In this document: in pieces, positions 1-64,000 of the stretch | How positions within the stretch are numbered: the first letter of the stretch is position 1 | Layout: every line of letters starts with the position of its first letter | Source: Rebecca billardiae RCC1528 | Taxonomy: Eukaryota; Protista; Haptophyta | Direction: 5' to 3' | Length of the DNA: 64,000 bases | NCBI GenBank assembly: GCA_965240325.2 | Contig: OZ251250.1 | Location: 248,001 to 312,000 of the forward strand | The notes under the pieces: generated by a model | What the model saw: the letters and a program-made list of their open reading frames with translations, nothing else | Database searches by the model: none | Told to the model about the DNA's origin: nothing | Program-made: the position numbers and the translations under genes

Positions 1-533
1 CCCAGCTGCAGGCGGAGCGAGCAGGGCGCGGCGGGTGCGCGCGGCGCGCCGGGCGCGGGCGCGTCGGCGTGCCGGCGGAGCGCGTCGATGGCGGTGCGCA
101 GCGGGAGGGGATCGATCTCGACCACCTCGTCCGGCGCCGTGCCCGCCGCGTACGTCACGCGCACGCCGGGCGCGCGCGCGGAGCTCGCGAGCAGCTCGCG
201 CAGCTCGAGCGAAAGCACGCTCGGCTCGTAGTCGTGCGCGAGGATGGCGGTGCGCGAGATCGCGGTGTGCAGCGTGTCGATCGCGTGGGAGATCTCGGCC
301 GAGACGCACACCATCGCGTCCGCCACCTCGGCGGCGCTCGTGCCGCCGGGCTCGCGCGCGCACCGCTGCATCACGTCGACGAGCGCCGCCGCGCGCACGA
401 GCGGGTTGCACACCGAGTCCTGCAGCGAGAGGAGCGCGCTGTTGTCGTCCGTGCCGCCGAGCATGCGCGCTTCGGCGGCGGTGGCCGCCGGGGACGAGCC
501 GGACCGGCCCGTCGCGCCGGCTCGCGGCTCCAT
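1..533 (-). CDS. Partial CDS running off the window start; degenerate histidine-kinase-like protein (HisKA/HATPase-like, H-box His apparently lost)
   Basis: ATG at 533, open to position 1, with GC3-rich codons. Manual translation LQDSVCNPLVRAAALVDVM...AIDTLHTA...GVRVTY...IDPLPLRTAIDALRRHA aligns by eye with the neighbouring kinase (MHDLRSPL...AVDTLHTC...GVRLSF...GDVRRLLQCLSNGLSNA). Confidence 0.5.
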   Translation of the reverse strand, partial: MEPRAGATGRSGSSPAATAAEARMLGGTDDNSALLSLQDSVCNPLVRAAALVDVMQRCAREPGGTSAAEVADAMVCVSAEISHAIDTLHTAISRTAILAHDYEPSVLSLELRELLASSARAPGVRVTYAAGTAPDEVVEIDPLPLRTAIDALRRHADAPAPGAPRAPAAPCSLRLQL

Positions 534-2663
534 GTGGTGTGGAGCGTGCGCCCGAGGCCTGTGAGCTTGCTCAGCGTGGGGACCGGGCCAGCGCAAGTTC
601 AAGTCGAGGTGTTTCGGTTTGGTGGCGCCCGGCCTGCATGGATCTGCGGGAGTCTTCGTCTACGGCCCTTGCTTCGTCCCTCCCCAAACATTGATCCTGC
701 TGATTGCGCCTTTGTGTGCCACGGCGAATCAGCGATGAGACGGCTGCTCCCGTGCGGTGCGCCTTTAATGAAATGAATATCGGTGTTGAAAGTGCGAGCA
801 CCAGGTTGATTGAATGATTGCTCTCATATTTTAGCTGTTGGCGGGAGCACATGGCTGATGATTCATCAAGGAGCGGTAGCTGATCCACGTGATGGAGCCA
901 AAATTACCTGCTCGATTCTCATTCGACGGGCCGATCCACCAGTGATTCAAGGAACTCTGTCGAAGAATAATGAGCAATCACAGATTGACTGCTCACCACC
1001 CTCGGTGGGCCAGATTTGGGCCAGATCAGCATCACGTTGGTCGGAGGAGATCCCCCCAAAATATTATGATGACCATCAAGATGATTGAGCAGGATTTAAT
1101 TAAGGAACTTGGTGACCCCGACGATCCCGCGATGGTGCCGCGACTCAGGGCGTCCACAGCAGGCGAAGTGCGCGGAAGGGGGGGGTGGGACGAGCCGGGC
1201 GCTAGCCGCCAGCGGTTCGCGGTGCTGCTGCCGCAGTCGTGGGACCTGTCCCATCAGATGCTTGAGCGGCGAGTGAGCCGCGCCGCCGGTTCCGGCGGCC
1301 CCGTGCGCCGTAGTTCCGCGAATCGCGCCTCTACGAGTCTAAGCCGCGGTCGGCGTGTGACCCCGGGCCGGAGGCAGGGGCCGGCACAGCCGAGTCTAGC
1401 AGCACCGGGCCGCCTGCGCCCGGCAAATGAAAACTGCATGCCACCAGGGCGTTCGTGAGCTCGCGCTTGACGTGTGCTCCAAACCCCTGGCTCGGTGCTG
1501 TCACTAGCTGTCTGTCTGAGTGCCGGCGGCGGCGCGGCCGGCGGACGGTGCCGTGCGAGACTCAGACCCGTCCGGCACGGGTGACGTGAATGAGTATACT
1601 ACAGGTAGTACAGAGTAATCGTGACTCCGTGAGTGAGCGTATGAAAACCACGACGTATATAGATAGCGTAGTATATGCTTCAATGCTGAGTTTGTGCTCG
1701 CCGCTGCCACATGGCTAATGACGGCCAGTCCGCGCCGAATCTTGATTCTTGTCAGAAGTCTCGGAACCGTGACCGAATCGGCCTCGGGAGGCCATTGCGG
1801 TTGTGCCCCGAGCGAGGGCGAGGGTGCAGGTCCGGATGTCAGACGGCAGTCTCAGCCGCTGGTAGCAGCTGGTCGAGCCTGCCCCGTGCCGTCCCCGGGC
1901 GGTCGCGTACGCGCTTGCCGCTCGATCCGCAGCTGGCTGGCTGGAGGCGGCTGGTGCTGCGGCGGCGTCCACGGGGGGCGCCTTCGCCCGCTCAGCTCAG
2001 CGGCACCTCCTCGTCGTCCAAGTCGTCGCCCGGGGGCGAGTCTCGGTCCTCGTGAAGGGGGGCAGCGGGGACTGGCGCGGGTACAAGCGGTCGGCGCAGG
2101 AAAAGCCATTTAGCCATCTTTATTTTCGTTCGAATTTGCCTGGAGATAGTCATCTCAAGACCACCATCTCGTTGTCTAATTGGTCAGGAGTCGGGGCGGC
2201 TCACCCAATATGCTCACTCTGAAACGGTTCGTGATGGAAGCCTCACGATAATGACGGCGGTATGTTCATCATGTACTACAATCATTGCCTTGGTTAAATT
2301 CACGTATCATCAGCCTCATCGAGCAGATGAATGTGCTTGGAAATGACCGTCAAGGGGGTTTGACGATGCTTCATTTTGTACATGATCATGAATTGACGAC
2401 GTCGACCACCCAAATCGAGGGCGGCACAATCCCATATTCATCTCGGCTTTTTAGCGGTTGATCAGCTCAGAAAACGAACCACTTCAGAGTCTTGGGCTCG
2501 GGGAACGAAACATTCGTATAGTAATGTCTCCGATGAGCGACGATTCGGCGCCCGCGAGATGCGCAGCGCGCATCTGCTCGAAGCTCGGGCGTTAGGGTGC
2601 GCTGAGCCCAGCTTGCCCGGGACTGCGCGTGTATATCGTCGCACCGGCCGCTGCCCCGCCGCG

Positions 2664-5600
2664 ATGCTCGGCAGACTGCGCAAGCCGCGCAACCGAGGGA
2701 GCGTCGAGCCGCAGCACACCGCATCCGACGCCTCCGCCAACGCCGTCGACTCGCTGCCGGACGCTGAAACGGCGAGCGACCTCGAGGCTGCCCACTCGTG
2801 GAAGAGCGCGCTCGCCGACGCCCCCGACCGCCACCCGCGCGTATCGCGCGGGACGAGGGCGTCGCACGCGATGCAGTTGACTGCGCACGTGACGGCCACC
2901 AACACGTCCGATTCGGTCTCTGGCGGCGCCACGCCAACGAGCGCGCGCTCCGCACCGGCGCCCGCGCCGTCCGAGCCGGATCTCGAGGCGGCGCCGGCGC
3001 CGGCGCCGGCGGCGGCGCCGGCCGCCGAAGGCAGCGGGTCGTCGAGCGCGCTCACCGACGTGCCCCCGTTGCGGCTCACGCCGTGGGGTGCCTTTCCGGA
3101 CGCGGCGGTCGAGGCCACGTACCGCCGCACCGACCTGCGCCCGCGCCTGACCGCGCGCGTGCGCTTCATCTCGAGTGTGTTCATGGTGCTGGGCGGCGGC
3201 ATCGTCGTGATGGACATCGTGCCGCGCGGCGGGATCACGACGATCTCGAAGATCAGCGGGTTCCTCTGGCTCACCGACATCGTCATGTTCCTGCTGTCGA
3301 GCGCGGTGCGCGCCTGGGCGCGCGTGCCGCTCGCCGCGCTCGAGTGGAGCTCGGCGATCTGGCTCTGTCTCTTCATCGTGAATATGGTCGTGTTTTACCC
3401 GTACCGGTTGGCGCAGCTGCTCCCGGACGAGTCCGGTGTGATCCTGGGCAACTCGACGGACTGCGAGTGGAGCCAGGCGGCCGCGATGCTCCGCGCGCTC
3501 GCCATCGTCGTCGTCGCCGGCCTCTTCATGCCGTTGCAGCACGCGCACTTCTTCCTTGTCGTCGGCGTGTCGCTCGTGTCGACGACGGTCGCCGAGCTGC
3601 TGCTGCCGCTGCCGTCGGGGCGCGCGGACGCGGCGCGGACGGGCGCGGTGTTCTTTCTGCTCGTCGCGACGATCGCGCGCGCGCACTGGGACCGCGTGCG
3701 CTCCGAGCGCGCGCAGTGGCACTTCCGCCGCTCCGTCGCCGAGGCGACGCAGGCGTGGCAGCGCACGCGCAAGCTCGAGCTCGACGCAAAGATCCGCGCG
3801 TCCTCCGCCGAGCTCGCAAAGGCGGCGCGCGCCAAGCTGATCCGGGTGGTGCGTGCGCGCGTGCGCGTGTGTCCGCCCGCCCGGCGGGTGGGACGGCGCG
3901 GCTCTGCGGCGCGCGCGCGGCGCCCCTGCTCTGCGTGCGCGCACCCGCCCAACCGCTCGTGTCGCCTCCGCGCTGCGCGCGCGCGCGCATTACCCACCGC
4001 CAGGTGATGCACGACCTGCGCAGCCCGCTGCTCGCGTGCAAGAACGTGGCGGACATGCTCTCGGCCACGGCGCACGACTCGCTCGTCGGCGCGCCGCCCA
4101 CCCAGCGCGCGGTGGACACGCTGCACACGTGCACGACCATCATGGAGAATATTGTCTCCGACATGCTCGGTGCGCGCCTTTTTCTTTTTCGGTTCTTTTC
4201 CGTGTTCTTCTCCTTCTCTTCCCTTTTTTCCCCTCGATATTGAATTCTTTGGGCTGCTGCTGCGCTCCCTGTTTGGTGTACCTGATTGCTGCGCTGCGCC
4301 GTTTGCTCTGTTGCGGCTGCTGCTCGCGGCCGGCGCGCGCGTGCAGGCGTCAGCGTGCACGCGCACGCGCGCGCACGCCGCTCCAGTACCTCGCTCGCGC
4401 GTCCGCTCACGCGCGCCGCGCGCACGCCCGCCCCTCGCCACCACGCCACCGCGCGCCGCCACGCCAGACTTTGAGCGCATCGACTCGGGCCGCCTCAACC
4501 TCGTGCCCGGGCCGTTCCGCTTCGCCAAGCTGCTCAAGGACGCCGAGACGACGTTCGCAAACCTCGCGCAGCGCAAGGGCGTGCGACTCTCGTTCCGGAA
4601 GCTTCCGCCCGAGGCGGCGGACAAGCGTTTCGTCGGGGACGTCCGCCGGCTGCTGCAGTGCCTGAGCAACGGCCTCTCCAACGCGATCAAGTTCACGGAC
4701 CCGGGCAAGCGCGTCACCATGCGCGTCTCCGTGCGCCCGCACCCGACGCGCTCGGCCGAGTGGCGCCATATTGTTTTGTCGGTCGAGGACGAGGGCATCG
4801 GGCTCACCGATGACGAGCTGGAGGCTCTCAATGCGCCCGAGGGCGAGTTCACGCAGGTGGGGCTGGGCCAGCTCCAGGGCAACGGCGGCACGGGGCTCGG
4901 GCTTTCGATCGCGCGCCACCTGCTCCGGCTGCACTGGGGCTCGACGCTGCGGCTGACGAGCGCCGGACGCGGCCGCGGCACCACGTTCGAAATGAACCTC
5001 ACACTCGCTCTGGCGTCGGACGACGCGGCGGGCGGCGGCAGCGCCGGCGACAGCGGCGCTTGGTCATTCCGCCCCGCCGCCGGTGTGCCGGCCATCCAGC
5101 GCGACCGCTCGGACTCGAGCGAGGTGTCGTCGCGGCCCTCCACGGCAGCCAACACGCCGTCGATGCCGTCGCGGCTGTCGCTCGGCCGCACGGCCGGCGG
5201 CGCGGGCGGCGCCGACGGCAGCGGCGGCACGCCGGGCCGGGCGCGGCTCGCTCGACTGCCGTCGGACCGCGCGACCAACGGCACGCGCAGCAGCTGCTAT
5301 GGCTCCACGCACTCGTCGCTCTCCGCCGAGCAGCTGCAGGCGCTCGCGGAGGCGGGCGAGGTGCGGCTGAGCGGCGGGGCCGCGGACGAGGACGCGCTGC
5401 TCGCGGGGCTTAAGTGCCTGCACGTCGAGGTGCGGCGCGCGCGCGGCGCGGCGCGCCGCGCCGCGTGCTGTCGCGTGCGCGCGCGCGCGCCCGGCAAGCG
5501 CATGCCGCGCGCGCGCGCACGCGCCGCCGCCCCGGCCCGCGGCCGCTCCGTTTGGCCTTGTTTTCTCTTCGCGTGAGTCTCACCGCCTTGCATCGTGTGT

Positions 5601-6271
5601 GTGCGCGCCCTTCGCTCGCCACCCCGCCGCCTCGCCGCGCCCCGCCCGCCGCGCGCAGGACGACCAGATGCTCCAGCTCACCGTCGGCGTTCAGCTCTTC
5701 TCACGGCTCGGTATTGCGCACGACACGGCCGCCGACGGGCGCGCGTGCGTCGCGCTCGTGCGCGCGTCGCTGCGGCCGGCGGCGGTGCCGTACGACGCCA
5801 TCGTGATGGACAACCAGGTGTGTGCGCGTGCGTGCGCGCGTGCGTGCGTGTATGTGTGTGTGCGTGCATGTGTGCGTGTGCGCGTGCGTGCGTGAGTGCG
5901 TGCGTGCCACGCATGCGTGCGTGTGCGCGTGCGTGCGCGCGCACTTCTTCTGCTTGTGTTCTCACTCGGCGCCCACGCGGCCACGCTGCTGCTGCTGCGA
6001 ACGCGCTGCGCCTCCCCCCCGGCGCGCGCAGATGCCGGAGATGACCGGCACGCAGGCCACGCGCGAGATCCGCGCGCTCGGCTTCTCCGGCATCATCATC
6101 GGCATGACGGGCGACCCGATCGGAAGTCCGGACCGTTCAGAGTTCGAGGCGGCCGGACTCGACATGTGCACGGACAAGACGACGGAGGGGATGGGCCAGA
6201 TCGAGGCGAGGCTGCGCCAGTACGCGGCGACGACGAGCATCATCGCGTCCGCCCGCCGCTCCGCTGCCTGA
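2664..6271 (+). CDS. Membrane-bound hybrid histidine kinase (multi-TM input, HisKA, HATPase_c, receiver), 5 exons
   Basis: Exons ~2664-3848, 4004-4169, 4468-5429, 5659-5817, 6032-6271, all GT-AG. Motifs: H-box VMHDLRSPL, N-box NGLSNAIKFT, G1 DEGIG, G2 GTGLGLSI, receiver HVEDD...VMDNQMP...TG...K. About six hydrophobic segments at the N-terminus. An alternative in-frame ATG lies at 2559. Confidence 0.9.
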
Positions 6272-6737
6272 CCGGTGATTAGCAGTGGGCGGCACTCGGG
6301 CCGACGCGCCGCCGGTGCCGTACAGAAGCTCGGCTCCGCCTCCGCCGACCGCCGCACCGGACGGCGCAGCGGGCAGCCGCGGCCCGCCGCGGGCGCCGGC
6401 GCGGCCGCCGCCGATCCGGTGGCGGGCCGGTCAGTCCGCCCTCCGCCGTAGATCTATATATATGAGATATATACATATATATATATATAGCATTATTTAA
6501 TAGCTATAGCGCAGCGCAGGTCTACGCGATCATGATATTGACCGGATCAGAGTCATCGTCAATGACCGGATGATGATGATGATGACGATGCTGCGTGCTG
6601 AGCAGAATGATAACGACGAGGCCGCCAGCGGCCCGCCAATCGCGATGATATGATCAGGGCGCGCGGCCTCGCGACGACGGCGACGACCGCGACGAGGACT
6701 CGCCTGGGCGAGGCAGCGCGCGGCGCGCGGGGCGCGC

Positions 6738-9556
6738 TCACGCCGCCGCCGCCGGCTGGGCGCCCACCAGCCCCGCCTGCCTGAGCAGCGTCTCCGGGCT
6801 CGGCTGCCGCCCGCGGAACGCCTCGAACACCTCCGCCGGGTGGCGCGAGCCGCCGAGCCCAAGCACCGTGTCGCGGAACTTTCGGCCGAGGGCCTTGAGC
6901 TGAGCGTCGTCGTCGAGGCCGGACTCCTCGAACGCGCCAAAGGCGTCGGCGGCCATCACCTCGGCCCACTTGTACGAGTAGTAGCCCGCGGCGTACCCGC
7001 CGGCGAAGATGTGCGAGAACGCGCACAGGAAGCGGTCCTCCGGCAGCGGAGGCAGTACCGTGAGATCCTTGGCCAGCTCCGCCTGCAGCGCGAACGGGCC
7101 GAGGCCGTCGGCTGGCGCGCTCGCCGGGTCGTAGGCAGAGTGCAGGGCCAGGTCGAGCTTTGCGAAGAAGAGCTGGCGGAGCATCGCGAGGCCGGCGTTG
7201 TAGTGCCGCGCGGCGACCACCTTGTCGAACAGCGCCCCGGGCAGCGCCTCCCCCGTCTTGTAGTGCGCGGCGAACGTGTCCACCGTCGGCTTGTGGTACA
7301 CCCAATTCTCCATAAACTGCGACGGCAACTCGACCGCGTCCCACTCGACGCCGTTGATGCCGGCGGCGTCGGCGTGCTCGACGGCGGTGAGCATGTGCTG
7401 CAGGCCTGCGGGCGGTGGTGGCGGGCGGTGGTGGGGGCGGGTGCGGCGTGGAGGGGGCTTGAGGGCGGGCGCGCGGGGGCGGCGCCGCCGCCGCCGCCGC
7501 TTCGCCACCGAGCCGCCGCGCCCCCTCCCCCCCTTCACTGCCCTCGCCCCGGCGCCGCGGCCGCCGGGCGCTCGGCGGGCGGGGCGCCGCGCCCGCTCGG
7601 TCGGTGGGACCCCTCGGCGCGCGGCCCGCGCACGCGCGCGCGCCGCCCCGCACCGTGCCCCATCTCGTGGAACAGCGTCTCCACGTCGCGGAACGCCATC
7701 AGCGACGGCGTGTCGCCGACGGGTGGCGAGCCGTTGCACGTTAGATACGCGACCGGCTTGCGGCCGAGTGCCTTCGACTTGCCGACGCAGACGTCCATCC
7801 ACGCGCCGCCGCGCTTGACGGCGGGGCGCGCGTACGGGTCGAGGAAGAACGACGCGACGTGCTCCTCCGCCCCGCCGCCGCCGCCGCCGCCCGGACTCCC
7901 AGTCCGGCGGCGCACGTGGAAGAACCGGACGTCCGGGTGCCACACGTCCGCATCGCCGTCCGCCGGTACGACAGAGACGTCGAAAAGGCGCTCGATCACG
8001 CCGAAGAGTCCGGTGAGCACCTTGTCGAGCGGGAGGTACTGCCGGAGCTCCTCGTCCGAGTACGCGTACAGCGCCTCGCGCCGCCGCTCCGACCAGTACG
8101 TCACGTCCCACAGCGCCAGCGGCTCCGCCTGTCCGCGCTCGGCGGCGAACGCCTGCAGCGCTTGGAGCTCGCGCTGCGCAGCCGGGAACGCGGCGGTGCG
8201 GAGCTCGTCGAGCAGGCCGTTGACCGCGTCGACGGAGCCGGCCATCTTGGCGGCGAGCGAGACCTCCGCGTAGCTCCCCTTCCCCAGCATCCGCGCCATC
8301 TGCGAGCGCAGCTCCAGAATCCGGGAGACCAGCTTCGTGTTGTCCGGACCGCCGTCGGCGCCGCCCGCGCGCGTGGTGAACGCTCGATACACCTTCTCCC
8401 GAAGATTCCGATCGGCTGCGTTCTGCATGAGCGGCATGTAGCACGGCATGTCGAGGGTGACGAGCCACGGGCCGGAGTCCGCCGTCGCGCCCTCCTCGCC
8501 CGCCGCCTTGGCCGCCGCCGCCGTCAGCGCCTTCAGAGAGTCCGGGAAGCCGGACACCTCCGACTCGGCCTGCGGCGCGCACGGCGCGCGCGGCGCGGGC
8601 GCGGCGCGGGCGCGGCGCGGGCGCGGCGCGGGCGGGCGCGCGCGCGCGGCGGCGAGACGCGTGAGAGGAGCGCGCGCGCCGCGCCAACGCGCACGGCCGG
8701 CGCGCAGCTGGCCAGCCAGCCGGCCGCACGGCGCACGCGCGCGCGCGAACACGCGAGCACGAACGCAATGCAAACATTCTCGTGGCAATCAATCAAGGCA
8801 GACAAACAGGCGGCGAGCGCGCGCGCGGGCGCGCGCGGCGCGCCAGTGGGTCACCGTGAGCTTCAGCTTGAACGCCTTGGTGGCGTCGAGGACGTTGTTG
8901 GAGAAGGTGGTGGAGAGCTCGGCGAGCTCGAGCTTGATCTTGTTGAACGCCGCCTGCGCCTCTCCCTCCAGCCCCACGCCGGACAGCTCCATCTCCCGCA
9001 GCGACGCCTCGACGACGCGCGCCTGCGTGCCGTCAAGCGCGCCGCCGTCGCGCAGGCTTTGAAACGCCCTGTACACGGCGGCGGACTGGGAGTACGAGGC
9101 CATGGCCTTGACGACGGCGGGCTGCACCTTCGCGTGCGCCTCGCGCAGCGCGTCCGAGTTGCTCACGCCCATCAGGTGGTTCACCACACCCCAGGAGTAC
9201 TCGAGGGGAGCGCGCAATTTCTCGAGCCGCTCGACGACCGACTCCCAGGTGGGCGCCATCCCGCCGGCGAGGTCGGCCTCGAGGGCCTTGAGGTCGGCCT
9301 CGAAGGTGGAGATGAGCGAGCTGATCGCCGGCTCCACCTGCGCCGGCTCGATCTGCGTGAACCGCGGCAGCCCCGCCTGGTCGAGCAGCGCGTTGCCGCC
9401 GCCCGACGCGGCAGTGCTGATCGGCGCGGCGGCGGGCGCGCTCATCGCGAAGGCGACGCGGCCGAGCCGCGTGGAGGGGGTGGAGCTGACGAAGGCCGAG
9501 CCGCACGCGACGCCGAGCCCGGCGGCCGCGAGGGCGAGCGAGCGTCGGAGCAGCAT
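6738..9556 (-). CDS. Oligopeptidase A (peptidase M3A) with N-terminal signal/transit-like peptide, 3 exons
   Basis: Exons 9556-8855, 8569-7654, 7405-6738. Spliced HEMGHGLQH (HExxH), plus [34 protein letters not shown] and KRGGAWM. The N-terminus [22 protein letters not shown] resembles a bipartite targeting sequence. Confidence 0.93.
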
Positions 9557-9800
9557 CTCCGCAGGCGGCGGCGCGGCGGCAATCACGAGCGCGCGAGGGC
9601 GCCGATTCGTCCTGAAGCAGATCGAGCGCTTCGCGTCCGCCGCCGCACGGCGACTGTCTTGGCCGAGCTCTCGTGAGTCGTGGCCGCGCGTGCGAAGCTT
9701 CGGGAGCTATCCTATCGCTTTTTCGATTTTAATCGGGCGGGCGGATTGTTTTCGGTCCGTGCCGGTGATCAGTCTCTCGGCCCAGTCCTAGGCGGCCTAG

Positions 9801-10742
9801 TCAGTCGACGGGCGCCAGCACGTCGCCGAGCGCGAGCTCGCCAGCGCGAGTGACCTGCGCGTACACGCCAAAGTACGGGCCGTGCTCCGGGAAGTGCTCG
9901 TTGATCAGCGCGGGCAGGTCCGGCAGCGCGGGCTCGGAGCCCGCCGCGCTGCCGCCGTCATCGCCGGCGGCGGCGCGCGGGTCGTACCCAATGCCGGCGC
10001 AGCGCACGGTCTTGCCGAGCACGCGCAGCTCGAGCCCCGAGCGCTCGGCGCGCAGCGTGCGCCCGACCCACGCCATCTCCGCCCACGGCGCCAGCTCGTC
10101 CACCACCACATTCGCGCGGAACCGCAGCACGCTGAGCCGCTCGGCGCCAATCTCGCGCGCGAGATCGGCCACAGAAGTCCGGGAGATCAGGTGCACCGTG
10201 CGCACGTCGCCGCTGCCCGAGCGCACGCCGGCGCGCGTGTTGCCGAACTGGTGCTCGCGCGGCGCCCGTGGCGACGCGCACACCACGCGCACCGCCTCCC
10301 CGCCCAGCACGTGCGCCGAGAGGAACCGAGCGAGCGCCGCGCGGCCTGCCGGCCGCGCGAGCGGCACGGAGAGCGTGGCGGGCGCGCCGCGCGCGCGGCT
10401 GGCCTCGTCGCGCCAGCGCACGGCGAGCTGGTCGGTGCGGTCGTCGAAGGAGGTGCGCAGCCGCGCGAGCGCCTCGCCCGCCGAGAACGCCGAGAAGAAG
10501 AACTCCTTGTGCACCCACCGCGGGTCGTCCGCGTCAAAGCCCGCGCCGGGCTCGCGCGCGCGCGCGCCGCGCAGCAGCGCGTAGCGGCGGTCGGCGGGGA
10601 AGGCGTCGCCCTCGCCGAGCCGCACGCGCTCGAGCTCGTCGAACCACAGGCCCTTGCACGGGTAGCGGTGCAGCGCGCTCACGCGCGCCAGCGAGCCCGG
10701 CGAGGCCCACAGCAGCGCGCCGAGCGCCGCCGCGGCAGCCAT
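9801..10742 (-). CDS. MOSC-domain protein (mARC/YcbX-like), full length and intronless
   Basis: MOSC_N motifs VSALHRYPCKGL and DRRYAL; MOSC motifs VHLISRTSV, RFRANVVVD, PWAEMAWVG, TVRCAG (conserved Cys) and FGVYAQV..GELALGDVL. Confidence 0.88.
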   Translation of the reverse strand: MAAAAALGALLWASPGSLARVSALHRYPCKGLWFDELERVRLGEGDAFPADRRYALLRGARAREPGAGFDADDPRWVHKEFFFSAFSAGEALARLRTSFDDRTDQLAVRWRDEASRARGAPATLSVPLARPAGRAALARFLSAHVLGGEAVRVVCASPRAPREHQFGNTRAGVRSGSGDVRTVHLISRTSVADLAREIGAERLSVLRFRANVVVDELAPWAEMAWVGRTLRAERSGLELRVLGKTVRCAGIGYDPRAAAGDDGGSAAGSEPALPDLPALINEHFPEHGPYFGVYAQVTRAGELALGDVLAPVD

Positions 10743-10934
10743 CGCGGACGGCGGCCGGAAGGGGTGCAGCCTTTGCCGTGCCCGTGCGGGCACTGGGCAG
10801 CCCTGCGGCCCCTGCCCCTGCCTCCCCGTCCGCGCGGTTGCGGGAGGGTCAACCAGCCATCGCGCAAGGGGGCGCCGCGGCCCTTTTGGTTCGACGCGCG
10901 CGCCAGCCGGTGCTCTGCGCACACGCTGGCCGGA

Positions 10935-12350
10935 ATGGTCGACCCGACGTACCGCACGTGTGATCACACCGGCTGCAACGGCCTGCCTTCGTTCGGCATG
11001 CCTGGCGACGCGCGTCCCAGCCGGTGCTGGGAGCACAAGCTCGCCGGCATGGTCAACGTGAAGTGCCCCAAGTGCCAGCACGCGGGCTGCACCAAGTCGA
11101 AAGCGTGGGGCATGCCGGGCGACGCGCGCGCCAGCTTTTGCGCAGTGCACAAGCTGGCCGGCATGGTCGACATGAAGCACCTCAAGTACGTGTCGAGCCG
11201 CAAGTGTGATCACGCGGGCTGCACCACTGCGCCTTCGTTCGGCATGCCGGGTGACGCGCGCGCCAGCCGGTGCTGGGAGCACAAGCTGGCCGGCATGGTC
11301 GACGTGAAGTGCCCCAAGTGCCAGCACGCGGGCTGCACCAAGTCGAAAGCGTGGGGCATGCCGGGCGACGCGCGCGCCAGCTTTTGCGCAGTGCACAAGC
11401 TGGCCGGCATGGTCGACATGAAGCACCTCAAGTACGTGTCGAGCCGCAAGTGTGATCACGCGGGCTGCACCACTGCGCCTTCGTTCGGCATGCCGGGTGA
11501 CGCGCGCGCCAGCCGGTGCTGGGAGCACAAGCTGGCCGGCATGGTCGACCTGAAGAACCGCAAGTGCGATCACACGGGCTGCACCACGCAGCCTTTCTTT
11601 GGCATGCCTGGCGACGCGCGCGCCAGCCGGTGCGCTGCGCACAAGCTGGCCGGCATGGTCAACGTGTCGAACCGCAAGTGTGATCACACGGGCTGCACCA
11701 CTAAGCCTTCGCTCGGCATGCCGGGCGACGCGCGCGCCAGCCGGTGCGCTGCGCACAAGCTGGCCGGCATGGTCAACGTGTCGAACCGCAAGTGTGATCA
11801 CACGGGCTGCACCACTAAGCCTTCGCTCGGCATGCCGGGCGACGCGCGCGCCAGCCGGTGCGCTGCGCACAAGCTGGCCGGCATGGTCAACGTGTCGAAC
11901 CGCAAGTGTGATCACACGGGCTGCACCACGGTGCCTTCATTTGGCATGCCGGGCGACGCGCGCGCAGGCCGGTGCGCTGCGCACAAGCTGGCCGGCATGG
12001 TCGACCTGAAGCACCCCAAGTGTGATCACACCGGCTGCACCACGGTGCCTTCATTTGGCATGCCGGGCGACGCGCGCGCCAGCCGGTGCGCTGCGCACAA
12101 GCTGGCCGGCATGGTCAACGTGAATAGCCGCCTGCAAGGTAGTGCGCACAAGCGTGGGCTGGAGCAAGACACGAGCGCCGAAGAATCGAGCGCCGCCAAG
12201 CGACAGCGGAAGCACACCAGCAGCACAGCCACTGCTACTCGGGACGTTGCAGCGCGGCCGCGATCGCCGCAGCTCCCGCCGCTGGTCACAGCCAGCGTCG
12301 TATCGGCGCCGCCGCCGAACGTCCCTGTAATGATGGCCAGGCTGGCGTGA
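10935..12350 (+). CDS. EsV-1-7-type Cys/His repeat protein, copy 1 (10 repeats, 471 aa from first in-frame ATG)
   Basis: Tandem 114-bp units encoding MVDxxxRKCDHTGCTTxPSFGMPGDARASRCAAHKLAG (C-x4-C-x16-C-x2-H), matching the EsV-1-7 repeat as I recall it. Basic C-tail AAKRQRKH. The start is uncertain because a half repeat lies upstream of the ATG. Confidence 0.8.
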   Translation: MVDPTYRTCDHTGCNGLPSFGMPGDARPSRCWEHKLAGMVNVKCPKCQHAGCTKSKAWGMPGDARASFCAVHKLAGMVDMKHLKYVSSRKCDHAGCTTAPSFGMPGDARASRCWEHKLAGMVDVKCPKCQHAGCTKSKAWGMPGDARASFCAVHKLAGMVDMKHLKYVSSRKCDHAGCTTAPSFGMPGDARASRCWEHKLAGMVDLKNRKCDHTGCTTQPFFGMPGDARASRCAAHKLAGMVNVSNRKCDHTGCTTKPSLGMPGDARASRCAAHKLAGMVNVSNRKCDHTGCTTKPSLGMPGDARASRCAAHKLAGMVNVSNRKCDHTGCTTVPSFGMPGDARAGRCAAHKLAGMVDLKHPKCDHTGCTTVPSFGMPGDARASRCAAHKLAGMVNVNSRLQGSAHKRGLEQDTSAEESSAAKRQRKHTSSTATATRDVAARPRSPQLPPLVTASVVSAPPPNVPVMMARLA

Positions 12351-13896
12351 CCGGCGCCGCCGCAGACGGCAGAGTGGCCTGCTGCCGAGCTGCGCGAGCG
12401 GACCCTGCGCGAGTGCGCGACGACTGTCCCACTGCGCGCGCCAGCGGCCGACGTTTGTGGCACTTCTCACCCTCATCGACATCCGCCGGAGGCCGATGAT
12501 GATTGATGATGCCGTGATGCGGCCCGGTGCCGTGTGAGGCTAGTCTGGAGCGACTGCTAGTACTTACAACGGCGTCATCTGGATGCGCGCTGCTACTTTT
12601 TGTCGCTGCCAGATCTACTCGTCATTGATATGTCTGGCATGCCGCTCAGCTGGGCCAGCCAGAGGCCTGTTCATCAGCAGCCGGTGCCCGCGCCGGGACG
12701 GCGGCAGGGCGCCGCGCGGCGGTCGGCCTGTTGCAAATTGAATAAAATATGGGTTGGCGCTGCGCGTCAACTTGGGCTGGAAACCTGTTTCTGAAACGCA
12801 TGATGGCACGCCGGGCCGGTAGCCCGAGGCTCGGAATTCCGACGCTGCCACGGGCGCCACAGGGGCGCAGCGGCGGGGCTGACGACGCGCGCGCGTGTGC
12901 ACGTCTGACCACGGAGTGCGCGCTGAATGACCGGCCCGTCTGCAGCACCACGCCCCGCGCTGTGAGTGAGAGTGTGGCCCGCGCCCAAGCGAGAACGCGG
13001 GCTTACGGGGCGGCACTCCGCCGACCTCGCCGGCCGCCGACCAGCCCGCGGCCGCCTGCTGCAGCTCGTGGACCACGCAGTCGCGCGCTCGCGCGTGGAG
13101 GGCGGACCTGCGCGTATGCGCCCGCCGGGCTTGCCGCTTCATCCGCTGGCACCGCACGCGAGCCGCTCGTCGCGCGCAGTGCAGGTCGAGCCCTCCGCCG
13201 CCACCGAGCCGGCGCCACGCCTCGCGCTCGTGCTCGAGCTGAGGCGGCGCGTGTCGCCCGAGCCGGCGGGTTCGCGCGCGTGCGCGTGGTGGGCAGCCTC
13301 GCGCGTGCGCCCGCCGCGCGCCCCGCGTCGCTCGCTTGGCGCCGCACGCGAGCCGCTCGTCGCGCGACCGAACGAGACGTCAATCGCAAGGGCGACCGGC
13401 GACCCTTGGAATGGCGTGGGCTCGCTCGCCTGTCGTCCTTCACGGGACGTCGTCGATGCGAGGCCGCGCGGTTGCTCCGATGCTCGTAGTCCAATGCAAG
13501 ATGATACCCGCGTGCCAATATCAGCGCGCCCCTTTGCTCGTGAAATGTCTAGCGAGAAAGTGACGGTTCGTGCGAATGTGAAGTGTGAACTCGCGACACG
13601 ACGAATGGGCCGATGCGATTCGCGCGAATGTGAGTACGCAAAGCGCCGAACGACGAGCGGCTTTTGACCGAACGACGAGCGGCTTTTGTCCTATCGAGCG
13701 CCTAGGCGGGTACGCGAATTGCGCATATGTGACCGACAGACAGACAGACAGACGGGTTAGCCGGGGCGTCAAAAAAAGGCCTGCGACGGGCTGGTCCCCA
13801 GCGTGAAGTCGTGCCTTTGTTCTCGTGGGTTTCCAGAATAATACGCCAACAAATATGTGACGGCGACATCCCAGTGGGAATCCGCGTGACGCCCGG

Positions 13897-14037
13897 TTGG
13901 ATGCAGAGTGTTCTCGACGAGGATGGCGTCTGGACCGCGGGGAACGCGATCGCTGCACCCCTGAGGTTGTCGTGAGTGCAGCAATCCACTTGCGCCAGGC
14001 TGCGGCGTGACCTACGTCGAGAACACTCTGCATCCAA
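13897..14037. repeat. Perfect 23-bp inverted repeat pair enclosing 95 bp
   Basis: TTGGATGCAGAGTGTTCTCGACG (13897-13919) and CGTCGAGAACACTCTGCATCCAA (14015-14037). Confidence 0.9.
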
Positions 14038-14104
14038 GTGGGCACCCCCTCATGTCCAAGCGGAAGCAGAAGCTCTCCGCGCGCGGTCGACGCGGCAAGA
14101 AAGC

Positions 14105-14680
14105 TCAGAAGGGCTGGAGCTCAAGATTCAGCGCATGCTGCAGCCCGCAAGACGCGTGAGGAGGCGGGCACGAGGCGCTACGCAAGTCCCGGTCGACCTC
14201 GATCTCATCGTCCGTGTCCTCAGCTCCAGCGCCGGCCTTCCGCTGGAGCTGCGCCGTCACGTCGTGCGACATGCCAGTCGTTGAGCTCGCTGAAGATGGG
14301 GCGGAGCGCGCAGGGACCGGATGTCGGGCGCATGTTGCGCGGGAGCGCGGCACGGCACGGTGCGCACGAGCACGGCCAGCGACACACCCACACGCGACCC
14401 GCCTGGTCGATGCGCAGGTTGTGGAAGCTCTTCCGGCTTGAGTGCGGGCGCGCTTCTCGTCGCGCGTCGCCGGGTCGATTGTGTCGTACCCCGGAAAGTC
14501 GGATGATCTCGGCGTAGGGTACCACCACACGATCGCGCGTCCTCGCGAGCTGCGCGCGCGTGCGGTTCATAATCAGCTCCGAGCCGCCCAGCTCCGTGTT
14601 CATCTGCTTGGCCGTCCCCAGCCAGCGCGCGATCTCCTCGGTGAAGCTGATAATGCGGGGCGCCCTCCTCGAGCGCCGCC
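14105..14680 (-). pseudogene. Possible C-terminal remnant of a DDE transposase (Sola2-like)
   Basis: IISFTEEIARWL...SRKSFHNLRIDQAGRVWVCRWPCSCAPC...GPC...DW resembles the GTRSxH...RxxSCxCxxC...C...W tail I recall from Sola2-type transposases. It lies inside an element with a 4-bp TSD. No catalytic core was seen. Confidence 0.4.
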
Positions 14681-15596
14681 GACTCCGCCGAGGCCCGAGC
14701 GCATCAGCTCCGGGTTGACACTGGCTCGCAGAGCGCTTCCTGGACGACCAGCAGCGACGCGTGGCACTCATTGAGCCCGGTCACAACGGGGCCATCCCAG
14801 CCGTGGATGACGCCGGCGGCAACTAGTCTGATGACAGTGAATCCTACGAACGTACTATCTCATTCTCTTGCAGTACTGTCCTGTTGAGCACCGTTCGGAC
14901 ACTGCGCCGTATTCCCGTAAGCTTCTACTGATCCTCGACGCTTACCTCTAGACCCCGACACTGCTTTGGGGGCGTCTGGGGACTGATCGTGGCTGGCACC
15001 GAGGTGGTCGACTTCATCTACTTGGCTGGCGCACCTTCGACTCCTCCAATACCCAGTAGAAGTACCGCGAGCTCTCGTGGTGGCACTCCGAGGAGCGCTG
15101 CACCGCAAGGCGAGCGCAGATTGCAGATGGTGATTGCGAGCGCGCCCGCGGGCGAGACTACGCACAACTCGAGCACGATGGGGAAGGCGTTGAGGAAGAT
15201 CCCGGCCGTTCTCTCGGCCGCAGACCACAGCATGATTCTCGACCAGATGGCTGAGCGCGCCGACGCGCTCGATCACAACTCGTGTCGGCACTGCACGCCG
15301 ACGGCGTCGACGAGTGTCGACCTGACTGCCGAGCGTGCCGTGACTGTATAGCATGCAGCGTGGCGCACACTCTGTCTAGAACCGTAGGCAAGCGTCGACG
15401 CGCGTCGTCTGGTGCGACGCGCGCCTCCTGAGCGCCTCCCGTGGCCGCCGCCGCAGCGCGGCAGCGGCCATCATGAAAAAAAATCGCTCGCCGAAATTCC
15501 CTCCGATGTCGCGTTTGGTCTCACTTCAAAATGCAACAAGCCGGTCTCAGGGCGCGGTCAGACTCCGGGACCGCACAGTGAGTGGCTCAACGAGGA

Positions 15597-16115
15597 TCAC
15601 CGAGCCGGTCGCTCCCACTGCGGACACGCGCCACTCGGCTGATCAACAATACAATCCCATTTATGACGATACATACATAGTGACCACGCCGAGAGGAACC
15701 GAGCGAGCGCCGCGCGGCCCGCGGGCCGCGCGAGCGGCACGGAGAGCGTGGCGGGCGCGCCGCACGCGCGGCTGGCCTCGTCGCGCCAGCGCACGGCGAG
15801 CTGGTCGGTGCGGTCGTCGAAGGAGGTGCGCAGCCGCGCGAGCGCCTCGCCCGCCGAGAACGCCGAGAAGAAGAACTCCTTGTGCACCCACCGCGGGTCG
15901 TCCGCGTCACAGGCCGCGCCGGGCTCGCGCGCGCGCGCGCCGCGCAGCAGCGCGTAGCGGCGGTCGGCGGGGAAGGCGTCGCCCTCGCCGAGCCGCACGC
16001 GCTCGAGCTCGTCGAACCACAGGCCCTTGCACGGGTAGCGGTGCAGCGCGCTCACGCGCGCCAGCGAGCCCGGCGAGGCCCACAGCAGCGCGCCGAGCGC
16101 CGCCGCGGCAGCCAT
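15597..16115 (-). pseudogene. Truncated MOSC duplicate (N-terminal part plus novel C-tail, 172 aa open)
   Basis: Nearly identical to 10314-10742, then switches to WSLCMYRHKWDCIVDQPSGACPQWERPAR*. It lacks the segment carrying the conserved MOSC Cys. Confidence 0.8.
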
Positions 16116-16292
16116 CGCGGACGGCGGCCGGAAGGGGTGCAGCCTTTGCCGTGCCCGTGCGGGCACTGGGCAGCCCTGCCTCCCCGTCCGCGCGGTTGCG
16201 GGAGGGTCAACCAGCCATCGCGCAAGGGGGCGCCGCGGCCCTTTTGGTTCGACGCGCGCGCCAGCCGGTGCTCTGCGCACACGCTGGCCGGA

Positions 16293-17594
16293 ATGGTCGA
16301 CCCGACGTACCGCACGTGTGATCACACCGGCTGCAACGGCCTGCCTTCGTTCGGCATGCCTGGCGACGCGCGCGCCAGCCGGTGCTGGGAGCACAAGCTC
16401 GCCGGCATGGTCAACGTGAAGTGCCCCAAGTGCCAGCACGCGGGCTGCACCAAGTCGAAAGCGTGGGGCATGCCGGGCGACGCGCGCGCCAGCTTTTGCG
16501 CAGTGCACAAGCTGGCCGGCATGGTCGACATGAAGCACCTCAAGTACGTGTCGAGCCGCAAGTGTGATCACGCGGGCTGCACCACTGCGCCTTCGTTCGG
16601 CATGCCGGGTGACGCGCGCGCCAGCCGGTGCTGGGAGCACAAGCTGGCCGGCATGGTCGACGTGAAGTGCCCCAAGTGCCAGCACGCGGGCTGCACCAAG
16701 TCGAAGGCGTGGGGCATGCCGGGCGACGCGCGCGCCAGCTTTTGCACAGTGCACAAGCTGGCCGGCATGGTCGACATGAAGCACCTCAAGTACGTGTCGA
16801 GCCGCAAGTGTGATCACGCGGGCTGCACCACTGTGCCTTCGCTCGGCATGCCGGGCGACGCGCGCGCCAGCCGGTGCGCCACGCACAAGCTGGCCGGCAT
16901 GGTCGACGTGGTGAACCGCAAGTGCGATCGCACGGGCTGCACCACGGTGCCTTCATTTGGCATGCCGGGCGACGCGCGCGCCAGCCGGTGCGCTGCGCAC
17001 AAGCTGGCCGGCATGGTCAACGTGTCGAACCGCAAGTGTGATCACACGGGCTGCACCACGCGGCCTTCGCTCGGCATGCCGGGCGACGCGCGCGCCAGCC
17101 GGTGCGCTGCGCACAAGCTGGCCGGCATGGTCGACCTGCAGCACCGCAAGTGTGATCACACGGGCTGCACCAAGGGGCCTTCATTCGGCATGCCGGGCGA
17201 CGCGCGCGCCAGCCGGTGCGCTGCGCACAAGCTCGCCGGCATGGTCGACCTGAAGAACCGCAAGTGTGATCACACGGGCTGCACCACGGTGCCTTCATTC
17301 GGCATGCCGGGCGACGCGCGTGCCAGCCGGTGCGCTGCGCACAAGCTGGCCGGCATGGTCAACGTGAATAGCCGCCTGCAAGGTAGTGCGCACAAGCGTG
17401 GGCTGGAGCAAGACACGAGCGCCGAAGAATCGAGCGCCGCCAAGCGACAGCGGAAGCACACCAGCAGCACAGCCACTGCTACTCGGGACGTTGCAGCGCG
17501 GCCGCGATCGCCGCAGCTCCCGCCGCTGGTCACAGCCAGCGTCGTATCGGCGCCGCCGCCGAACGTCCCTGTAATGATGGCCAGGCTGGCGTGA
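16293..17594 (+). CDS. EsV-1-7-type repeat protein, copy 2 (9 repeats, 433 aa)
   Basis: Same scaffold and C-tail as copy 1, exactly one 38-aa unit shorter, with different variable residues. Confidence 0.8.
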   Translation: MVDPTYRTCDHTGCNGLPSFGMPGDARASRCWEHKLAGMVNVKCPKCQHAGCTKSKAWGMPGDARASFCAVHKLAGMVDMKHLKYVSSRKCDHAGCTTAPSFGMPGDARASRCWEHKLAGMVDVKCPKCQHAGCTKSKAWGMPGDARASFCTVHKLAGMVDMKHLKYVSSRKCDHAGCTTVPSLGMPGDARASRCATHKLAGMVDVVNRKCDRTGCTTVPSFGMPGDARASRCAAHKLAGMVNVSNRKCDHTGCTTRPSLGMPGDARASRCAAHKLAGMVDLQHRKCDHTGCTKGPSFGMPGDARASRCAAHKLAGMVDLKNRKCDHTGCTTVPSFGMPGDARASRCAAHKLAGMVNVNSRLQGSAHKRGLEQDTSAEESSAAKRQRKHTSSTATATRDVAARPRSPQLPPLVTASVVSAPPPNVPVMMARLA

Positions 17595-18043
17595 CCGGCG
17601 CCGCCGCAGACGGCAGAGTGGCCTGCTGCCGAGCTGCGCGAGCGGACCCTGCGCGAGTGCGCGACGACTGTCCCACTGCGCGCGCCAGCGGCCGACGTTT
17701 GTGGCACTTCTCACCCTCATCGACATCCGCCGGAGGCCGATGATGATGCCGTGATGCGGCCCGGTGCGGCCGGTGCCGTGTGACTGTGAGGCTAGTCTCG
17801 ACTGCTAGTACTTGTAACAACGGCGTCTGGATGCGCGCTGCTACTTATTGTCGCTGCCAGATCTACTCGTCATTGATATGTCTGGCATGCCGGTCAGCTG
17901 GGCCAGCCAGAGGCCTGTTCATCAGCAGCGGTGCCCGCGCCGGGACGGCGGCAGGGCGCCGCGCGGCGGTCTCAGAGTGATGACTGATGAGTCTCAGGGC
18001 GCGGTCAGACTCCGGGACCGCACAGTGAGTGCCTCAACGAGGA

Positions 18044-18562
18044 TCACCGAGCCGGTCGCTCCCACTGCGGACACGCGCCACTCGGCTGATCAACAATACA
18101 ATCCCATTTATGATGATACATACATAGTGACCACGCCGAGAGGAACCGAGCGAGCGCCGCGCGGCCCGCCGGCCGCGCGAGCGGCACGGAGAGCGTGGCG
18201 GGCGCGCCGCACGCGCGGCTGGCCTCGTCGCGCCAGCGCACGGCGAGCTGGTCGGTGCGGTCGTCGAAGGAGGTGCGCAGCCGCGCGAGCGCCTCGCCCG
18301 CCGAGAACGCCGAGAAGAAGAACTCCTTGTGCACCCACCGCGGGTCGTCCGCGTCAAAGCCCGCGCCGGGCTCGCGCGCGCGCGCGCCGCGCAGCAGCGC
18401 GTAGCGGCGGTCGGCGGGGAAGGCGTCGCCCTCGCCGAGCCGCACGCGCTCGAGCTCGTCGAACCACAGGCCCTTGCACGGGTAGCGGTGCAGCGCGCTC
18501 ACGCGCGCCAGCGAGCCCGGCGAGGCCCACAGCAGCGCGCCGAGCGCCGCCGCGGCAGCCAT
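18044..18562 (-). pseudogene. Truncated MOSC duplicate (172 aa open)
   Basis: Same junction and length (519 bp) as 15597-16115. Confidence 0.8.
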
Positions 18563-18674
18563 CGCGGACGGCGGCCGGGAGGGGTGCAGCCCTTGGCGTG
18601 CCCGTGCGGGCACTGGCCGCCGCTGCCCTGCGGCGCTGACGGCGGGAGGTACGCTGCGCGAAGCTGCCGCGCGG

Positions 18675-19349
18675 ATGAGCGCCCAACCTGACGAGGGTCA
18701 GGCGAGCGCCACGCTGCCATCTCTGCCCCAGATCGACCTCCTCCTCGAAGACGGCGACCCTGAACATTGGGACGCTGAGCTCGTCATCTCGGCCGGGGAC
18801 CTCGACGTGTACACGCTCGCGCTCACGTCGGACAACGAGGCCAAACTGCCGAGCGCGTGGCAAGCGCAGGCGCATTACCGCCTGCTCTTTGCCATCTTCG
18901 TCCCGCGCTGGTTCACGCACGGCTTCTCCAGCCCCGCGTGCTTTGTGGACGGCCGGCTCCTGAAAGGCGTGCACATCGACGCCGCTGAACTGACGGCGCC
19001 GACTCACTACCTCCTGCTCAGCGTGCGGCACGAAGCTCAGCGTGCGGCGCGGCATGCGTCCGGTCGCCCGTGGCTGTCGCAGGTGCCATGGATGACCGCC
19101 GACGTTGTGCTCACCGTCGTGCAGCACCTGCTCGCGCACGGCCAGATGGTCGGCCAAGCTGCGCCTGCGCTGCGCGCCGAGCGCGCCCGGAGCTCGCCGC
19201 GATCGCCGCAGCCTTCTAAGGCATGGGCGCGAGCTTCCCGGCCAAGGCGCATGAGCTCGAGCAGCGCGCGCAGGCGCACGCAGCCGCCGCCTCGCCTGGC
19301 CGGCGGCGGCGGCACGTCGGTTGGGCACGCATGTCGTCCGAACCTGTAG
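18675..19349 (+). CDS. Hypothetical protein present only in copy 3 of the unit
   Basis: ATG-initiated 224-aa ORF. The first ~160 aa look globular with host-like codons (IDLLLEDGDPEHWDAELVISAGDLDVYTL...). No family recognised; the tail may be frameshifted. Confidence 0.5.
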   Translation: MSAQPDEGQASATLPSLPQIDLLLEDGDPEHWDAELVISAGDLDVYTLALTSDNEAKLPSAWQAQAHYRLLFAIFVPRWFTHGFSSPACFVDGRLLKGVHIDAAELTAPTHYLLLSVRHEAQRAARHASGRPWLSQVPWMTADVVLTVVQHLLAHGQMVGQAAPALRAERARSSPRSPQPSKAWARASRPRRMSSSSARRRTQPPPRLAGGGGTSVGHACRPNL

Positions 19350-20015
19350 CAAGGCTTGCAGCCAGTCGATCCTCACGCACGTCGGCACGAAGTGTACGCT
19401 CGCCGAAGCTGCAGGCCACGTCGAGCCTCGCGCACAAGCGCCCGTCCCGTCGCCGTCGCCGTCGACGACTGCCGCCATCAGCTCCTGGTCTGCGGCCGCA
19501 GCCTAGCTGACTCCGGTCCGGTCGTCAACCCACGGGCCCGGCCGCGGCGGCACGGCGGTGGCGGCCGCGGCGCACCGACCTGCGCCTCAGCTCAGGCTAC
19601 CGCACGCACGCTCGTGATCGACGCCGCCTACTATATGATCGTAGCAGCAGCATATCTATAGGCCGTAATCTGCCCATCTCGACGCGCCGACTTGACCGTA
19701 AGTGGGCGCGCAGCACGCGACCCTACGCGGATGGCAGCTGTCGAGCTGAGTTGCGACTGACTGCACGACCCTCAGTAGATCGCCCAGCGCCGGCGACTCG
19801 CCGCGCGCACAGGCGAGCGCGCTTGCAGCAGTTGCCCATGTATGTGCCCCGACGTGCCAAGCTCGAGAGCGCCTCGAAACTCGCCCTGGATGGGCCACGC
19901 GCGCAGCCTCGAGAGCGCGCGGCCGCAGACTGGGCCGGGCCGGGCGGAATGCAGCAGGCCTGCGCGGCGGAGCGAGGCGACAGTGCGGGGCGAGAAGGGG
20001 CGGGGATGATCCTCC

Positions 20016-21440
20016 ATGTCTCCTGGGGCCATCCGCCCAGCGCGCGCGGGCGTGCGCGCCGCGAGGGCCGCGCATCAGCCTGCGCAGCGCGCGTGGTGCG
20101 GGTCAGATTGGTCGCCATCGCCCGATCCTGAGGGTTTGCTCCCCAAGCCGTGCGGTTGCGGGAGGGTCAACCAGCCATCGCGCAAGGGGGCGCCGCGGCC
20201 CTTTTGGTTCGACGCGCGCGCCAGCCGGTGCTCTGCGCACACGCTGGCCGGAATGGTCGAGCCAAAGTACCGCACGTGTGATCACACCGGCTGCAACGGC
20301 CTGCCTTCGTTCGGCATGCCTGGCGACGCGCGTCCCAGCCGGTGCTGGGAGCACAAGCTCGCCGGCATGGTCAACGTGAAGTGCCCCAAGTGCCAGCACG
20401 CGGGCTGCACCAAGTCGAAAGCGTGGGGCATGCCGGGCGACGCGCGCGCCAGCTTTTGCGCAGTGCACAAGCTGGCCGGCATGGTCGACATGAAGCACCT
20501 CAAGTACGTGTCGAGCCGCAAGTGTGATCACGCGGGCTGCACCACTGCGCCTTCGTTCGGCATGCCGGGTGACGCGCGCGCCAGCCGGTGCTGGGAGCAC
20601 AAGCTGGCCGGCATGGTCGACGTGAAGTGCCCCAAGTGCCAGCACGCGGGCTGCACCAAGTCGAAAGCGTGGGGCATGCCGGGCGACGCGCGCGCCAGCT
20701 TTTGCGCAGTGCACAAGCTGGCCGGCATGGTCGACATGAAGCACCTCAAGTACGTGTCGAGCCGCAAGTGTGATCACGCGGGCTGCACCACTGCGCCTTC
20801 GTTCGGCATGCCGGGTGACGCGCGCGCCAGCCGGTGCTGGGAGCACAAGCTGGCCGGCATGGTCGACCTGAAGAACCGCAAGTGCGATCACACGGGCTGC
20901 ACCACGCAGCCTTTCTTTGGCATGCCGGGCGACGCGCGCGCCAGCCGGTGCGCTGCGCACAAGCTCGCCGGCATGGTCGACCTGAAGAACCGCAAGTGTG
21001 ATCACACGGGCTGCACCAAGGGGCCTTCATTCGGCATGCCGGGCGACGCGCGCGCCAGCCGGTGCGCTACGCACAAGCTCGCCGGCATGGTCGACCTGAA
21101 GAACCGCAAGTGTGATCACACGGGCTGCACCACGATGCCTTCATTCGGCATGCCGGGCGACGCGCGTGCCAGCCGGTGCGCTGCGCACAAGCTGGCCGGC
21201 ATGGTCAACGTGAATAGCCGCCTGCAAGGTAGTGCGCACAAGCGTGGGCTGGAGCAAGACACGAGCGCCGAAGAATCGAGCGCCGCCAAGCGACAGCGGA
21301 AGCACACCAGCAGCACAACCACTGCTACTCCGGACGTTGCAGCGCGGCCGCGATCGCCGCAGCTCCCGCCGCTGGTCACAGCCAGCGTCGTATCGGCGCC
21401 GCCGCCGAACGTACCTGTAATGATGGCCAGGCTGGCGTGA
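20016..21440 (+). CDS. EsV-1-7-type repeat protein, copy 3 (8 repeats plus half repeat; 474 aa from ATG 20016, or 395 aa from 20253)
   Basis: The only copy with a true in-frame ATG upstream of the half repeat. Confidence 0.8.
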   Translation: MSPGAIRPARAGVRAARAAHQPAQRAWCGSDWSPSPDPEGLLPKPCGCGRVNQPSRKGAPRPFWFDARASRCSAHTLAGMVEPKYRTCDHTGCNGLPSFGMPGDARPSRCWEHKLAGMVNVKCPKCQHAGCTKSKAWGMPGDARASFCAVHKLAGMVDMKHLKYVSSRKCDHAGCTTAPSFGMPGDARASRCWEHKLAGMVDVKCPKCQHAGCTKSKAWGMPGDARASFCAVHKLAGMVDMKHLKYVSSRKCDHAGCTTAPSFGMPGDARASRCWEHKLAGMVDLKNRKCDHTGCTTQPFFGMPGDARASRCAAHKLAGMVDLKNRKCDHTGCTKGPSFGMPGDARASRCATHKLAGMVDLKNRKCDHTGCTTMPSFGMPGDARASRCAAHKLAGMVNVNSRLQGSAHKRGLEQDTSAEESSAAKRQRKHTSSTTTATPDVAARPRSPQLPPLVTASVVSAPPPNVPVMMARLA

Positions 21441-21628
21441 CCGGCGCCGCCGCAGACGGCAGAGTGGCCTGCTGCGCGAGCGGACCCGCGGCCGCGACGA
21501 CTGCGCGCAGGGGGGCCGACGACGTTTCGGTTTGCGGCACCCTTCCCCTCCCGGTCGCGGAGGCGGATGGACGGGTCACGGGGTGCCGCGTGTAACTATA
21601 ACTCTGGACTAGTGGAGCAGACTATCGT

Positions 21629-23567
21629 TAGCCTGGTCCATCCCGATTTTCGCCAGTGAAAAAGCCTTTTTCGGATTTTGGGCGCCTCATTTCTCCCGAT
21701 TTTTCTCGTCGCTCGTCGCGCTCGTCAAAAATCGCCACCGGCCGTCCGACGGCTCGCCGCGACGAAGGTCGGGAAGGGGCTCGAGAGCCTCGACTGGACG
21801 ACTGCGCCGCCTCATGTCAGGTGTAGTGCTGGACACATCGTTCGGGTGCCCCGGTGGTGTGCGTGCACACCTTGAGCGACATGTCTGCGTTGCTTCCGCC
21901 GCCCGCGGTCCGTCGCCAGGTCGACTTCTCGCCCGACGGCGCGCGTCGAACGCTCACCTGCTGGGTTACGCCGTGCCTTCGAGAAGGGGCACCTCCGGGA
22001 ATATGCGCGGCACGCGACGGCTCGCATGGGGCACCGCCTACCCCTAGCATGTACTCGATGCCACCACCAGCTTTGGGCGCGCTGCGCATCGCCAACGCTT
22101 CATGCGGCCAGTCCCGTCACGTTTGCGCATGGGTCGTCCTGAGCGGCGGCTGTCGATTTGTGCTCCTCGTGGAGCTGTATGACGGGCTGGTGGCGAGCAG
22201 GATGGCTCGCCTTGCGGGGCTGGGTGTGTACAGTCGCAGTGTAGTGGCTGCCGGCTGACTCCCATCGCCTGGGTGCTGCTTTACCGTCATGGCCTTTGCT
22301 GCGAGCACAAGGTCGAGGATCGTACCGCGGTCTGTGAGGCAGAGTCGACGGAGTCGTCGCTTGAAGATGGTTGAGAGCGCTCATACGTCTTCCTTGGTGT
22401 CGTGCGGCTACTCCAGCACGCAAGGCTCGCGCTCTGGCACGTGTTTGGTGTCCATGGGTGGCACATTGTGCCATTCGGGTGGCTCGGAAGCACGTGCTCG
22501 GGTGTCTTTCCCGTTTACGCGCGGTGGGCCAAGCCACCACGCATGGCCAGAGCATGTCATGGCACGCAGAGGGTGCCCATGAACGATCCCCACCCCGGTG
22601 GTGGCCGGAGGCGCACTCGAAGCGGCCGCATCGTCACCCGCGGATCACATCAGTCCGCCGTTGAGGCTGTCGGGCGAGCAAAGACGTGCGATCTGACCCT
22701 TGGACGAGCAGCTAGAACCGCGATTATGCCTCATCTAAGGACGCACATGTCGTCGTTGTAGGCAGTACTGATGCCCCAAGTGAAAGGGCGGGCGTGGCAC
22801 GCGACTAGACAGCTTGAATGACTCGATGCACGCCGCCATGGACACGCGATCCGGATCCGTTGCGAACCTGCCGTGTGGCTCACGGCGGCGCGCGTTGTGC
22901 CGCAGATCGGCCAGTCGCCACGCAGGAGATGGTCTTCAGACCAGGTCCAGCACCTGACCGACTGCCGCACGCCTGGCCGGGTGGGAGTCCGGCCCTCTTC
23001 TTGTCTGCAGGAGTGCGCGGAAGGCCAGGCGGAGCCTCGTCCGACCACTGCACCCCGAGCGCCGCACTAATCGTGCAGCCTGGGACAGCTACCCACCTAT
23101 GGCGAATATGTAAAGACATAGTGGCATTGTAATTATACAGGTCCAGACCTCATATTTATGCGGGTACATTGCCCATACCATGCGGGTACAAATGGGTAAT
23201 ATAGTCGATCTTGCAGTAGTTGAGTACGGCCACTTGCGCACAGACCACAGCCCATCCTAATGGCCTGTACCAAGGTTCATGCTCGCCTCGACGTACGCCA
23301 ATAAGTAAGTTCGTGCGTTTGGGCTCATTTCGGCTAAGTACTTACCCACATTCAGACTGACGATTCTCTATGTGTCCGTAGTTGTCCGCGGCGCGCGCGC
23401 GCGCGCTCACGACGGGCCGCGGATGCGATTTTTAGGCCGAAACTTTTGCTCCGCCCGGGCTGGGTCCATTTAATGCGCTGTTTCCGGGTGTGAGCGCGTG
23501 CCTAGGGCCCCGCATTCATTTGGCGATAAAATCCCCGAAAGTGCTCCAGTGCGTTTGGACCAGGCTA
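21629..23567. mobile_element. 1.94-kb TIR element with 12-bp TIRs and 7-bp TSD, nested in the left end of a MITE
   Basis: TAGCCTGGTCCA...TGGACCAGGCTA, with CTATCGT at 21622-21628 and 23568-23574. Empty sites at 28563 and 33558. No recognisable transposase. Confidence 0.88.
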
Positions 23568-23570
23568 CTA

Positions 23571-23982
23571 TCGTCCGGTGGATTTGCATTTGGCACACCT
23601 GGCTCTCCCAGAACACCTTCTTGGCCGCCGCGACCGAGCGCAAGTAGATACGGCGCTCAAACTTGTTCGTGCTTCGATCTTCTAAGCTCACCTAGGAACG
23701 CGGCAAAACAATCCCGAGCTTGCTACGGTCTGTAGTTCGTGAGATATGACCTCCGCCATTTCACAGTGAAACCACTGGGAAACAGGGCCCAAAAATGACA
23801 AGGCACCACGTTTTCGGCCATAACTACGACCGAACGGGAGCAGATATCGAGACGCGGTTTGTTTCCCCGCGAGCTCTAAGCTCAGCTTAGGTCTCGCTCG
23901 ACCACCGCGAACCGCGTTGCCGAGGTTACATGGGCAGCGGCAGCGCGGACAAAAAGGTGCCAAATGCAAATCCACCGGACGA
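23571..23982. mobile_element. ~412-bp MITE with 26-bp perfect TIRs flanked by TA
   Basis: TCGTCCGGTGGATTTGCATTTGGCAC and its reverse complement at 23957-23982, with TA on both sides. Absent from the flanks of copies 1, 2 and 6. Confidence 0.85.
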
Positions 23983-24064
23983 TAGTTCCGTGCGGACGAC
24001 CGTTAAATTGTTATTATTAATAGAACGAATCATAATATATATCTTATTACTGAACGGCGTCTGG

Positions 24065-26626
24065 GACAGGTTGCACGGAGAAATGACCGCCCGCGACTGA
24101 CAGATGTTACATTCACAGTGGACGCGACCTGTCCACCCGTCTTTCGGTACATCGCGCCCTGGCCGATACACACCTTTACCGCTCTGCGCATGGGGAACCC
24201 ATGCTCGCAGAGCGGCCGGGGCGAATCTCAGGGGCCTGAGGCGGTCCCGGACGCGCGCCCCGCGGCCACACCTGAGGGTGCGGGCGGGCTCTTCGATCAT
24301 GTTGGTGAGCTCTCCGCCATCGGGGCGCGCTTCATTGCGCCGCCTCGCCTCGCGTACGGCGTTCCCGTCGTGCTCGCACTGACAAGGCTGAGCAGAGCGT
24401 AGAGTGCCATCATGATTGCATTCGGTTCCAACTTGCTCGCCAGCCACTTCCAGCCAGGTGCGCGCGGCTTGGGAGTAGACGATTAGTTCCGTGTGCCCGG
24501 GCTCGTCGTGACACCGGCATGCCGATCCCTCCCCAGCCGAGATGTCAGAGCGCGTGCGCACAGGCAGTCACAGGCAGTGCGCACTGGTAGCCAAGTGGAC
24601 GCGTGTGAGCGACGACAAGCCACGACGAGAAAACGGCCGCATCCAACCTTCTCACATACCACTAGACCACCGCGCAGAATGCGTCTGAGCCCGCCCATTC
24701 CCGCCCATAACGAGTTACAGCGGCTCGATTGTGAGGCGGGTGCAAAGGCGGCGGGTGAAAGCGAGCCCCGCGCGGGCGGCGAGAGAGACGCGCGTGCATA
24801 GACCTGATGCGGGAGTGCCCGAACAACGTGAAGGTGCGTCCATCTTCCAAGCGCGCGACCGGTCCGACACCGCGCCACGCCAAACGAGCACCACGCGTGT
24901 CGCCCCCCAGCGCCGGCCACGCGTCCCGAGGCGCTGCCATGTTTCGTCACGGGCCCGATCTCTGAGGTTAGCACCGGCCGCTCTGCGAGCGTGGTTCCAC
25001 CACGCGCAGAGCGGCCGGGTGTGTATCGGCCAGCATCGCGCCCGTCCCATGGCGGCCGGCGCGTGGCGCGAGTGCTTGGAAACCACGGAGCACACGAATG
25101 CCGGTGGTTTCCGACCTTCGCCGCCACGGCCCGCCTCCCCGTTCGCCCGCAATCGGTACCGCAGTCTGGTGCCCAGTTCCTCTCACTCCCGCGTCGGCAG
25201 TGGCGCGAAGCCGAAGCGCATCGGGAAGAAGCACAACTGGGACCTGGATACAGGCGGTAGATAGAGCCTTCAAGGAGGCTGCTGTCGCGAACGAGCAGGA
25301 TGCGCCGGTTGCGGTATGCGCGTGCACCTTTGCACGAACGTGTGCTGGTCTCCTGCTGCACTGCTCGTGCCGTACGCACGAGCGCGCAACCGTGCGCACG
25401 CGCTCAGGTGGCTCGGACCACACACGCGAGTGCTTGTGAAGCTCGCCTCACGAGGCCTTCGTAGAAGAAGGCGGGCAACCGTAGTGCGCTAAGGAAGCAG
25501 AAGGAGATGCTCGCCAAACGCGTGCAGCGCGCGTGGGCGAAGCTTGCTACGGCGCGCGCGGCCTCTGCTGTTGCAGCTCGGGCCGCCGCTCCGGCCGTGC
25601 AGGCGTCTGGCGCGGGGTCCTCGGACAAGCAGGCGAACTCTGGGCAGTCTGCCTTTGCCGCCGGCAAGAAGTATAGGAAGCGCACGCATTTGGTCGTGCG
25701 CGTGGCGCGCTCGCGCGCCGTGACGCAGCAAGCAGGCGATCCTTGACAAGCGACTCGCTGACGCTCAGCAGGCCGAGGCGACGAGCGCGGCGCTCGACCA
25801 CGCTGACAGGCACGCCCTGAGTGAGGGTGAAGGCACCTTTCGAGACAGCACTCAGGCGCTCGACGTTGGGTATGCCATTGATCGCGCGCGTGTGTGATCA
25901 CGGCAGCAAGACTAAGTCGCGCGAGGTGGAGTAGGTGGTAGCGCGCCTCTTCGCCGCATCATCCGCAGCTGACTGGCGTGCGCTAGCTCGCTCACGTCGC
26001 GCGCGGCAGCGGTCTGCTTCCACCCTGTGCGCACAGCGCGGCGCCGGCTGCACCGCCCGTTCCACTGGACGCCGGCTCGCTCGTCGTTGACGACTTCTTC
26101 TTCAACCCGGTCGCGCGGGCGCGGTGATGGCACACTCCGGCAGGCAGATGCGGCGCACTGCTCTATGCGTGCGTCGGTGCCTTTCCACGACGTCGACTCA
26201 GGCTGCTACGCGTGGCATCCAGCTCGAGGCGGAGGTCGCCAGGGCTCGCCCAAGGTCGAGTCTGCCTTGCGTGTGCTAGGTCGCCGAGGTGCGGCCGCAG
26301 AGTGCTCGCTGGCTGAATCCTGACGATGACGAGGAGTTGCGCGCCGTCGCAACCTCTCGCACGTAGTATCGTGCCGACCGAGTCGAGTCGGATGACGCTC
26401 GTGGCGGCTGCTCTTCAAATGACGCGGTCGGGCCCTTGGCGAGCTTGGGAGGAGGGCTCGGTCTGCTACATGTGCGTCAGTAGTCACGGCCTAAACCGTG
26501 CGCAAGACTCATTGAGTCGTACATGGCGCGGCAGCACGGCCGCACCCGCGAGGGCACCGTGGGCGGGCAGCCATGCTCCAAAGGGCCGAAATGTAACACC
26601 AAGGTCAGTTTCCCGTGCAACCTGTC
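24065..26626. mobile_element. 2.56-kb TIR element, 4-bp TSD CTGG
   Basis: Left GACAGGTTGCACGGAGAAATGACC; right end reverse complement GACAGGTTGCACGGGAAACTGACC. CTGG at 24061-24064 and 26627-26630. Empty site CGGCGTCTGGATG at 17821. Confidence 0.85.
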
Positions 26627-26873
26627 CTGGCGGATGATATGCGCTACTACTTGTCGCTGCATGCCAAAACTCGTAGTACGTAGTCAGTGACGATATGTCT
26701 GGCCTGCCGGTCAGCTGGGCCAGCCAGAGGCCGCTGATGTTCATCAGAGGTGCGGCCCGCGCCGGGCCCGGGACGGCGCGCGCGCCGGCGCCGGGCGACG
26801 CCCCCGGCGGGCCGGGGGCACGCGGTCCGGGACTGCACACGGTGAGTGCCTCAGTGACCCTCAGTGACGAGGA

Positions 26874-27392
26874 TCACCGAGCCGGCCGCTCCCACTGCGG
26901 ACACGCGCCACTCGGCTGATCAACAATACAATCCCATTTATGATGATACATACATAGTGACCACGCCGAGAGGAACCGAGCGAGCGCCGCGCTGCCCGCC
27001 GGCCGCGCGAGCGGCACGGAGACCGTGGCGGGCGCGCCGCACGCGCGGCTGGCCTCGTCGCGCCAGCGCACGGCGAGCTGGTCGGTGGGGTCGTCGAAAG
27101 AGGTGCGCAGCCAAGCGAGCGCCTCGCCCGCCGAGAACGCCGAGAAGAAGAACTCCTTGTGCACCCACCGCGGGTCGTCCGCGTCAAAGGCCGCGCCGGG
27201 CTCGCGCGCGCGCGCGCCGCGCAGCAGCGCGTAGCGGCGGTCGGCGGGGAAGGCGTCGCCCTCGCCGAGCCGCACGCGCTCGAGCTCGTCGAACCACAGG
27301 CCCTTGCACGGGTAGCGGTGCAGCGCGCTCACGCGCGCCAGCGAGCCCGGCGAGGCCCACAGCAGCGCGCCGAGCGCCGCCGCGGCAGCCAT
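26874..27392 (-). pseudogene. Truncated MOSC duplicate (172 aa open)
   Basis: 519-bp ORF with several substitutions relative to the full gene (e.g. ALAWLR, DDPTD). Confidence 0.8.
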
Positions 27393-27569
27393 CGCGGACG
27401 GCGGCCGGAAGGGGTGCAGCCTTTGGCGTGCCCGTGCGGGCACTGGGCAGCCCTGCCTCCCCGTCCGCGCGGTTGCGGGAGGGTCAACCAGCCATCGCGC
27501 AAGGGGGCGCCGCGGCCCTTTTGGTTCGACGCGCGTGCCAGCCGGTGCTCTGCGCACACGCTGGCCGGC

Positions 27570-28379
27570 ATGGTCAACATGTCGAACCGCAAGTGTGATC
27601 ACACGGGCTGCACCACGCGGCCTTCGCTCGGCATGCCGGGCGACGCGCGCGCCAGCCGGTGCGCTGCGCACAAGCTGGCCGGCATGGTCGACGTGGTGAC
27701 CCGCAAGTGTGATCACACGGGCTGCACCACTGTGCCTTCGCTCGGCATGCCGGGCGACGCGCGCGCCAGCCGGTGCGCTGCGCACAAGCTGGCCGGCATG
27801 GTCGACGTGGTGACCCGCAAGTGCGATCACACGGGCTGCACCACGCAGCCTTCGCTCGGCATGCCGGGCGACGCGCGCGCCAGCCGGTGCGCTGCGCACA
27901 AGCTCGCCGGCATGGTCGACCTGAAGAACCGCAAGTGTGATCACACGGGCTGCACCAAGGGGCCTTCATTCGGCATGCCGGGCGACGCGCGCGCCAGCCG
28001 GTGCGCTACGCACAAGCTCGCCGGCATGGTCGACCTGAAGAACCGCAAGTGTGATCACACGGGCTGCACCACGATGCCTTCATTCGGCATGCCGGGCGAC
28101 GCGCGTGCCAGCCGGTGCGCTGCGCACAAGCTGGCCGGCATGGTCAACGTGAATAGCCGCCTGCAAGGTAGTGCGCACAAGCGTGGGCTGGAGCAAGACA
28201 CGAGCGCCGAAGAATCGAGCGCCGCCAAGCGACAGCGGAAGCACACCAGCAGCACAACCACTGCTACTCCGGACGTTGCAGCGCGGCCGCGATCGCCGCA
28301 GCTCCCGCCGCTGGTCACAGCCAGCGTCGTATCGGCGCCGCCGCCGAACGTACCTGTAATGATGGCCAGGCTGGCGTGA
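27570..28379 (+). CDS. EsV-1-7-type repeat protein, copy 4 (5 repeats, 269 aa)
   Basis: Same scaffold; lacks the long KHLKYVSS-type repeats. Confidence 0.8.
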   Translation: MVNMSNRKCDHTGCTTRPSLGMPGDARASRCAAHKLAGMVDVVTRKCDHTGCTTVPSLGMPGDARASRCAAHKLAGMVDVVTRKCDHTGCTTQPSLGMPGDARASRCAAHKLAGMVDLKNRKCDHTGCTKGPSFGMPGDARASRCATHKLAGMVDLKNRKCDHTGCTTMPSFGMPGDARASRCAAHKLAGMVNVNSRLQGSAHKRGLEQDTSAEESSAAKRQRKHTSSTTTATPDVAARPRSPQLPPLVTASVVSAPPPNVPVMMARLA

Positions 28380-28565
28380 CCGGCGCCGCCGCAGACGGCA
28401 GAGTGGCCTGCTGCGCGACGGCGGACCCGCGGCCGCGACGACTGCGCGCAGGGGGGCCGACGACGTTTCGGTTTGCGGCACCCTTCCCCTCCCGGTCGCG
28501 GAGGCGGATGGACGGGTCACGGGGTGCCGCGTGTAACTATAACTCTGGACTAGTGGAGCAGACTA

Positions 28566-28980
28566 TCGTCCGGTGGATTTGCATTTGGCACACCTGGCTC
28601 TCCCAGAACACCTTCTTGGCCGCCGCGACCGAGCGCAAGTAGATACGGCGCTCAAACTTGTTCGTGCTTCGATCTTCTAAGCTCACCTAGGAACGCGGCA
28701 AAACAATCCCGAGCTTGCTACGGTCTGTAGTTCGTGAGATATGACCTCCGCCATTTCACAGCCGAAACCACTGCGGGAAACAGGGCCCAAAAATGACAAG
28801 GCACCACGTTTTCGGCCATAACTACGACCGAACGGGAGCAGATATCGAGACGCGGTTTGTTTCCCCGCGAGCTCTAAGCTCAGCTTAGGTCTCGCTCGAC
28901 CACCGCGAACCGCGTTGCCGAGGTTACATGGGCAGCGGCAGCGCGGACAAAAAGGTGCCAAATGCAAATCCACCGGACGA
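28566..28980. mobile_element. MITE, second copy
   Basis: Same 26-bp TIRs and TA flanks. Confidence 0.85.
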
Positions 28981-29059
28981 TAGTTCCGTGCGGACGACCG
29001 TTAAATTGTTATTAATAGAACGAATCATAATATATATCTTATTACTGAACGGCGTCTGG

Positions 29060-31631
29060 GACAGGTTGCACGGAGAAATGACCGCCCGCGACTGACAGAT
29101 GTTACATTCACAGTGGACGCGACCTGTCCACCCGTCTTTCGGTACATCGCGCCCTGGCCGATACACACCTTTACCGCTCTGCGCATGGGGAACCCATGCT
29201 CGCAGAGCGGCCGGGGCGAATCTCAGGGGCCTGAGGCGGTCCCGGACGCGCGCCCCGCGGCCACACCTGAGGGTGCGGGCGGGCTCTTCGATCATGTTGG
29301 TGAGCTCTCCGCCATCGGGGCGCGCTTCATTGCGCCGCCTCGCCTCGCGTACGGCGTTCCCGTCGTGCTCGCACTGACAAGGCTTCACAAGGCTGAGCAG
29401 AGCGTAGAGTGCCATCATGATTGCATTCGGTTCCAACTTGCTCGCCAGCCACTTCCAGCCAGGTGCGCGCGGCTTGGGAGTAGACGATTAGTTCCGTGTG
29501 CCCGGGCTCGTCGTGACACCGGCATGCCGATCCCTCCCCAGCCGAGATGTCAGAGCGCGTGCGCACAGGCAGTCACAGGCAGTGCGCACTGGTAGCCAAG
29601 TGGACGCGTGTGAGCGACGACAAGCCACGACGAGAAAACGGCCGCATCCAACCTTCTCACATACCACTAGACCACCGCGCAGAATGCGTCTGAGCCCGCC
29701 CATTCCCGCCCATAACGAGTTACAGCGGCTCGATTGTGAGGCGGGTGCAAAGGCGGCGGGTGAAAGCGAGCCCCGCGCGGGCGGCGAGAGAGACGCGCGT
29801 GCATAGACCTGATGCGGGAGTGCCCGAACAACGTGAAGGTGCGTCCATCTTCCAAGCGCGCGACCGGTCCGACACCGCGCCACGCCAAACGAGCACCACG
29901 CGTGTCGCCCCCCAGCGCCGGCCACGCGTCCCGAGGCGCTGCCATGTTTCGTCACGGGCCCGATCTCTGAGGTTAGCACCGGCCGCTCTGCGAGCGTGGT
30001 TCCACCACGCGCAGAGCGGCCGGGTGTGTATCGGCCAGCATCGCGCCCGTCCCATGGCGGCCGGCGCGTGGCGCGAGTGCTTGGAAACCACGGAGCACAC
30101 GAATGCCGGTGGTTTCCGACCTTCGCCGCCACGGCCCGCCTCCCCGTTCGCCCGCAATCGGTACCGCAGTCTGGTGCCCAGTTCCTCTCACTCCCGCGTC
30201 GGCAGTGGCGCGAAGCCGAAGCGCATCGGGAAGAAGCACAACTGGGACCTGGATACAGGCGGTAGATAGAGCCTTCAAGGAGGCTGCTGTCGCGAACGAG
30301 CAGGATGCGCCGGTTGCGGTATGCGCGTGCACCTTTGCACGAACGTGTGCTGGTCTCCTGCTGCACTGCTCGTGCCGTACGCACGAGCGCGCAACCGTGC
30401 GCACGCGCTCAGGTGGCTCGGACCACACACGCGAGTGCTTGTGAAGCTCGCCTCACGAGGCCTTCGTAGAAGAAGGCGGGCAACCGTAGTGCGCTAAGGA
30501 AGCAGAAGGAGATGCTCGCCAAACGCGTGCAGCGCGCGTGGGCGAAGCTTGCTACGGCGCGCGCGGCCTCTGCTGTTGCAGCTCGGGCCGCCGCTCCGGC
30601 CGTGCAGGCGTCTGGCGCGGGGTCCTCGGACAAGCAGGCGAACTCTGGGCAGTCTGCCTTTGCCGCCGGCAAGAAGTATAGGAAGCGCACGCATTTGGTC
30701 GTGCGCGTGGCGCGCTCGCGCGCCGTGACGCAGCAAGCAGGCGATCCTTGACAAGCGACTCGCTGACGCTCAGCAGGCCGAGGCGACGAGCGCGGCGCTC
30801 GACCACGCTGACAGGCACGCCCTGAGTGAGGGTGAAGGCACCTTTCGAGACAGCACTCAGGCGCTCGACGTTGGGTATGCCATTGATCGCGCGCGTGTGT
30901 GATCACGGCAGCAAGACTAAGTCGCGCGAGGTGGAGTAGGTGGTAGCGCGCCTCTTCGCCGCATCATCCGCAGCTGACTGGCGTGCGCTAGCTCGCTCAC
31001 GTCGCGCGCGGCAGCGGTCTGCTTCCACCCTGTGCGCACAGCGCGGCGCCGGCTGCACCGCCCGTTCCACTGGACGCCGGCTCGCTCGTCGTTGACGACT
31101 TCTTCTTCAACCCGGTCGCGCGGGCGCGGTGATGGCACACTCCGGCAGGCAGATGCGGCGCACTGCTCTATGCGTGCGTCGGTGCCTTTCCACGACGTCG
31201 ACTCAGGCTGCTACGCGTGGCATCCAGCTCGAGGCGGAGGTCGCCAGGGCTCGCCCAAGGTCGAGTCTGCCTTGCGTGTGCTAGGTCGCCGAGGTGCGGC
31301 CGCAGAGTGCTCGCTGGCTGAATCCTGACGATGACGAGGAGTTGCGCGCCGTCGCAACCTCTCGCACGTAGTATCGTGCCGACCGAGTCGAGTCGGATGA
31401 CGCTCGTGGCGGCTGCTCTTCAAATGACGCGGTCGGGCCCTTGGCGAGCTTGGGAGGAGGGCTCGGTCTGCTACATGTGCGTCAGTAGTCACGGCCTAAA
31501 CCGTGCGCAAGACTCATTGAGTCGTACATGGCGCGGCAGCACGGCCGCACCCGCGAGGGCACCGTGGGCGGGCAGCCATGCTCCAAAGGGCCGAAATGTA
31601 ACACCAAGGTCAGTTTCCCGTGCAACCTGTC
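29060..31631. mobile_element. 2.56-kb TIR element, second copy
   Basis: Same TIRs and CTGG TSD; carries a 10-bp insertion near 29385. Confidence 0.85.
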
Positions 31632-31868
31632 CTGGCGGATGATATGCGCTACTACTTGTCGCTGCATGCCAAAACTCGTAGTACGTAGTCAGTGACGATA
31701 TGTCTGGCCTGCCGGTCAGCTGGGCCAGCCAGAGGCCGCTGATGTTCATCAGAGGTGCGGCCCGCGCCGGGCCCGGGACGGCGCGCGCGCCGGCGCCGGG
31801 CGACGCCCCCGGCGGGCCGGGGGCACGCGGTCCGGGACTGCACACGGTGAGTGCCTCAGTGACGAGGA

Positions 31869-32387
31869 TCACCGAGCCGGCCGCTCCCACTGCGGACACG
31901 CGCCACTCGGCTGATCAACAATACAATCCCATTTATGATGATACATACATAGTGACCACGCCGAGAGGAACCGAGCGAGCGCCGCGCTGCCCGCCGGCCG
32001 CGCGAGCGGCACGGAGACCGTGGCGGGCGCGCCGCACGCGCGGCTGGCCTCGTCGCGCCAGCGCACGGCGAGCTGGTCGGTGGGGTCGTCGAAAGAGGTG
32101 CGCAGCCAAGCGAGCGCCTCGCCCGCCGAGAACGCCGAGAAGAAGAACTCCTTGTGCACCCACCGCGGGTCGTCCGCGTCAAAGGCCGCGCCGGGCTCGC
32201 GCGCGCGCGCGCCGCGCAGCAGCGCGTAGCGGCGGTCGGCGGGGAAGGCGTCGCCCTCGCCGAGCCGCACGCGCTCGAGCTCGTCGAACCACAGGCCCTT
32301 GCACGGGTAGCGGTGCAGCGCGCTCACGCGCGCCAGCGAGCCCGGCGAGGCCCACAGCAGCGCGCCGAGCGCCGCCGCGGCAGCCAT
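31869..32387 (-). pseudogene. Truncated MOSC duplicate (172 aa open)
   Basis: Same as 26874-27392. Confidence 0.8.
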
Positions 32388-32564
32388 CGCGGACGGCGGC
32401 CGGAAGGGGTGCAGCCTTTGGCGTGCCCGTGCGGGCACTGGGCAGCCCTGCCTCCCCGTCCGCGCGGTTGCGGGAGGGTCAACCAGCCATCGCGCAAGGG
32501 GGCGCCGCGGCCCTTTTGGTTCGACGCGCGTGCCAGCCGGTGCTCTGCGCACACGCTGGCCGGC

Positions 32565-33374
32565 ATGGTCAACATGTCGAACCGCAAGTGTGATCACACG
32601 GGCTGCACCACGCGGCCTTCGCTCGGCATGCCGGGCGACGCGCGCGCCAGCCGGTGCGCTGCGCACAAGCTGGCCGGCATGGTCGACGTGGTGACCCGCA
32701 AGTGTGATCACACGGGCTGCACCACTGTGCCTTCGCTCGGCATGCCGGGCGACGCGCGCGCCAGCCGGTGCGCTGCGCACAAGCTGGCCGGCATGGTCGA
32801 CGTGGTGACCCGCAAGTGCGATCACACGGGCTGCACCACGCAGCCTTCGCTCGGCATGCCGGGCGACGCGCGCGCCAGCCGGTGCGCTGCGCACAAGCTG
32901 GCCGGCATGGTCGACCTGAAGAACCGCAAGTGTGATCACACGGGCTGCACCAAGGGGCCTTCATTCGGCATGCCGGGCGACGCGCGCGCCAGCCGGTGCG
33001 CTACGCACAAGCTCGCCGGCATGGTCGACCTGAAGAACCGCAAGTGTGATCACACGGGCTGCACCACGATGCCTTCATTCGGCATGCCGGGCGACGCGCG
33101 TGCCAGCCGGTGCGCTGCGCACAAGCTGGCCGGCATGGTCAACGTGAATAGCCGCCTGCAAGGTAGTGCGCACAAGCGTGGGCTGGAGCAAGACACGAGC
33201 GCCGAAGAATCGAGCGCCGCCAAGCGACAGCGGAAGCACACCAGCAGCACAACCACTGCTACTCCGGACGTTGCAGCGCGGCCGCGATCGCCGCAGCTCC
33301 CGCCGCTGGTCACAGCCAGCGTCGTATCGGCGCCGCCGCCGAACGTACCTGTAATGATGGCCAGGCTGGCGTGA
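32565..33374 (+). CDS. EsV-1-7-type repeat protein, copy 5 (5 repeats, 269 aa)
   Basis: Protein identical to copy 4. Confidence 0.8.
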   Translation: MVNMSNRKCDHTGCTTRPSLGMPGDARASRCAAHKLAGMVDVVTRKCDHTGCTTVPSLGMPGDARASRCAAHKLAGMVDVVTRKCDHTGCTTQPSLGMPGDARASRCAAHKLAGMVDLKNRKCDHTGCTKGPSFGMPGDARASRCATHKLAGMVDLKNRKCDHTGCTTMPSFGMPGDARASRCAAHKLAGMVNVNSRLQGSAHKRGLEQDTSAEESSAAKRQRKHTSSTTTATPDVAARPRSPQLPPLVTASVVSAPPPNVPVMMARLA

Positions 33375-33560
33375 CCGGCGCCGCCGCAGACGGCAGAGTG
33401 GCCTGCTGCGCGAGCGCGGACCCGCGGCCGCGACGACTGCGCGCAGGGGGGCCGACGACGTTTCGGTTTGCGGCACCCTTCCCCTCCCGGTCGCGGAGGC
33501 GGATGGACGGGTCACGGGGTGCCGCGTGTAACTATAACTCTGGACTAGTGGAGCAGACTA

Positions 33561-33974
33561 TCGTCCGGTGGATTTGCATTTCAGGCACACCTGGCTCTCC
33601 CAGAACACCTTCTTGGCCGCCGCGACCGAGCGCAAGTAGATACGGCGCTCAAACTTGTTCGTGCTTCGATCTTCTAAGCTCACCTAGGAACGCGGCAAAA
33701 CAATCCCGAGCTTGCTACGGTCTGTAGTTCGTGAGATATGACCTCCGCCATTTCACAGTGAAACCACTGGGAAACAGGGCCCAAAAATGACAAGGCACCA
33801 CGTTTTCGGCCATAACTACGACCGAACGGGAGCAGATATCGAGACGCGGTTTGTTTCCCCGCGAGCTCTAAGCTCAGCTTAGGTCTCGCTCGACCACCGC
33901 GAACCGCGTTGCCGAGGTTACATGGGCAGCGGCAGCGCGGACAAAAAGGTGCCAAATGCAAATCCACCGGACGA
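33561..33974. mobile_element. MITE, third copy
   Basis: Same ends; the left TIR has a 2-bp insertion. Confidence 0.85.
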
Positions 33975-34053
33975 TAGTTCCGTGCGGACGACCGTTAAAT
34001 TGTTATTAATAGAACGAATCATAATATATATCTTATTACTGAACGGCGTCTGG

Positions 34054-36615
34054 GACAGGTTGCACGGAGAAATGACCGCCCGCGACTGACAGATGTTACA
34101 TTCACAGTGGACGCGACCTGTCCACCCGTCTTTCGGTACATCGCGCCCTGGCCGATACACACCTTTACCGCTCTGCGCATGGGGAACCCATGCTCGCAGA
34201 GCGGCCGGGGCGAATCTCAGGGGCCTGAGGCGGTCCCGGACGCGCGCCCCGCGGCCACACCTGAGGGTGCGGGCGGGCTCTTCGATCATGTTGGTGAGCT
34301 CTCCGCCATCGGGGCGCGCTTCATTGCGCCGCCTCGCCTCGCGTACGGCGTTCCCGTCGTGCTCGCACTGACAAGGCTGAGCAGAGCGTAGAGTGCCATC
34401 ATGATTGCATTCGGTTCCAACTTGCTCGCCAGCCACTTCCAGCCAGGTGCGCGCGGCTTGGGAGTAGACGATTAGTTCCGTGTGCCCGGGCTCGTCGTGA
34501 CACCGGCATGCCGATCCCTCCCCAGCCGAGATGTCAGAGCGCGTGCGCACAGGCAGTCACAGGCAGTGCGCACTGGTAGCCAAGTGGACGCGTGTGAGCG
34601 ACGACAAGCCACGACGAGAAAACGGCCGCATCCAACCTTCTCACATACCACTAGACCACCGCGCAGAATGCGTCTGAGCCCGCCCATTCCCGCCCATAAC
34701 GAGTTACAGCGGCTCGATTGTGAGGCGGGTGCAAAGGCGGCGGGTGAAAGCGAGCCCCGCGCGGGCGGCGAGAGAGACGCGCGTGCATAGACCTGATGCG
34801 GGAGTGCCCGAACAACGTGAAGGTGCGTCCATCTTCCAAGCGCGCGACCGGTCCGACACCGCGCCACGCCAAACGAGCACCACGCGTGTCGCCCCCCAGC
34901 GCCGGCCACGCGTCCCGAGGCGCTGCCATGTTTCGTCACGGGCCCGATCTCTGAGGTTAGCACCGGCCGCTCTGCGAGCGTGGTTCCACCACGCGCAGAG
35001 CGGCCGGGTGTGTATCGGCCAGCATCGCGCCCGTCCCATGGCGGCCGGCGCGTGGCGCGAGTGCTTGGAAACCACGGAGCACACGAATGCCGGTGGTTTC
35101 CGACCTTCGCCGCCACGGCCCGCCTCCCCGTTCGCCCGCAATCGGTACCGCAGTCTGGTGCCCAGTTCCTCTCACTCCCGCGTCGGCAGTGGCGCGAAGC
35201 CGAAGCGCATCGGGAAGAAGCACAACTGGGACCTGGATACAGGCGGTAGATAGAGCCTTCAAGGAGGCTGCTGTCGCGAACGAGCAGGATGCGCCGGTTG
35301 CGGTATGCGCGTGCACCTTTGCACGAACGTGTGCTGGTCTCCTGCTGCACTGCTCGTGCCGTACGCACGAGCGCGCAACCGTGCGCACGCGCTCAGGTGG
35401 CTCGGACCACACACGCGAGTGCTTGTGAAGCTCGCCTCACGAGGCCTTCGTAGAAGAAGGCGGGCAACCGTAGTGCGCTAAGGAAGCAGAAGGAGATGCT
35501 CGCCAAACGCGTGCAGCGCGCGTGGGCGAAGCTTGCTACGGCGCGCGCGGCCTCTGCTGTTGCAGCTCGGGCCGCCGCTCCGGCCGTGCAGGCGTCTGGC
35601 GCGGGGTCCTCGGACAAGCAGGCGAACTCTGGGCAGTCTGCCTTTGCCGCCGGCAAGAAGTATAGGAAGCGCACGCATTTGGTCGTGCGCGTGGCGCGCT
35701 CGCGCGCCGTGACGCAGCAAGCAGGCGATCCTTGACAAGCGACTCGCTGACGCTCAGCAGGCCGAGGCGACGAGCGCGGCGCTCGACCACGCTGACAGGC
35801 ACGCCCTGAGTGAGGGTGAAGGCACCTTTCGAGACAGCACTCAGGCGCTCGACGTTGGGTATGCCATTGATCGCGCGCGTGTGTGATCACGGCAGCAAGA
35901 CTAAGTCGCGCGAGGTGGAGTAGGTGGTAGCGCGCCTCTTCGCCGCATCATCCGCAGCTGACTGGCGTGCGCTAGCTCGCTCACGTCGCGCGCGGCAGCG
36001 GTCTGCTTCCACCCTGTGCGCACAGCGCGGCGCCGGCTGCACCGCCCGTTCCACTGGACGCCGGCTCGCTCGTCGTTGACGACTTCTTCTTCAACCCGGT
36101 CGCGCGGGCGCGGTGATGGCACACTCCGGCAGGCAGATGCGGCGCACTGCTCTATGCGTGCGTCGGTGCCTTTCCACGACGTCGACTCAGGCTGCTACGC
36201 GTGGCATCCAGCTCGAGGCGGAGGTCGCCAGGGCTCGCCCAAGGTCGAGTCTGCCTTGCGTGTGCTAGGTCGCCGAGGTGCGGCCGCAGAGTGCTCGCTG
36301 GCTGAATCCTGACGATGACGAGGAGTTGCGCGCCGTCGCAACCTCTCGCACGTAGTATCGTGCCGACCGAGTCGAGTCGGATGACGCTCGTGGCGGCTGC
36401 TCTTCAAATGACGCGGTCGGGCCCTTGGCGAGCTTGGGAGGAGGGCTCGGTCTGCTACATGTGCGTCAGTAGTCACGGCCTAAACCGTGCGCAAGACTCA
36501 TTGAGTCGTACATGGCGCGGCAGCACGGCCGCACCCGCGAGGGCACCGTGGGCGGGCAGCCATGCTCCAAAGGGCCGAAATGTAACACCAAGGTCAGTTT
36601 CCCGTGCAACCTGTC
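34054..36615. mobile_element. 2.56-kb TIR element, third copy
   Basis: Same TIRs and CTGG TSD. Confidence 0.85.
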
Positions 36616-36852
36616 CTGGCGGATGATATGCGCTACTACTTGTCGCTGCATGCCAAAACTCGTAGTACGTAGTCAGTGACGATATGTCTGGCCTGCCGGT
36701 CAGCTGGGCCAGCCAGAGGCCGCTGATGTTCATCAGAGGTGCGGCCCGCGCCGGGCCCGGGACGGCGCGCGCGCCGGCGCCGGGCGACGCCCCCGGCGGG
36801 CCGGGGGCACGCGGTCCGGGACTGCACACGGTGAGTGCCTCAGTGACGAGGA

Positions 36853-37371
36853 TCACCGAGCCGGCCGCTCCCACTGCGGACACGCGCCACTCGGCTGATC
36901 AACAATACAATCCCATTTATGATGATACATACATAGTGACCACGCCGAGAGGAACCGAGCGAGCGCCGCGCTGCCCGCCGGCCGCGCGAGCGGCACGGAG
37001 ACCGTGGCGGGCGCGCCGCACGCGCGGCTGGCCTCGTCGCGCCAGCGCACGGCGAGCTGGTCGGTGGGGTCGTCGAAAGAGGTGCGCAGCCAAGCGAGCG
37101 CCTCGCCCGCCGAGAACGCCGAGAAGAAGAACTCCTTGTGCACCCACCGCGGGTCGTCCGCGTCAAAGGCCGCGCCGGGCTCGCGCGCGCGCGCGCCGCG
37201 CAGCAGCGCGTAGCGGCGGTCGGCGGGGAAGGCGTCGCCCTCGCCGAGCCGCACGCGCTCGAGCTCGTCGAACCACAGGCCCTTGCACGGGTAGCGGTGC
37301 AGCGCGCTCACGCGCGCCAGCGAGCCCGGCGAGGCCCACAGCAGCGCGCCGAGCGCCGCCGCGGCAGCCAT
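36853..37371 (-). pseudogene. Truncated MOSC duplicate (172 aa open)
   Basis: Same as 26874-27392. Confidence 0.8.
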
Positions 37372-37548
37372 CGCGGACGGCGGCCGGAAGGGGTGCAGCC
37401 TTTGGCGTGCCCGTGCGGGCACTGGGCAGCCCTGCCTCCCCGTCCGCGCGGTTGCGGGAGGGTCAACCAGCCATCGCGCAAGGGGGCGCCGCGGCCCTTT
37501 TGGTTCGACGCGCGTGCCAGCCGGTGCTCTGCGCACACGCTGGCCGGC

Positions 37549-38472
37549 ATGGTCAACATGTCGAACCGCAAGTGTGATCACACGGGCTGCACCACGCGGC
37601 CTTCGCTCGGCATGCCGGGCGACGCGCGCGCCAGCCGGTGCGCTGCGCACAAGCTGGCCGGCATGGTCGACGTGGTGACCCGCAAGTGTGATCACACGGG
37701 CTGCACCACTGTGCCTTCGCTCGGCATGCCGGGCGACGCGCGCGCCAGCCGGTGCGCTGCGCACAAGCTGGCCGGCATGGTCGACGTGGTGACCCGCAAG
37801 TGCGATCACACGGGCTGCACCACGCAGCCTTCGCTCGGCATGCCGGGCGACGCGCGCGCCAGCCGGTGCGCTGCGCACAAGCTGGCCGGCATGGTCGACG
37901 TGGTGACCCGCAAGTGCGATCACACGGGCTGCACCATGCGGCCTTCGCTCGGCATGCCTGGCGACGCGCGCGCCAGCCGGTGCGCTGCGCACAAGCTCGC
38001 CGGCATGGTCGACCTGCAGCACCGCAAGTGTGATCACACGGGCTGCACCATGCGGCCTTCGCTCGGCATGCCTGGCGACGCGCGCGCCAGCCGGTGCGCT
38101 GCGCACAAGCTCGCCGGCATGGTCGACCTGCAGCACCGCAAGTGTGATCACACGGGCTGCACCACTGTGCCTTCGCTCATCATGCCGGGCGACGCGCGCG
38201 CCAGCCGGTGCGCTGCGCACAAGCTGGCCGGCATGGTCGACGTGAATAGCCGCCTGCAAGGTAGTGAGCACAAGCGTGGGCTGGAGCAAGACACGAGCGC
38301 CGAAGAATCGAGCGCTGCCAAGCGACAGCGGAAGCACACCAGCAGCACAGCCACTGCTACTCGGGACGTTGCAGCGCGGCCGCGATCGCCGCAGCTCCCG
38401 CCGCTGGTCACAGCCAGCGTCGTATCGGCGCCGCCGCCGAACGTCCCTGTAATGATGGCCAGGCTGGCGTGA
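37549..38472 (+). CDS. EsV-1-7-type repeat protein, copy 6 (6 repeats, 307 aa)
   Basis: First three repeats as in copies 4/5, then TMR, TMR and TTV units; C-tail of the copy 1/2 type. Confidence 0.8.
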   Translation: MVNMSNRKCDHTGCTTRPSLGMPGDARASRCAAHKLAGMVDVVTRKCDHTGCTTVPSLGMPGDARASRCAAHKLAGMVDVVTRKCDHTGCTTQPSLGMPGDARASRCAAHKLAGMVDVVTRKCDHTGCTMRPSLGMPGDARASRCAAHKLAGMVDLQHRKCDHTGCTMRPSLGMPGDARASRCAAHKLAGMVDLQHRKCDHTGCTTVPSLIMPGDARASRCAAHKLAGMVDVNSRLQGSEHKRGLEQDTSAEESSAAKRQRKHTSSTATATRDVAARPRSPQLPPLVTASVVSAPPPNVPVMMARLA

Positions 38473-38952
38473 CCGGCGCCGCCGCAGACGGCAGAGTGGC
38501 CTGCTGCAGCTGCGCGGGCGGACCCGGCCGCGACGTCTGCGCGCAGCGGCCGACGTTGTCGTTTGCGGCACCCTCCCCCTCCGTCGGAGACGGATGGAGG
38601 GTGCCGCATGTAACTCGACACGCGGTCGGCGCGGTGGCCCGCCGGACTGCGGAGCCGACTACGGAGTACGGTACCGTTATACAACGGCGTTATATCTGGA
38701 TGCGCTGCTACTTGTCGCTGCCAGAACTCGTCAGTGATATGTCTGGCCTGCCGGTCAGCTGGGCCAGCCAGAGGCCTGATGTTCATGAGTTCATCAGTGG
38801 TGCGGCATGCGCCGGGCCCGGGACGGCGCGCGGCGGACGGGTCAGACTCAGTAACTTCGGTGGGCACGCGGGTTGGATTAATGATGGCTGACGCTCGGTG
38901 CGTGGCGGGGATCGGGCCGCAGCGCCGGCACTCGCGTCGCAACTCTCGACCC

Positions 38953-39411
38953 TCACCCGAGCGCCGTCTCCCGCCCGTCGAAGCGCGGCACCGTCGAGAA
39001 GACGAAGCGCTCGCCCGTGCGCATCCGCGCGCTCTCGAGCGGGCGACCAAAGGTGCCCTGGACGGTGTAGGAGCTGGGGCCGGGGAGGGGCATGATGCCG
39101 CCCGTGCGCGAGGCGACCCACGTGGGCACGTGCCGCTTCGCCGCCTCGGCGGAGAGGTACTGCTTCTCCGCCTTTCGCCTCAGCGCCGTCGGTCGGAAGC
39201 TGGAGGGCGGGTTGGGGAAGCGCGAGTCGACGCGCTGGTGGCTGAATGTGCTGCCCGTCTGCGGGTCGTAGGGCCAGACGTTGGGTTTCGTCACGGGTGG
39301 CTTGAAGCCGCCGTCTCGCCTGAGCCGCATGTTCTCGGCGACGGCGTTCAGGTCCGCGACGATCGTCGACTCGGGCGGCGGCGGCGCCTGGCCGTACGCG
39401 AAGGAGGCCAT
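38953..39411 (-). CDS. Small protein with one PGPxxY motif (SHIPPO/ODF3-like, possibly flagellar)
   Basis: 152-aa ATG ORF with natural composition and the motif LPGPSSYTVQGTFG...FVFSTVPRF. Confidence 0.6.
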   Translation of the reverse strand: MASFAYGQAPPPPESTIVADLNAVAENMRLRRDGGFKPPVTKPNVWPYDPQTGSTFSHQRVDSRFPNPPSSFRPTALRRKAEKQYLSAEAAKRHVPTWVASRTGGIMPLPGPSSYTVQGTFGRPLESARMRTGERFVFSTVPRFDGRETALG

Positions 39412-39573
39412 CGCTGCTCGCGCCCGGCCGAGTGCGTTCGGCGGGGGCGCGCGAAACCGAATCCTTCTTCAGACCGGCTCTGCCAGTGCGAGAGAACCGT
39501 CCACCCGGCTTCGTCATTTACTCATTTTGTGCCGCCAAAGCCCGCCACCCGCAACCTCTCGCGCTACTCTGGC

Positions 39574-40290
39574 ATGGCGCCCGCGGTGGCGGAGCCCGTG
39601 TGCTGCCACGACCACCCGCTGCTGTACGACGCGGCGGCGGAGGTGCGCGACGGGCTCGGCGCGCTGCACGACCACCTGCGCCGCACGCAGCTCCTCGCCG
39701 AGCGCTACTGCGCCCTCGGCGCCAAGCTCGTCGCGGTCGGCGCCGAGCTGCAGCAGTCGCTCTTCTCGACGCCGGCCGCGTGCGAGACGCCGGGCGTGTG
39801 CCGCGCGCTCGACGTGCTCGCCGGCGTCGATCCGGCGACCAGGCCGCCCGAGCCGCCCGCGCAGCCCTTCGCCGCGCTCGCCGACGCGCTCGCGCGCACC
39901 GGGCTCGCGCAGGAGATGTATATCTCCCAGGTGCGCGCCGTAATCGCCGAGCCGCTCCGAGTCCTGGTCGAGGATCCGGACGGGCTGGACGGCGTGCCGC
40001 TGCGGCACGCGCTGCTCGTCGGCGCGTCGAACGCGCTCTACGACGCGCTCCTCGAGCTCCTGCGCCCGGGCGTCTCCGCCGGCTCGCGCCCGCGCGCCGC
40101 CGACCTGCAGCGCGCTGGGCAGTCGGCGTCACTCGCAGCCAAGGGCGCGGCGCGCGGCGTCGGCGGGATGCTGAGCAAGCTGATGGCGAGCGCGGGCGCG
40201 GGCGGCTCGGCGGCGCCGTCGGTGCTCGCGGGCGTGAGCTCGGCGCTCGAGGAGCTCGGCGTCGCGCCGCCGCCCGACGCCGCCGCGCCC

Positions 40291-40371
<81 letters not shown>

Positions 40372-43300
40372 CCGGAGGACGGCGCGCAGCCGTGCGCCGA
40401 GGAGCGGCTGCTCGAGGCGCAGGCGGGCTTCGTCGACGCGCGGCTGCAGTTCGAGCTCACCGCGTACCACGTGCGCGCGTGCCGCGCGCGCCGCACGGCC
40501 CGGTGCGCCGTGGCGCCACACGCACACGCGCTGCTGACGCGCCGCGCGCCGCCGCGCGCGCCGCCCGCCCCACGCGCGGTGCGTCGCCTCCGCCGCGCTT
40601 CGCGCAGGCGGCGCGGCGCGCGCGCGCGTCGATCGCGGAGCAGGCGCGCGGCTTCTTCTACGCGTCGTACACGCTGCACCACCAGACCGCCGCCGCGCTC
40701 GCCGACGTCGAGCCCAAGATGGCCGCCCTTGACCGTTACGTTTCCCGTTACGTCGCGCCGCCGCCGAGCGGCGAGTCGGCTCTCGCGACGGACCGGGCGG
40801 AGAACGGGGCGCGGTCGGACGCGGCGGTGCTGGGCGCGGCGGCGAAGGCGGCGCGCGCGCAGCGCGGCGCCGCCGGCGCGGAGGAGGGCGGCGCGGCTAG
40901 CAGGCTCCGATCGGCGCCGCCGCCCAAGCCACCACCCGCCGCGCCGCCGCCGCTGCTTCGGCTTGGCCCGCTCGGCGACGGCGGCGGCGGCGGCGGCGGC
41001 CGGCCGGCGCCGCCGGCGCTGAGCGCGCTGCGCGCGGCGGCGCTTGGCGCGCCGCCGCCCGCCGTCACGTGCGCCGGCTACCTCTTCCGGCTCGCCGAGA
41101 CCAACCTTGGGCGCGTGTGGCGGCGGCACTGGGCGGAGGTGGCGGACGGGCGACTGCTGCTCTACCGGATCTCGGCGCGGCCCGAAGCGGTTTCGTACGT
41201 GCAGCAGCCGGCGGCGGAGGCGGCCGCGGGCGGCGCGGGCGCGGACGCCGTCCCCGTGCCCACGGAGTGCGTCGACCTGCTCACCTCCTCCGCGCGCGCC
41301 GCGCGCGACCCGAGCCTCTGTCACGCGCTTGAGCTGCAGCTGCCGGCGGCGGCCATGCTGCTGCAGGCGCCGAGCGGCGCGGAGGCGGAGGCGTGGGTGC
41401 GCGCGCTGCGCGCGGCGGTGCAGGCGAGGCTCGAGGAGCAGATGCGGCTGGCGGACGGCGGCGCGGGCGGCGGCGGCGGCGGAGGCGCCGAGGGCGGCGC
41501 AGCGGAGGCGGCGGGCGGCGGCGGCGGCGCGACGGCGGCGGCGGCGCGCTTCGACGCGCGCGCGCCGCCGCCGCGCGCGTCGGCCGCCGGCGCGATGGCT
41601 GGCGCGGGCGCGGACGGCGGCGGCGCGGGCGCGGCCGCGCCCTCCGCCCCGTCCTCCGCCGCCGCCGCGCTCTCCCTCCTCGCCGCGGCCCCGTGCGACG
41701 ACTGCGCCGCGCACCCCTCGGGCTGGTGCTCGATCAACCTGGGCGTTCTCCTCTGCCCCGAGTGCGCCGGCTGCCACCGCGCGCTCGGCACGCACGTCTC
41801 CAAGGTGCGAGATTGCAATCTGGGCGGGGCGCGAGATTGCAATCTGGGCGGGGCTGGCTCTCGCGCGCGCGGACTCGTTCGGTGGAGCCCCACTTTGCTT
41901 GCGTTGATTGCTGTGTGCGTGCTTTGGGATGCGAGCAGGCGTTCATGCCCTCGCCCGTGCGGCATGCGCGGTGCCGATGCGTGGGGCCGAGATTGCAATC
42001 TCGGGCGTGGGCGCGCACCCCCCAGATTGCAATCTCGGGCGGCCGTGTGCCTGCGCGTGAGCCGACGCGGCGTGCGCGGCGGCCCGGGCGGCGCCGCGCG
42101 CGTGCGTGCGCTGCCGCGGGCTGACGCGCTCGCGCATCCCTCCGGCGCGCGCGCGCGCACGCGCGCAGGTGCGCTCGCTCACGCTCGATCGCCTCGAGCC
42201 GCAGCTGCTGCTCGCCCTGGCGCGCCTTCGCGCGCAGCAGCTGCCGCCGATGCGCGCCGCCGACGGCGCGGCCGCCGACGGCGCGGCCGCGGCGCCGCCC
42301 GCTGCCGACGGCGGCGGCGGTGCTGAGATGGTCGGCGGCGGGCCGGCGCCGCCGTCGGCGGCGCCCGGCGCGCACGCGCCTCGCGCCGCGCCGGACGCGG
42401 GCAGCAGCACCGCCGCCGCGCCGCCCCCCGCCGCCGCGGGGCCCAACTCTCTTTACGAGGCGCGTACGCCGCCGTCGCCGACCAAGCCCGGGCCGTTCTC
42501 GAGCCGTGAGCACAAGATGCTGTGGATCCAATTGAAGTACGAAATTCGCGAGTTCCTGCCGAGGTCGGAGGCGCCGCGGAGCGGCGTGCACAGGCCGGCA
42601 GCGGGGCGCGCGGAGGCGGCGGAGGCGCAGCGGCGGTGCGCGCGCGCGCGGCCGACGCCGCGCCCCAACCGCCCTCGCGCCGGCGCGCACCGCCGCGCGC
42701 GCGCCGCCGACGCCTCACGCCGGTGCTTCATTCCAATCTGCGTCGATCGCTCCGCCCCTTCCCAAAACCACCAAACACGCTCCTTCCTTCCCGCGCCGCG
42801 CGCCGCCGGCCGCTGCCGCAGGCTGCTCGATGCCGCGCGCAGCGGCGAGCTCCTCGCCGCGCTCTGGGCGCTGAGCGACGGCGCGACCGACGCGGCCGCC
42901 GCGGCGGACGCGGCCGAGGCGGCGCGGCGGCCGGAGTGCGCGCTGCTGCTGCGGCAGCAGTCGACGGCGCGGCAGCCGGCGGCGGCGCCGCCGGCGGCAA
43001 GGGCCGCGGCGCGCGCGGGCGCGAGCGCCGCCGCCGCGGATGTAACGGCAAATGTAACGGACGAGACTCGCGCCGCGGATGGCGAGGACGGGCGCACCGC
43101 CTCGTCCGTCGCGCCGCACGCCGTCGCGCCCGGCGGCGGCGGCGGCGGCGGCGGCGGCCTGCGCGGCGACGGCTCGCGCACCGCGTCGGCCGTCGCGCCG
43201 CATGCCGTCGCGCCCGGCGGCGGCGACGACGACGGCGGCGGTTACGGCGGCGGTTACTCGCGCACCGCGTCGGGTATCGTTCCGCACGCGATCGTGCCTA

Positions 43301-44103
43301 GCGGCGGCGCGGACGACGACTCGTTCACCTCCTCCTTCAGCAAGCCGCACGCCATCGCGCCCGCCGGCCTCGGCGCTGGCGGCGGCGGCGCCGCCGCCGC
43401 CGACGATGGCGGCGGCGGCGCCGCCGCTTCCAACTCGGCGGCCGCGAGCATGCCCGCGAGCGCCGCCGCGGACAGCGGCGGCGGCGCCCACTCTGCCGAG
43501 TCCGCCCGTGCATACGTGGCCGCCGCCGCGTCGTCCTCCGCCGCCGCGGCCATGCTGGCCGTCGGCTCAGCAACGGCCGCGGCGGCGGGCGGCGCCGCGG
43601 CGCGGCCCGCGCAGCAGCCGCTGAGCGCACCGCCGCCGATACTGACCGTGGACTCCGGCTCTGGCGGGCCCGGCGCGCGCACGCCCTCCTCCGCGGTGGA
43701 GTCAAACCCCGCCTCGGCCGATGAGTCCGACTCGCCCTCCGACGCGCAGGATGCCTCGTTCCGAAGCCGCGCCTCCTGCACCAACTCGGTGAGTGCGGCG
43801 CACGCTGTGGTGCCGCTGGGCGGCGGCGGTAGCTGCGGCGGCGGCGGCGGTCTGAGCGCGGCCGCGTCGCGCGAGCTGCTGCGTGAGATGGTGGAGGACT
43901 CGGAGGAGGGCGGGGAGGAGGCGGAGGGGGGCGAGGAGGGCGGCGGTGCAGCCGCGGGGAGGGCGCTCCGGGCGGCCATGGCGCCGGAGCTCCCACCGAC
44001 GCCGCCGGGCGCCACACCGCCGCCGGGCGCAGAGGGCGGAGCGGCCGCGGCGGAGGCGGGCGCGGGCGCGGAGCCGCAGGCTGGTGTGAGTCATTGCGGC
44101 TGA
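39574..44103 (+). CDS. ArfGAP with helical BAR-like N-terminus and PH domain (ACAP/centaurin-beta-like), ~4 exons
   Basis: Exons ~39574-40470, 40608-41804, 42169-42635, 42822-44103. PH motifs AGYLFR...VWRRHW...AEAWVRAL. Zinc finger CDDC-x16-CPEC, arginine finger CHRALGTHVSK|VRSLTLD, and WIQLKY. Confidence 0.85.
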
Positions 44104-45177
44104 GCAGCCGGCGGTCAGAGGCCGCCGAGGGCCCGTCAGCGTGCCACCGGCTGGCGGATCCACTCGGGTAGGCTACTGTCAGGCACTCGATCTCCCGCGG
44201 CGCCGGGTTGACTACGCGATGATCAGTCCGATCATCGCGTCATATTATATTCATCACGACTGCTGCTACTAGTGCTAGCTGCTAGTACTCGGATAGTCCG
44301 AGTGATCCGCGACCCGGTCATCGCACCGGCGCGACAGGCCACGCACTCCGTCTCCGAGTCCGAGGCAGGACAGTCGTGGCACGTGAGTACAGGCAATCGC
44401 GGGCGGCAATACTAGGAGCTGATGTCACGTTAATAAGAAACTGGGGCTTGCTATCTGCGGATCTGGCCTAGAAACTGAGACTAGCGATTGGCTCGGGTTC
44501 GCTATACGCATAGTCACACTAAGAAACCGGGACTACGTCGTCCCGGCTGACGAGTGGTCCGCCGCGAGGGCGAGGCGCAGTCGGCCCGTCGGGGACGAGG
44601 CGCGCGGCCCGACTACGAGTACAGGCCAAGTCCCGACTTCTCCTGATGACTGACTCCTGGCCAGTGCACTGCAGCATCCATGCAACATCATGCCAGATTT
44701 GCTCACATCATGCCATCATCAGATTTGCTCCAAAATAAAGGCCCAAAATTTTCGTCGGCCTCGCCGGCCGGGCCTAAAGACTCAGCGGGGGGCTCTGCCC
44801 GCCCCTGCGCCCCCCGCGCCTGCGCGGCGGCGGGACCTAGCTAAGAAACTGAGGCTCCCGCTCCTTCGTAGGCGCTCGGCCTACCGAACGGCTGAAGAAA
44901 CCGAGGCTAGCCGTGAGATCTCTGACTTCTTATTGCCCGCGATTGCCTGTACACGACACTCACTACACGGACTACCGACTAGTGGGCGCACTCATCGACA
45001 TCAGCAGTAGCATTGGTTGAGGTAGGCGACCGCCCGGCTGCCCGGGCCACTGACCCCACAGCACTCGGTGTGAGCATGACTGCACTGCCACCACACCCGA
45101 CCGTGCCGGCGACACCGGCGCCCTCCGTCTTCAGCCGGGCCCGGGACGACTGTCACTTGTCAGACTACATAAGTCAG

Positions 45178-46188
45178 TCAGAGCGGCGGCGGCTCGACGC
45201 CCAGCTCTCTGCAGCCGCGGCGCAGGAAGCTGTCGAACGCGCCCGGCGCGACAAAGAGCCCGTTGGAGCCGGTGCACGGCATCGTGTTGCTGCTGAGCAC
45301 GCCGAGCACGCGCGTGGCCGTGCCGCGGCCGCCCTCCCCGCCCGCGCCCGCCGCGCGCGCGGGCGTGCGACCGAGCGCGGCCGCGCCAGAGTCGCCCGAG
45401 CACGTCCCGGACTTTTTGTCCAGGACCATGCTCAGCCACTGTGCGCGCGAGACGGGCGAGATCGGCTGCAGCCGGAGGCGGCGCAGCGTGCCGGCCGAGT
45501 ACGTGCTGTCGTCGTCCACCGTGTCGCCGTACCCAAAGAGCTCGACCGGTGGGTACTCCGCCGAGATCTCGTCCGCCGAGATGGCCCCCGCCGAGATCTC
45601 GTCCGCCGAGATTGCGCCCGCGCCGCCCGCGGCGCGGCCCGCGGGCGCGGCGGCGCGCGCGGGCGCGCGGAGCGGCTGCGCCACCCAGCCGGCCGGCGCG
45701 TCGCGCGCGAGCTTGATCAGCATCAGGTCGTTCCCCTGCTCCGCGCCGCCCGCGCCGCGCGCGTACTCGCTCGCGAGCACGTAACGGTCGACCGGCACGC
45801 GCGCCGCGCCGCCGTCGAAGAAGGACGTGCCGAACACGACGTCTGTGAGGACGCCGCCGAGCTCGGCGGAGACGTCGAGGCAGTGGGAGGCGGAGAGGAC
45901 GAGGCGCGGCCCGATGAGCACGCCCGTGCACACCGCGGGGAGCCCCTTCTTGCACACCGTGCACCCGTCCATGTTGATATAGAGGCCGACCACGCCGGCG
46001 CGCGCCGCCTCCGCCTCGCTCACGCGCGCGCCGTTGATGAGCGCGCGGCCGGGCGGCGCGGCGGCGGCGGCGGCGGCTGTGGCCGCTGCGAGGCGCAGCG
46101 CGCCGCGCCGAGGCAGGCGCGGCGGCGCGCGGCGCGCGGCCGAGGCGAGCGCGCACACGAGCGCGAGCAGCAAAGGCCAGCGAGCCAT
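45178..46188 (-). CDS. Secreted trypsin-like (S1) serine protease
   Basis: Signal peptide MARWPLLLALVCALASA. Catalytic motifs CTGVLIGPRLVLSASHC (His), NDLMLIKL (Asp) and TCSGDSG (Ser). Confidence 0.9.
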   Translation of the reverse strand: MARWPLLLALVCALASAARRAPPRLPRRGALRLAAATAAAAAAAPPGRALINGARVSEAEAARAGVVGLYINMDGCTVCKKGLPAVCTGVLIGPRLVLSASHCLDVSAELGGVLTDVVFGTSFFDGGAARVPVDRYVLASEYARGAGGAEQGNDLMLIKLARDAPAGWVAQPLRAPARAAAPAGRAAGGAGAISADEISAGAISADEISAEYPPVELFGYGDTVDDDSTYSAGTLRRLRLQPISPVSRAQWLSMVLDKKSGTCSGDSGAAALGRTPARAAGAGGEGGRGTATRVLGVLSSNTMPCTGSNGLFVAPGAFDSFLRRGCRELGVEPPPL

Positions 46189-46331
46189 TGCTCGCACGCG
46201 CACCGGTGAAGCCGACCGGCCGGGGCGGCGCCGCCCGGAGCCCCGGACTGGCTCGGTGGGCGTCAGCAAAGGGCTCCCGCTTTCAGCTTGATCTGAGCTC
46301 GTCAGCGCGCAGCTTTCGACGCGTGGCCGCC

Positions 46332-47068
46332 ATGCGTCGCGCGTGTGCGCTGCTCGCGTGCGCCGCGGCGTGCGTGCCCGCGGCGCCGGCGGCCGCCGGC
46401 GACGCGCCCTCGCCCAAGACGATCCAGGTCACCCTCCGCGCCTCCTGGCACTCCACGCCGCTCCTCCTCGAGGCCGCCGAATTCTTTGCGGGCGAAAACG
46501 CCTTTTGGCAGTTTGCCACACATGAGAGCGTGGCGCGCGCGGCGGAGGAGGCGCGCACGGACGAGGCGGCGCACGCGGCGGTGCGCGCGGCGGCGCGGGA
46601 GCTGCTCCCGCACCTCTCCACCCGCCTCCTCGACATGTACCTCGCCAACGCCGCCCTCTCGCCGCGCGTCGAGGCACAGCTGCACGCGGAGCGCGCGCGC
46701 GCTGAGCTGCACCGCGTGCCGGCCGGCGCGGGCGCGTGGGTGCTGGCGTGCGGCCGCGCGCACGTGGTCGAGTCGGAGGGCGGGCTCGAGCGCTTCCTCG
46801 ACTCGCTCGGCTGCGACGCCGACACCCTCGCCGAGGGCGAGGCGCACGTGTACGCGCCGCCCGCCGCCCCCGAGCAAGCGGACGAGGCGGCGGCGGCGGC
46901 GGCGGCGGCGGCGGCTGCCGATTCGAGCGGGGCGGATGCGCTGCCGGTGGCGATCCTGCACGCGAGCCTGGGCACGCGCGGCTTCGCGCGCGCGCACGCC
47001 ATCCTCGCCGCCGCGGCGAGCGCCGGCCGCGTCGACTACGCCCTCTGCCACCGGCTGCCGCCCGGCGA

Positions 47069-47103
<35 letters not shown>

Positions 47104-47958
47104 GCGGCGCCGACGGCGCGGCCGCGGCCGGCGGCGGCGCGGCTGGCGCGCGGCCGTTGCAGCCGCTGCAGGGGTACGGCGTGCAGCTGGCGATTAAGAA
47201 CATGGAGTACAAGGTGCGCGCGCGCGCGCGGCGCCCGCCCTCGCGCCGCGCGCCGAGCGCCGCCGCCGCCGCCCGCCCTGCCACGCTGCGGCGCGCTCGG
47301 CGCGCGCCGCCGACGCTGCCGCCGCGCGCCGGCCGCCGCCGCGCGCCGGCCGCCGCCGCGCGCTCGCGCCGCCGCCGCCGCGCAGGTGATCGACGACACG
47401 ACCAAGGACGCCGTGGCGGTGGGCGCCGAGGCGCTCGCCTCGCTCGGCGCCGACGACGAGGCCGACGCCGCCGCCGACGTCGGCGGCTTGTACTTTGCGA
47501 CGCTTGTGGCGCGCCGCCCGGAGCTTTCCGCGAAGCTTCGCGATCTCGAGGCGGAGATCGCGTCGGAGGCGGCGAGCGCGGCGGCGAGCGCGGGGGAGCT
47601 GAAGGTGTGGGCGCTCACCGAGCTCGGGTACCAGGCCGCGCAGCGCATCACGCGCGCGCACGCGCCGCTCGCCGCCCTCGCCGAGATCTCCCATAATCTC
47701 CCGGCCGCGGCCAGCTCGATCTCCAGGGGGCGAGCCGGGCGCAATCTCAAGCGCGAGATTGAAGGGAACGCCGCCGGCGGGTTCTGGGCGGCGGGGGAGT
47801 CGGTGGCGACGGTGAACGGGCGCGTGCTCCCGCTCGGCGGCGCGGACAACGACTTCTTCGGCGCGCTCGACGTCCTCCGCTCCGAGATGCACAGGATGGC
47901 AGCCATCGCAAGTTTCGGCATTCCGCCGGCCGAGGCGGGCGCGCTGCTGCGCGCGGCG

Positions 47959-47999
<41 letters not shown>

Positions 48000-49373
48000 G
48001 TCGGAGGGTGCGGTGTGCGTGGACCCGCGCCCGCGCGGCGGCGCGCCCTCGCCCGTCGTCTGGCTCAACAACGTCGAGCGCGACCCCGCCTTCCGCCAGC
48101 TCCCGCGCGGCCTCGCCACGCTGCTGGCGCCCGGCTGGCCAGGGCAAGTCGCATTTATCCGCCGGAATTTGTATAATTTAATTCTGCTCGTGGACCCGCG
48201 GCAGGAGGCGTCGGCGCGCGCGCTGCACGTGGCGGTGGCGCTGCTGCAGCAGGGCGCGCCGCTGCGCATCGGCGTCGTCGTCGCGCTCGCGCCGCGCGGC
48301 GGCGGCGGCGGCGGCGGCGGTGTGGTTTCGCTGTCGGCGGCGGCGGCGGCGGCGGAGGCGGAGGCGGAGGCGGAGGCGGAGGCGGAGGCGGGCGGCGGCG
48401 GGCTGCCCGCGTCGCTGCTCGAGGCGGCGGCGGAGCCCGCGTGGCGCGCGAGCGAGCTCGCCGCCGAGCTCGCCGACGCCGGGCTCCGCGTGCCGGGCGC
48501 CGCCGACGCGGCCGCCGCGGGCGCGGCCGCCGCCCCCGCCGCCGCCGCCGCCGCCGCCGACGGCGCCGCCGCCGCCGACGACGCCGCCGGCCTGCGCGGC
48601 GAGGCGGCGGCGGTGGCGCTGTACGCGCGCGCGCTGCTGCTCGCGCACAAGAAGGGCGGCTCGCCCGCCGCGCAGCGCTTCGTCTCCGCCGTGCACGAGC
48701 TCCGCGAGGCCGCCGGCGGTTACGGAAGTAACGACATTTTCGCGCAGATGTTTGGCGGCGGCGGCGGCGGATTTGGCGGCGGCCTCGAGCCGCTGAGCTG
48801 TGCGCAGGTGCGCGAGGGGTTTGTGGGTGCGCTCGAGCGGGGGAAGGGCGGGCCCGAGGGCGCGCTCGCGCTCTTCGACGCGCTCGCCGCCGGCATCGAC
48901 GACCCCGACCTCGCCGCCGACGCCGCCGACGCCGCCGCCGAGCGCGCCGCCGCCGGCGGCGCCGCGCCGCCGCCGCTCTCCGAGGCCGAGGCGGCGGCGG
49001 TGGCGGCGGCGCGCGCGTCCGCGCTCGCGGCGGGGCGGGCGTACGCGGCGGAGCGCGGGCTGGGCTCGCAGATGCCCGTGATGCTGCTCAACGGCGCGGT
49101 CCACTCCCTCTCCGACGCCGACGCCGGCATGCCCGGCGCCGCCGCGCTCGACCGGATTCTGATGGCGGGCGCGCTCGCGGACGCCGAGGCGCGTGCGCGC
49201 GCGCTGCTGGCGGCGGGTGCGCTGAGCGATGACGATGATGGCGGCGGCGCCGCCGCCGCGGCGGGGAAGGGGGAGGGCGGCGGCGGGAAGAAGGCCACGC
49301 CGGAGCCGGGCGCGCTTCACGACGCCATCGCCGCCGCGTCCGGCTGCTACGAGCGCTACGACGCGCGCATCCT

Positions 49374-49451
<78 letters not shown>

Positions 49452-51717
49452 GGCGGACGCCGGCGGCATCGCGGTCGCGCTGGACGATGCGGCGCTGGTG
49501 GGCCGGCGCGTGTACGTGCAGCCGCCCGCGCACGTGCGCCCAGGCGCCGGCGCCGACGCGGACGGCGGCGCGGACGGCGGCGCGGGCGCGGACGGCGGCG
49601 CGGGCGGCGGCGGCGGCGCGGACGGCGGCGGCGGCGCGGGCGGCGGCGGCTGCGACGCGCCGCCGCTCACACTGTGGGTGGCGGCGGACCTCGGGACGGT
49701 GGAGGGCGTGGCGCTGGCGGCGCACGCGCTCGAGCGCGTCGAGGCCGCGTCGCGCGCCGGCGCCGCGCCCGCCTGCGTCCGCCTCGCCCTCGTCCACCGC
49801 TCCGCCGCCGTCTCCGCCGCGCCGGCCACCGCCGCGGCAGCGCGCGAGCTTGCGTTGCCGGGGGCTTTGTCGCTGACGATGGCGGCGGCGTGGCGCGCGC
49901 TCGCGGCGGCGTGGGCGGAGGAGGTGGCGGGTGCGGGGTCGGAGGGGGCGGCGGAGGCGGCGTTCGGCGCGTGCGTCCGCGCGCTCCGCCACCTCCTCCT
50001 CGTCGGCGCCGCCGCCGCCGCCGCCGAGGCGGCGGGCGCTAGCTCGCCAGACGGCGCGCGCCTCATCCGCGCCGCCGTCGCCGCGGCCGCGCCGGCGCGC
50101 GACGCGGGCGCGCGCGCGGCCGCGTCGCTCGACGACGGCGCGTCGATGCGCGCGGTGCGCGAGGAGATGGCCGCGGACGCGCGCTGGTGCGCCGACGCGC
50201 TCGACGGCGCGCCGGGCGCGCAGCCCGCCGACGCCGACGCGGACGCGGACGCGGACGGCGGCGGCGGCGACGACGGCGGCGGCGGCGACGCGGCGGCGGC
50301 GGCGGCGGCGCGCGACGCGCACGGCTGGATGCTGTGCGGCGGGCGCGCGCTACGCGCGAGCGCGCGCGCGCGCGTGGACTCGGCGACGCTCAAGCTGCTC
50401 GAGGCCGCCGAGTGGCGCGCGCGCGGCCGCAGCACCGCGCGCACGCTCGCGCGACTGCGCGCGGCGGGCGCGCTGCCGCCGCCGCCGGCGCGCGCGCGCG
50501 GCGCGGACGCCGGCCGCGCGCACGCCGACCTGCTCCTGCAGCTCGGCGCGTGGCTTGGTCAGCACGAGCCCGCGCCGGGCGCCGCCGACCCCGCCGACCC
50601 CGCCGCGGCCGACGGCGCGCGCGACGGCGGCTTTGGCGACGGCGCCGCGTGCGCGGCGGCGTGCATCGACCTGCCTGCGACGGCGGCGGGCGTCACGGCG
50701 GGCGTAACGGCGGGCGTAACGGCGGGCGTAACGGCGGCGGGCGGCGGCGGGGCGGACGACGGCGCGGAAGACGCGTCGGCGCACGCGGCGGCCGCGCTCC
50801 GCATCGTCGCCGTCATCGACCCTCTCTCGCGCGCGGCGCAGCGGCTGGCGCCATTCCTCTCCGCCGTGCGCGCCGCGCTCGGCGTGCCGGTCCGGGTGCA
50901 CCTCAACCCGAGTCCGGCGCTGGCGGAGCTGCCGCTGCAGGACTTTTACCGGTACGCCGCGATGGCGGCCGTGGCGTTCGACGAGTCGGGCGCGCGCGCG
51001 GCGGGCGGCGCGCGCTTCGGCGCGCTCGCCACCGCGCACACGCTCACCCTCCACCTGGACGCGCCGGCCGGCTGGCTCACCGAGCCCTCCGCCGGCCGTT
51101 TCGACATGGACAATCTCCGCCTGGGAGATCTTCCGGACGGGCAGGGCGCGCTCGCGGCCGAGTACCGGCTGGCGGCGCTTCTCATCTCGGGCTCGTGCGA
51201 CGACCTCTCGTCCGACGCGCCGCCGAACGGGCTGCAGCTCGTCCTCACCACCCCCTCCGCCACACCCGCCGCCGGCGCCGCCGCACCCGCCGACGACGAC
51301 GCGCCGAGCGCGGGCGCGGCGCTGCCGCTGGCCGACACGCTAGTGATGCAGAACCTGGGCTACTTCCAGCTGCAGGCGGCGCCGGGCGCGTTCGCGCTGC
51401 GCCTCAAGCCGGGCTCGCTCTCCGACGAGGTCTACGAGCTGCTCGAGCTGCCCGAGGCGTGGCGCGAGCCGCGCGCGAGCGCGGCCGCGGCCGCCGCGGC
51501 GCGCGGCGGCGCGCGCGGCGGGCACGGCCGCGGCGCGCGGCGCGGGAGGCGGGGCGGCGCGGCGCGGCGGCGCGCGGCGCTCTCCCTCGCGCAGGCGCAG
51601 GCGCTGCCCGCCGCCCCCGAGCAGCGCGTCTCCCTCCGCTCCTTCGCCGGCGCATCCGCCTCGCTCCTCGTGCGCAAGCGGCCGGGGCGCGAGGCGTCGT
51701 CGATTCTGGAGGGCGAG

Positions 51718-51761
<44 letters not shown>

Positions 51762-53493
51762 GAGGGGTCCGGAGCGGGGGCCGCCCGTGCCGGCGCAGCC
51801 GCCGCCGCCCGGCGCGAGAGGGCGTGCCAGTGGCGCTGGCGCCGGCGGCGGGCTCTGGGACGCCGCCGCCTCGCTCTGGGGCGGCGCGCCCGCGTCCGCG
51901 CGCGCCCGCGGCGCCGCCGGCGCCGCCGGCGCCGCCGGCTCAGACTCAGAGGCTGATGACAATCGGATCCACGTCTTCTCTCTCGCGTCGGGGCACCTGT
52001 ACGAGCGCTTCCTCAAGATCATGATGCTCTCGGTCGTCGAGCACACCTCCCGCCCCGTCAAGTTCTGGCTCATCCGCAACTTCCTAAGCGCGCGCTTCAA
52101 GGAGTTTGTGCCGCGGATGGCGGCGGCGAAAGGATTCCAAGTCGAATTTGTGCGCTACCAATGGCCGCCGTGGCTGCGCGCGCAGACGGAGAAGCAGCGG
52201 ATCATCTGGGGGTGCGCGCCGCCGCCGCGCCGCGCTCGGTGCCGCGCGGCCCGCACGCGCGGCACCGAGCGCGCGCGCGGCGTGGCCCACGCCGCCGCCT
52301 GGCGCGTCGCTGGGGGGGACGGCTGCGCGCGCACGCGCCGCGCCGCGCGCGCGGGGCGCGCCGCGCCGCGCGGGCCGCCGCGCCGCCCCGCCTCACGCGC
52401 CCGCGCTGCCACCCACCCATCCGCGCTCCCGTGCGCCCTCCGCCGTCCGTGCGCCCGGCCCAACGCTCGGCACACGCCCACGCCCATCCTACCCGCCCTA
52501 CCCGTCCTACCCGTCCTACCCGCCCTACCCACACGACCCACACGACCCCCCTCTGACCCGGTTGACCCGGCGCACCCGCACCCCCGTCCGTATGGTGTGT
52601 GGGTATATGGGGGTATATGTGGGTATATGTGGGTACGCCGCAGGTACAAGATCCTCTTCCTGGACGTGCTCTTCCCGCTCTCGCTCAAGAAGGTGGTGTA
52701 CATCGACGCGGACCAGGTGGTGCAGGCGGACCTGGCGGAGCTGTGGGACCACGACCTCAAGGTGAGCGCGCGAATTCTTTTTTCTTGGGGGAAAAAAGAA
52801 TTGTTTCTCGCGCGCGCGGCGCGGGGCCGCGGCGGGCGCGCGGCCGGGGCGGGCGGCGCCGCGCTTGCGCGTGCGTGTCACGCGCGCTGCCGCGGCCCCC
52901 CGCCCGCCCCCTCGCCGCGCGTGCGCCCCCCCGCGCGACCGCAGGGCCGCGCGGTCGCGATGACGCCCTTCTGCTCCGCCGACGCTAACCCGCACACCAC
53001 GGGCTTCCGCTTCTGGGCGCACGGCTATTGGGTGGACCACCTGCGAGGCCGGCCGTACCACATCTCGGCGCTGTTCGTCGTGGACCTGGCGCGCTTCCGC
53101 CGGCGCGCGGCGGGGGACCGGTACCGCGTCTTCTACGACAACCTCTCGCAGGACCCGAACACCCTCGCCAACCTCGACCAGGACCTCCCCAACTATGCGC
53201 AGCTGTCGGTGCCGATCGCGTCGCTGCCCGAGCACTGGCTGTGGTGCGAGACGTGGTGCGGCAACGCGACCAAGGGGAGCGCGCGCACCATCGACCTGTG
53301 CAACAACCCGCTCACCAAGGAGCCCAAGATCGAGATGGCGAAGCGGATCATCGGCGCGCGCTGGAGCCGGCTCGACGACGAGGCGCGGCAGCTCGAGGCA
53401 AGGCTCGCGCCGCCGAACGGCACCGCCGCGCCCGCCGCGCCGTCGTCCGCGGCGCGCGCCGGGACGACCGCCACGACGCGCGACGAGCTGTAG
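46332..53493 (+). CDS. UGGT: UDP-glucose:glycoprotein glucosyltransferase (GT24), 4 exons
   Basis: Exons 46332-47213, 47386-52211, 52644-52761, 52945-53493. Signal peptide, LQGYGVQLAIKNMEYK, IHVFSLASGHLYERFLKIM, YKILFLDVLFP, IDADQ, NLDQDLPN, WLWCETWC and C-terminal RDEL. Confidence 0.96.
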
Positions 53494-54112
53494 CACTAGC
53501 AGCTTGGCCTGCGCGCGCGTCGCGTGCGCTGCTGCGCCACTATGGTACGTTCATTAGTCTGATATAGCCGCCGATGATAAGTGATGACGCGACTCTGGTC
53601 TGACCAGCTAGGCCGCGGCGCCCGGTGTCCGGATAGATTTATAATAATATTTGTCATTATTATTATTATATTATAATATTTATAATAATTTAAATATATA
53701 ACGGACGACGAATTAGTAACTGCTGTACAGTGCTGCTACTACGTCTGCTAGCTACATACGTAGGTGTGATGGAGGGTTGCTGGGAGCTCAAAAGTACATT
53801 CGACGACGCGGCAGGGCCGCGGGGCTGATGCCGTCAGCCCCGCGGCCCTGTCGCGTGGCGCACAAAACTCAGCAGCCGCGGCGCGCCGGCGGGCCCGGGC
53901 GGGACGAGAATCAGCAGCCACCGCGCCGCCGGCCGCCCCGCGCCGCTGCGTCGTACGTCGGCCCCGGCTGCCATCGGTGGGCGACACAGGGGGTGGCCCT
54001 TCTGCAAGTGATCGCTCTCTGCTGCTCCGCGCGGCGCCCGCGAGATTCAGTCCGGCGCGCGGTCGATCACCAGAGTCCGGTGCGGATCACCAGAGTCCGG
54101 TGCGGATCACAT

Positions 54113-54705
54113 TCACCACGCCGATGTGCGCTGCCGGCGCACGACGGACGGCTGCTGCGGCGGCTGGTAGTAGTAGTTGCCCGTGCTGCCGAGCGCGGCC
54201 GCCGCGCCGCCGCCTCCGTGCCCGCCGCCGCCGTGCTTGCCGTGGTTCAGGTTGTGCACGCGCGTCGAGGACGCGGTGGGCCCCAGGATGTAAATCAAAG
54301 AGCCGCTCCCGGCGGGGAGGCTGCCGCCGCGCCCGCGGCCGGGGGCCGCGCCGCCGTGCGTGCCGCCGCCGCCCGCCGCGCGCTGCAGCTTCGCCGCGAG
54401 CGGGCGCTGCGCCAGCATCGCTTCGAGCTGCGACGAGAAGTGCGCACCGCCGCCGCCGCCGCCGCCGCCGCGCGCGCCAGGCTCAGAGGCGCGGCGCGCG
54501 GCCCACGCGCGCGGCGGCGGCGGTGCGCCGGCCGCGTCCGCGCCCGGCGGCGGGCGCGGCGCGTACCCGCGCTGCTGCGCCGGCTGCGACGGCGGCGGCG
54601 GGTACGGCTGCGGGTACGGCGCCGCCTCGTCCGCGTCCGGCGGAGAGCGCGGCGCGCGCGCGCCGCCGTACCCGCTTGCGCGCGCGCCGCCGCGCGCCGC
54701 CGCCG

Positions 54706-54737
<32 letters not shown>

Positions 54738-56193
54738 GCCGCCGCCACCAAGTCCGCCGGCAGGGGCACGGGCGCGTACGCTCGCTCGAGGGCGGCGCCG
54801 CCGGAGGAGCGCGCGCGCGAGTCGAAGGACGCGCCGCGCGACGGCGGGCGGCGATGAGGCTGCTGCTGCGCCGACGGCGCGCCGCCGCCCGCGCCGTCCG
54901 CGCGCGCGCCGTCGGCGGCGCCGACGGCGGCGCCGGCGGCGGCGGGCGGCGGCGGCGGCGGCGACGCGGACGATGGTGGCGATGCGGAGGCGCCGGAGGA
55001 CACGCGGCGCGCGCCGGACGCGGCGTGCGGCACGCTGCCACCCGCAGGCCCGCCACCCGCTGCGCCCGCCGCCGACGACGACAGTCGGGCAAGATAGCCA
55101 CCGCCGCCGCCGCCGCCGCCGCCGCCAGTGGGCGGGCGCGGCAGCGTGCGCGCGTGCGCGCCGCCGCGCTCTGGCGAGTCTCGCGGCTGCGGCGCGGCGT
55201 GCTGTGCCGGCAACGGCTGCGCCGGCGAGCCGCTCGCCGCCATCCTCGCGCGCTCGTACGGCTCCACGCGGATCGCGGGCGCGGGCGGCGCGCGCGGCGG
55301 CGGCGGCGCGGCGCGCGACCCGCCGCCGCCGCCGCCGCCGAGCGCGGCCGTTGGCGGCGGTTGCGACGCGTGCAGGCGCCGGAGCATCTCAAGCATCGGG
55401 TCGGCGGCGGAGGAGCGGCGGCGCGCGTCGGGCTCCCGCGCCTCGTACGCGCCGCGCTGCGCCGCCGCCGCCGCCGCGGGCGGGTACGGGTAAGCCGGGT
55501 ACCCCGGGGAATCGGGGTAATCGGGGTAGCGCCCGGCGTCGGACGGGCGGCGGCGCTCGGCCTCGCGCGGCGGCGGCGGCGGCCCACCGCCGCCGCCGCC
55601 GCCGCCGCCGCCGCGCGCGCCGCGCAGCCCGGCGAGCAGCCGGTCGATCTCCTGCCCCTCCCTGCGCAGCCGCGAGAGCTGCGCCTGCGACGACTGCAGC
55701 TCGTCCAGCGTCGCGTGCACCGCCTGCACCGAGGCGGCGGAGGCGGACGCGGCGGCGGCGGCGCGCGGCGCCGGCGGCGGCGCGGCGCTGCCCGCCCAGC
55801 CTTCGCGCCGCCGCACGCCGCCGCCGCCCGCGCGCGGCGCACCGCCGCCCGCGGGCAGCCCGCTCATCGACGTGCGCGCCGCCGCGCGCAGCGGCACGAT
55901 CGGTGCGCCCGAGGCGGTGCGTGGCACGTCGCCGCCGCCGACCCACCAGCGGCCGGCGGCGGCGGCGGGCAGCGCGGCCGCGGCGCCGAGCGGCGCGGCG
56001 GTGGCGCCGCGCCGCTCGGCAGACGTTCCCGCCGCGCGCGCCACCGCCGCCGCGGCGCGCAGCTCGTCCGCCGCGCGCGCGGGCGGCGTGCGCGGCGGCG
56101 GCCGCGCCGCGTGCGGCTGCGCCTGCTGCCGCGGCGGCGAGGCGCGCCGCGCCGCCGCGCCGCCGCCGCCGCCGCCCTCGTCCTCGTCCTCGC

Positions 56194-56257
<64 letters not shown>

Positions 56258-57988
56258 GTCGGCGGCTGCGGCTCCGTCGGCGCGGTGCGCGTGCTCCAGC
56301 AGCCCGCCGCTCGTCTGCGGGCGGCGCGCGTCCCCGCCGCCGCCCGCCGCGGCGGTGAGCGCGCTCAGCGTGTCCGCGAGCGCCGCGCCGCCATCCCGCC
56401 CGCCGCCGCCCTCCGCATGCGCGTCGATGGCGGAGCGGACCGCCGCCTCGAACGTTTCGCGCGCCTCGCGCTCGGCCGCGAGCTCGGCCTGCGCGCTGCG
56501 CAGCTCGGCGCGGAGCTCGGTGTTCTCGCCGAGCAGCGTGCGCATCCGCTCCGCCAGCCCGCCCTCCGCGGCCGCCCCCTCCGGCAGCGCCGACGCCGAG
56601 TCGCGCGCCGCAGACTTGAGGCTGTCGATTGTCTTGACTAAACGCGCGATGTGCGCCTGGAACCGACGGCGCTGCGCGACGAGCGAGTCCGAGACGACCA
56701 TCTCGTTGGAGATGGCGTGCTGCATCACGTTGCGCGCGCGGTCGGCGAACTTGAGCGTGTGCACCGTCTCGTCCGCGTGGTGCGCCGTCGGCGACACCGC
56801 CGCCAGCACCGTCGTCAGCGCGTTCCCGCCCAGCGAATCCTGCAGCAACCGGGTGAGCGTCGAGTCTCGGTACGGCACGTGCGAGCGACCTTTCTCGGAA
56901 AGTGCCGAGATGCAGTTGGCGAGCATGAGCAGCGACTTGTTGATCGACGTGGTCTCGCGCCACGACTCGTCCGACGGCGGCAGCTGCGCCGCCGCCGCCG
57001 CCGCCGCCGCCGCGTCCGCGTCCGCGCCGCCGCCGCCGCCGCCGTCCGCGCCCGCGCCGGGGCCCGCGCCGGCCGGCGGCGCGGCGGCCTTGAACGGGCG
57101 CTCGGAGCCGGCGAGGTCGACGAGGTTGAGCTTGGCGCGCGACGCGCGCCCGCCCTCCTCCGCGCCCGCCCGCCCGCGCCCGTCCCCGCCAGACCCGCCG
57201 CCGAGCGCCGCCGGCCGCCCCTCGACCACCAGCTGCACGATTGCATGCGAGCGGCTCGACGCTTCGTTGAACCGGGTGGCGCGCGTGGCGCGGTGCGAGG
57301 CGGCGCGGCCGAGCAGCTCGAGCACCTCGGCCTCCGACGCGCACGGCACCTCCAGCGCGCCGTGCACCGCGATCTCGCCCGATCTCGGATCCTCCTTGAG
57401 CGCGAGCGCGTGCTGCTGCTGCGCGCCGCCGCCGCGCGCGCCGCCGCCGCCGCCCGCCGCCGCGGCGTGCGCGGCGTGCGCGGGCTGCACGAGGAGGTCG
57501 CGCAGCTGCTCGTTGTAGATCTCGAGGTACGAGACCGACACGCTGAAGCGCGCAACCTCCTGCCGCTGCGCCGCCAGCGAGAACACCTCGCGCACCATGC
57601 GGCTCAGCATCCCGAGATCGCCCATCGGGTCGAACCCCGCGGCGCCGCCCGGCGGCGGCAGGAGCATCTTGGCGCCGGCGGGCGCGGAGCCGAGGCCCTG
57701 CATCGTGTGCGTCTTCCCCGAGCCCGTCTGCCCGTACGCGAAGATCGTCGCGTTGAACCCGTCCAGCACGGCCGCGGCCGCGTCGCGCACGCGTTCAAAC
57801 ACGTCCGCCTGCGTCGCGTCCGGCCCGAGCACGCCGTCAAAGGCGGCGGTGTGCGCGGAGCGGCCGCGGCGGACGGTGAGGGAGGTGTCGTCGAGCAGCT
57901 CGACGGCCGTGTCCTGCTCGCGCTCGCCGCCCAGCGCCGGCCGCACGCGCACGAGCACGCGGATCTTGTCGCGCTCCGCCGCGCCCAT
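54113..57988 (-). CDS. N-terminal-motor kinesin with coiled coil and long low-complexity tail
   Basis: IRVLVRVRP, P-loop GQTGSGKT, switch I NEASSRSH, switch II LVDLAGSER and HVPYRDSTLTRLLQDSLGG. Upstream in-frame ATGs exist at 58045 and beyond. Confidence 0.93.
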
Positions 57989-58152
57989 CTTGCAAGAGCA
58001 AAACCGTCGGGAGCCAAGCCGCGCGGGCGAGCGAAGGCTCGCCATTGTCAGCCTGCCCGGACCGCTTCCGACCGCCGCGAGTCCGGACTCGCTCGGCTCG
58101 AAGGCGCCAACGAGCAAAGCGGCGGCGGCGGCACCGCCCACATCCAGCCGCC

Positions 58153-58494
58153 ATGGTCGTGGCGCGCGTGGACCACGCGCTCGAAGCGCACCCGGAGTGG
58201 CAGGGCCGCATCGCGGACACGCCCGAGACCGACTTCTGCGGCCTCCCGCTCGACGGCGTCGACTGCTTCAGCCAGTCGCTCCAGGCGGTGAGCTGCAACT
58301 TTGCCCTGCCGCAGCTGCGCGACGCGATCACGCACGCCGCCTCGAGCACCCACGGGTGGACGCAGGAGCCGCGCGACGCCAAGGGCGGCGACGACGGGGG
58401 ACTCGTGCTCACGAGAGGCGACACGCCCATCGTTGCCCACCTCCATGACCTGCCCGACTTTGGCATGTCCATGGTCCAGGCGGACAGTTGCTGA
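58153..58494 (+). CDS. Hypothetical 113-aa protein
   Basis: GCCATGG start context, strongly GC3-biased codons and natural composition. It sits head-to-head with the kinesin at a spacing seen for other gene pairs here. Confidence 0.5.
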   Translation: MVVARVDHALEAHPEWQGRIADTPETDFCGLPLDGVDCFSQSLQAVSCNFALPQLRDAITHAASSTHGWTQEPRDAKGGDDGGLVLTRGDTPIVAHLHDLPDFGMSMVQADSC

Positions 58495-59318
58495 CGGGCC
58501 AGAGGCGCTGCGGGCGACCAGGCCGGCTCATCACGCGAGAACTATTCATCGCGACTCGCGGGCGCTCAGGTCTGCAGCACCCGCCAGCCGGGCGGCGGGT
58601 TGATTGCCCTGCGCATGAAGAGGGAGCAACCACGAGCGCTAGCGAGCGGCTGCTGAGGAGCGGCTGCAGCCGCCGCGCGGCGGGCATGATACGGTGTCGT
58701 CATTCAAGCGGACCTGATGCCGGCACGGGCTGCGTCAAAATCAGACGGCATGACCTAGCTTATGTTACGTGTGGCTCCGGCTCCGGTCCACCCCTCCCAG
58801 CTCCGTTACGTCTTGGCCCCGAGCCGAAGTCAACCAAGCGGACCATGCAGCAGAGTCCCTTCCGGCGACGCGGTCACCCCGAGTTGCGGATTGATGACTT
58901 CGGCATGACTTCATTCTGATTCAACTACGAGAATAATGTCCGGCATCCCGGTAGTCCGCGCACTACAATATATAAAGGGCGCGAACGCCAACAGCAGCGT
59001 TTCAAGCCGCAAGCCACGCGTGCGCGGACTCAGGAAGGGCGGACTCCGAGGCAAGGCGCGATTGCGCTGGCGTGGGTATCTAGGTCCCATGGCAACCGTG
59101 CCTCTCCGTCCGAGCCGCTGCACCGGCACTTTTTGATTTTTCCTCCGTGCTCTGCGCGGGCCGGGGCTGGTTCAGAAGCCCGCAGATGATTTGAGATGAA
59201 AGGCCGACGACGAAATATGAGTAGTATGGTTTGTTAATTGTTACCCAAGTGGGTGCGCGTACTTTACTGTACGGGTATCATCGGTGGGACGGCCACAACT
59301 GGAGCTCTCAACCGCAGC

Positions 59319-61254
59319 ATGGCGGGGTTGCCGCCCGAGCCCGACGTGGAGGCGGCGCGGCGCGAGGCGCGCGCGTCGATGGACGCGGGCGTCACGTGGT
59401 GGGGCACGTTCGCCGACCCCGCGCGGGAGGCCGCCTTCCGCGAGGAGGTCCTCGTCCCGCTCATCCCGCGCAACGTGCTGATGATGGCGGTGGGCGCGCT
59501 GCTGCTCGCGCTCAGCGCGTGGGCGCAGGTGTTCCTCGAGGGCTGGCCGCCGCTCAGCCTGATCCTGCTCGGCACGATGGCCGGCACATGGGTCCTCTTC
59601 CTCCCCTTCGCCGTCGCCGTGTACACCGGCCGCCTCCGCCTCTCCACCCGCCAGTCGGACGTCGTGTTTGGAGTGATGATCGCTTACAGCTCGCTGATGG
59701 CCCCGGCCGCGATGATTCCGTCGTACCTGGTGGACTTTGGCTGGACGCAGCTGGACGTGCCGCCCGAGGCGTACGCGTGGACGCCGGGCGACTACTACGG
59801 CCGGCTCGCCGTCGTCGTCTCCCTCCTCGCCGCCGCGTGCCCGCTCGACGCGCCGTTGTATCTCGTGGTGATCTCCCTGGCCGTGGGCGTGTGGGTCGCC
59901 ATCGAGATCGCGCACGGCGTGGAGCGGCTGACGGACGCGATGGCGCTGCTCGCGCTCGTGTTCGCCGGCGCGTGCTCCGTCTACTCGCGCGGCACCATCC
60001 GCGCCAACATGGTGCGCCGCGCCGCGCCGCCGCGCGGCCGGCGGCCGGCCGCACGCCACCGCGCGCGCTTGGTGATCATGTCGCGCGCGCGCGCCGCGCC
60101 GCGCGTGCGCGCAGCGGAGCGACTGGCACTTCCGCCGCGTGGTCGTGACCAAGATGCTCGCGCTGCAGGGCGCGTCGCACGTCGAGACGCTGCAGCGCAT
60201 GCAGATGCGCGCCGCTGCTAACCTCACGCGCGCGCGCGCCAGGCTGATCAGAGTGGTGAGGCGCAGGGAGGGGGGCGCCTGCGCGCGCGCGCGCGCGCGC
60301 CCGCCGCGCACGGATGCGCGCACGCGTGCGCGCCGCTGGGCCGGGAGCGCGGGGCCGGGCCGCCCCTCCGCCCTCCGCCCTCCGCCCCCTCCCCCTGCCC
60401 ACCCGCCCCACCCGCCTCGCCCGCTGTCCCCGCTTTTACCCGCATTACCCGCATTACCCGCATTACCCGCATTACCCGCCGCCAGGTGATGCACGACCTG
60501 CGCTCGCCGCTGTTCGCCGCGTCCAACGTGGCGGAGGCGCTGGACGCGATGCCGGGGGCCGTGCGGCTGGACGACGAGCGCGTGCGCGAGTCGGTGGCGG
60601 CGCTGCACACGGCGACGTACACGATGCAGGCGCGCGCGCGCGCGGCTTTCGCTGATTCTTTTGCGCGCGGACGCGGCGTGTGTGCGCGCGCGCGGCTGCG
60701 GCAGCACGCGCGGCGCGGCGCCCACGCCCACGCGCGCGGCGCCTCGCCCCGCCCACCACCCGCGCCCCCGCAGACCGTCGTCTCCGACCTCATCGCGTAC
60801 GAGCGCGCCTCCTCGGGCGAGCTGGGCGTGCGCGAGCGCGCGCTCGACCTGGGCGCGATGCTGCGGCGCGCGCGCGAGGCGTGCGCAGGGCGCGCGGAGC
60901 GCGGGTGCGTGCGCGTGGTGGTGGAGGGCGTGCCGCCGGCGCTCGCGGCGCGGTGCTTCGGCGGCGACGCGGACAAGCTCGAGCACTGCCTCGCGTGCGG
61001 GCTGAGCAACGCGCTGCGCTTCACGCCCGCCGGCGGCACCGTCACGCTGAGCGCCGAGCCGTTTCCGGAAAGTTCCGAGCAGGAGGGCGAGGGGGGCGCG
61101 CAGCCGCGGCAGTCCCTTGGTGTGCCGGCCGCGCCCGACGGCCGCGGCGGCACGGCCGGCCCCCTCGGCTCCAAGCCGCGCTGGGGCTCGGGGCTCGGGG
61201 CGATGCTCGGCGGATCGCGCGCCGCGTCCGTCGACTCGGCCTCCACCGAGCACT

Positions 61255-61305
<51 letters not shown>

Positions 61306-63120
61306 GCGGCGGCAGCGGCAGCGTTGGCGGCGGCGGCTCGTTCAGGCAGCACAGCGCGCTCGTGGGCGCGGCGCGCGGGCACCCGGCCTTCATCCTCGTC
61401 GTGGCGGACAGCGGTGTGGGCATCAACCCGGTCGAGCTGGCAGTCCTCAGCCGCGGCGAGCCGTTTGCGCAGCTGGGCAAGGGGCAGCTCGAAGGGCGCG
61501 GCGGCTCCGGGCTGGGGCTGACGATTGCGCGGCAGCTGCTGGCGCTGCATCACGGCTCCGCGCTCGGCCTCGCGTCGGAGGGGCCCGGGCGAGGCACGCG
61601 CTTCGAGATGCGCGTGCGCACGCGCGCGCCGCCGAGCGACGCGCCGTGCGCGCCGGCCGGCCCGCTGCCGCCCGTGCCGCCCTCCGCCGCGCCTTCGCCC
61701 ACGCTCGCAGCCGCCGAGACGGCACGCGCACACTCGGAGCTGCGCGCCGGCTCCGCGCTCGAGCGCTCGGCCGAGCGCTCGGGGCCGGGACAGTCGGGGG
61801 CGCCGGCGGGGGCGCAGGCGGGGCGCCCGGCGCCGGAGCCAGAGGCGCGGCACAGCCGCTGCGGCGAGGTGGCCAGCGCCGGCTCGGAGGCCGAGGCGGC
61901 GGAGCGCCGACGCCCGTTCGCGCCACCGCGCGCGGCCGAGTGGGCGCCGCCGCGCCCGCCGGGCGAGCCGGGCGAGCCGTCGCCGCCGCTGCCCGGCGCG
62001 CCGGCGGCTGGGGCGCAGCCTGCGGCGCACGCGCAGCAGCAGCGGGGGCACCGCGCCAACCGCCCAGTGCGCGTGCTCCACGTCGAGGTGTGCGCGCGCG
62101 CGTGCGCGTGTGCGCGCGCGCGTGCGCGTGTGCGCGCTGCGCGGTGGCGGTGGCGGTGGCGGTGGCGGTGGCCGCGGGGGCGCGCCGCCGTGCACGCCGG
62201 CCGCGTGCCGAACCGCCGCCCCGCCCGCCACGACCGCCGCCGAGCCCCCGCCCTCCTCCCGGCGGCCCCCGCCCTCCGCCCTGCGCCCCGCCCGCGCGGC
62301 TGCTGCGCCGCTGCGCCACGCCGCCCACGCTGCTGCGCCCCGCGCCCCGCCCGCGCGGCTGCTGCGCAGGACGACGAGATCGTGCACCTCACCCTCGGGC
62401 TGGCGCTGTTCAGCCCGCTCGGCGTGGCGTGCACGCACGCGCCTGACGGGCGGCGGGCGGTCGAGCTCATCCTCGAAGCCGCCATGCAGTTTGACCTCGT
62501 GATCATGGATAACCAGGTGAGGGAGGCGGCGCGGGCGTACGCGCGCGCGGGCGGGCGCGGGCGCGGGCGCCGGCAGGGGCGTGTGTGTGGCGCGCGCCCC
62601 GTGCGCCCGCCACCAGCCCCTCAGCCGCCGCCACCGCCGCCGCCACCGCCGTGCGCAGATGCCGAACATGACGGGCACGCAGGCGACGCGCGCGCTGCGA
62701 CACGGCGGCTTCAAAGGCCCCATCATTGGCGTCACAGGCGGTGCGTGCTGCGCGCGCGAGCCAACCGCTGCGCCCGCGCGGGCGCGGCCGGCGGCGGCCG
62801 TTGGCGGGCGGCGCGACCCGCGAGCGCCGTGCATTCCGCGCACGCCAACGCCACCGCGCGCTCGTCGTCGGTGCCACGCCCGCCGCCGCCCCTCCCGCGC
62901 TGCCCCACGCACGCCCATCGCGTGCCATTGCCGGCTGCCGCCGACGCCGCGCGCCGCCGTGCCACGCCGCGCCGCAGATCCGGTCGGGTGCGACGACCGC
63001 CGCCAGTTCGAGGCGTCTGGCGTGGAGGTCGTGCTGGACAAGGACGCGGCGAGCATACAGGCCCTCAGGGAGCGGATCGAGGCGCTCGGCTCGGGGCCGC
63101 CGCCCGGGCGAGCCGAGTGA
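59319..63120 (+). CDS. Membrane-bound hybrid histidine kinase, paralog of 2664-6271, 7 exons
   Basis: Exons ~59319-60011, 60115-60255, 60486-60629, 60774-62087, 62370-62516, 62659-62740, 62978-63120. Motifs VMHDLRSPL, GLSNALRFT, DSGVG, GSGLGLTI and HVEDD...IMDNQMP...TG...K. Intron 60630-60773 has a GC donor. Confidence 0.88.
60436..60479. repeat. Intronic 9-bp tandem repeat (TTACCCGCA) x~5
   Basis: Read directly; it ends just before the acceptor at 60485. Confidence 0.9.
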
Positions 63121-64000
63121 CTGATGCCAGAGCCGGCACTCGGACACTACGCGTGACACAGATCACTGCTCGCTCACCGTGTGAATCACGTACGCGGTCC
63201 GCGGGCGTGGTGATGCGTAGATGACGATGAGCGACGAGTACAGACGACGCGAATTTATGGACTACATACAGCGCTAGGCAATTGGGTGGAATTCATCCCA
63301 TTTATTTCTGGCGCACTTCCGCACTGGGGAGGCGGAAACGCTGAGCGGCAGCAGCATTTAATACTACGCGAATAATAATAAGGAATAAATAAACACTCGA
63401 TCTATAGGGAATGAATAAGCGCACGCGCGCAGTGCGACGAAAGTTTTTTCGGGTCGTATTGTATCAGCGTCGCGTAGTTATACGACTATAGTCTATATAA
63501 TATATATGCGAAGCACCATCTGCTGCGAGGCGGCCTGCTTGATCAGTTGATGCGCACGCGGCGTCCGACGAGGCAGTCTACAGGGGTCTCAACAATTAAA
63601 CGTCATCATCGTCATCACATTCTGACTGAGCTGCACGCCACTGCTCACCCTGCCCCCCTGGGCTGATCCAGGCGGCCCCCACGGCCCGTGCACGCCGGTT
63701 TCGACCCAGCGCGTCAGCCCCAGCGCGCGTGGGCTGGAGTTGGGCACACCAGCAGGTCACACGGCTGCAGGCGTACAGCCTGTCGCAGCTGGCCAGATCC
63801 TGCCGCAGGCTTGTCGTCACTGGTCGCGGGCCGTGTGCCCACACAGACCAGGCCTAAATTGTGCTTGGCAGTCGGGATCTGGTACCCCCTAGGGTGGGCT
63901 GCATGCCACCTGAGGGGGAGCTCATGGGATCAGCAGCTGCTGTGGCACAGTGCCCAATCCCGCACCCGCTGACACACCCCGAGGGTGGCCAGCCCGACCC

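Follow-up and report, generated by a model that had tools for sequence, protein, structure and literature searches.

The locus described here, part of a 64,000-nucleotide stretch of Rebecca billardiae DNA (hereafter, the window), raises a simple question: do tandem zinc-type repeats that are almost identical to one another and differ chiefly at a single codon spell out a recognition code and, if so, for which ligand? The first-pass annotation had seen here 43 repeats of the EsV-1-7 type in six genes, on a near-invariant scaffold (GMPGDARAS, HKLAGMV), and had proposed a modular, recombining system that binds DNA, RNA, or protein.

Six Genes of the EsV-1-7 Family

Parsing the listed ORFs for the repeat motif gave the same count, namely 43 full EsV_1_7_cys repeats (10 + 9 + 8 + 5 + 5 + 6) in six uninterrupted ORFs of the + strand: gene 1 (10935..12350), gene 2 (16293..17594), gene 3 (20253..21440), gene 4 (27570..28379), gene 5 (32565..33374), and gene 6 (37549..38472). 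Three of the genes were compared with Pfam PF19114 (EsV_1_7_cys), whose membership cut-off is a curated gathering score of 25 bits; genes 1, 3, and 6 scored far above it, at 430.6, 343, and 277.6 bits (E 2.9e-132, 6.9e-105, and 2e-84) over 10, 8, and 6 stretches, respectively, in keeping with the family and the modular build proposed earlier. The repeats of genes 2, 4, and 5 are identical in kind according to motif parsing. The ligand spacing C-x4-C-x16-C-x2-H occurs in all repeats, with C1, C6, C23, and H26 in 43 of 43, and 37 repeats have a period of 38 aa, the other 6 one of 44 aa; 38 aa is also the modal period among 120 homologues. With the gathering score exceeded and this spacing recurring in tandem repeats of ~38 residues, the window genes belong to the EsV-1-7 family, and a Pfam scan of them returned nothing else above threshold. 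HKLAGMV is invariant in the window repeats, as is GMPGDARAS save for one G-to-I, two A-to-P, and one S-to-G replacement.

Each gene ends in a basic, proline-rich tail of 75 aa with the NLS-like KRQRK already pointed out in the first pass (6/6 genes); gene 2 has the tail of gene 1, and the tails differ by 0–5 of 228 nt, at most 2.2%. Each gene also opens with a half repeat (HMM positions 17–33) that extends into the ATG chosen by the first-pass annotation: in gene 1, it lies at 10893..10943 on the + strand, in frame and starting upstream of the ATG, and its equivalents are at 16251-16301, 20211-20261, 27528-27581, 32523-32576, and 37507-37560. An alternative in-frame ATG is available for gene 3 at 20016. 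Upstream, gene 3 carries ~1.5 kb of unrelated sequence that sets this region apart from its counterparts in the other five genes.

Head to head with gene 1, their ATGs ~190 bp apart, lies a full-length MOSC-domain gene (9801..10742, − strand), whose product has its closest match (44%) in a haptophyte protein; truncated 172-aa MOSC copies (15597-16115, 18044-18562, 26874-27392, 31869-32387, and 36853-37371) accompany the other units, one of them without its array gene. The flanking genes are ordinary cellular genes, and the composition and host context of the window are cellular; its proteins were not found in the protein collections searched.

Variation Focused on Codon 9

The third residue after GC gives, from gene 1 to gene 6, the strings LSASAQKKVV, LSASVVRGV, LSASAQGM, RVQGM, RVQGM, and RVQRRV, exactly as first read. 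This residue, codon 9 of the repeat, takes nine amino acids through nine codons, all of them NNG, and has the highest entropy of the window repeats (3.05 bits; 1.62 at the next most variable position). Its nucleotide diversity is 0.70, 0.75, and 0.00 at the three codon positions, the third base being constant, while third positions overall have a mean of 0.133 and a maximum of 0.53. One has to keep in mind that the independent data amount to five arrays, not six, since gene 5, in a tandem unit of its own, almost repeats gene 4, with one base of difference between the arrays; in these five arrays, 26 units and 23 cores of 99 nt are distinct. A crude minimum-change count, which relies on few (~8) events and ignores recombination, assigns to codon 9 a minimum of 8 non-synonymous changes and no synonymous one, whereas the average codon needs 1.3 changes (Poisson P 6.5e-5; 2e-3 corrected for 33 codons); in the most uniform repeat type, codon 9 needs 5 changes vs. 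0.76 (P 1e-3). Outside codon 9, the crude non-synonymous to synonymous count is 22 to 13, which does not point to strong purifying selection. By these figures, codon 9 has accumulated non-synonymous changes in a selection-like excess, in line with the diversifying selection suggested by the first-pass annotation. Its picture of one hypervariable codon holds in part: codon 9 does stand out, but codons 8 and 25 (four states each), codons 11, 12, and 24 (three each), and linker codons 33–37 vary too.

Nuclease-Fold Fusions and the Likely Ligand

Related arrays are fused to a C-terminal nuclease-fold domain in 170 of the 257 homologues sampled (67/120 and 103/137). This domain of ~190 aa, with invariant D, E, E, and H, has no Pfam or PDB match by sequence. 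Its AF2 model (pLDDT 86, pTM 0.81) points to a PD-(D/E)XK fold of the Vsr/homing-endonuclease kind, a prediction with E at best 1e-3 and Z below 8: among the best 50 Foldseek matches in the PDB, nearly all are PD-(D/E)XK or related nucleases, and the best VIA match is the catalytic domain of the homing endonuclease I-Bth0305I (Z 7.9, 95/97 residues), with Vsr further down the list (Z 6.3). Matches in BFVD, with E down to 3.5e-21, include giant-virus proteins named “Endonuclease” and one DUF559 protein, and in other giant-virus proteins found there, the same domain is joined to C2H2 fingers; an atlas search showed the same swaps. Since two thirds of the homologues carry this fusion and the domain rides on C2H2 fingers elsewhere, DNA is now the most likely of the three ligands that the first-pass annotation had left side by side, and a published fusion, in which an EsV-1-7 domain is found at the N-terminus of an Ectocarpus Tc1/mariner transposase (PMC12477816), points the same way. 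The residue that varies in the window also varies in giant-virus relatives fused to what appears to be a DNA-cutting enzyme, which makes modular DNA reading probable. Fusion in viral relatives does not prove DNA binding by the host arrays, which have no nuclease: when 67 such domains were searched against the window by tblastn, only chance matches came up (E at best 0.09), and no PD-(D/E)XK catalytic domain of the Vsr-like/EDxHD-type homing endonucleases was found by this search.

The array itself was modelled with AF2 over four repeats (pLDDT 90.9; model without metal). In it, short strands and a helix of a single turn interrupt the coil that makes up most of each repeat, whose C3H ligands would presumably bind zinc. 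Superposed on other EsV-1-7 family models, the four-repeat model gives an rmsd of 7–10 Å, and the inter-repeat geometry varies between the predicted models, so that these models show no regular DNA-tracking superhelix. In a structure search, no solved structure came out as a neighbour of the four-repeat model, hence no solved DNA-binding fold, and the weak fold resemblances were to treble clefs of the RING, LIM, and PHD types, which include many protein binders. This can be read in favour of the rival explanation that survives best, although we hold it to be unlikely: the arrays would be modular recognition devices for protein or RNA, not DNA, akin to LRR/ankyrin-type binders or RNA-binding zinc knuckles, and in the viral nuclease fusions, they would serve a purpose other than the choice of a target site. 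Family fusions with the non-DNA domains Tudor, ankyrin, rhomboid, and zf-MIZ (the last three from a precomputed Pfam list), as well as ArfGap and Rieske in atlas clusters, fit this reading. It has to contend, however, with the transposase, with a nuclease-fold domain that is by far the commonest partner, with the strongly basic character of the arrays (net charge +2.5 to +3.1 per 38 residues in the window), and with the residues found at position 9 in the family, where Q, R, and I dominate, mostly Q/R, and D + E make up only 6 of 805.

Positions 9 and 11 Escape Homogenisation across the Family

When 676 repeats from 120 homologues are compared, repeats of the same protein differ most at position 9 (0.81), whose family-wide entropy is 3.44 bits. 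Differences within and between arrays were compared in 35 homogenised arrays, independent of one another and taken from other organisms: at positions 9 and 11, which flank a conserved Pro, repeats of one array differ about as much as repeats of different arrays (within/between ratios 0.92 and 0.85, respectively), and replication on 36 arrays from 137 new representatives gave 0.93 and 0.79. The other variable core positions range from 0.14 to 0.65 over both samples (0.17–0.57 in the first), with the exception of position 33 at ~0.8 (0.79 in the first). Restricting the comparison to ungapped 38-mers leaves the pattern in place, with linker positions 33, 35, and 36 behaving likewise, and the same pre-Pro residue varies in Effrenium voratum arrays, which are made of 36-aa repeats. 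The position that stands out in the window, position 9, escapes homogenisation in ~70 independent arrays elsewhere.

These data also bear on a more sceptical explanation, to which we give somewhat less credit than to protein or RNA binding, namely that the arrays hold no code: the loop with residue 9 and the positions around it would be unconstrained, and concerted evolution elsewhere would make neutral variation look special. Such an explanation would account for a position 9 that is variable throughout the family and for a variable linker, it is helped by the small number of events (~8) in the window, and variable blocks between homogenised cores could just mark the ends of conversion tracts. 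Yet positions 2, 7, 14, and 25, with equal or higher family-wide entropy, are homogenised within arrays (0.4–0.5), whereas 9 and 11 are not (0.85–0.93, apart from the 0.79 above), a contrast repeated in two independent array samples with unrelated DNA sequences. Nor does it sit well with the window, where all codon 9 changes are non-synonymous, or with the virus-type array P0003, whose scaffold is homogenised but whose X-P-X codons differ at synonymous sites too, which is what long-term maintenance of distinct variants would produce.

Recombination among Young Copies

Codons 13–32 of the window repeats are almost identical, synonymous sites included, which agrees with the near-identity at the DNA level observed in the first pass; TRF reports 114-bp arrays with 91–94% matches. 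Genes 4–6 lie in three tandem units of ~4995 bp (23567..38124; A, 23567-28561; B, 28562-33556; C, from 33557) that are 99.2–99.3% identical, with a spacer that varies by indels only and arrays that differ. Units A and B are separated by a few indels and 1–3 substitutions in 5 kb; between B and C, we counted 0 substitutions in the ~4 kb spacer, but their arrays are set apart by an indel of one 114-bp unit and over 25 substitutions; in unit C, the array was remodelled beside a substitution-free flank. Identical repeat units recur as a mosaic among paralogues (a-b-c-b-d in genes 1 and 3; q-r in 3, 4, and 5; s-t in 4, 5, and 6). The arrays are mosaic and recombining, as first proposed.

It is quite improbable that the genes are non-functional copies of a virus-derived array gene which arose by very recent segmental duplication, or in part as an over-expansion in the assembly, are decaying without being expressed, and owe the differences between their arrays purely to minisatellite instability: the closeness of units A and B, the truncated MOSC fragments (one lacking an array gene), the unrelated sequence that separates gene 3 from the common upstream region, and an upstream ORF amounting to half a repeat only would suit such copies, but the six frames are intact (269–471 codons), the zinc ligands are complete in every repeat, the repeat differences are in frame and focused on one codon rather than scattered, and host context and composition are cellular. 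As the copies are very young (see the tails and units A/B), the intact frames are no evidence of constraint.

Comparison with Known Systems and Proposed Mechanism

The closest known relatives within PF19114 are Ectocarpus IMMEDIATE UPRIGHT (IMM), the expanded and tandemly clustered brown-algal family, and EsV-1-7 of Ectocarpus siliculosus virus 1. The brown-algal and viral proteins have the same C-x4-C-x16-C-x2-H repeat with a 38-aa period as the window genes, which, unlike IMM, have no IMM-type N-terminal domain. Brown-algal EsV-1-7 genes occur in tandem arrays without another Pfam domain (10.1101/2024.02.19.579948; 10.64898/2026.04.27.720984), as do those of the window; here, however, the host is not a brown alga but a ~70% GC alga with a MOSC protein closest to a haptophyte protein, and the repeats are far more homogenised, also at the DNA level. 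Giant-virus and metagenomic proteins that combine an array with a PD-(D/E)XK (Vsr/DUF559/I-Bth0305I-like) domain, such as P0003, contain the same repeat (up to 58–60% identity to the window arrays), likewise begin their arrays ~4–9 residues past the first Met, and vary at positions 9 and 11 within arrays; their nuclease is assigned by predicted fold, and the window genes have the KRQRK tail instead.

PRDM9 and KRAB-ZNF proteins consist of minisatellite-like tandem zinc modules with a concerted scaffold, reshuffled by unequal recombination, with rapid, mostly non-synonymous change at a few ligand-contact codons. The window arrays show the same combination of a minisatellite-like coding array, a homogenised scaffold, and a non-synonymous excess at few codons, but their module is a 38-aa C3H unit (x4/x16/x2), not a 28-aa C2H2 beta-beta-alpha finger, and no PRDM9/C2H2 signature, PR/SET, or KRAB domain was found in them by Pfam. 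TALE repeats of Xanthomonas and Ralstonia are metal-free helical hairpins of 33–35 aa; stacked in a superhelix, each of them reads one base with its residues 12/13. The window repeats are also near-identical, of similar length, and different mainly at one or two adjacent residues, the sequence-level counterpart of the TALE di-residue being hypervariable residue 9 together with 8 and 11; they are, in contrast, predicted zinc modules, mostly coil with short strands and a one-turn helix instead of a two-helix repeat, with a linker that varies too, and the TAL effector profile of Pfam did not match. Homology of the window genes to TALE or PRDM9 was rejected, with no TAL, C2H2, PR/SET, or KRAB match detectable; the resemblance is one of logic only.

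On balance, we consider it probable, with moderate confidence, that this young cluster of tandemly duplicated EsV-1-7 host genes encodes a modular, recombining zinc-repeat system that probably reads DNA. Its module would be a small C3H zinc unit, with a C-x4-C knuckle, a short beta element, and a C-x2-H that opens a one-turn helix, and the arrays would evolve as coding minisatellites: unequal crossing-over and gene conversion in the invariant core (codons 13–32) would homogenise the scaffold and shuffle whole units among paralogues, while differences would persist in the linker and in the segment after the knuckle, chiefly at residue 9 but also at 8, 11, and 12. Judging from the sequence pattern, these variable residues, residue 9 first, may contact the ligand and determine specificity, each array then spelling a different target as C2H2/PRDM9 and TALE arrays do. 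With no nuclease domain, a net charge of about +3 per repeat, and a C-terminal tail bearing the NLS-like KRQRK, the window proteins, if expressed, would be nuclear, sequence-specific DNA binders, acting as regulators or as binders of foreign or repeated DNA. In the EsV-1-7 literature searched, neither hypervariable positions nor nuclease fusions are described; what is new for the family is that positions 9 and 11 escape homogenisation throughout it and that related arrays are fused to a nuclease-fold domain.

Organization of the EsV-1-7 Genes

ORF listing and motif parsing placed 43 repeats on six forward-strand ORFs between 10.9 and 38.5 kb of the window, with 10, 9, 8, 5, 5, and 6 repeats in genes 1 to 6, respectively, numbered 5' to 3'. 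The repeat is 38 residues long, six of the 43 being 44-residue variants, and C1, C6, C23, and H26 are found in all 43, which corresponds to a C-x4-C-x16-C-x2-H motif. Genes 1, 3, and 6 match the Pfam family EsV_1_7_cys (PF19114; E-values of 2.9e-132, 6.9e-105, and 2e-84); the window genes clearly belong to the EsV-1-7 family, and these matches, together with the motif count, bear out the first-pass annotation, which had counted 43 EsV-1-7 repeats in six genes. Its per-gene strings for the third residue after the GC dipeptide (hereafter position 9, which precedes the conserved proline at position 10) proved exact upon re-parsing, and the KRQRK motif that it reported in every gene does belong to a common 75-residue tail closing each of the six. 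At the nucleotide level, TRF delimits 114-bp arrays with 91–94% matches; the encoded arrays are basic, with a net charge of +2.5 to +3.1 per 38 residues, and no nuclease domain is present in the array genes of the window.

A six-frame HMM scan of the window added a half repeat at the 5' end of every one of the six genes and detected no repeat outside them. The ORFs run on upstream of their ATG through this half repeat, which has no ATG of its own; the start codons are therefore provisional, and there may be an upstream exon. In homologous proteins P0003, P0020, P0087, and P0120, as in the window genes, the predicted start is the conserved Met of the G-M-V-N-V motif belonging to a truncated leading repeat; in predicted family proteins, this Met lies 4–9 residues ahead of the first Cys.

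The window proteins are absent from a collection of 5.8 billion proteins, where the best match reaches 58% identity, and their closest match in the representative library is 60% identical. A search for RNA runs returned none; the one sequencing run found, X1, of unknown kind, yielded only short pieces of divergent repeats plus the downstream region, leaving the MOSC gene uncovered, and has no bearing on either expression or assembly.

Genomic Context and Recent Duplications

Gene 1 faces, head to head, a complete MOSC-domain gene of 313 aa (9801–10742, reverse strand), the two ATGs being about 190 bp apart; the nearest relative of the MOSC protein (44%) is found in the haptophyte Pleurochrysis carterae. 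The 5' part of this gene recurs head to head in every duplicated unit; the five reverse-strand copies of 172 aa (15597–16115, 18044–18562, 26874–27392, 31869–32387, and 36853–37371), carried along with the units, are probably pseudogene fragments. One of them, 18044–18562, lies with its shared upstream region (17991–18627) without an adjoining array, and gene 3 is parted from it by an unrelated stretch of about 1.5 kb (about 18628–20147) containing an unannotated 224-aa ORF (18675–19349); neither terminal repeats nor a target-site duplication were found around this stretch. The ORFs of the 5-kb spacer and those between the genes have no Pfam match.

The cluster is flanked by a thimet-oligopeptidase N-terminal domain (8792–9586, reverse strand) and an ArfGap domain (ORF 39432–42323). 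With such ordinary cellular genes on its flanks and a host-like composition, we rejected the possibility that the cluster is a giant-virus insert. The GC content ranges from about 60 to 83% across the window, with blocks of 78–83% at 40001–44000, 46001–52000, 54001–58000, and 60001–62000; ORF 38734–41019 contains a long run of glycine codons.

Genes 4–6 are each carried by one of three tandemly repeated units, about 4995 bp long (A, 23567–28561; B, 28562–33556; C, from 33557) and sharing 99.2–99.3% identity, and the tandem stretch 23567–38124 may be a very recent duplication. Between units A and B there are four indel sites and 1–3 substitutions, and the spacers of the three units differ essentially by indels only (e.g., 10-bp ones near 24381 and at 26849–26858). 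Between units B and C, not a single substitution is seen across the spacer of about 4 kb, whereas their arrays are one whole 114-bp repeat and more than 25 substitutions apart. Identical repeats also form a mosaic among genes, with the series a-b-c-b-d in genes 1 and 3, q-r in genes 3, 4, and 5, and s-t in genes 4, 5, and 6; the gene tails show 0–5 differences per 228 nt. Taken together, the unsubstituted spacer, the remodelled arrays, and this mosaic thus indicate that unequal recombination and conversion among paralogues reshuffle the arrays far faster than their flanks mutate.

Variation at Codon 9 in the Window

Nine amino acids, encoded by nine codons that all fit NNG, occupy position 9 in the window, and its entropy reaches 3.05 bits vs. 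1.62 at the runner-up position; codons 13–32 are near-invariant, synonymous sites included. Genes 4 and 5 being duplicates, the effective sample is therefore five arrays and 26 distinct repeats. Counting changes as the number of distinct states minus one across 23 distinct cores, codon 9 requires at least eight non-synonymous changes and no synonymous one, for a mean of 1.3 changes per codon (Poisson probability of 6.5e-5, 2e-3 once corrected); when the count is restricted to the most uniform repeat type, codon 9 still requires 5 changes vs. 0.76 (P of 1e-3). CpG transitions explain only a minority of these changes, and we rejected a CpG mutational hotspot as their source.

The first-pass annotation had proposed comparing this codon with synonymous sites. 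Nucleotide diversity at its first and second bases is 0.70 and 0.75, above that of all third positions (mean of 0.133, maximum of 0.53); with the excess of changes, variation at codon 9 therefore exceeds that at synonymous sites. It is indeed the most variable codon, but not the one hypervariable codon of the first description, since codons 8, 11, 12, 24, and 25 vary too, as does the linker.

Position 9 across the EsV-1-7 Family

Using an HMM built from the window repeats, we aligned 676 repeats from the 120 homologues listed (36–58% identical for the best ones), which originate from viruses and metagenomes, Effrenium, Coccomyxa, and brown algae. The largest pairwise difference within proteins was found at position 9 (0.81). 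We then considered homogenised arrays, defined by at least four repeats and at least 60% identity (n = 35): the most different position was 9 in 17 of them and 11 in 18, any other position reaching this rank in 5 at most. When the difference within arrays was divided by that between arrays, positions 9 and 11 gave ratios of 0.92 and 0.85, respectively; the other variable positions fell between 0.17 and 0.57, position 33 excepted (0.79), and this range includes positions 2, 7, 14, and 25, though, by family-wide entropy, these vary as much as position 9 or more. The pattern was replicated in 36 homogenised arrays drawn from 137 new representatives (0.93 and 0.79 at positions 9 and 11). Ungapped 38-mers gave the same result for both positions, as well as a similar one for linker positions 33, 35, and 36, which led us to discard misalignment as the cause of the pattern at positions 9 and 11.

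The 36-residue repeats of the dinoflagellate Effrenium vary at the same pre-proline residue (R, I, Q). In P0003, a viral/metagenomic protein combining an EsV-1-7 array with an endonuclease-fold domain, the X-P-X codons differ at synonymous sites too within a homogenised scaffold. Across 805 homologue repeats (P0001–P0263), position 9 is most often Q (25%), R (24%), or I (12%), and D or E in only 6 of the 805; the mix differs in the window (V, S, R, A, Q, G, L, M, and K). Judged on these alignments, the family-wide pattern argues against a merely unconstrained loop and favours residues 9 and 11 being kept different inside an array.

Predicted Structure of the Repeats

An AF2 model of four repeats, computed from an alignment of 83 four-repeat segments (pLDDT of 90.9, pTM of 0.58), predicts in each repeat short strands at 12–13, 22, and 32–33 and a one-turn helix at 24–26 holding the C-x2-H; residue 9 is located in an extended segment leading from the knuckle to the first strand. 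As the variable residues 9 and 11 alternate with the conserved P10 and F/Y12, these two variable residues may face the same way, outward. The model resembles no solved structure (Foldseek E-value of 0.98 at best, VIA Z-score of 3.0 or less), and a search of AFDB returned family members only, with an rmsd of 7–10 Å; predicted family models thus place their repeats differently with respect to one another.

A Predicted Nuclease-Fold Domain in Homologues

A C-terminal domain of about 190 residues is common to 67 of the 120 homologues first aligned and to 103 of the 137 new representatives; it starts with CxxxxC...CxxC and displays invariant D79, E92, E95, and H98 in an RPD...EVDExQH motif. By sequence, the viral domain has no significant match in Pfam, PHROGs, or PDB (phmmer), and the best match of a profile search was AF1548, with an E-value of 0.44. 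Its AF2 model (pLDDT of 86.4, pTM of 0.81) retrieved from PDB with Foldseek a top 50 made up almost entirely of PD-(D/E)XK or related nucleases, such as McrC, the R2 endonuclease, Hjc, Bax1, AF1548, restriction enzymes, and Cas4 (E-values of 1e-3 to 0.2, probability up to 0.97). VIA-align ranked the I-Bth0305I catalytic domain first (Z-score of 7.9, rmsd of 3.4 Å over 95 of 97 residues) and Vsr lower (6.3), and BFVD matches, with E-values down to 3.5e-21, include giant-virus “Endonuclease” proteins, a DUF559 protein, and a “group I intron putative endonuclease”. We consider the domain a putative PD-(D/E)XK-type nuclease fold, identified by fold comparison only.

Some BFVD matches carry C2H2 zinc fingers ahead of the same C-terminal domain, and the atlas search returned the same swaps. 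C2H2 fingers bind DNA, as do the N-termini of transposases, and domain architecture therefore makes it most likely that the EsV-1-7 array plays a DNA-binding role as well; the transposase in question is the published Ectocarpus Tc1/mariner protein with an N-terminal EsV-1-7 domain (PMC12477816). The first-pass annotation had imagined a modular, recombining, sequence-specific binding system under diversifying selection: the arrays are modular and recombining and bear a selection-like signature, and DNA is the favoured ligand by architecture only.

The nuclease-fold domain is also found behind WRKY19-type and C2H2 fingers, and EsV-1-7 arrays are also fused to Tudor, zf-MIZ, ankyrin, rhomboid, ArfGap, and Rieske domains (P0002, P0064, P0093, P0112, and atlas clusters). 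The P0003 gene (L001:2090–4777, on a 15-kb metagenomic contig) is located directly 3' of a ribonucleotide-reductase small-subunit gene; such a neighbourhood is typical of free-standing homing endonucleases.

Relation to Known Systems and Significance

Tandem clustering and expansion of EsV-1-7 genes have been published for brown algae (10.1101/2024.02.19.579948; 10.64898/2026.04.27.720984), which reportedly possess hundreds of them per genome; the family, for which we found 6006 cluster representatives, includes the developmental regulator IMM, and published accounts of its function go no further than a possible new zinc finger. We found no description of hypervariable positions or nuclease fusions of EsV-1-7 in the literature searched. 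The “PRDM9/TALE-like” label of the first pass holds for evolutionary logic, in which the window genes resemble both systems; according to Pfam, they are homologues of neither TALE nor PRDM9.

We tentatively propose, with rather less than even confidence, that EsV-1-7 repeats recognise DNA in a modular way, as a natural, zinc-based equivalent of TALE and C2H2 arrays, in which each 38-residue module would draw its specificity from one or two residues flanking the conserved proline and from the linker. Giant viruses would aim Vsr-like homing endonucleases with such arrays, and in algal hosts, arrays that lack the nuclease and recombine fast would have been domesticated as nuclear DNA binders, which possibly occupy or mark targets of similar kinds (viral or repeated DNA). 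If true, this role was previously unrecognised.

Three observations move the family from a “cysteine-rich motif of unknown function” to a hypothesis that can be tested: one position escapes homogenisation in arrays of unrelated lineages, the array is frequently fused to an endonuclease-fold domain, and on that domain EsV-1-7 arrays and C2H2 fingers replace each other. Should a simple residue-to-base code exist, it would explain the diversification of EsV-1-7 in algae and their giant viruses, and EsV-1-7 would be a new scaffold among the few programmable DNA binders.
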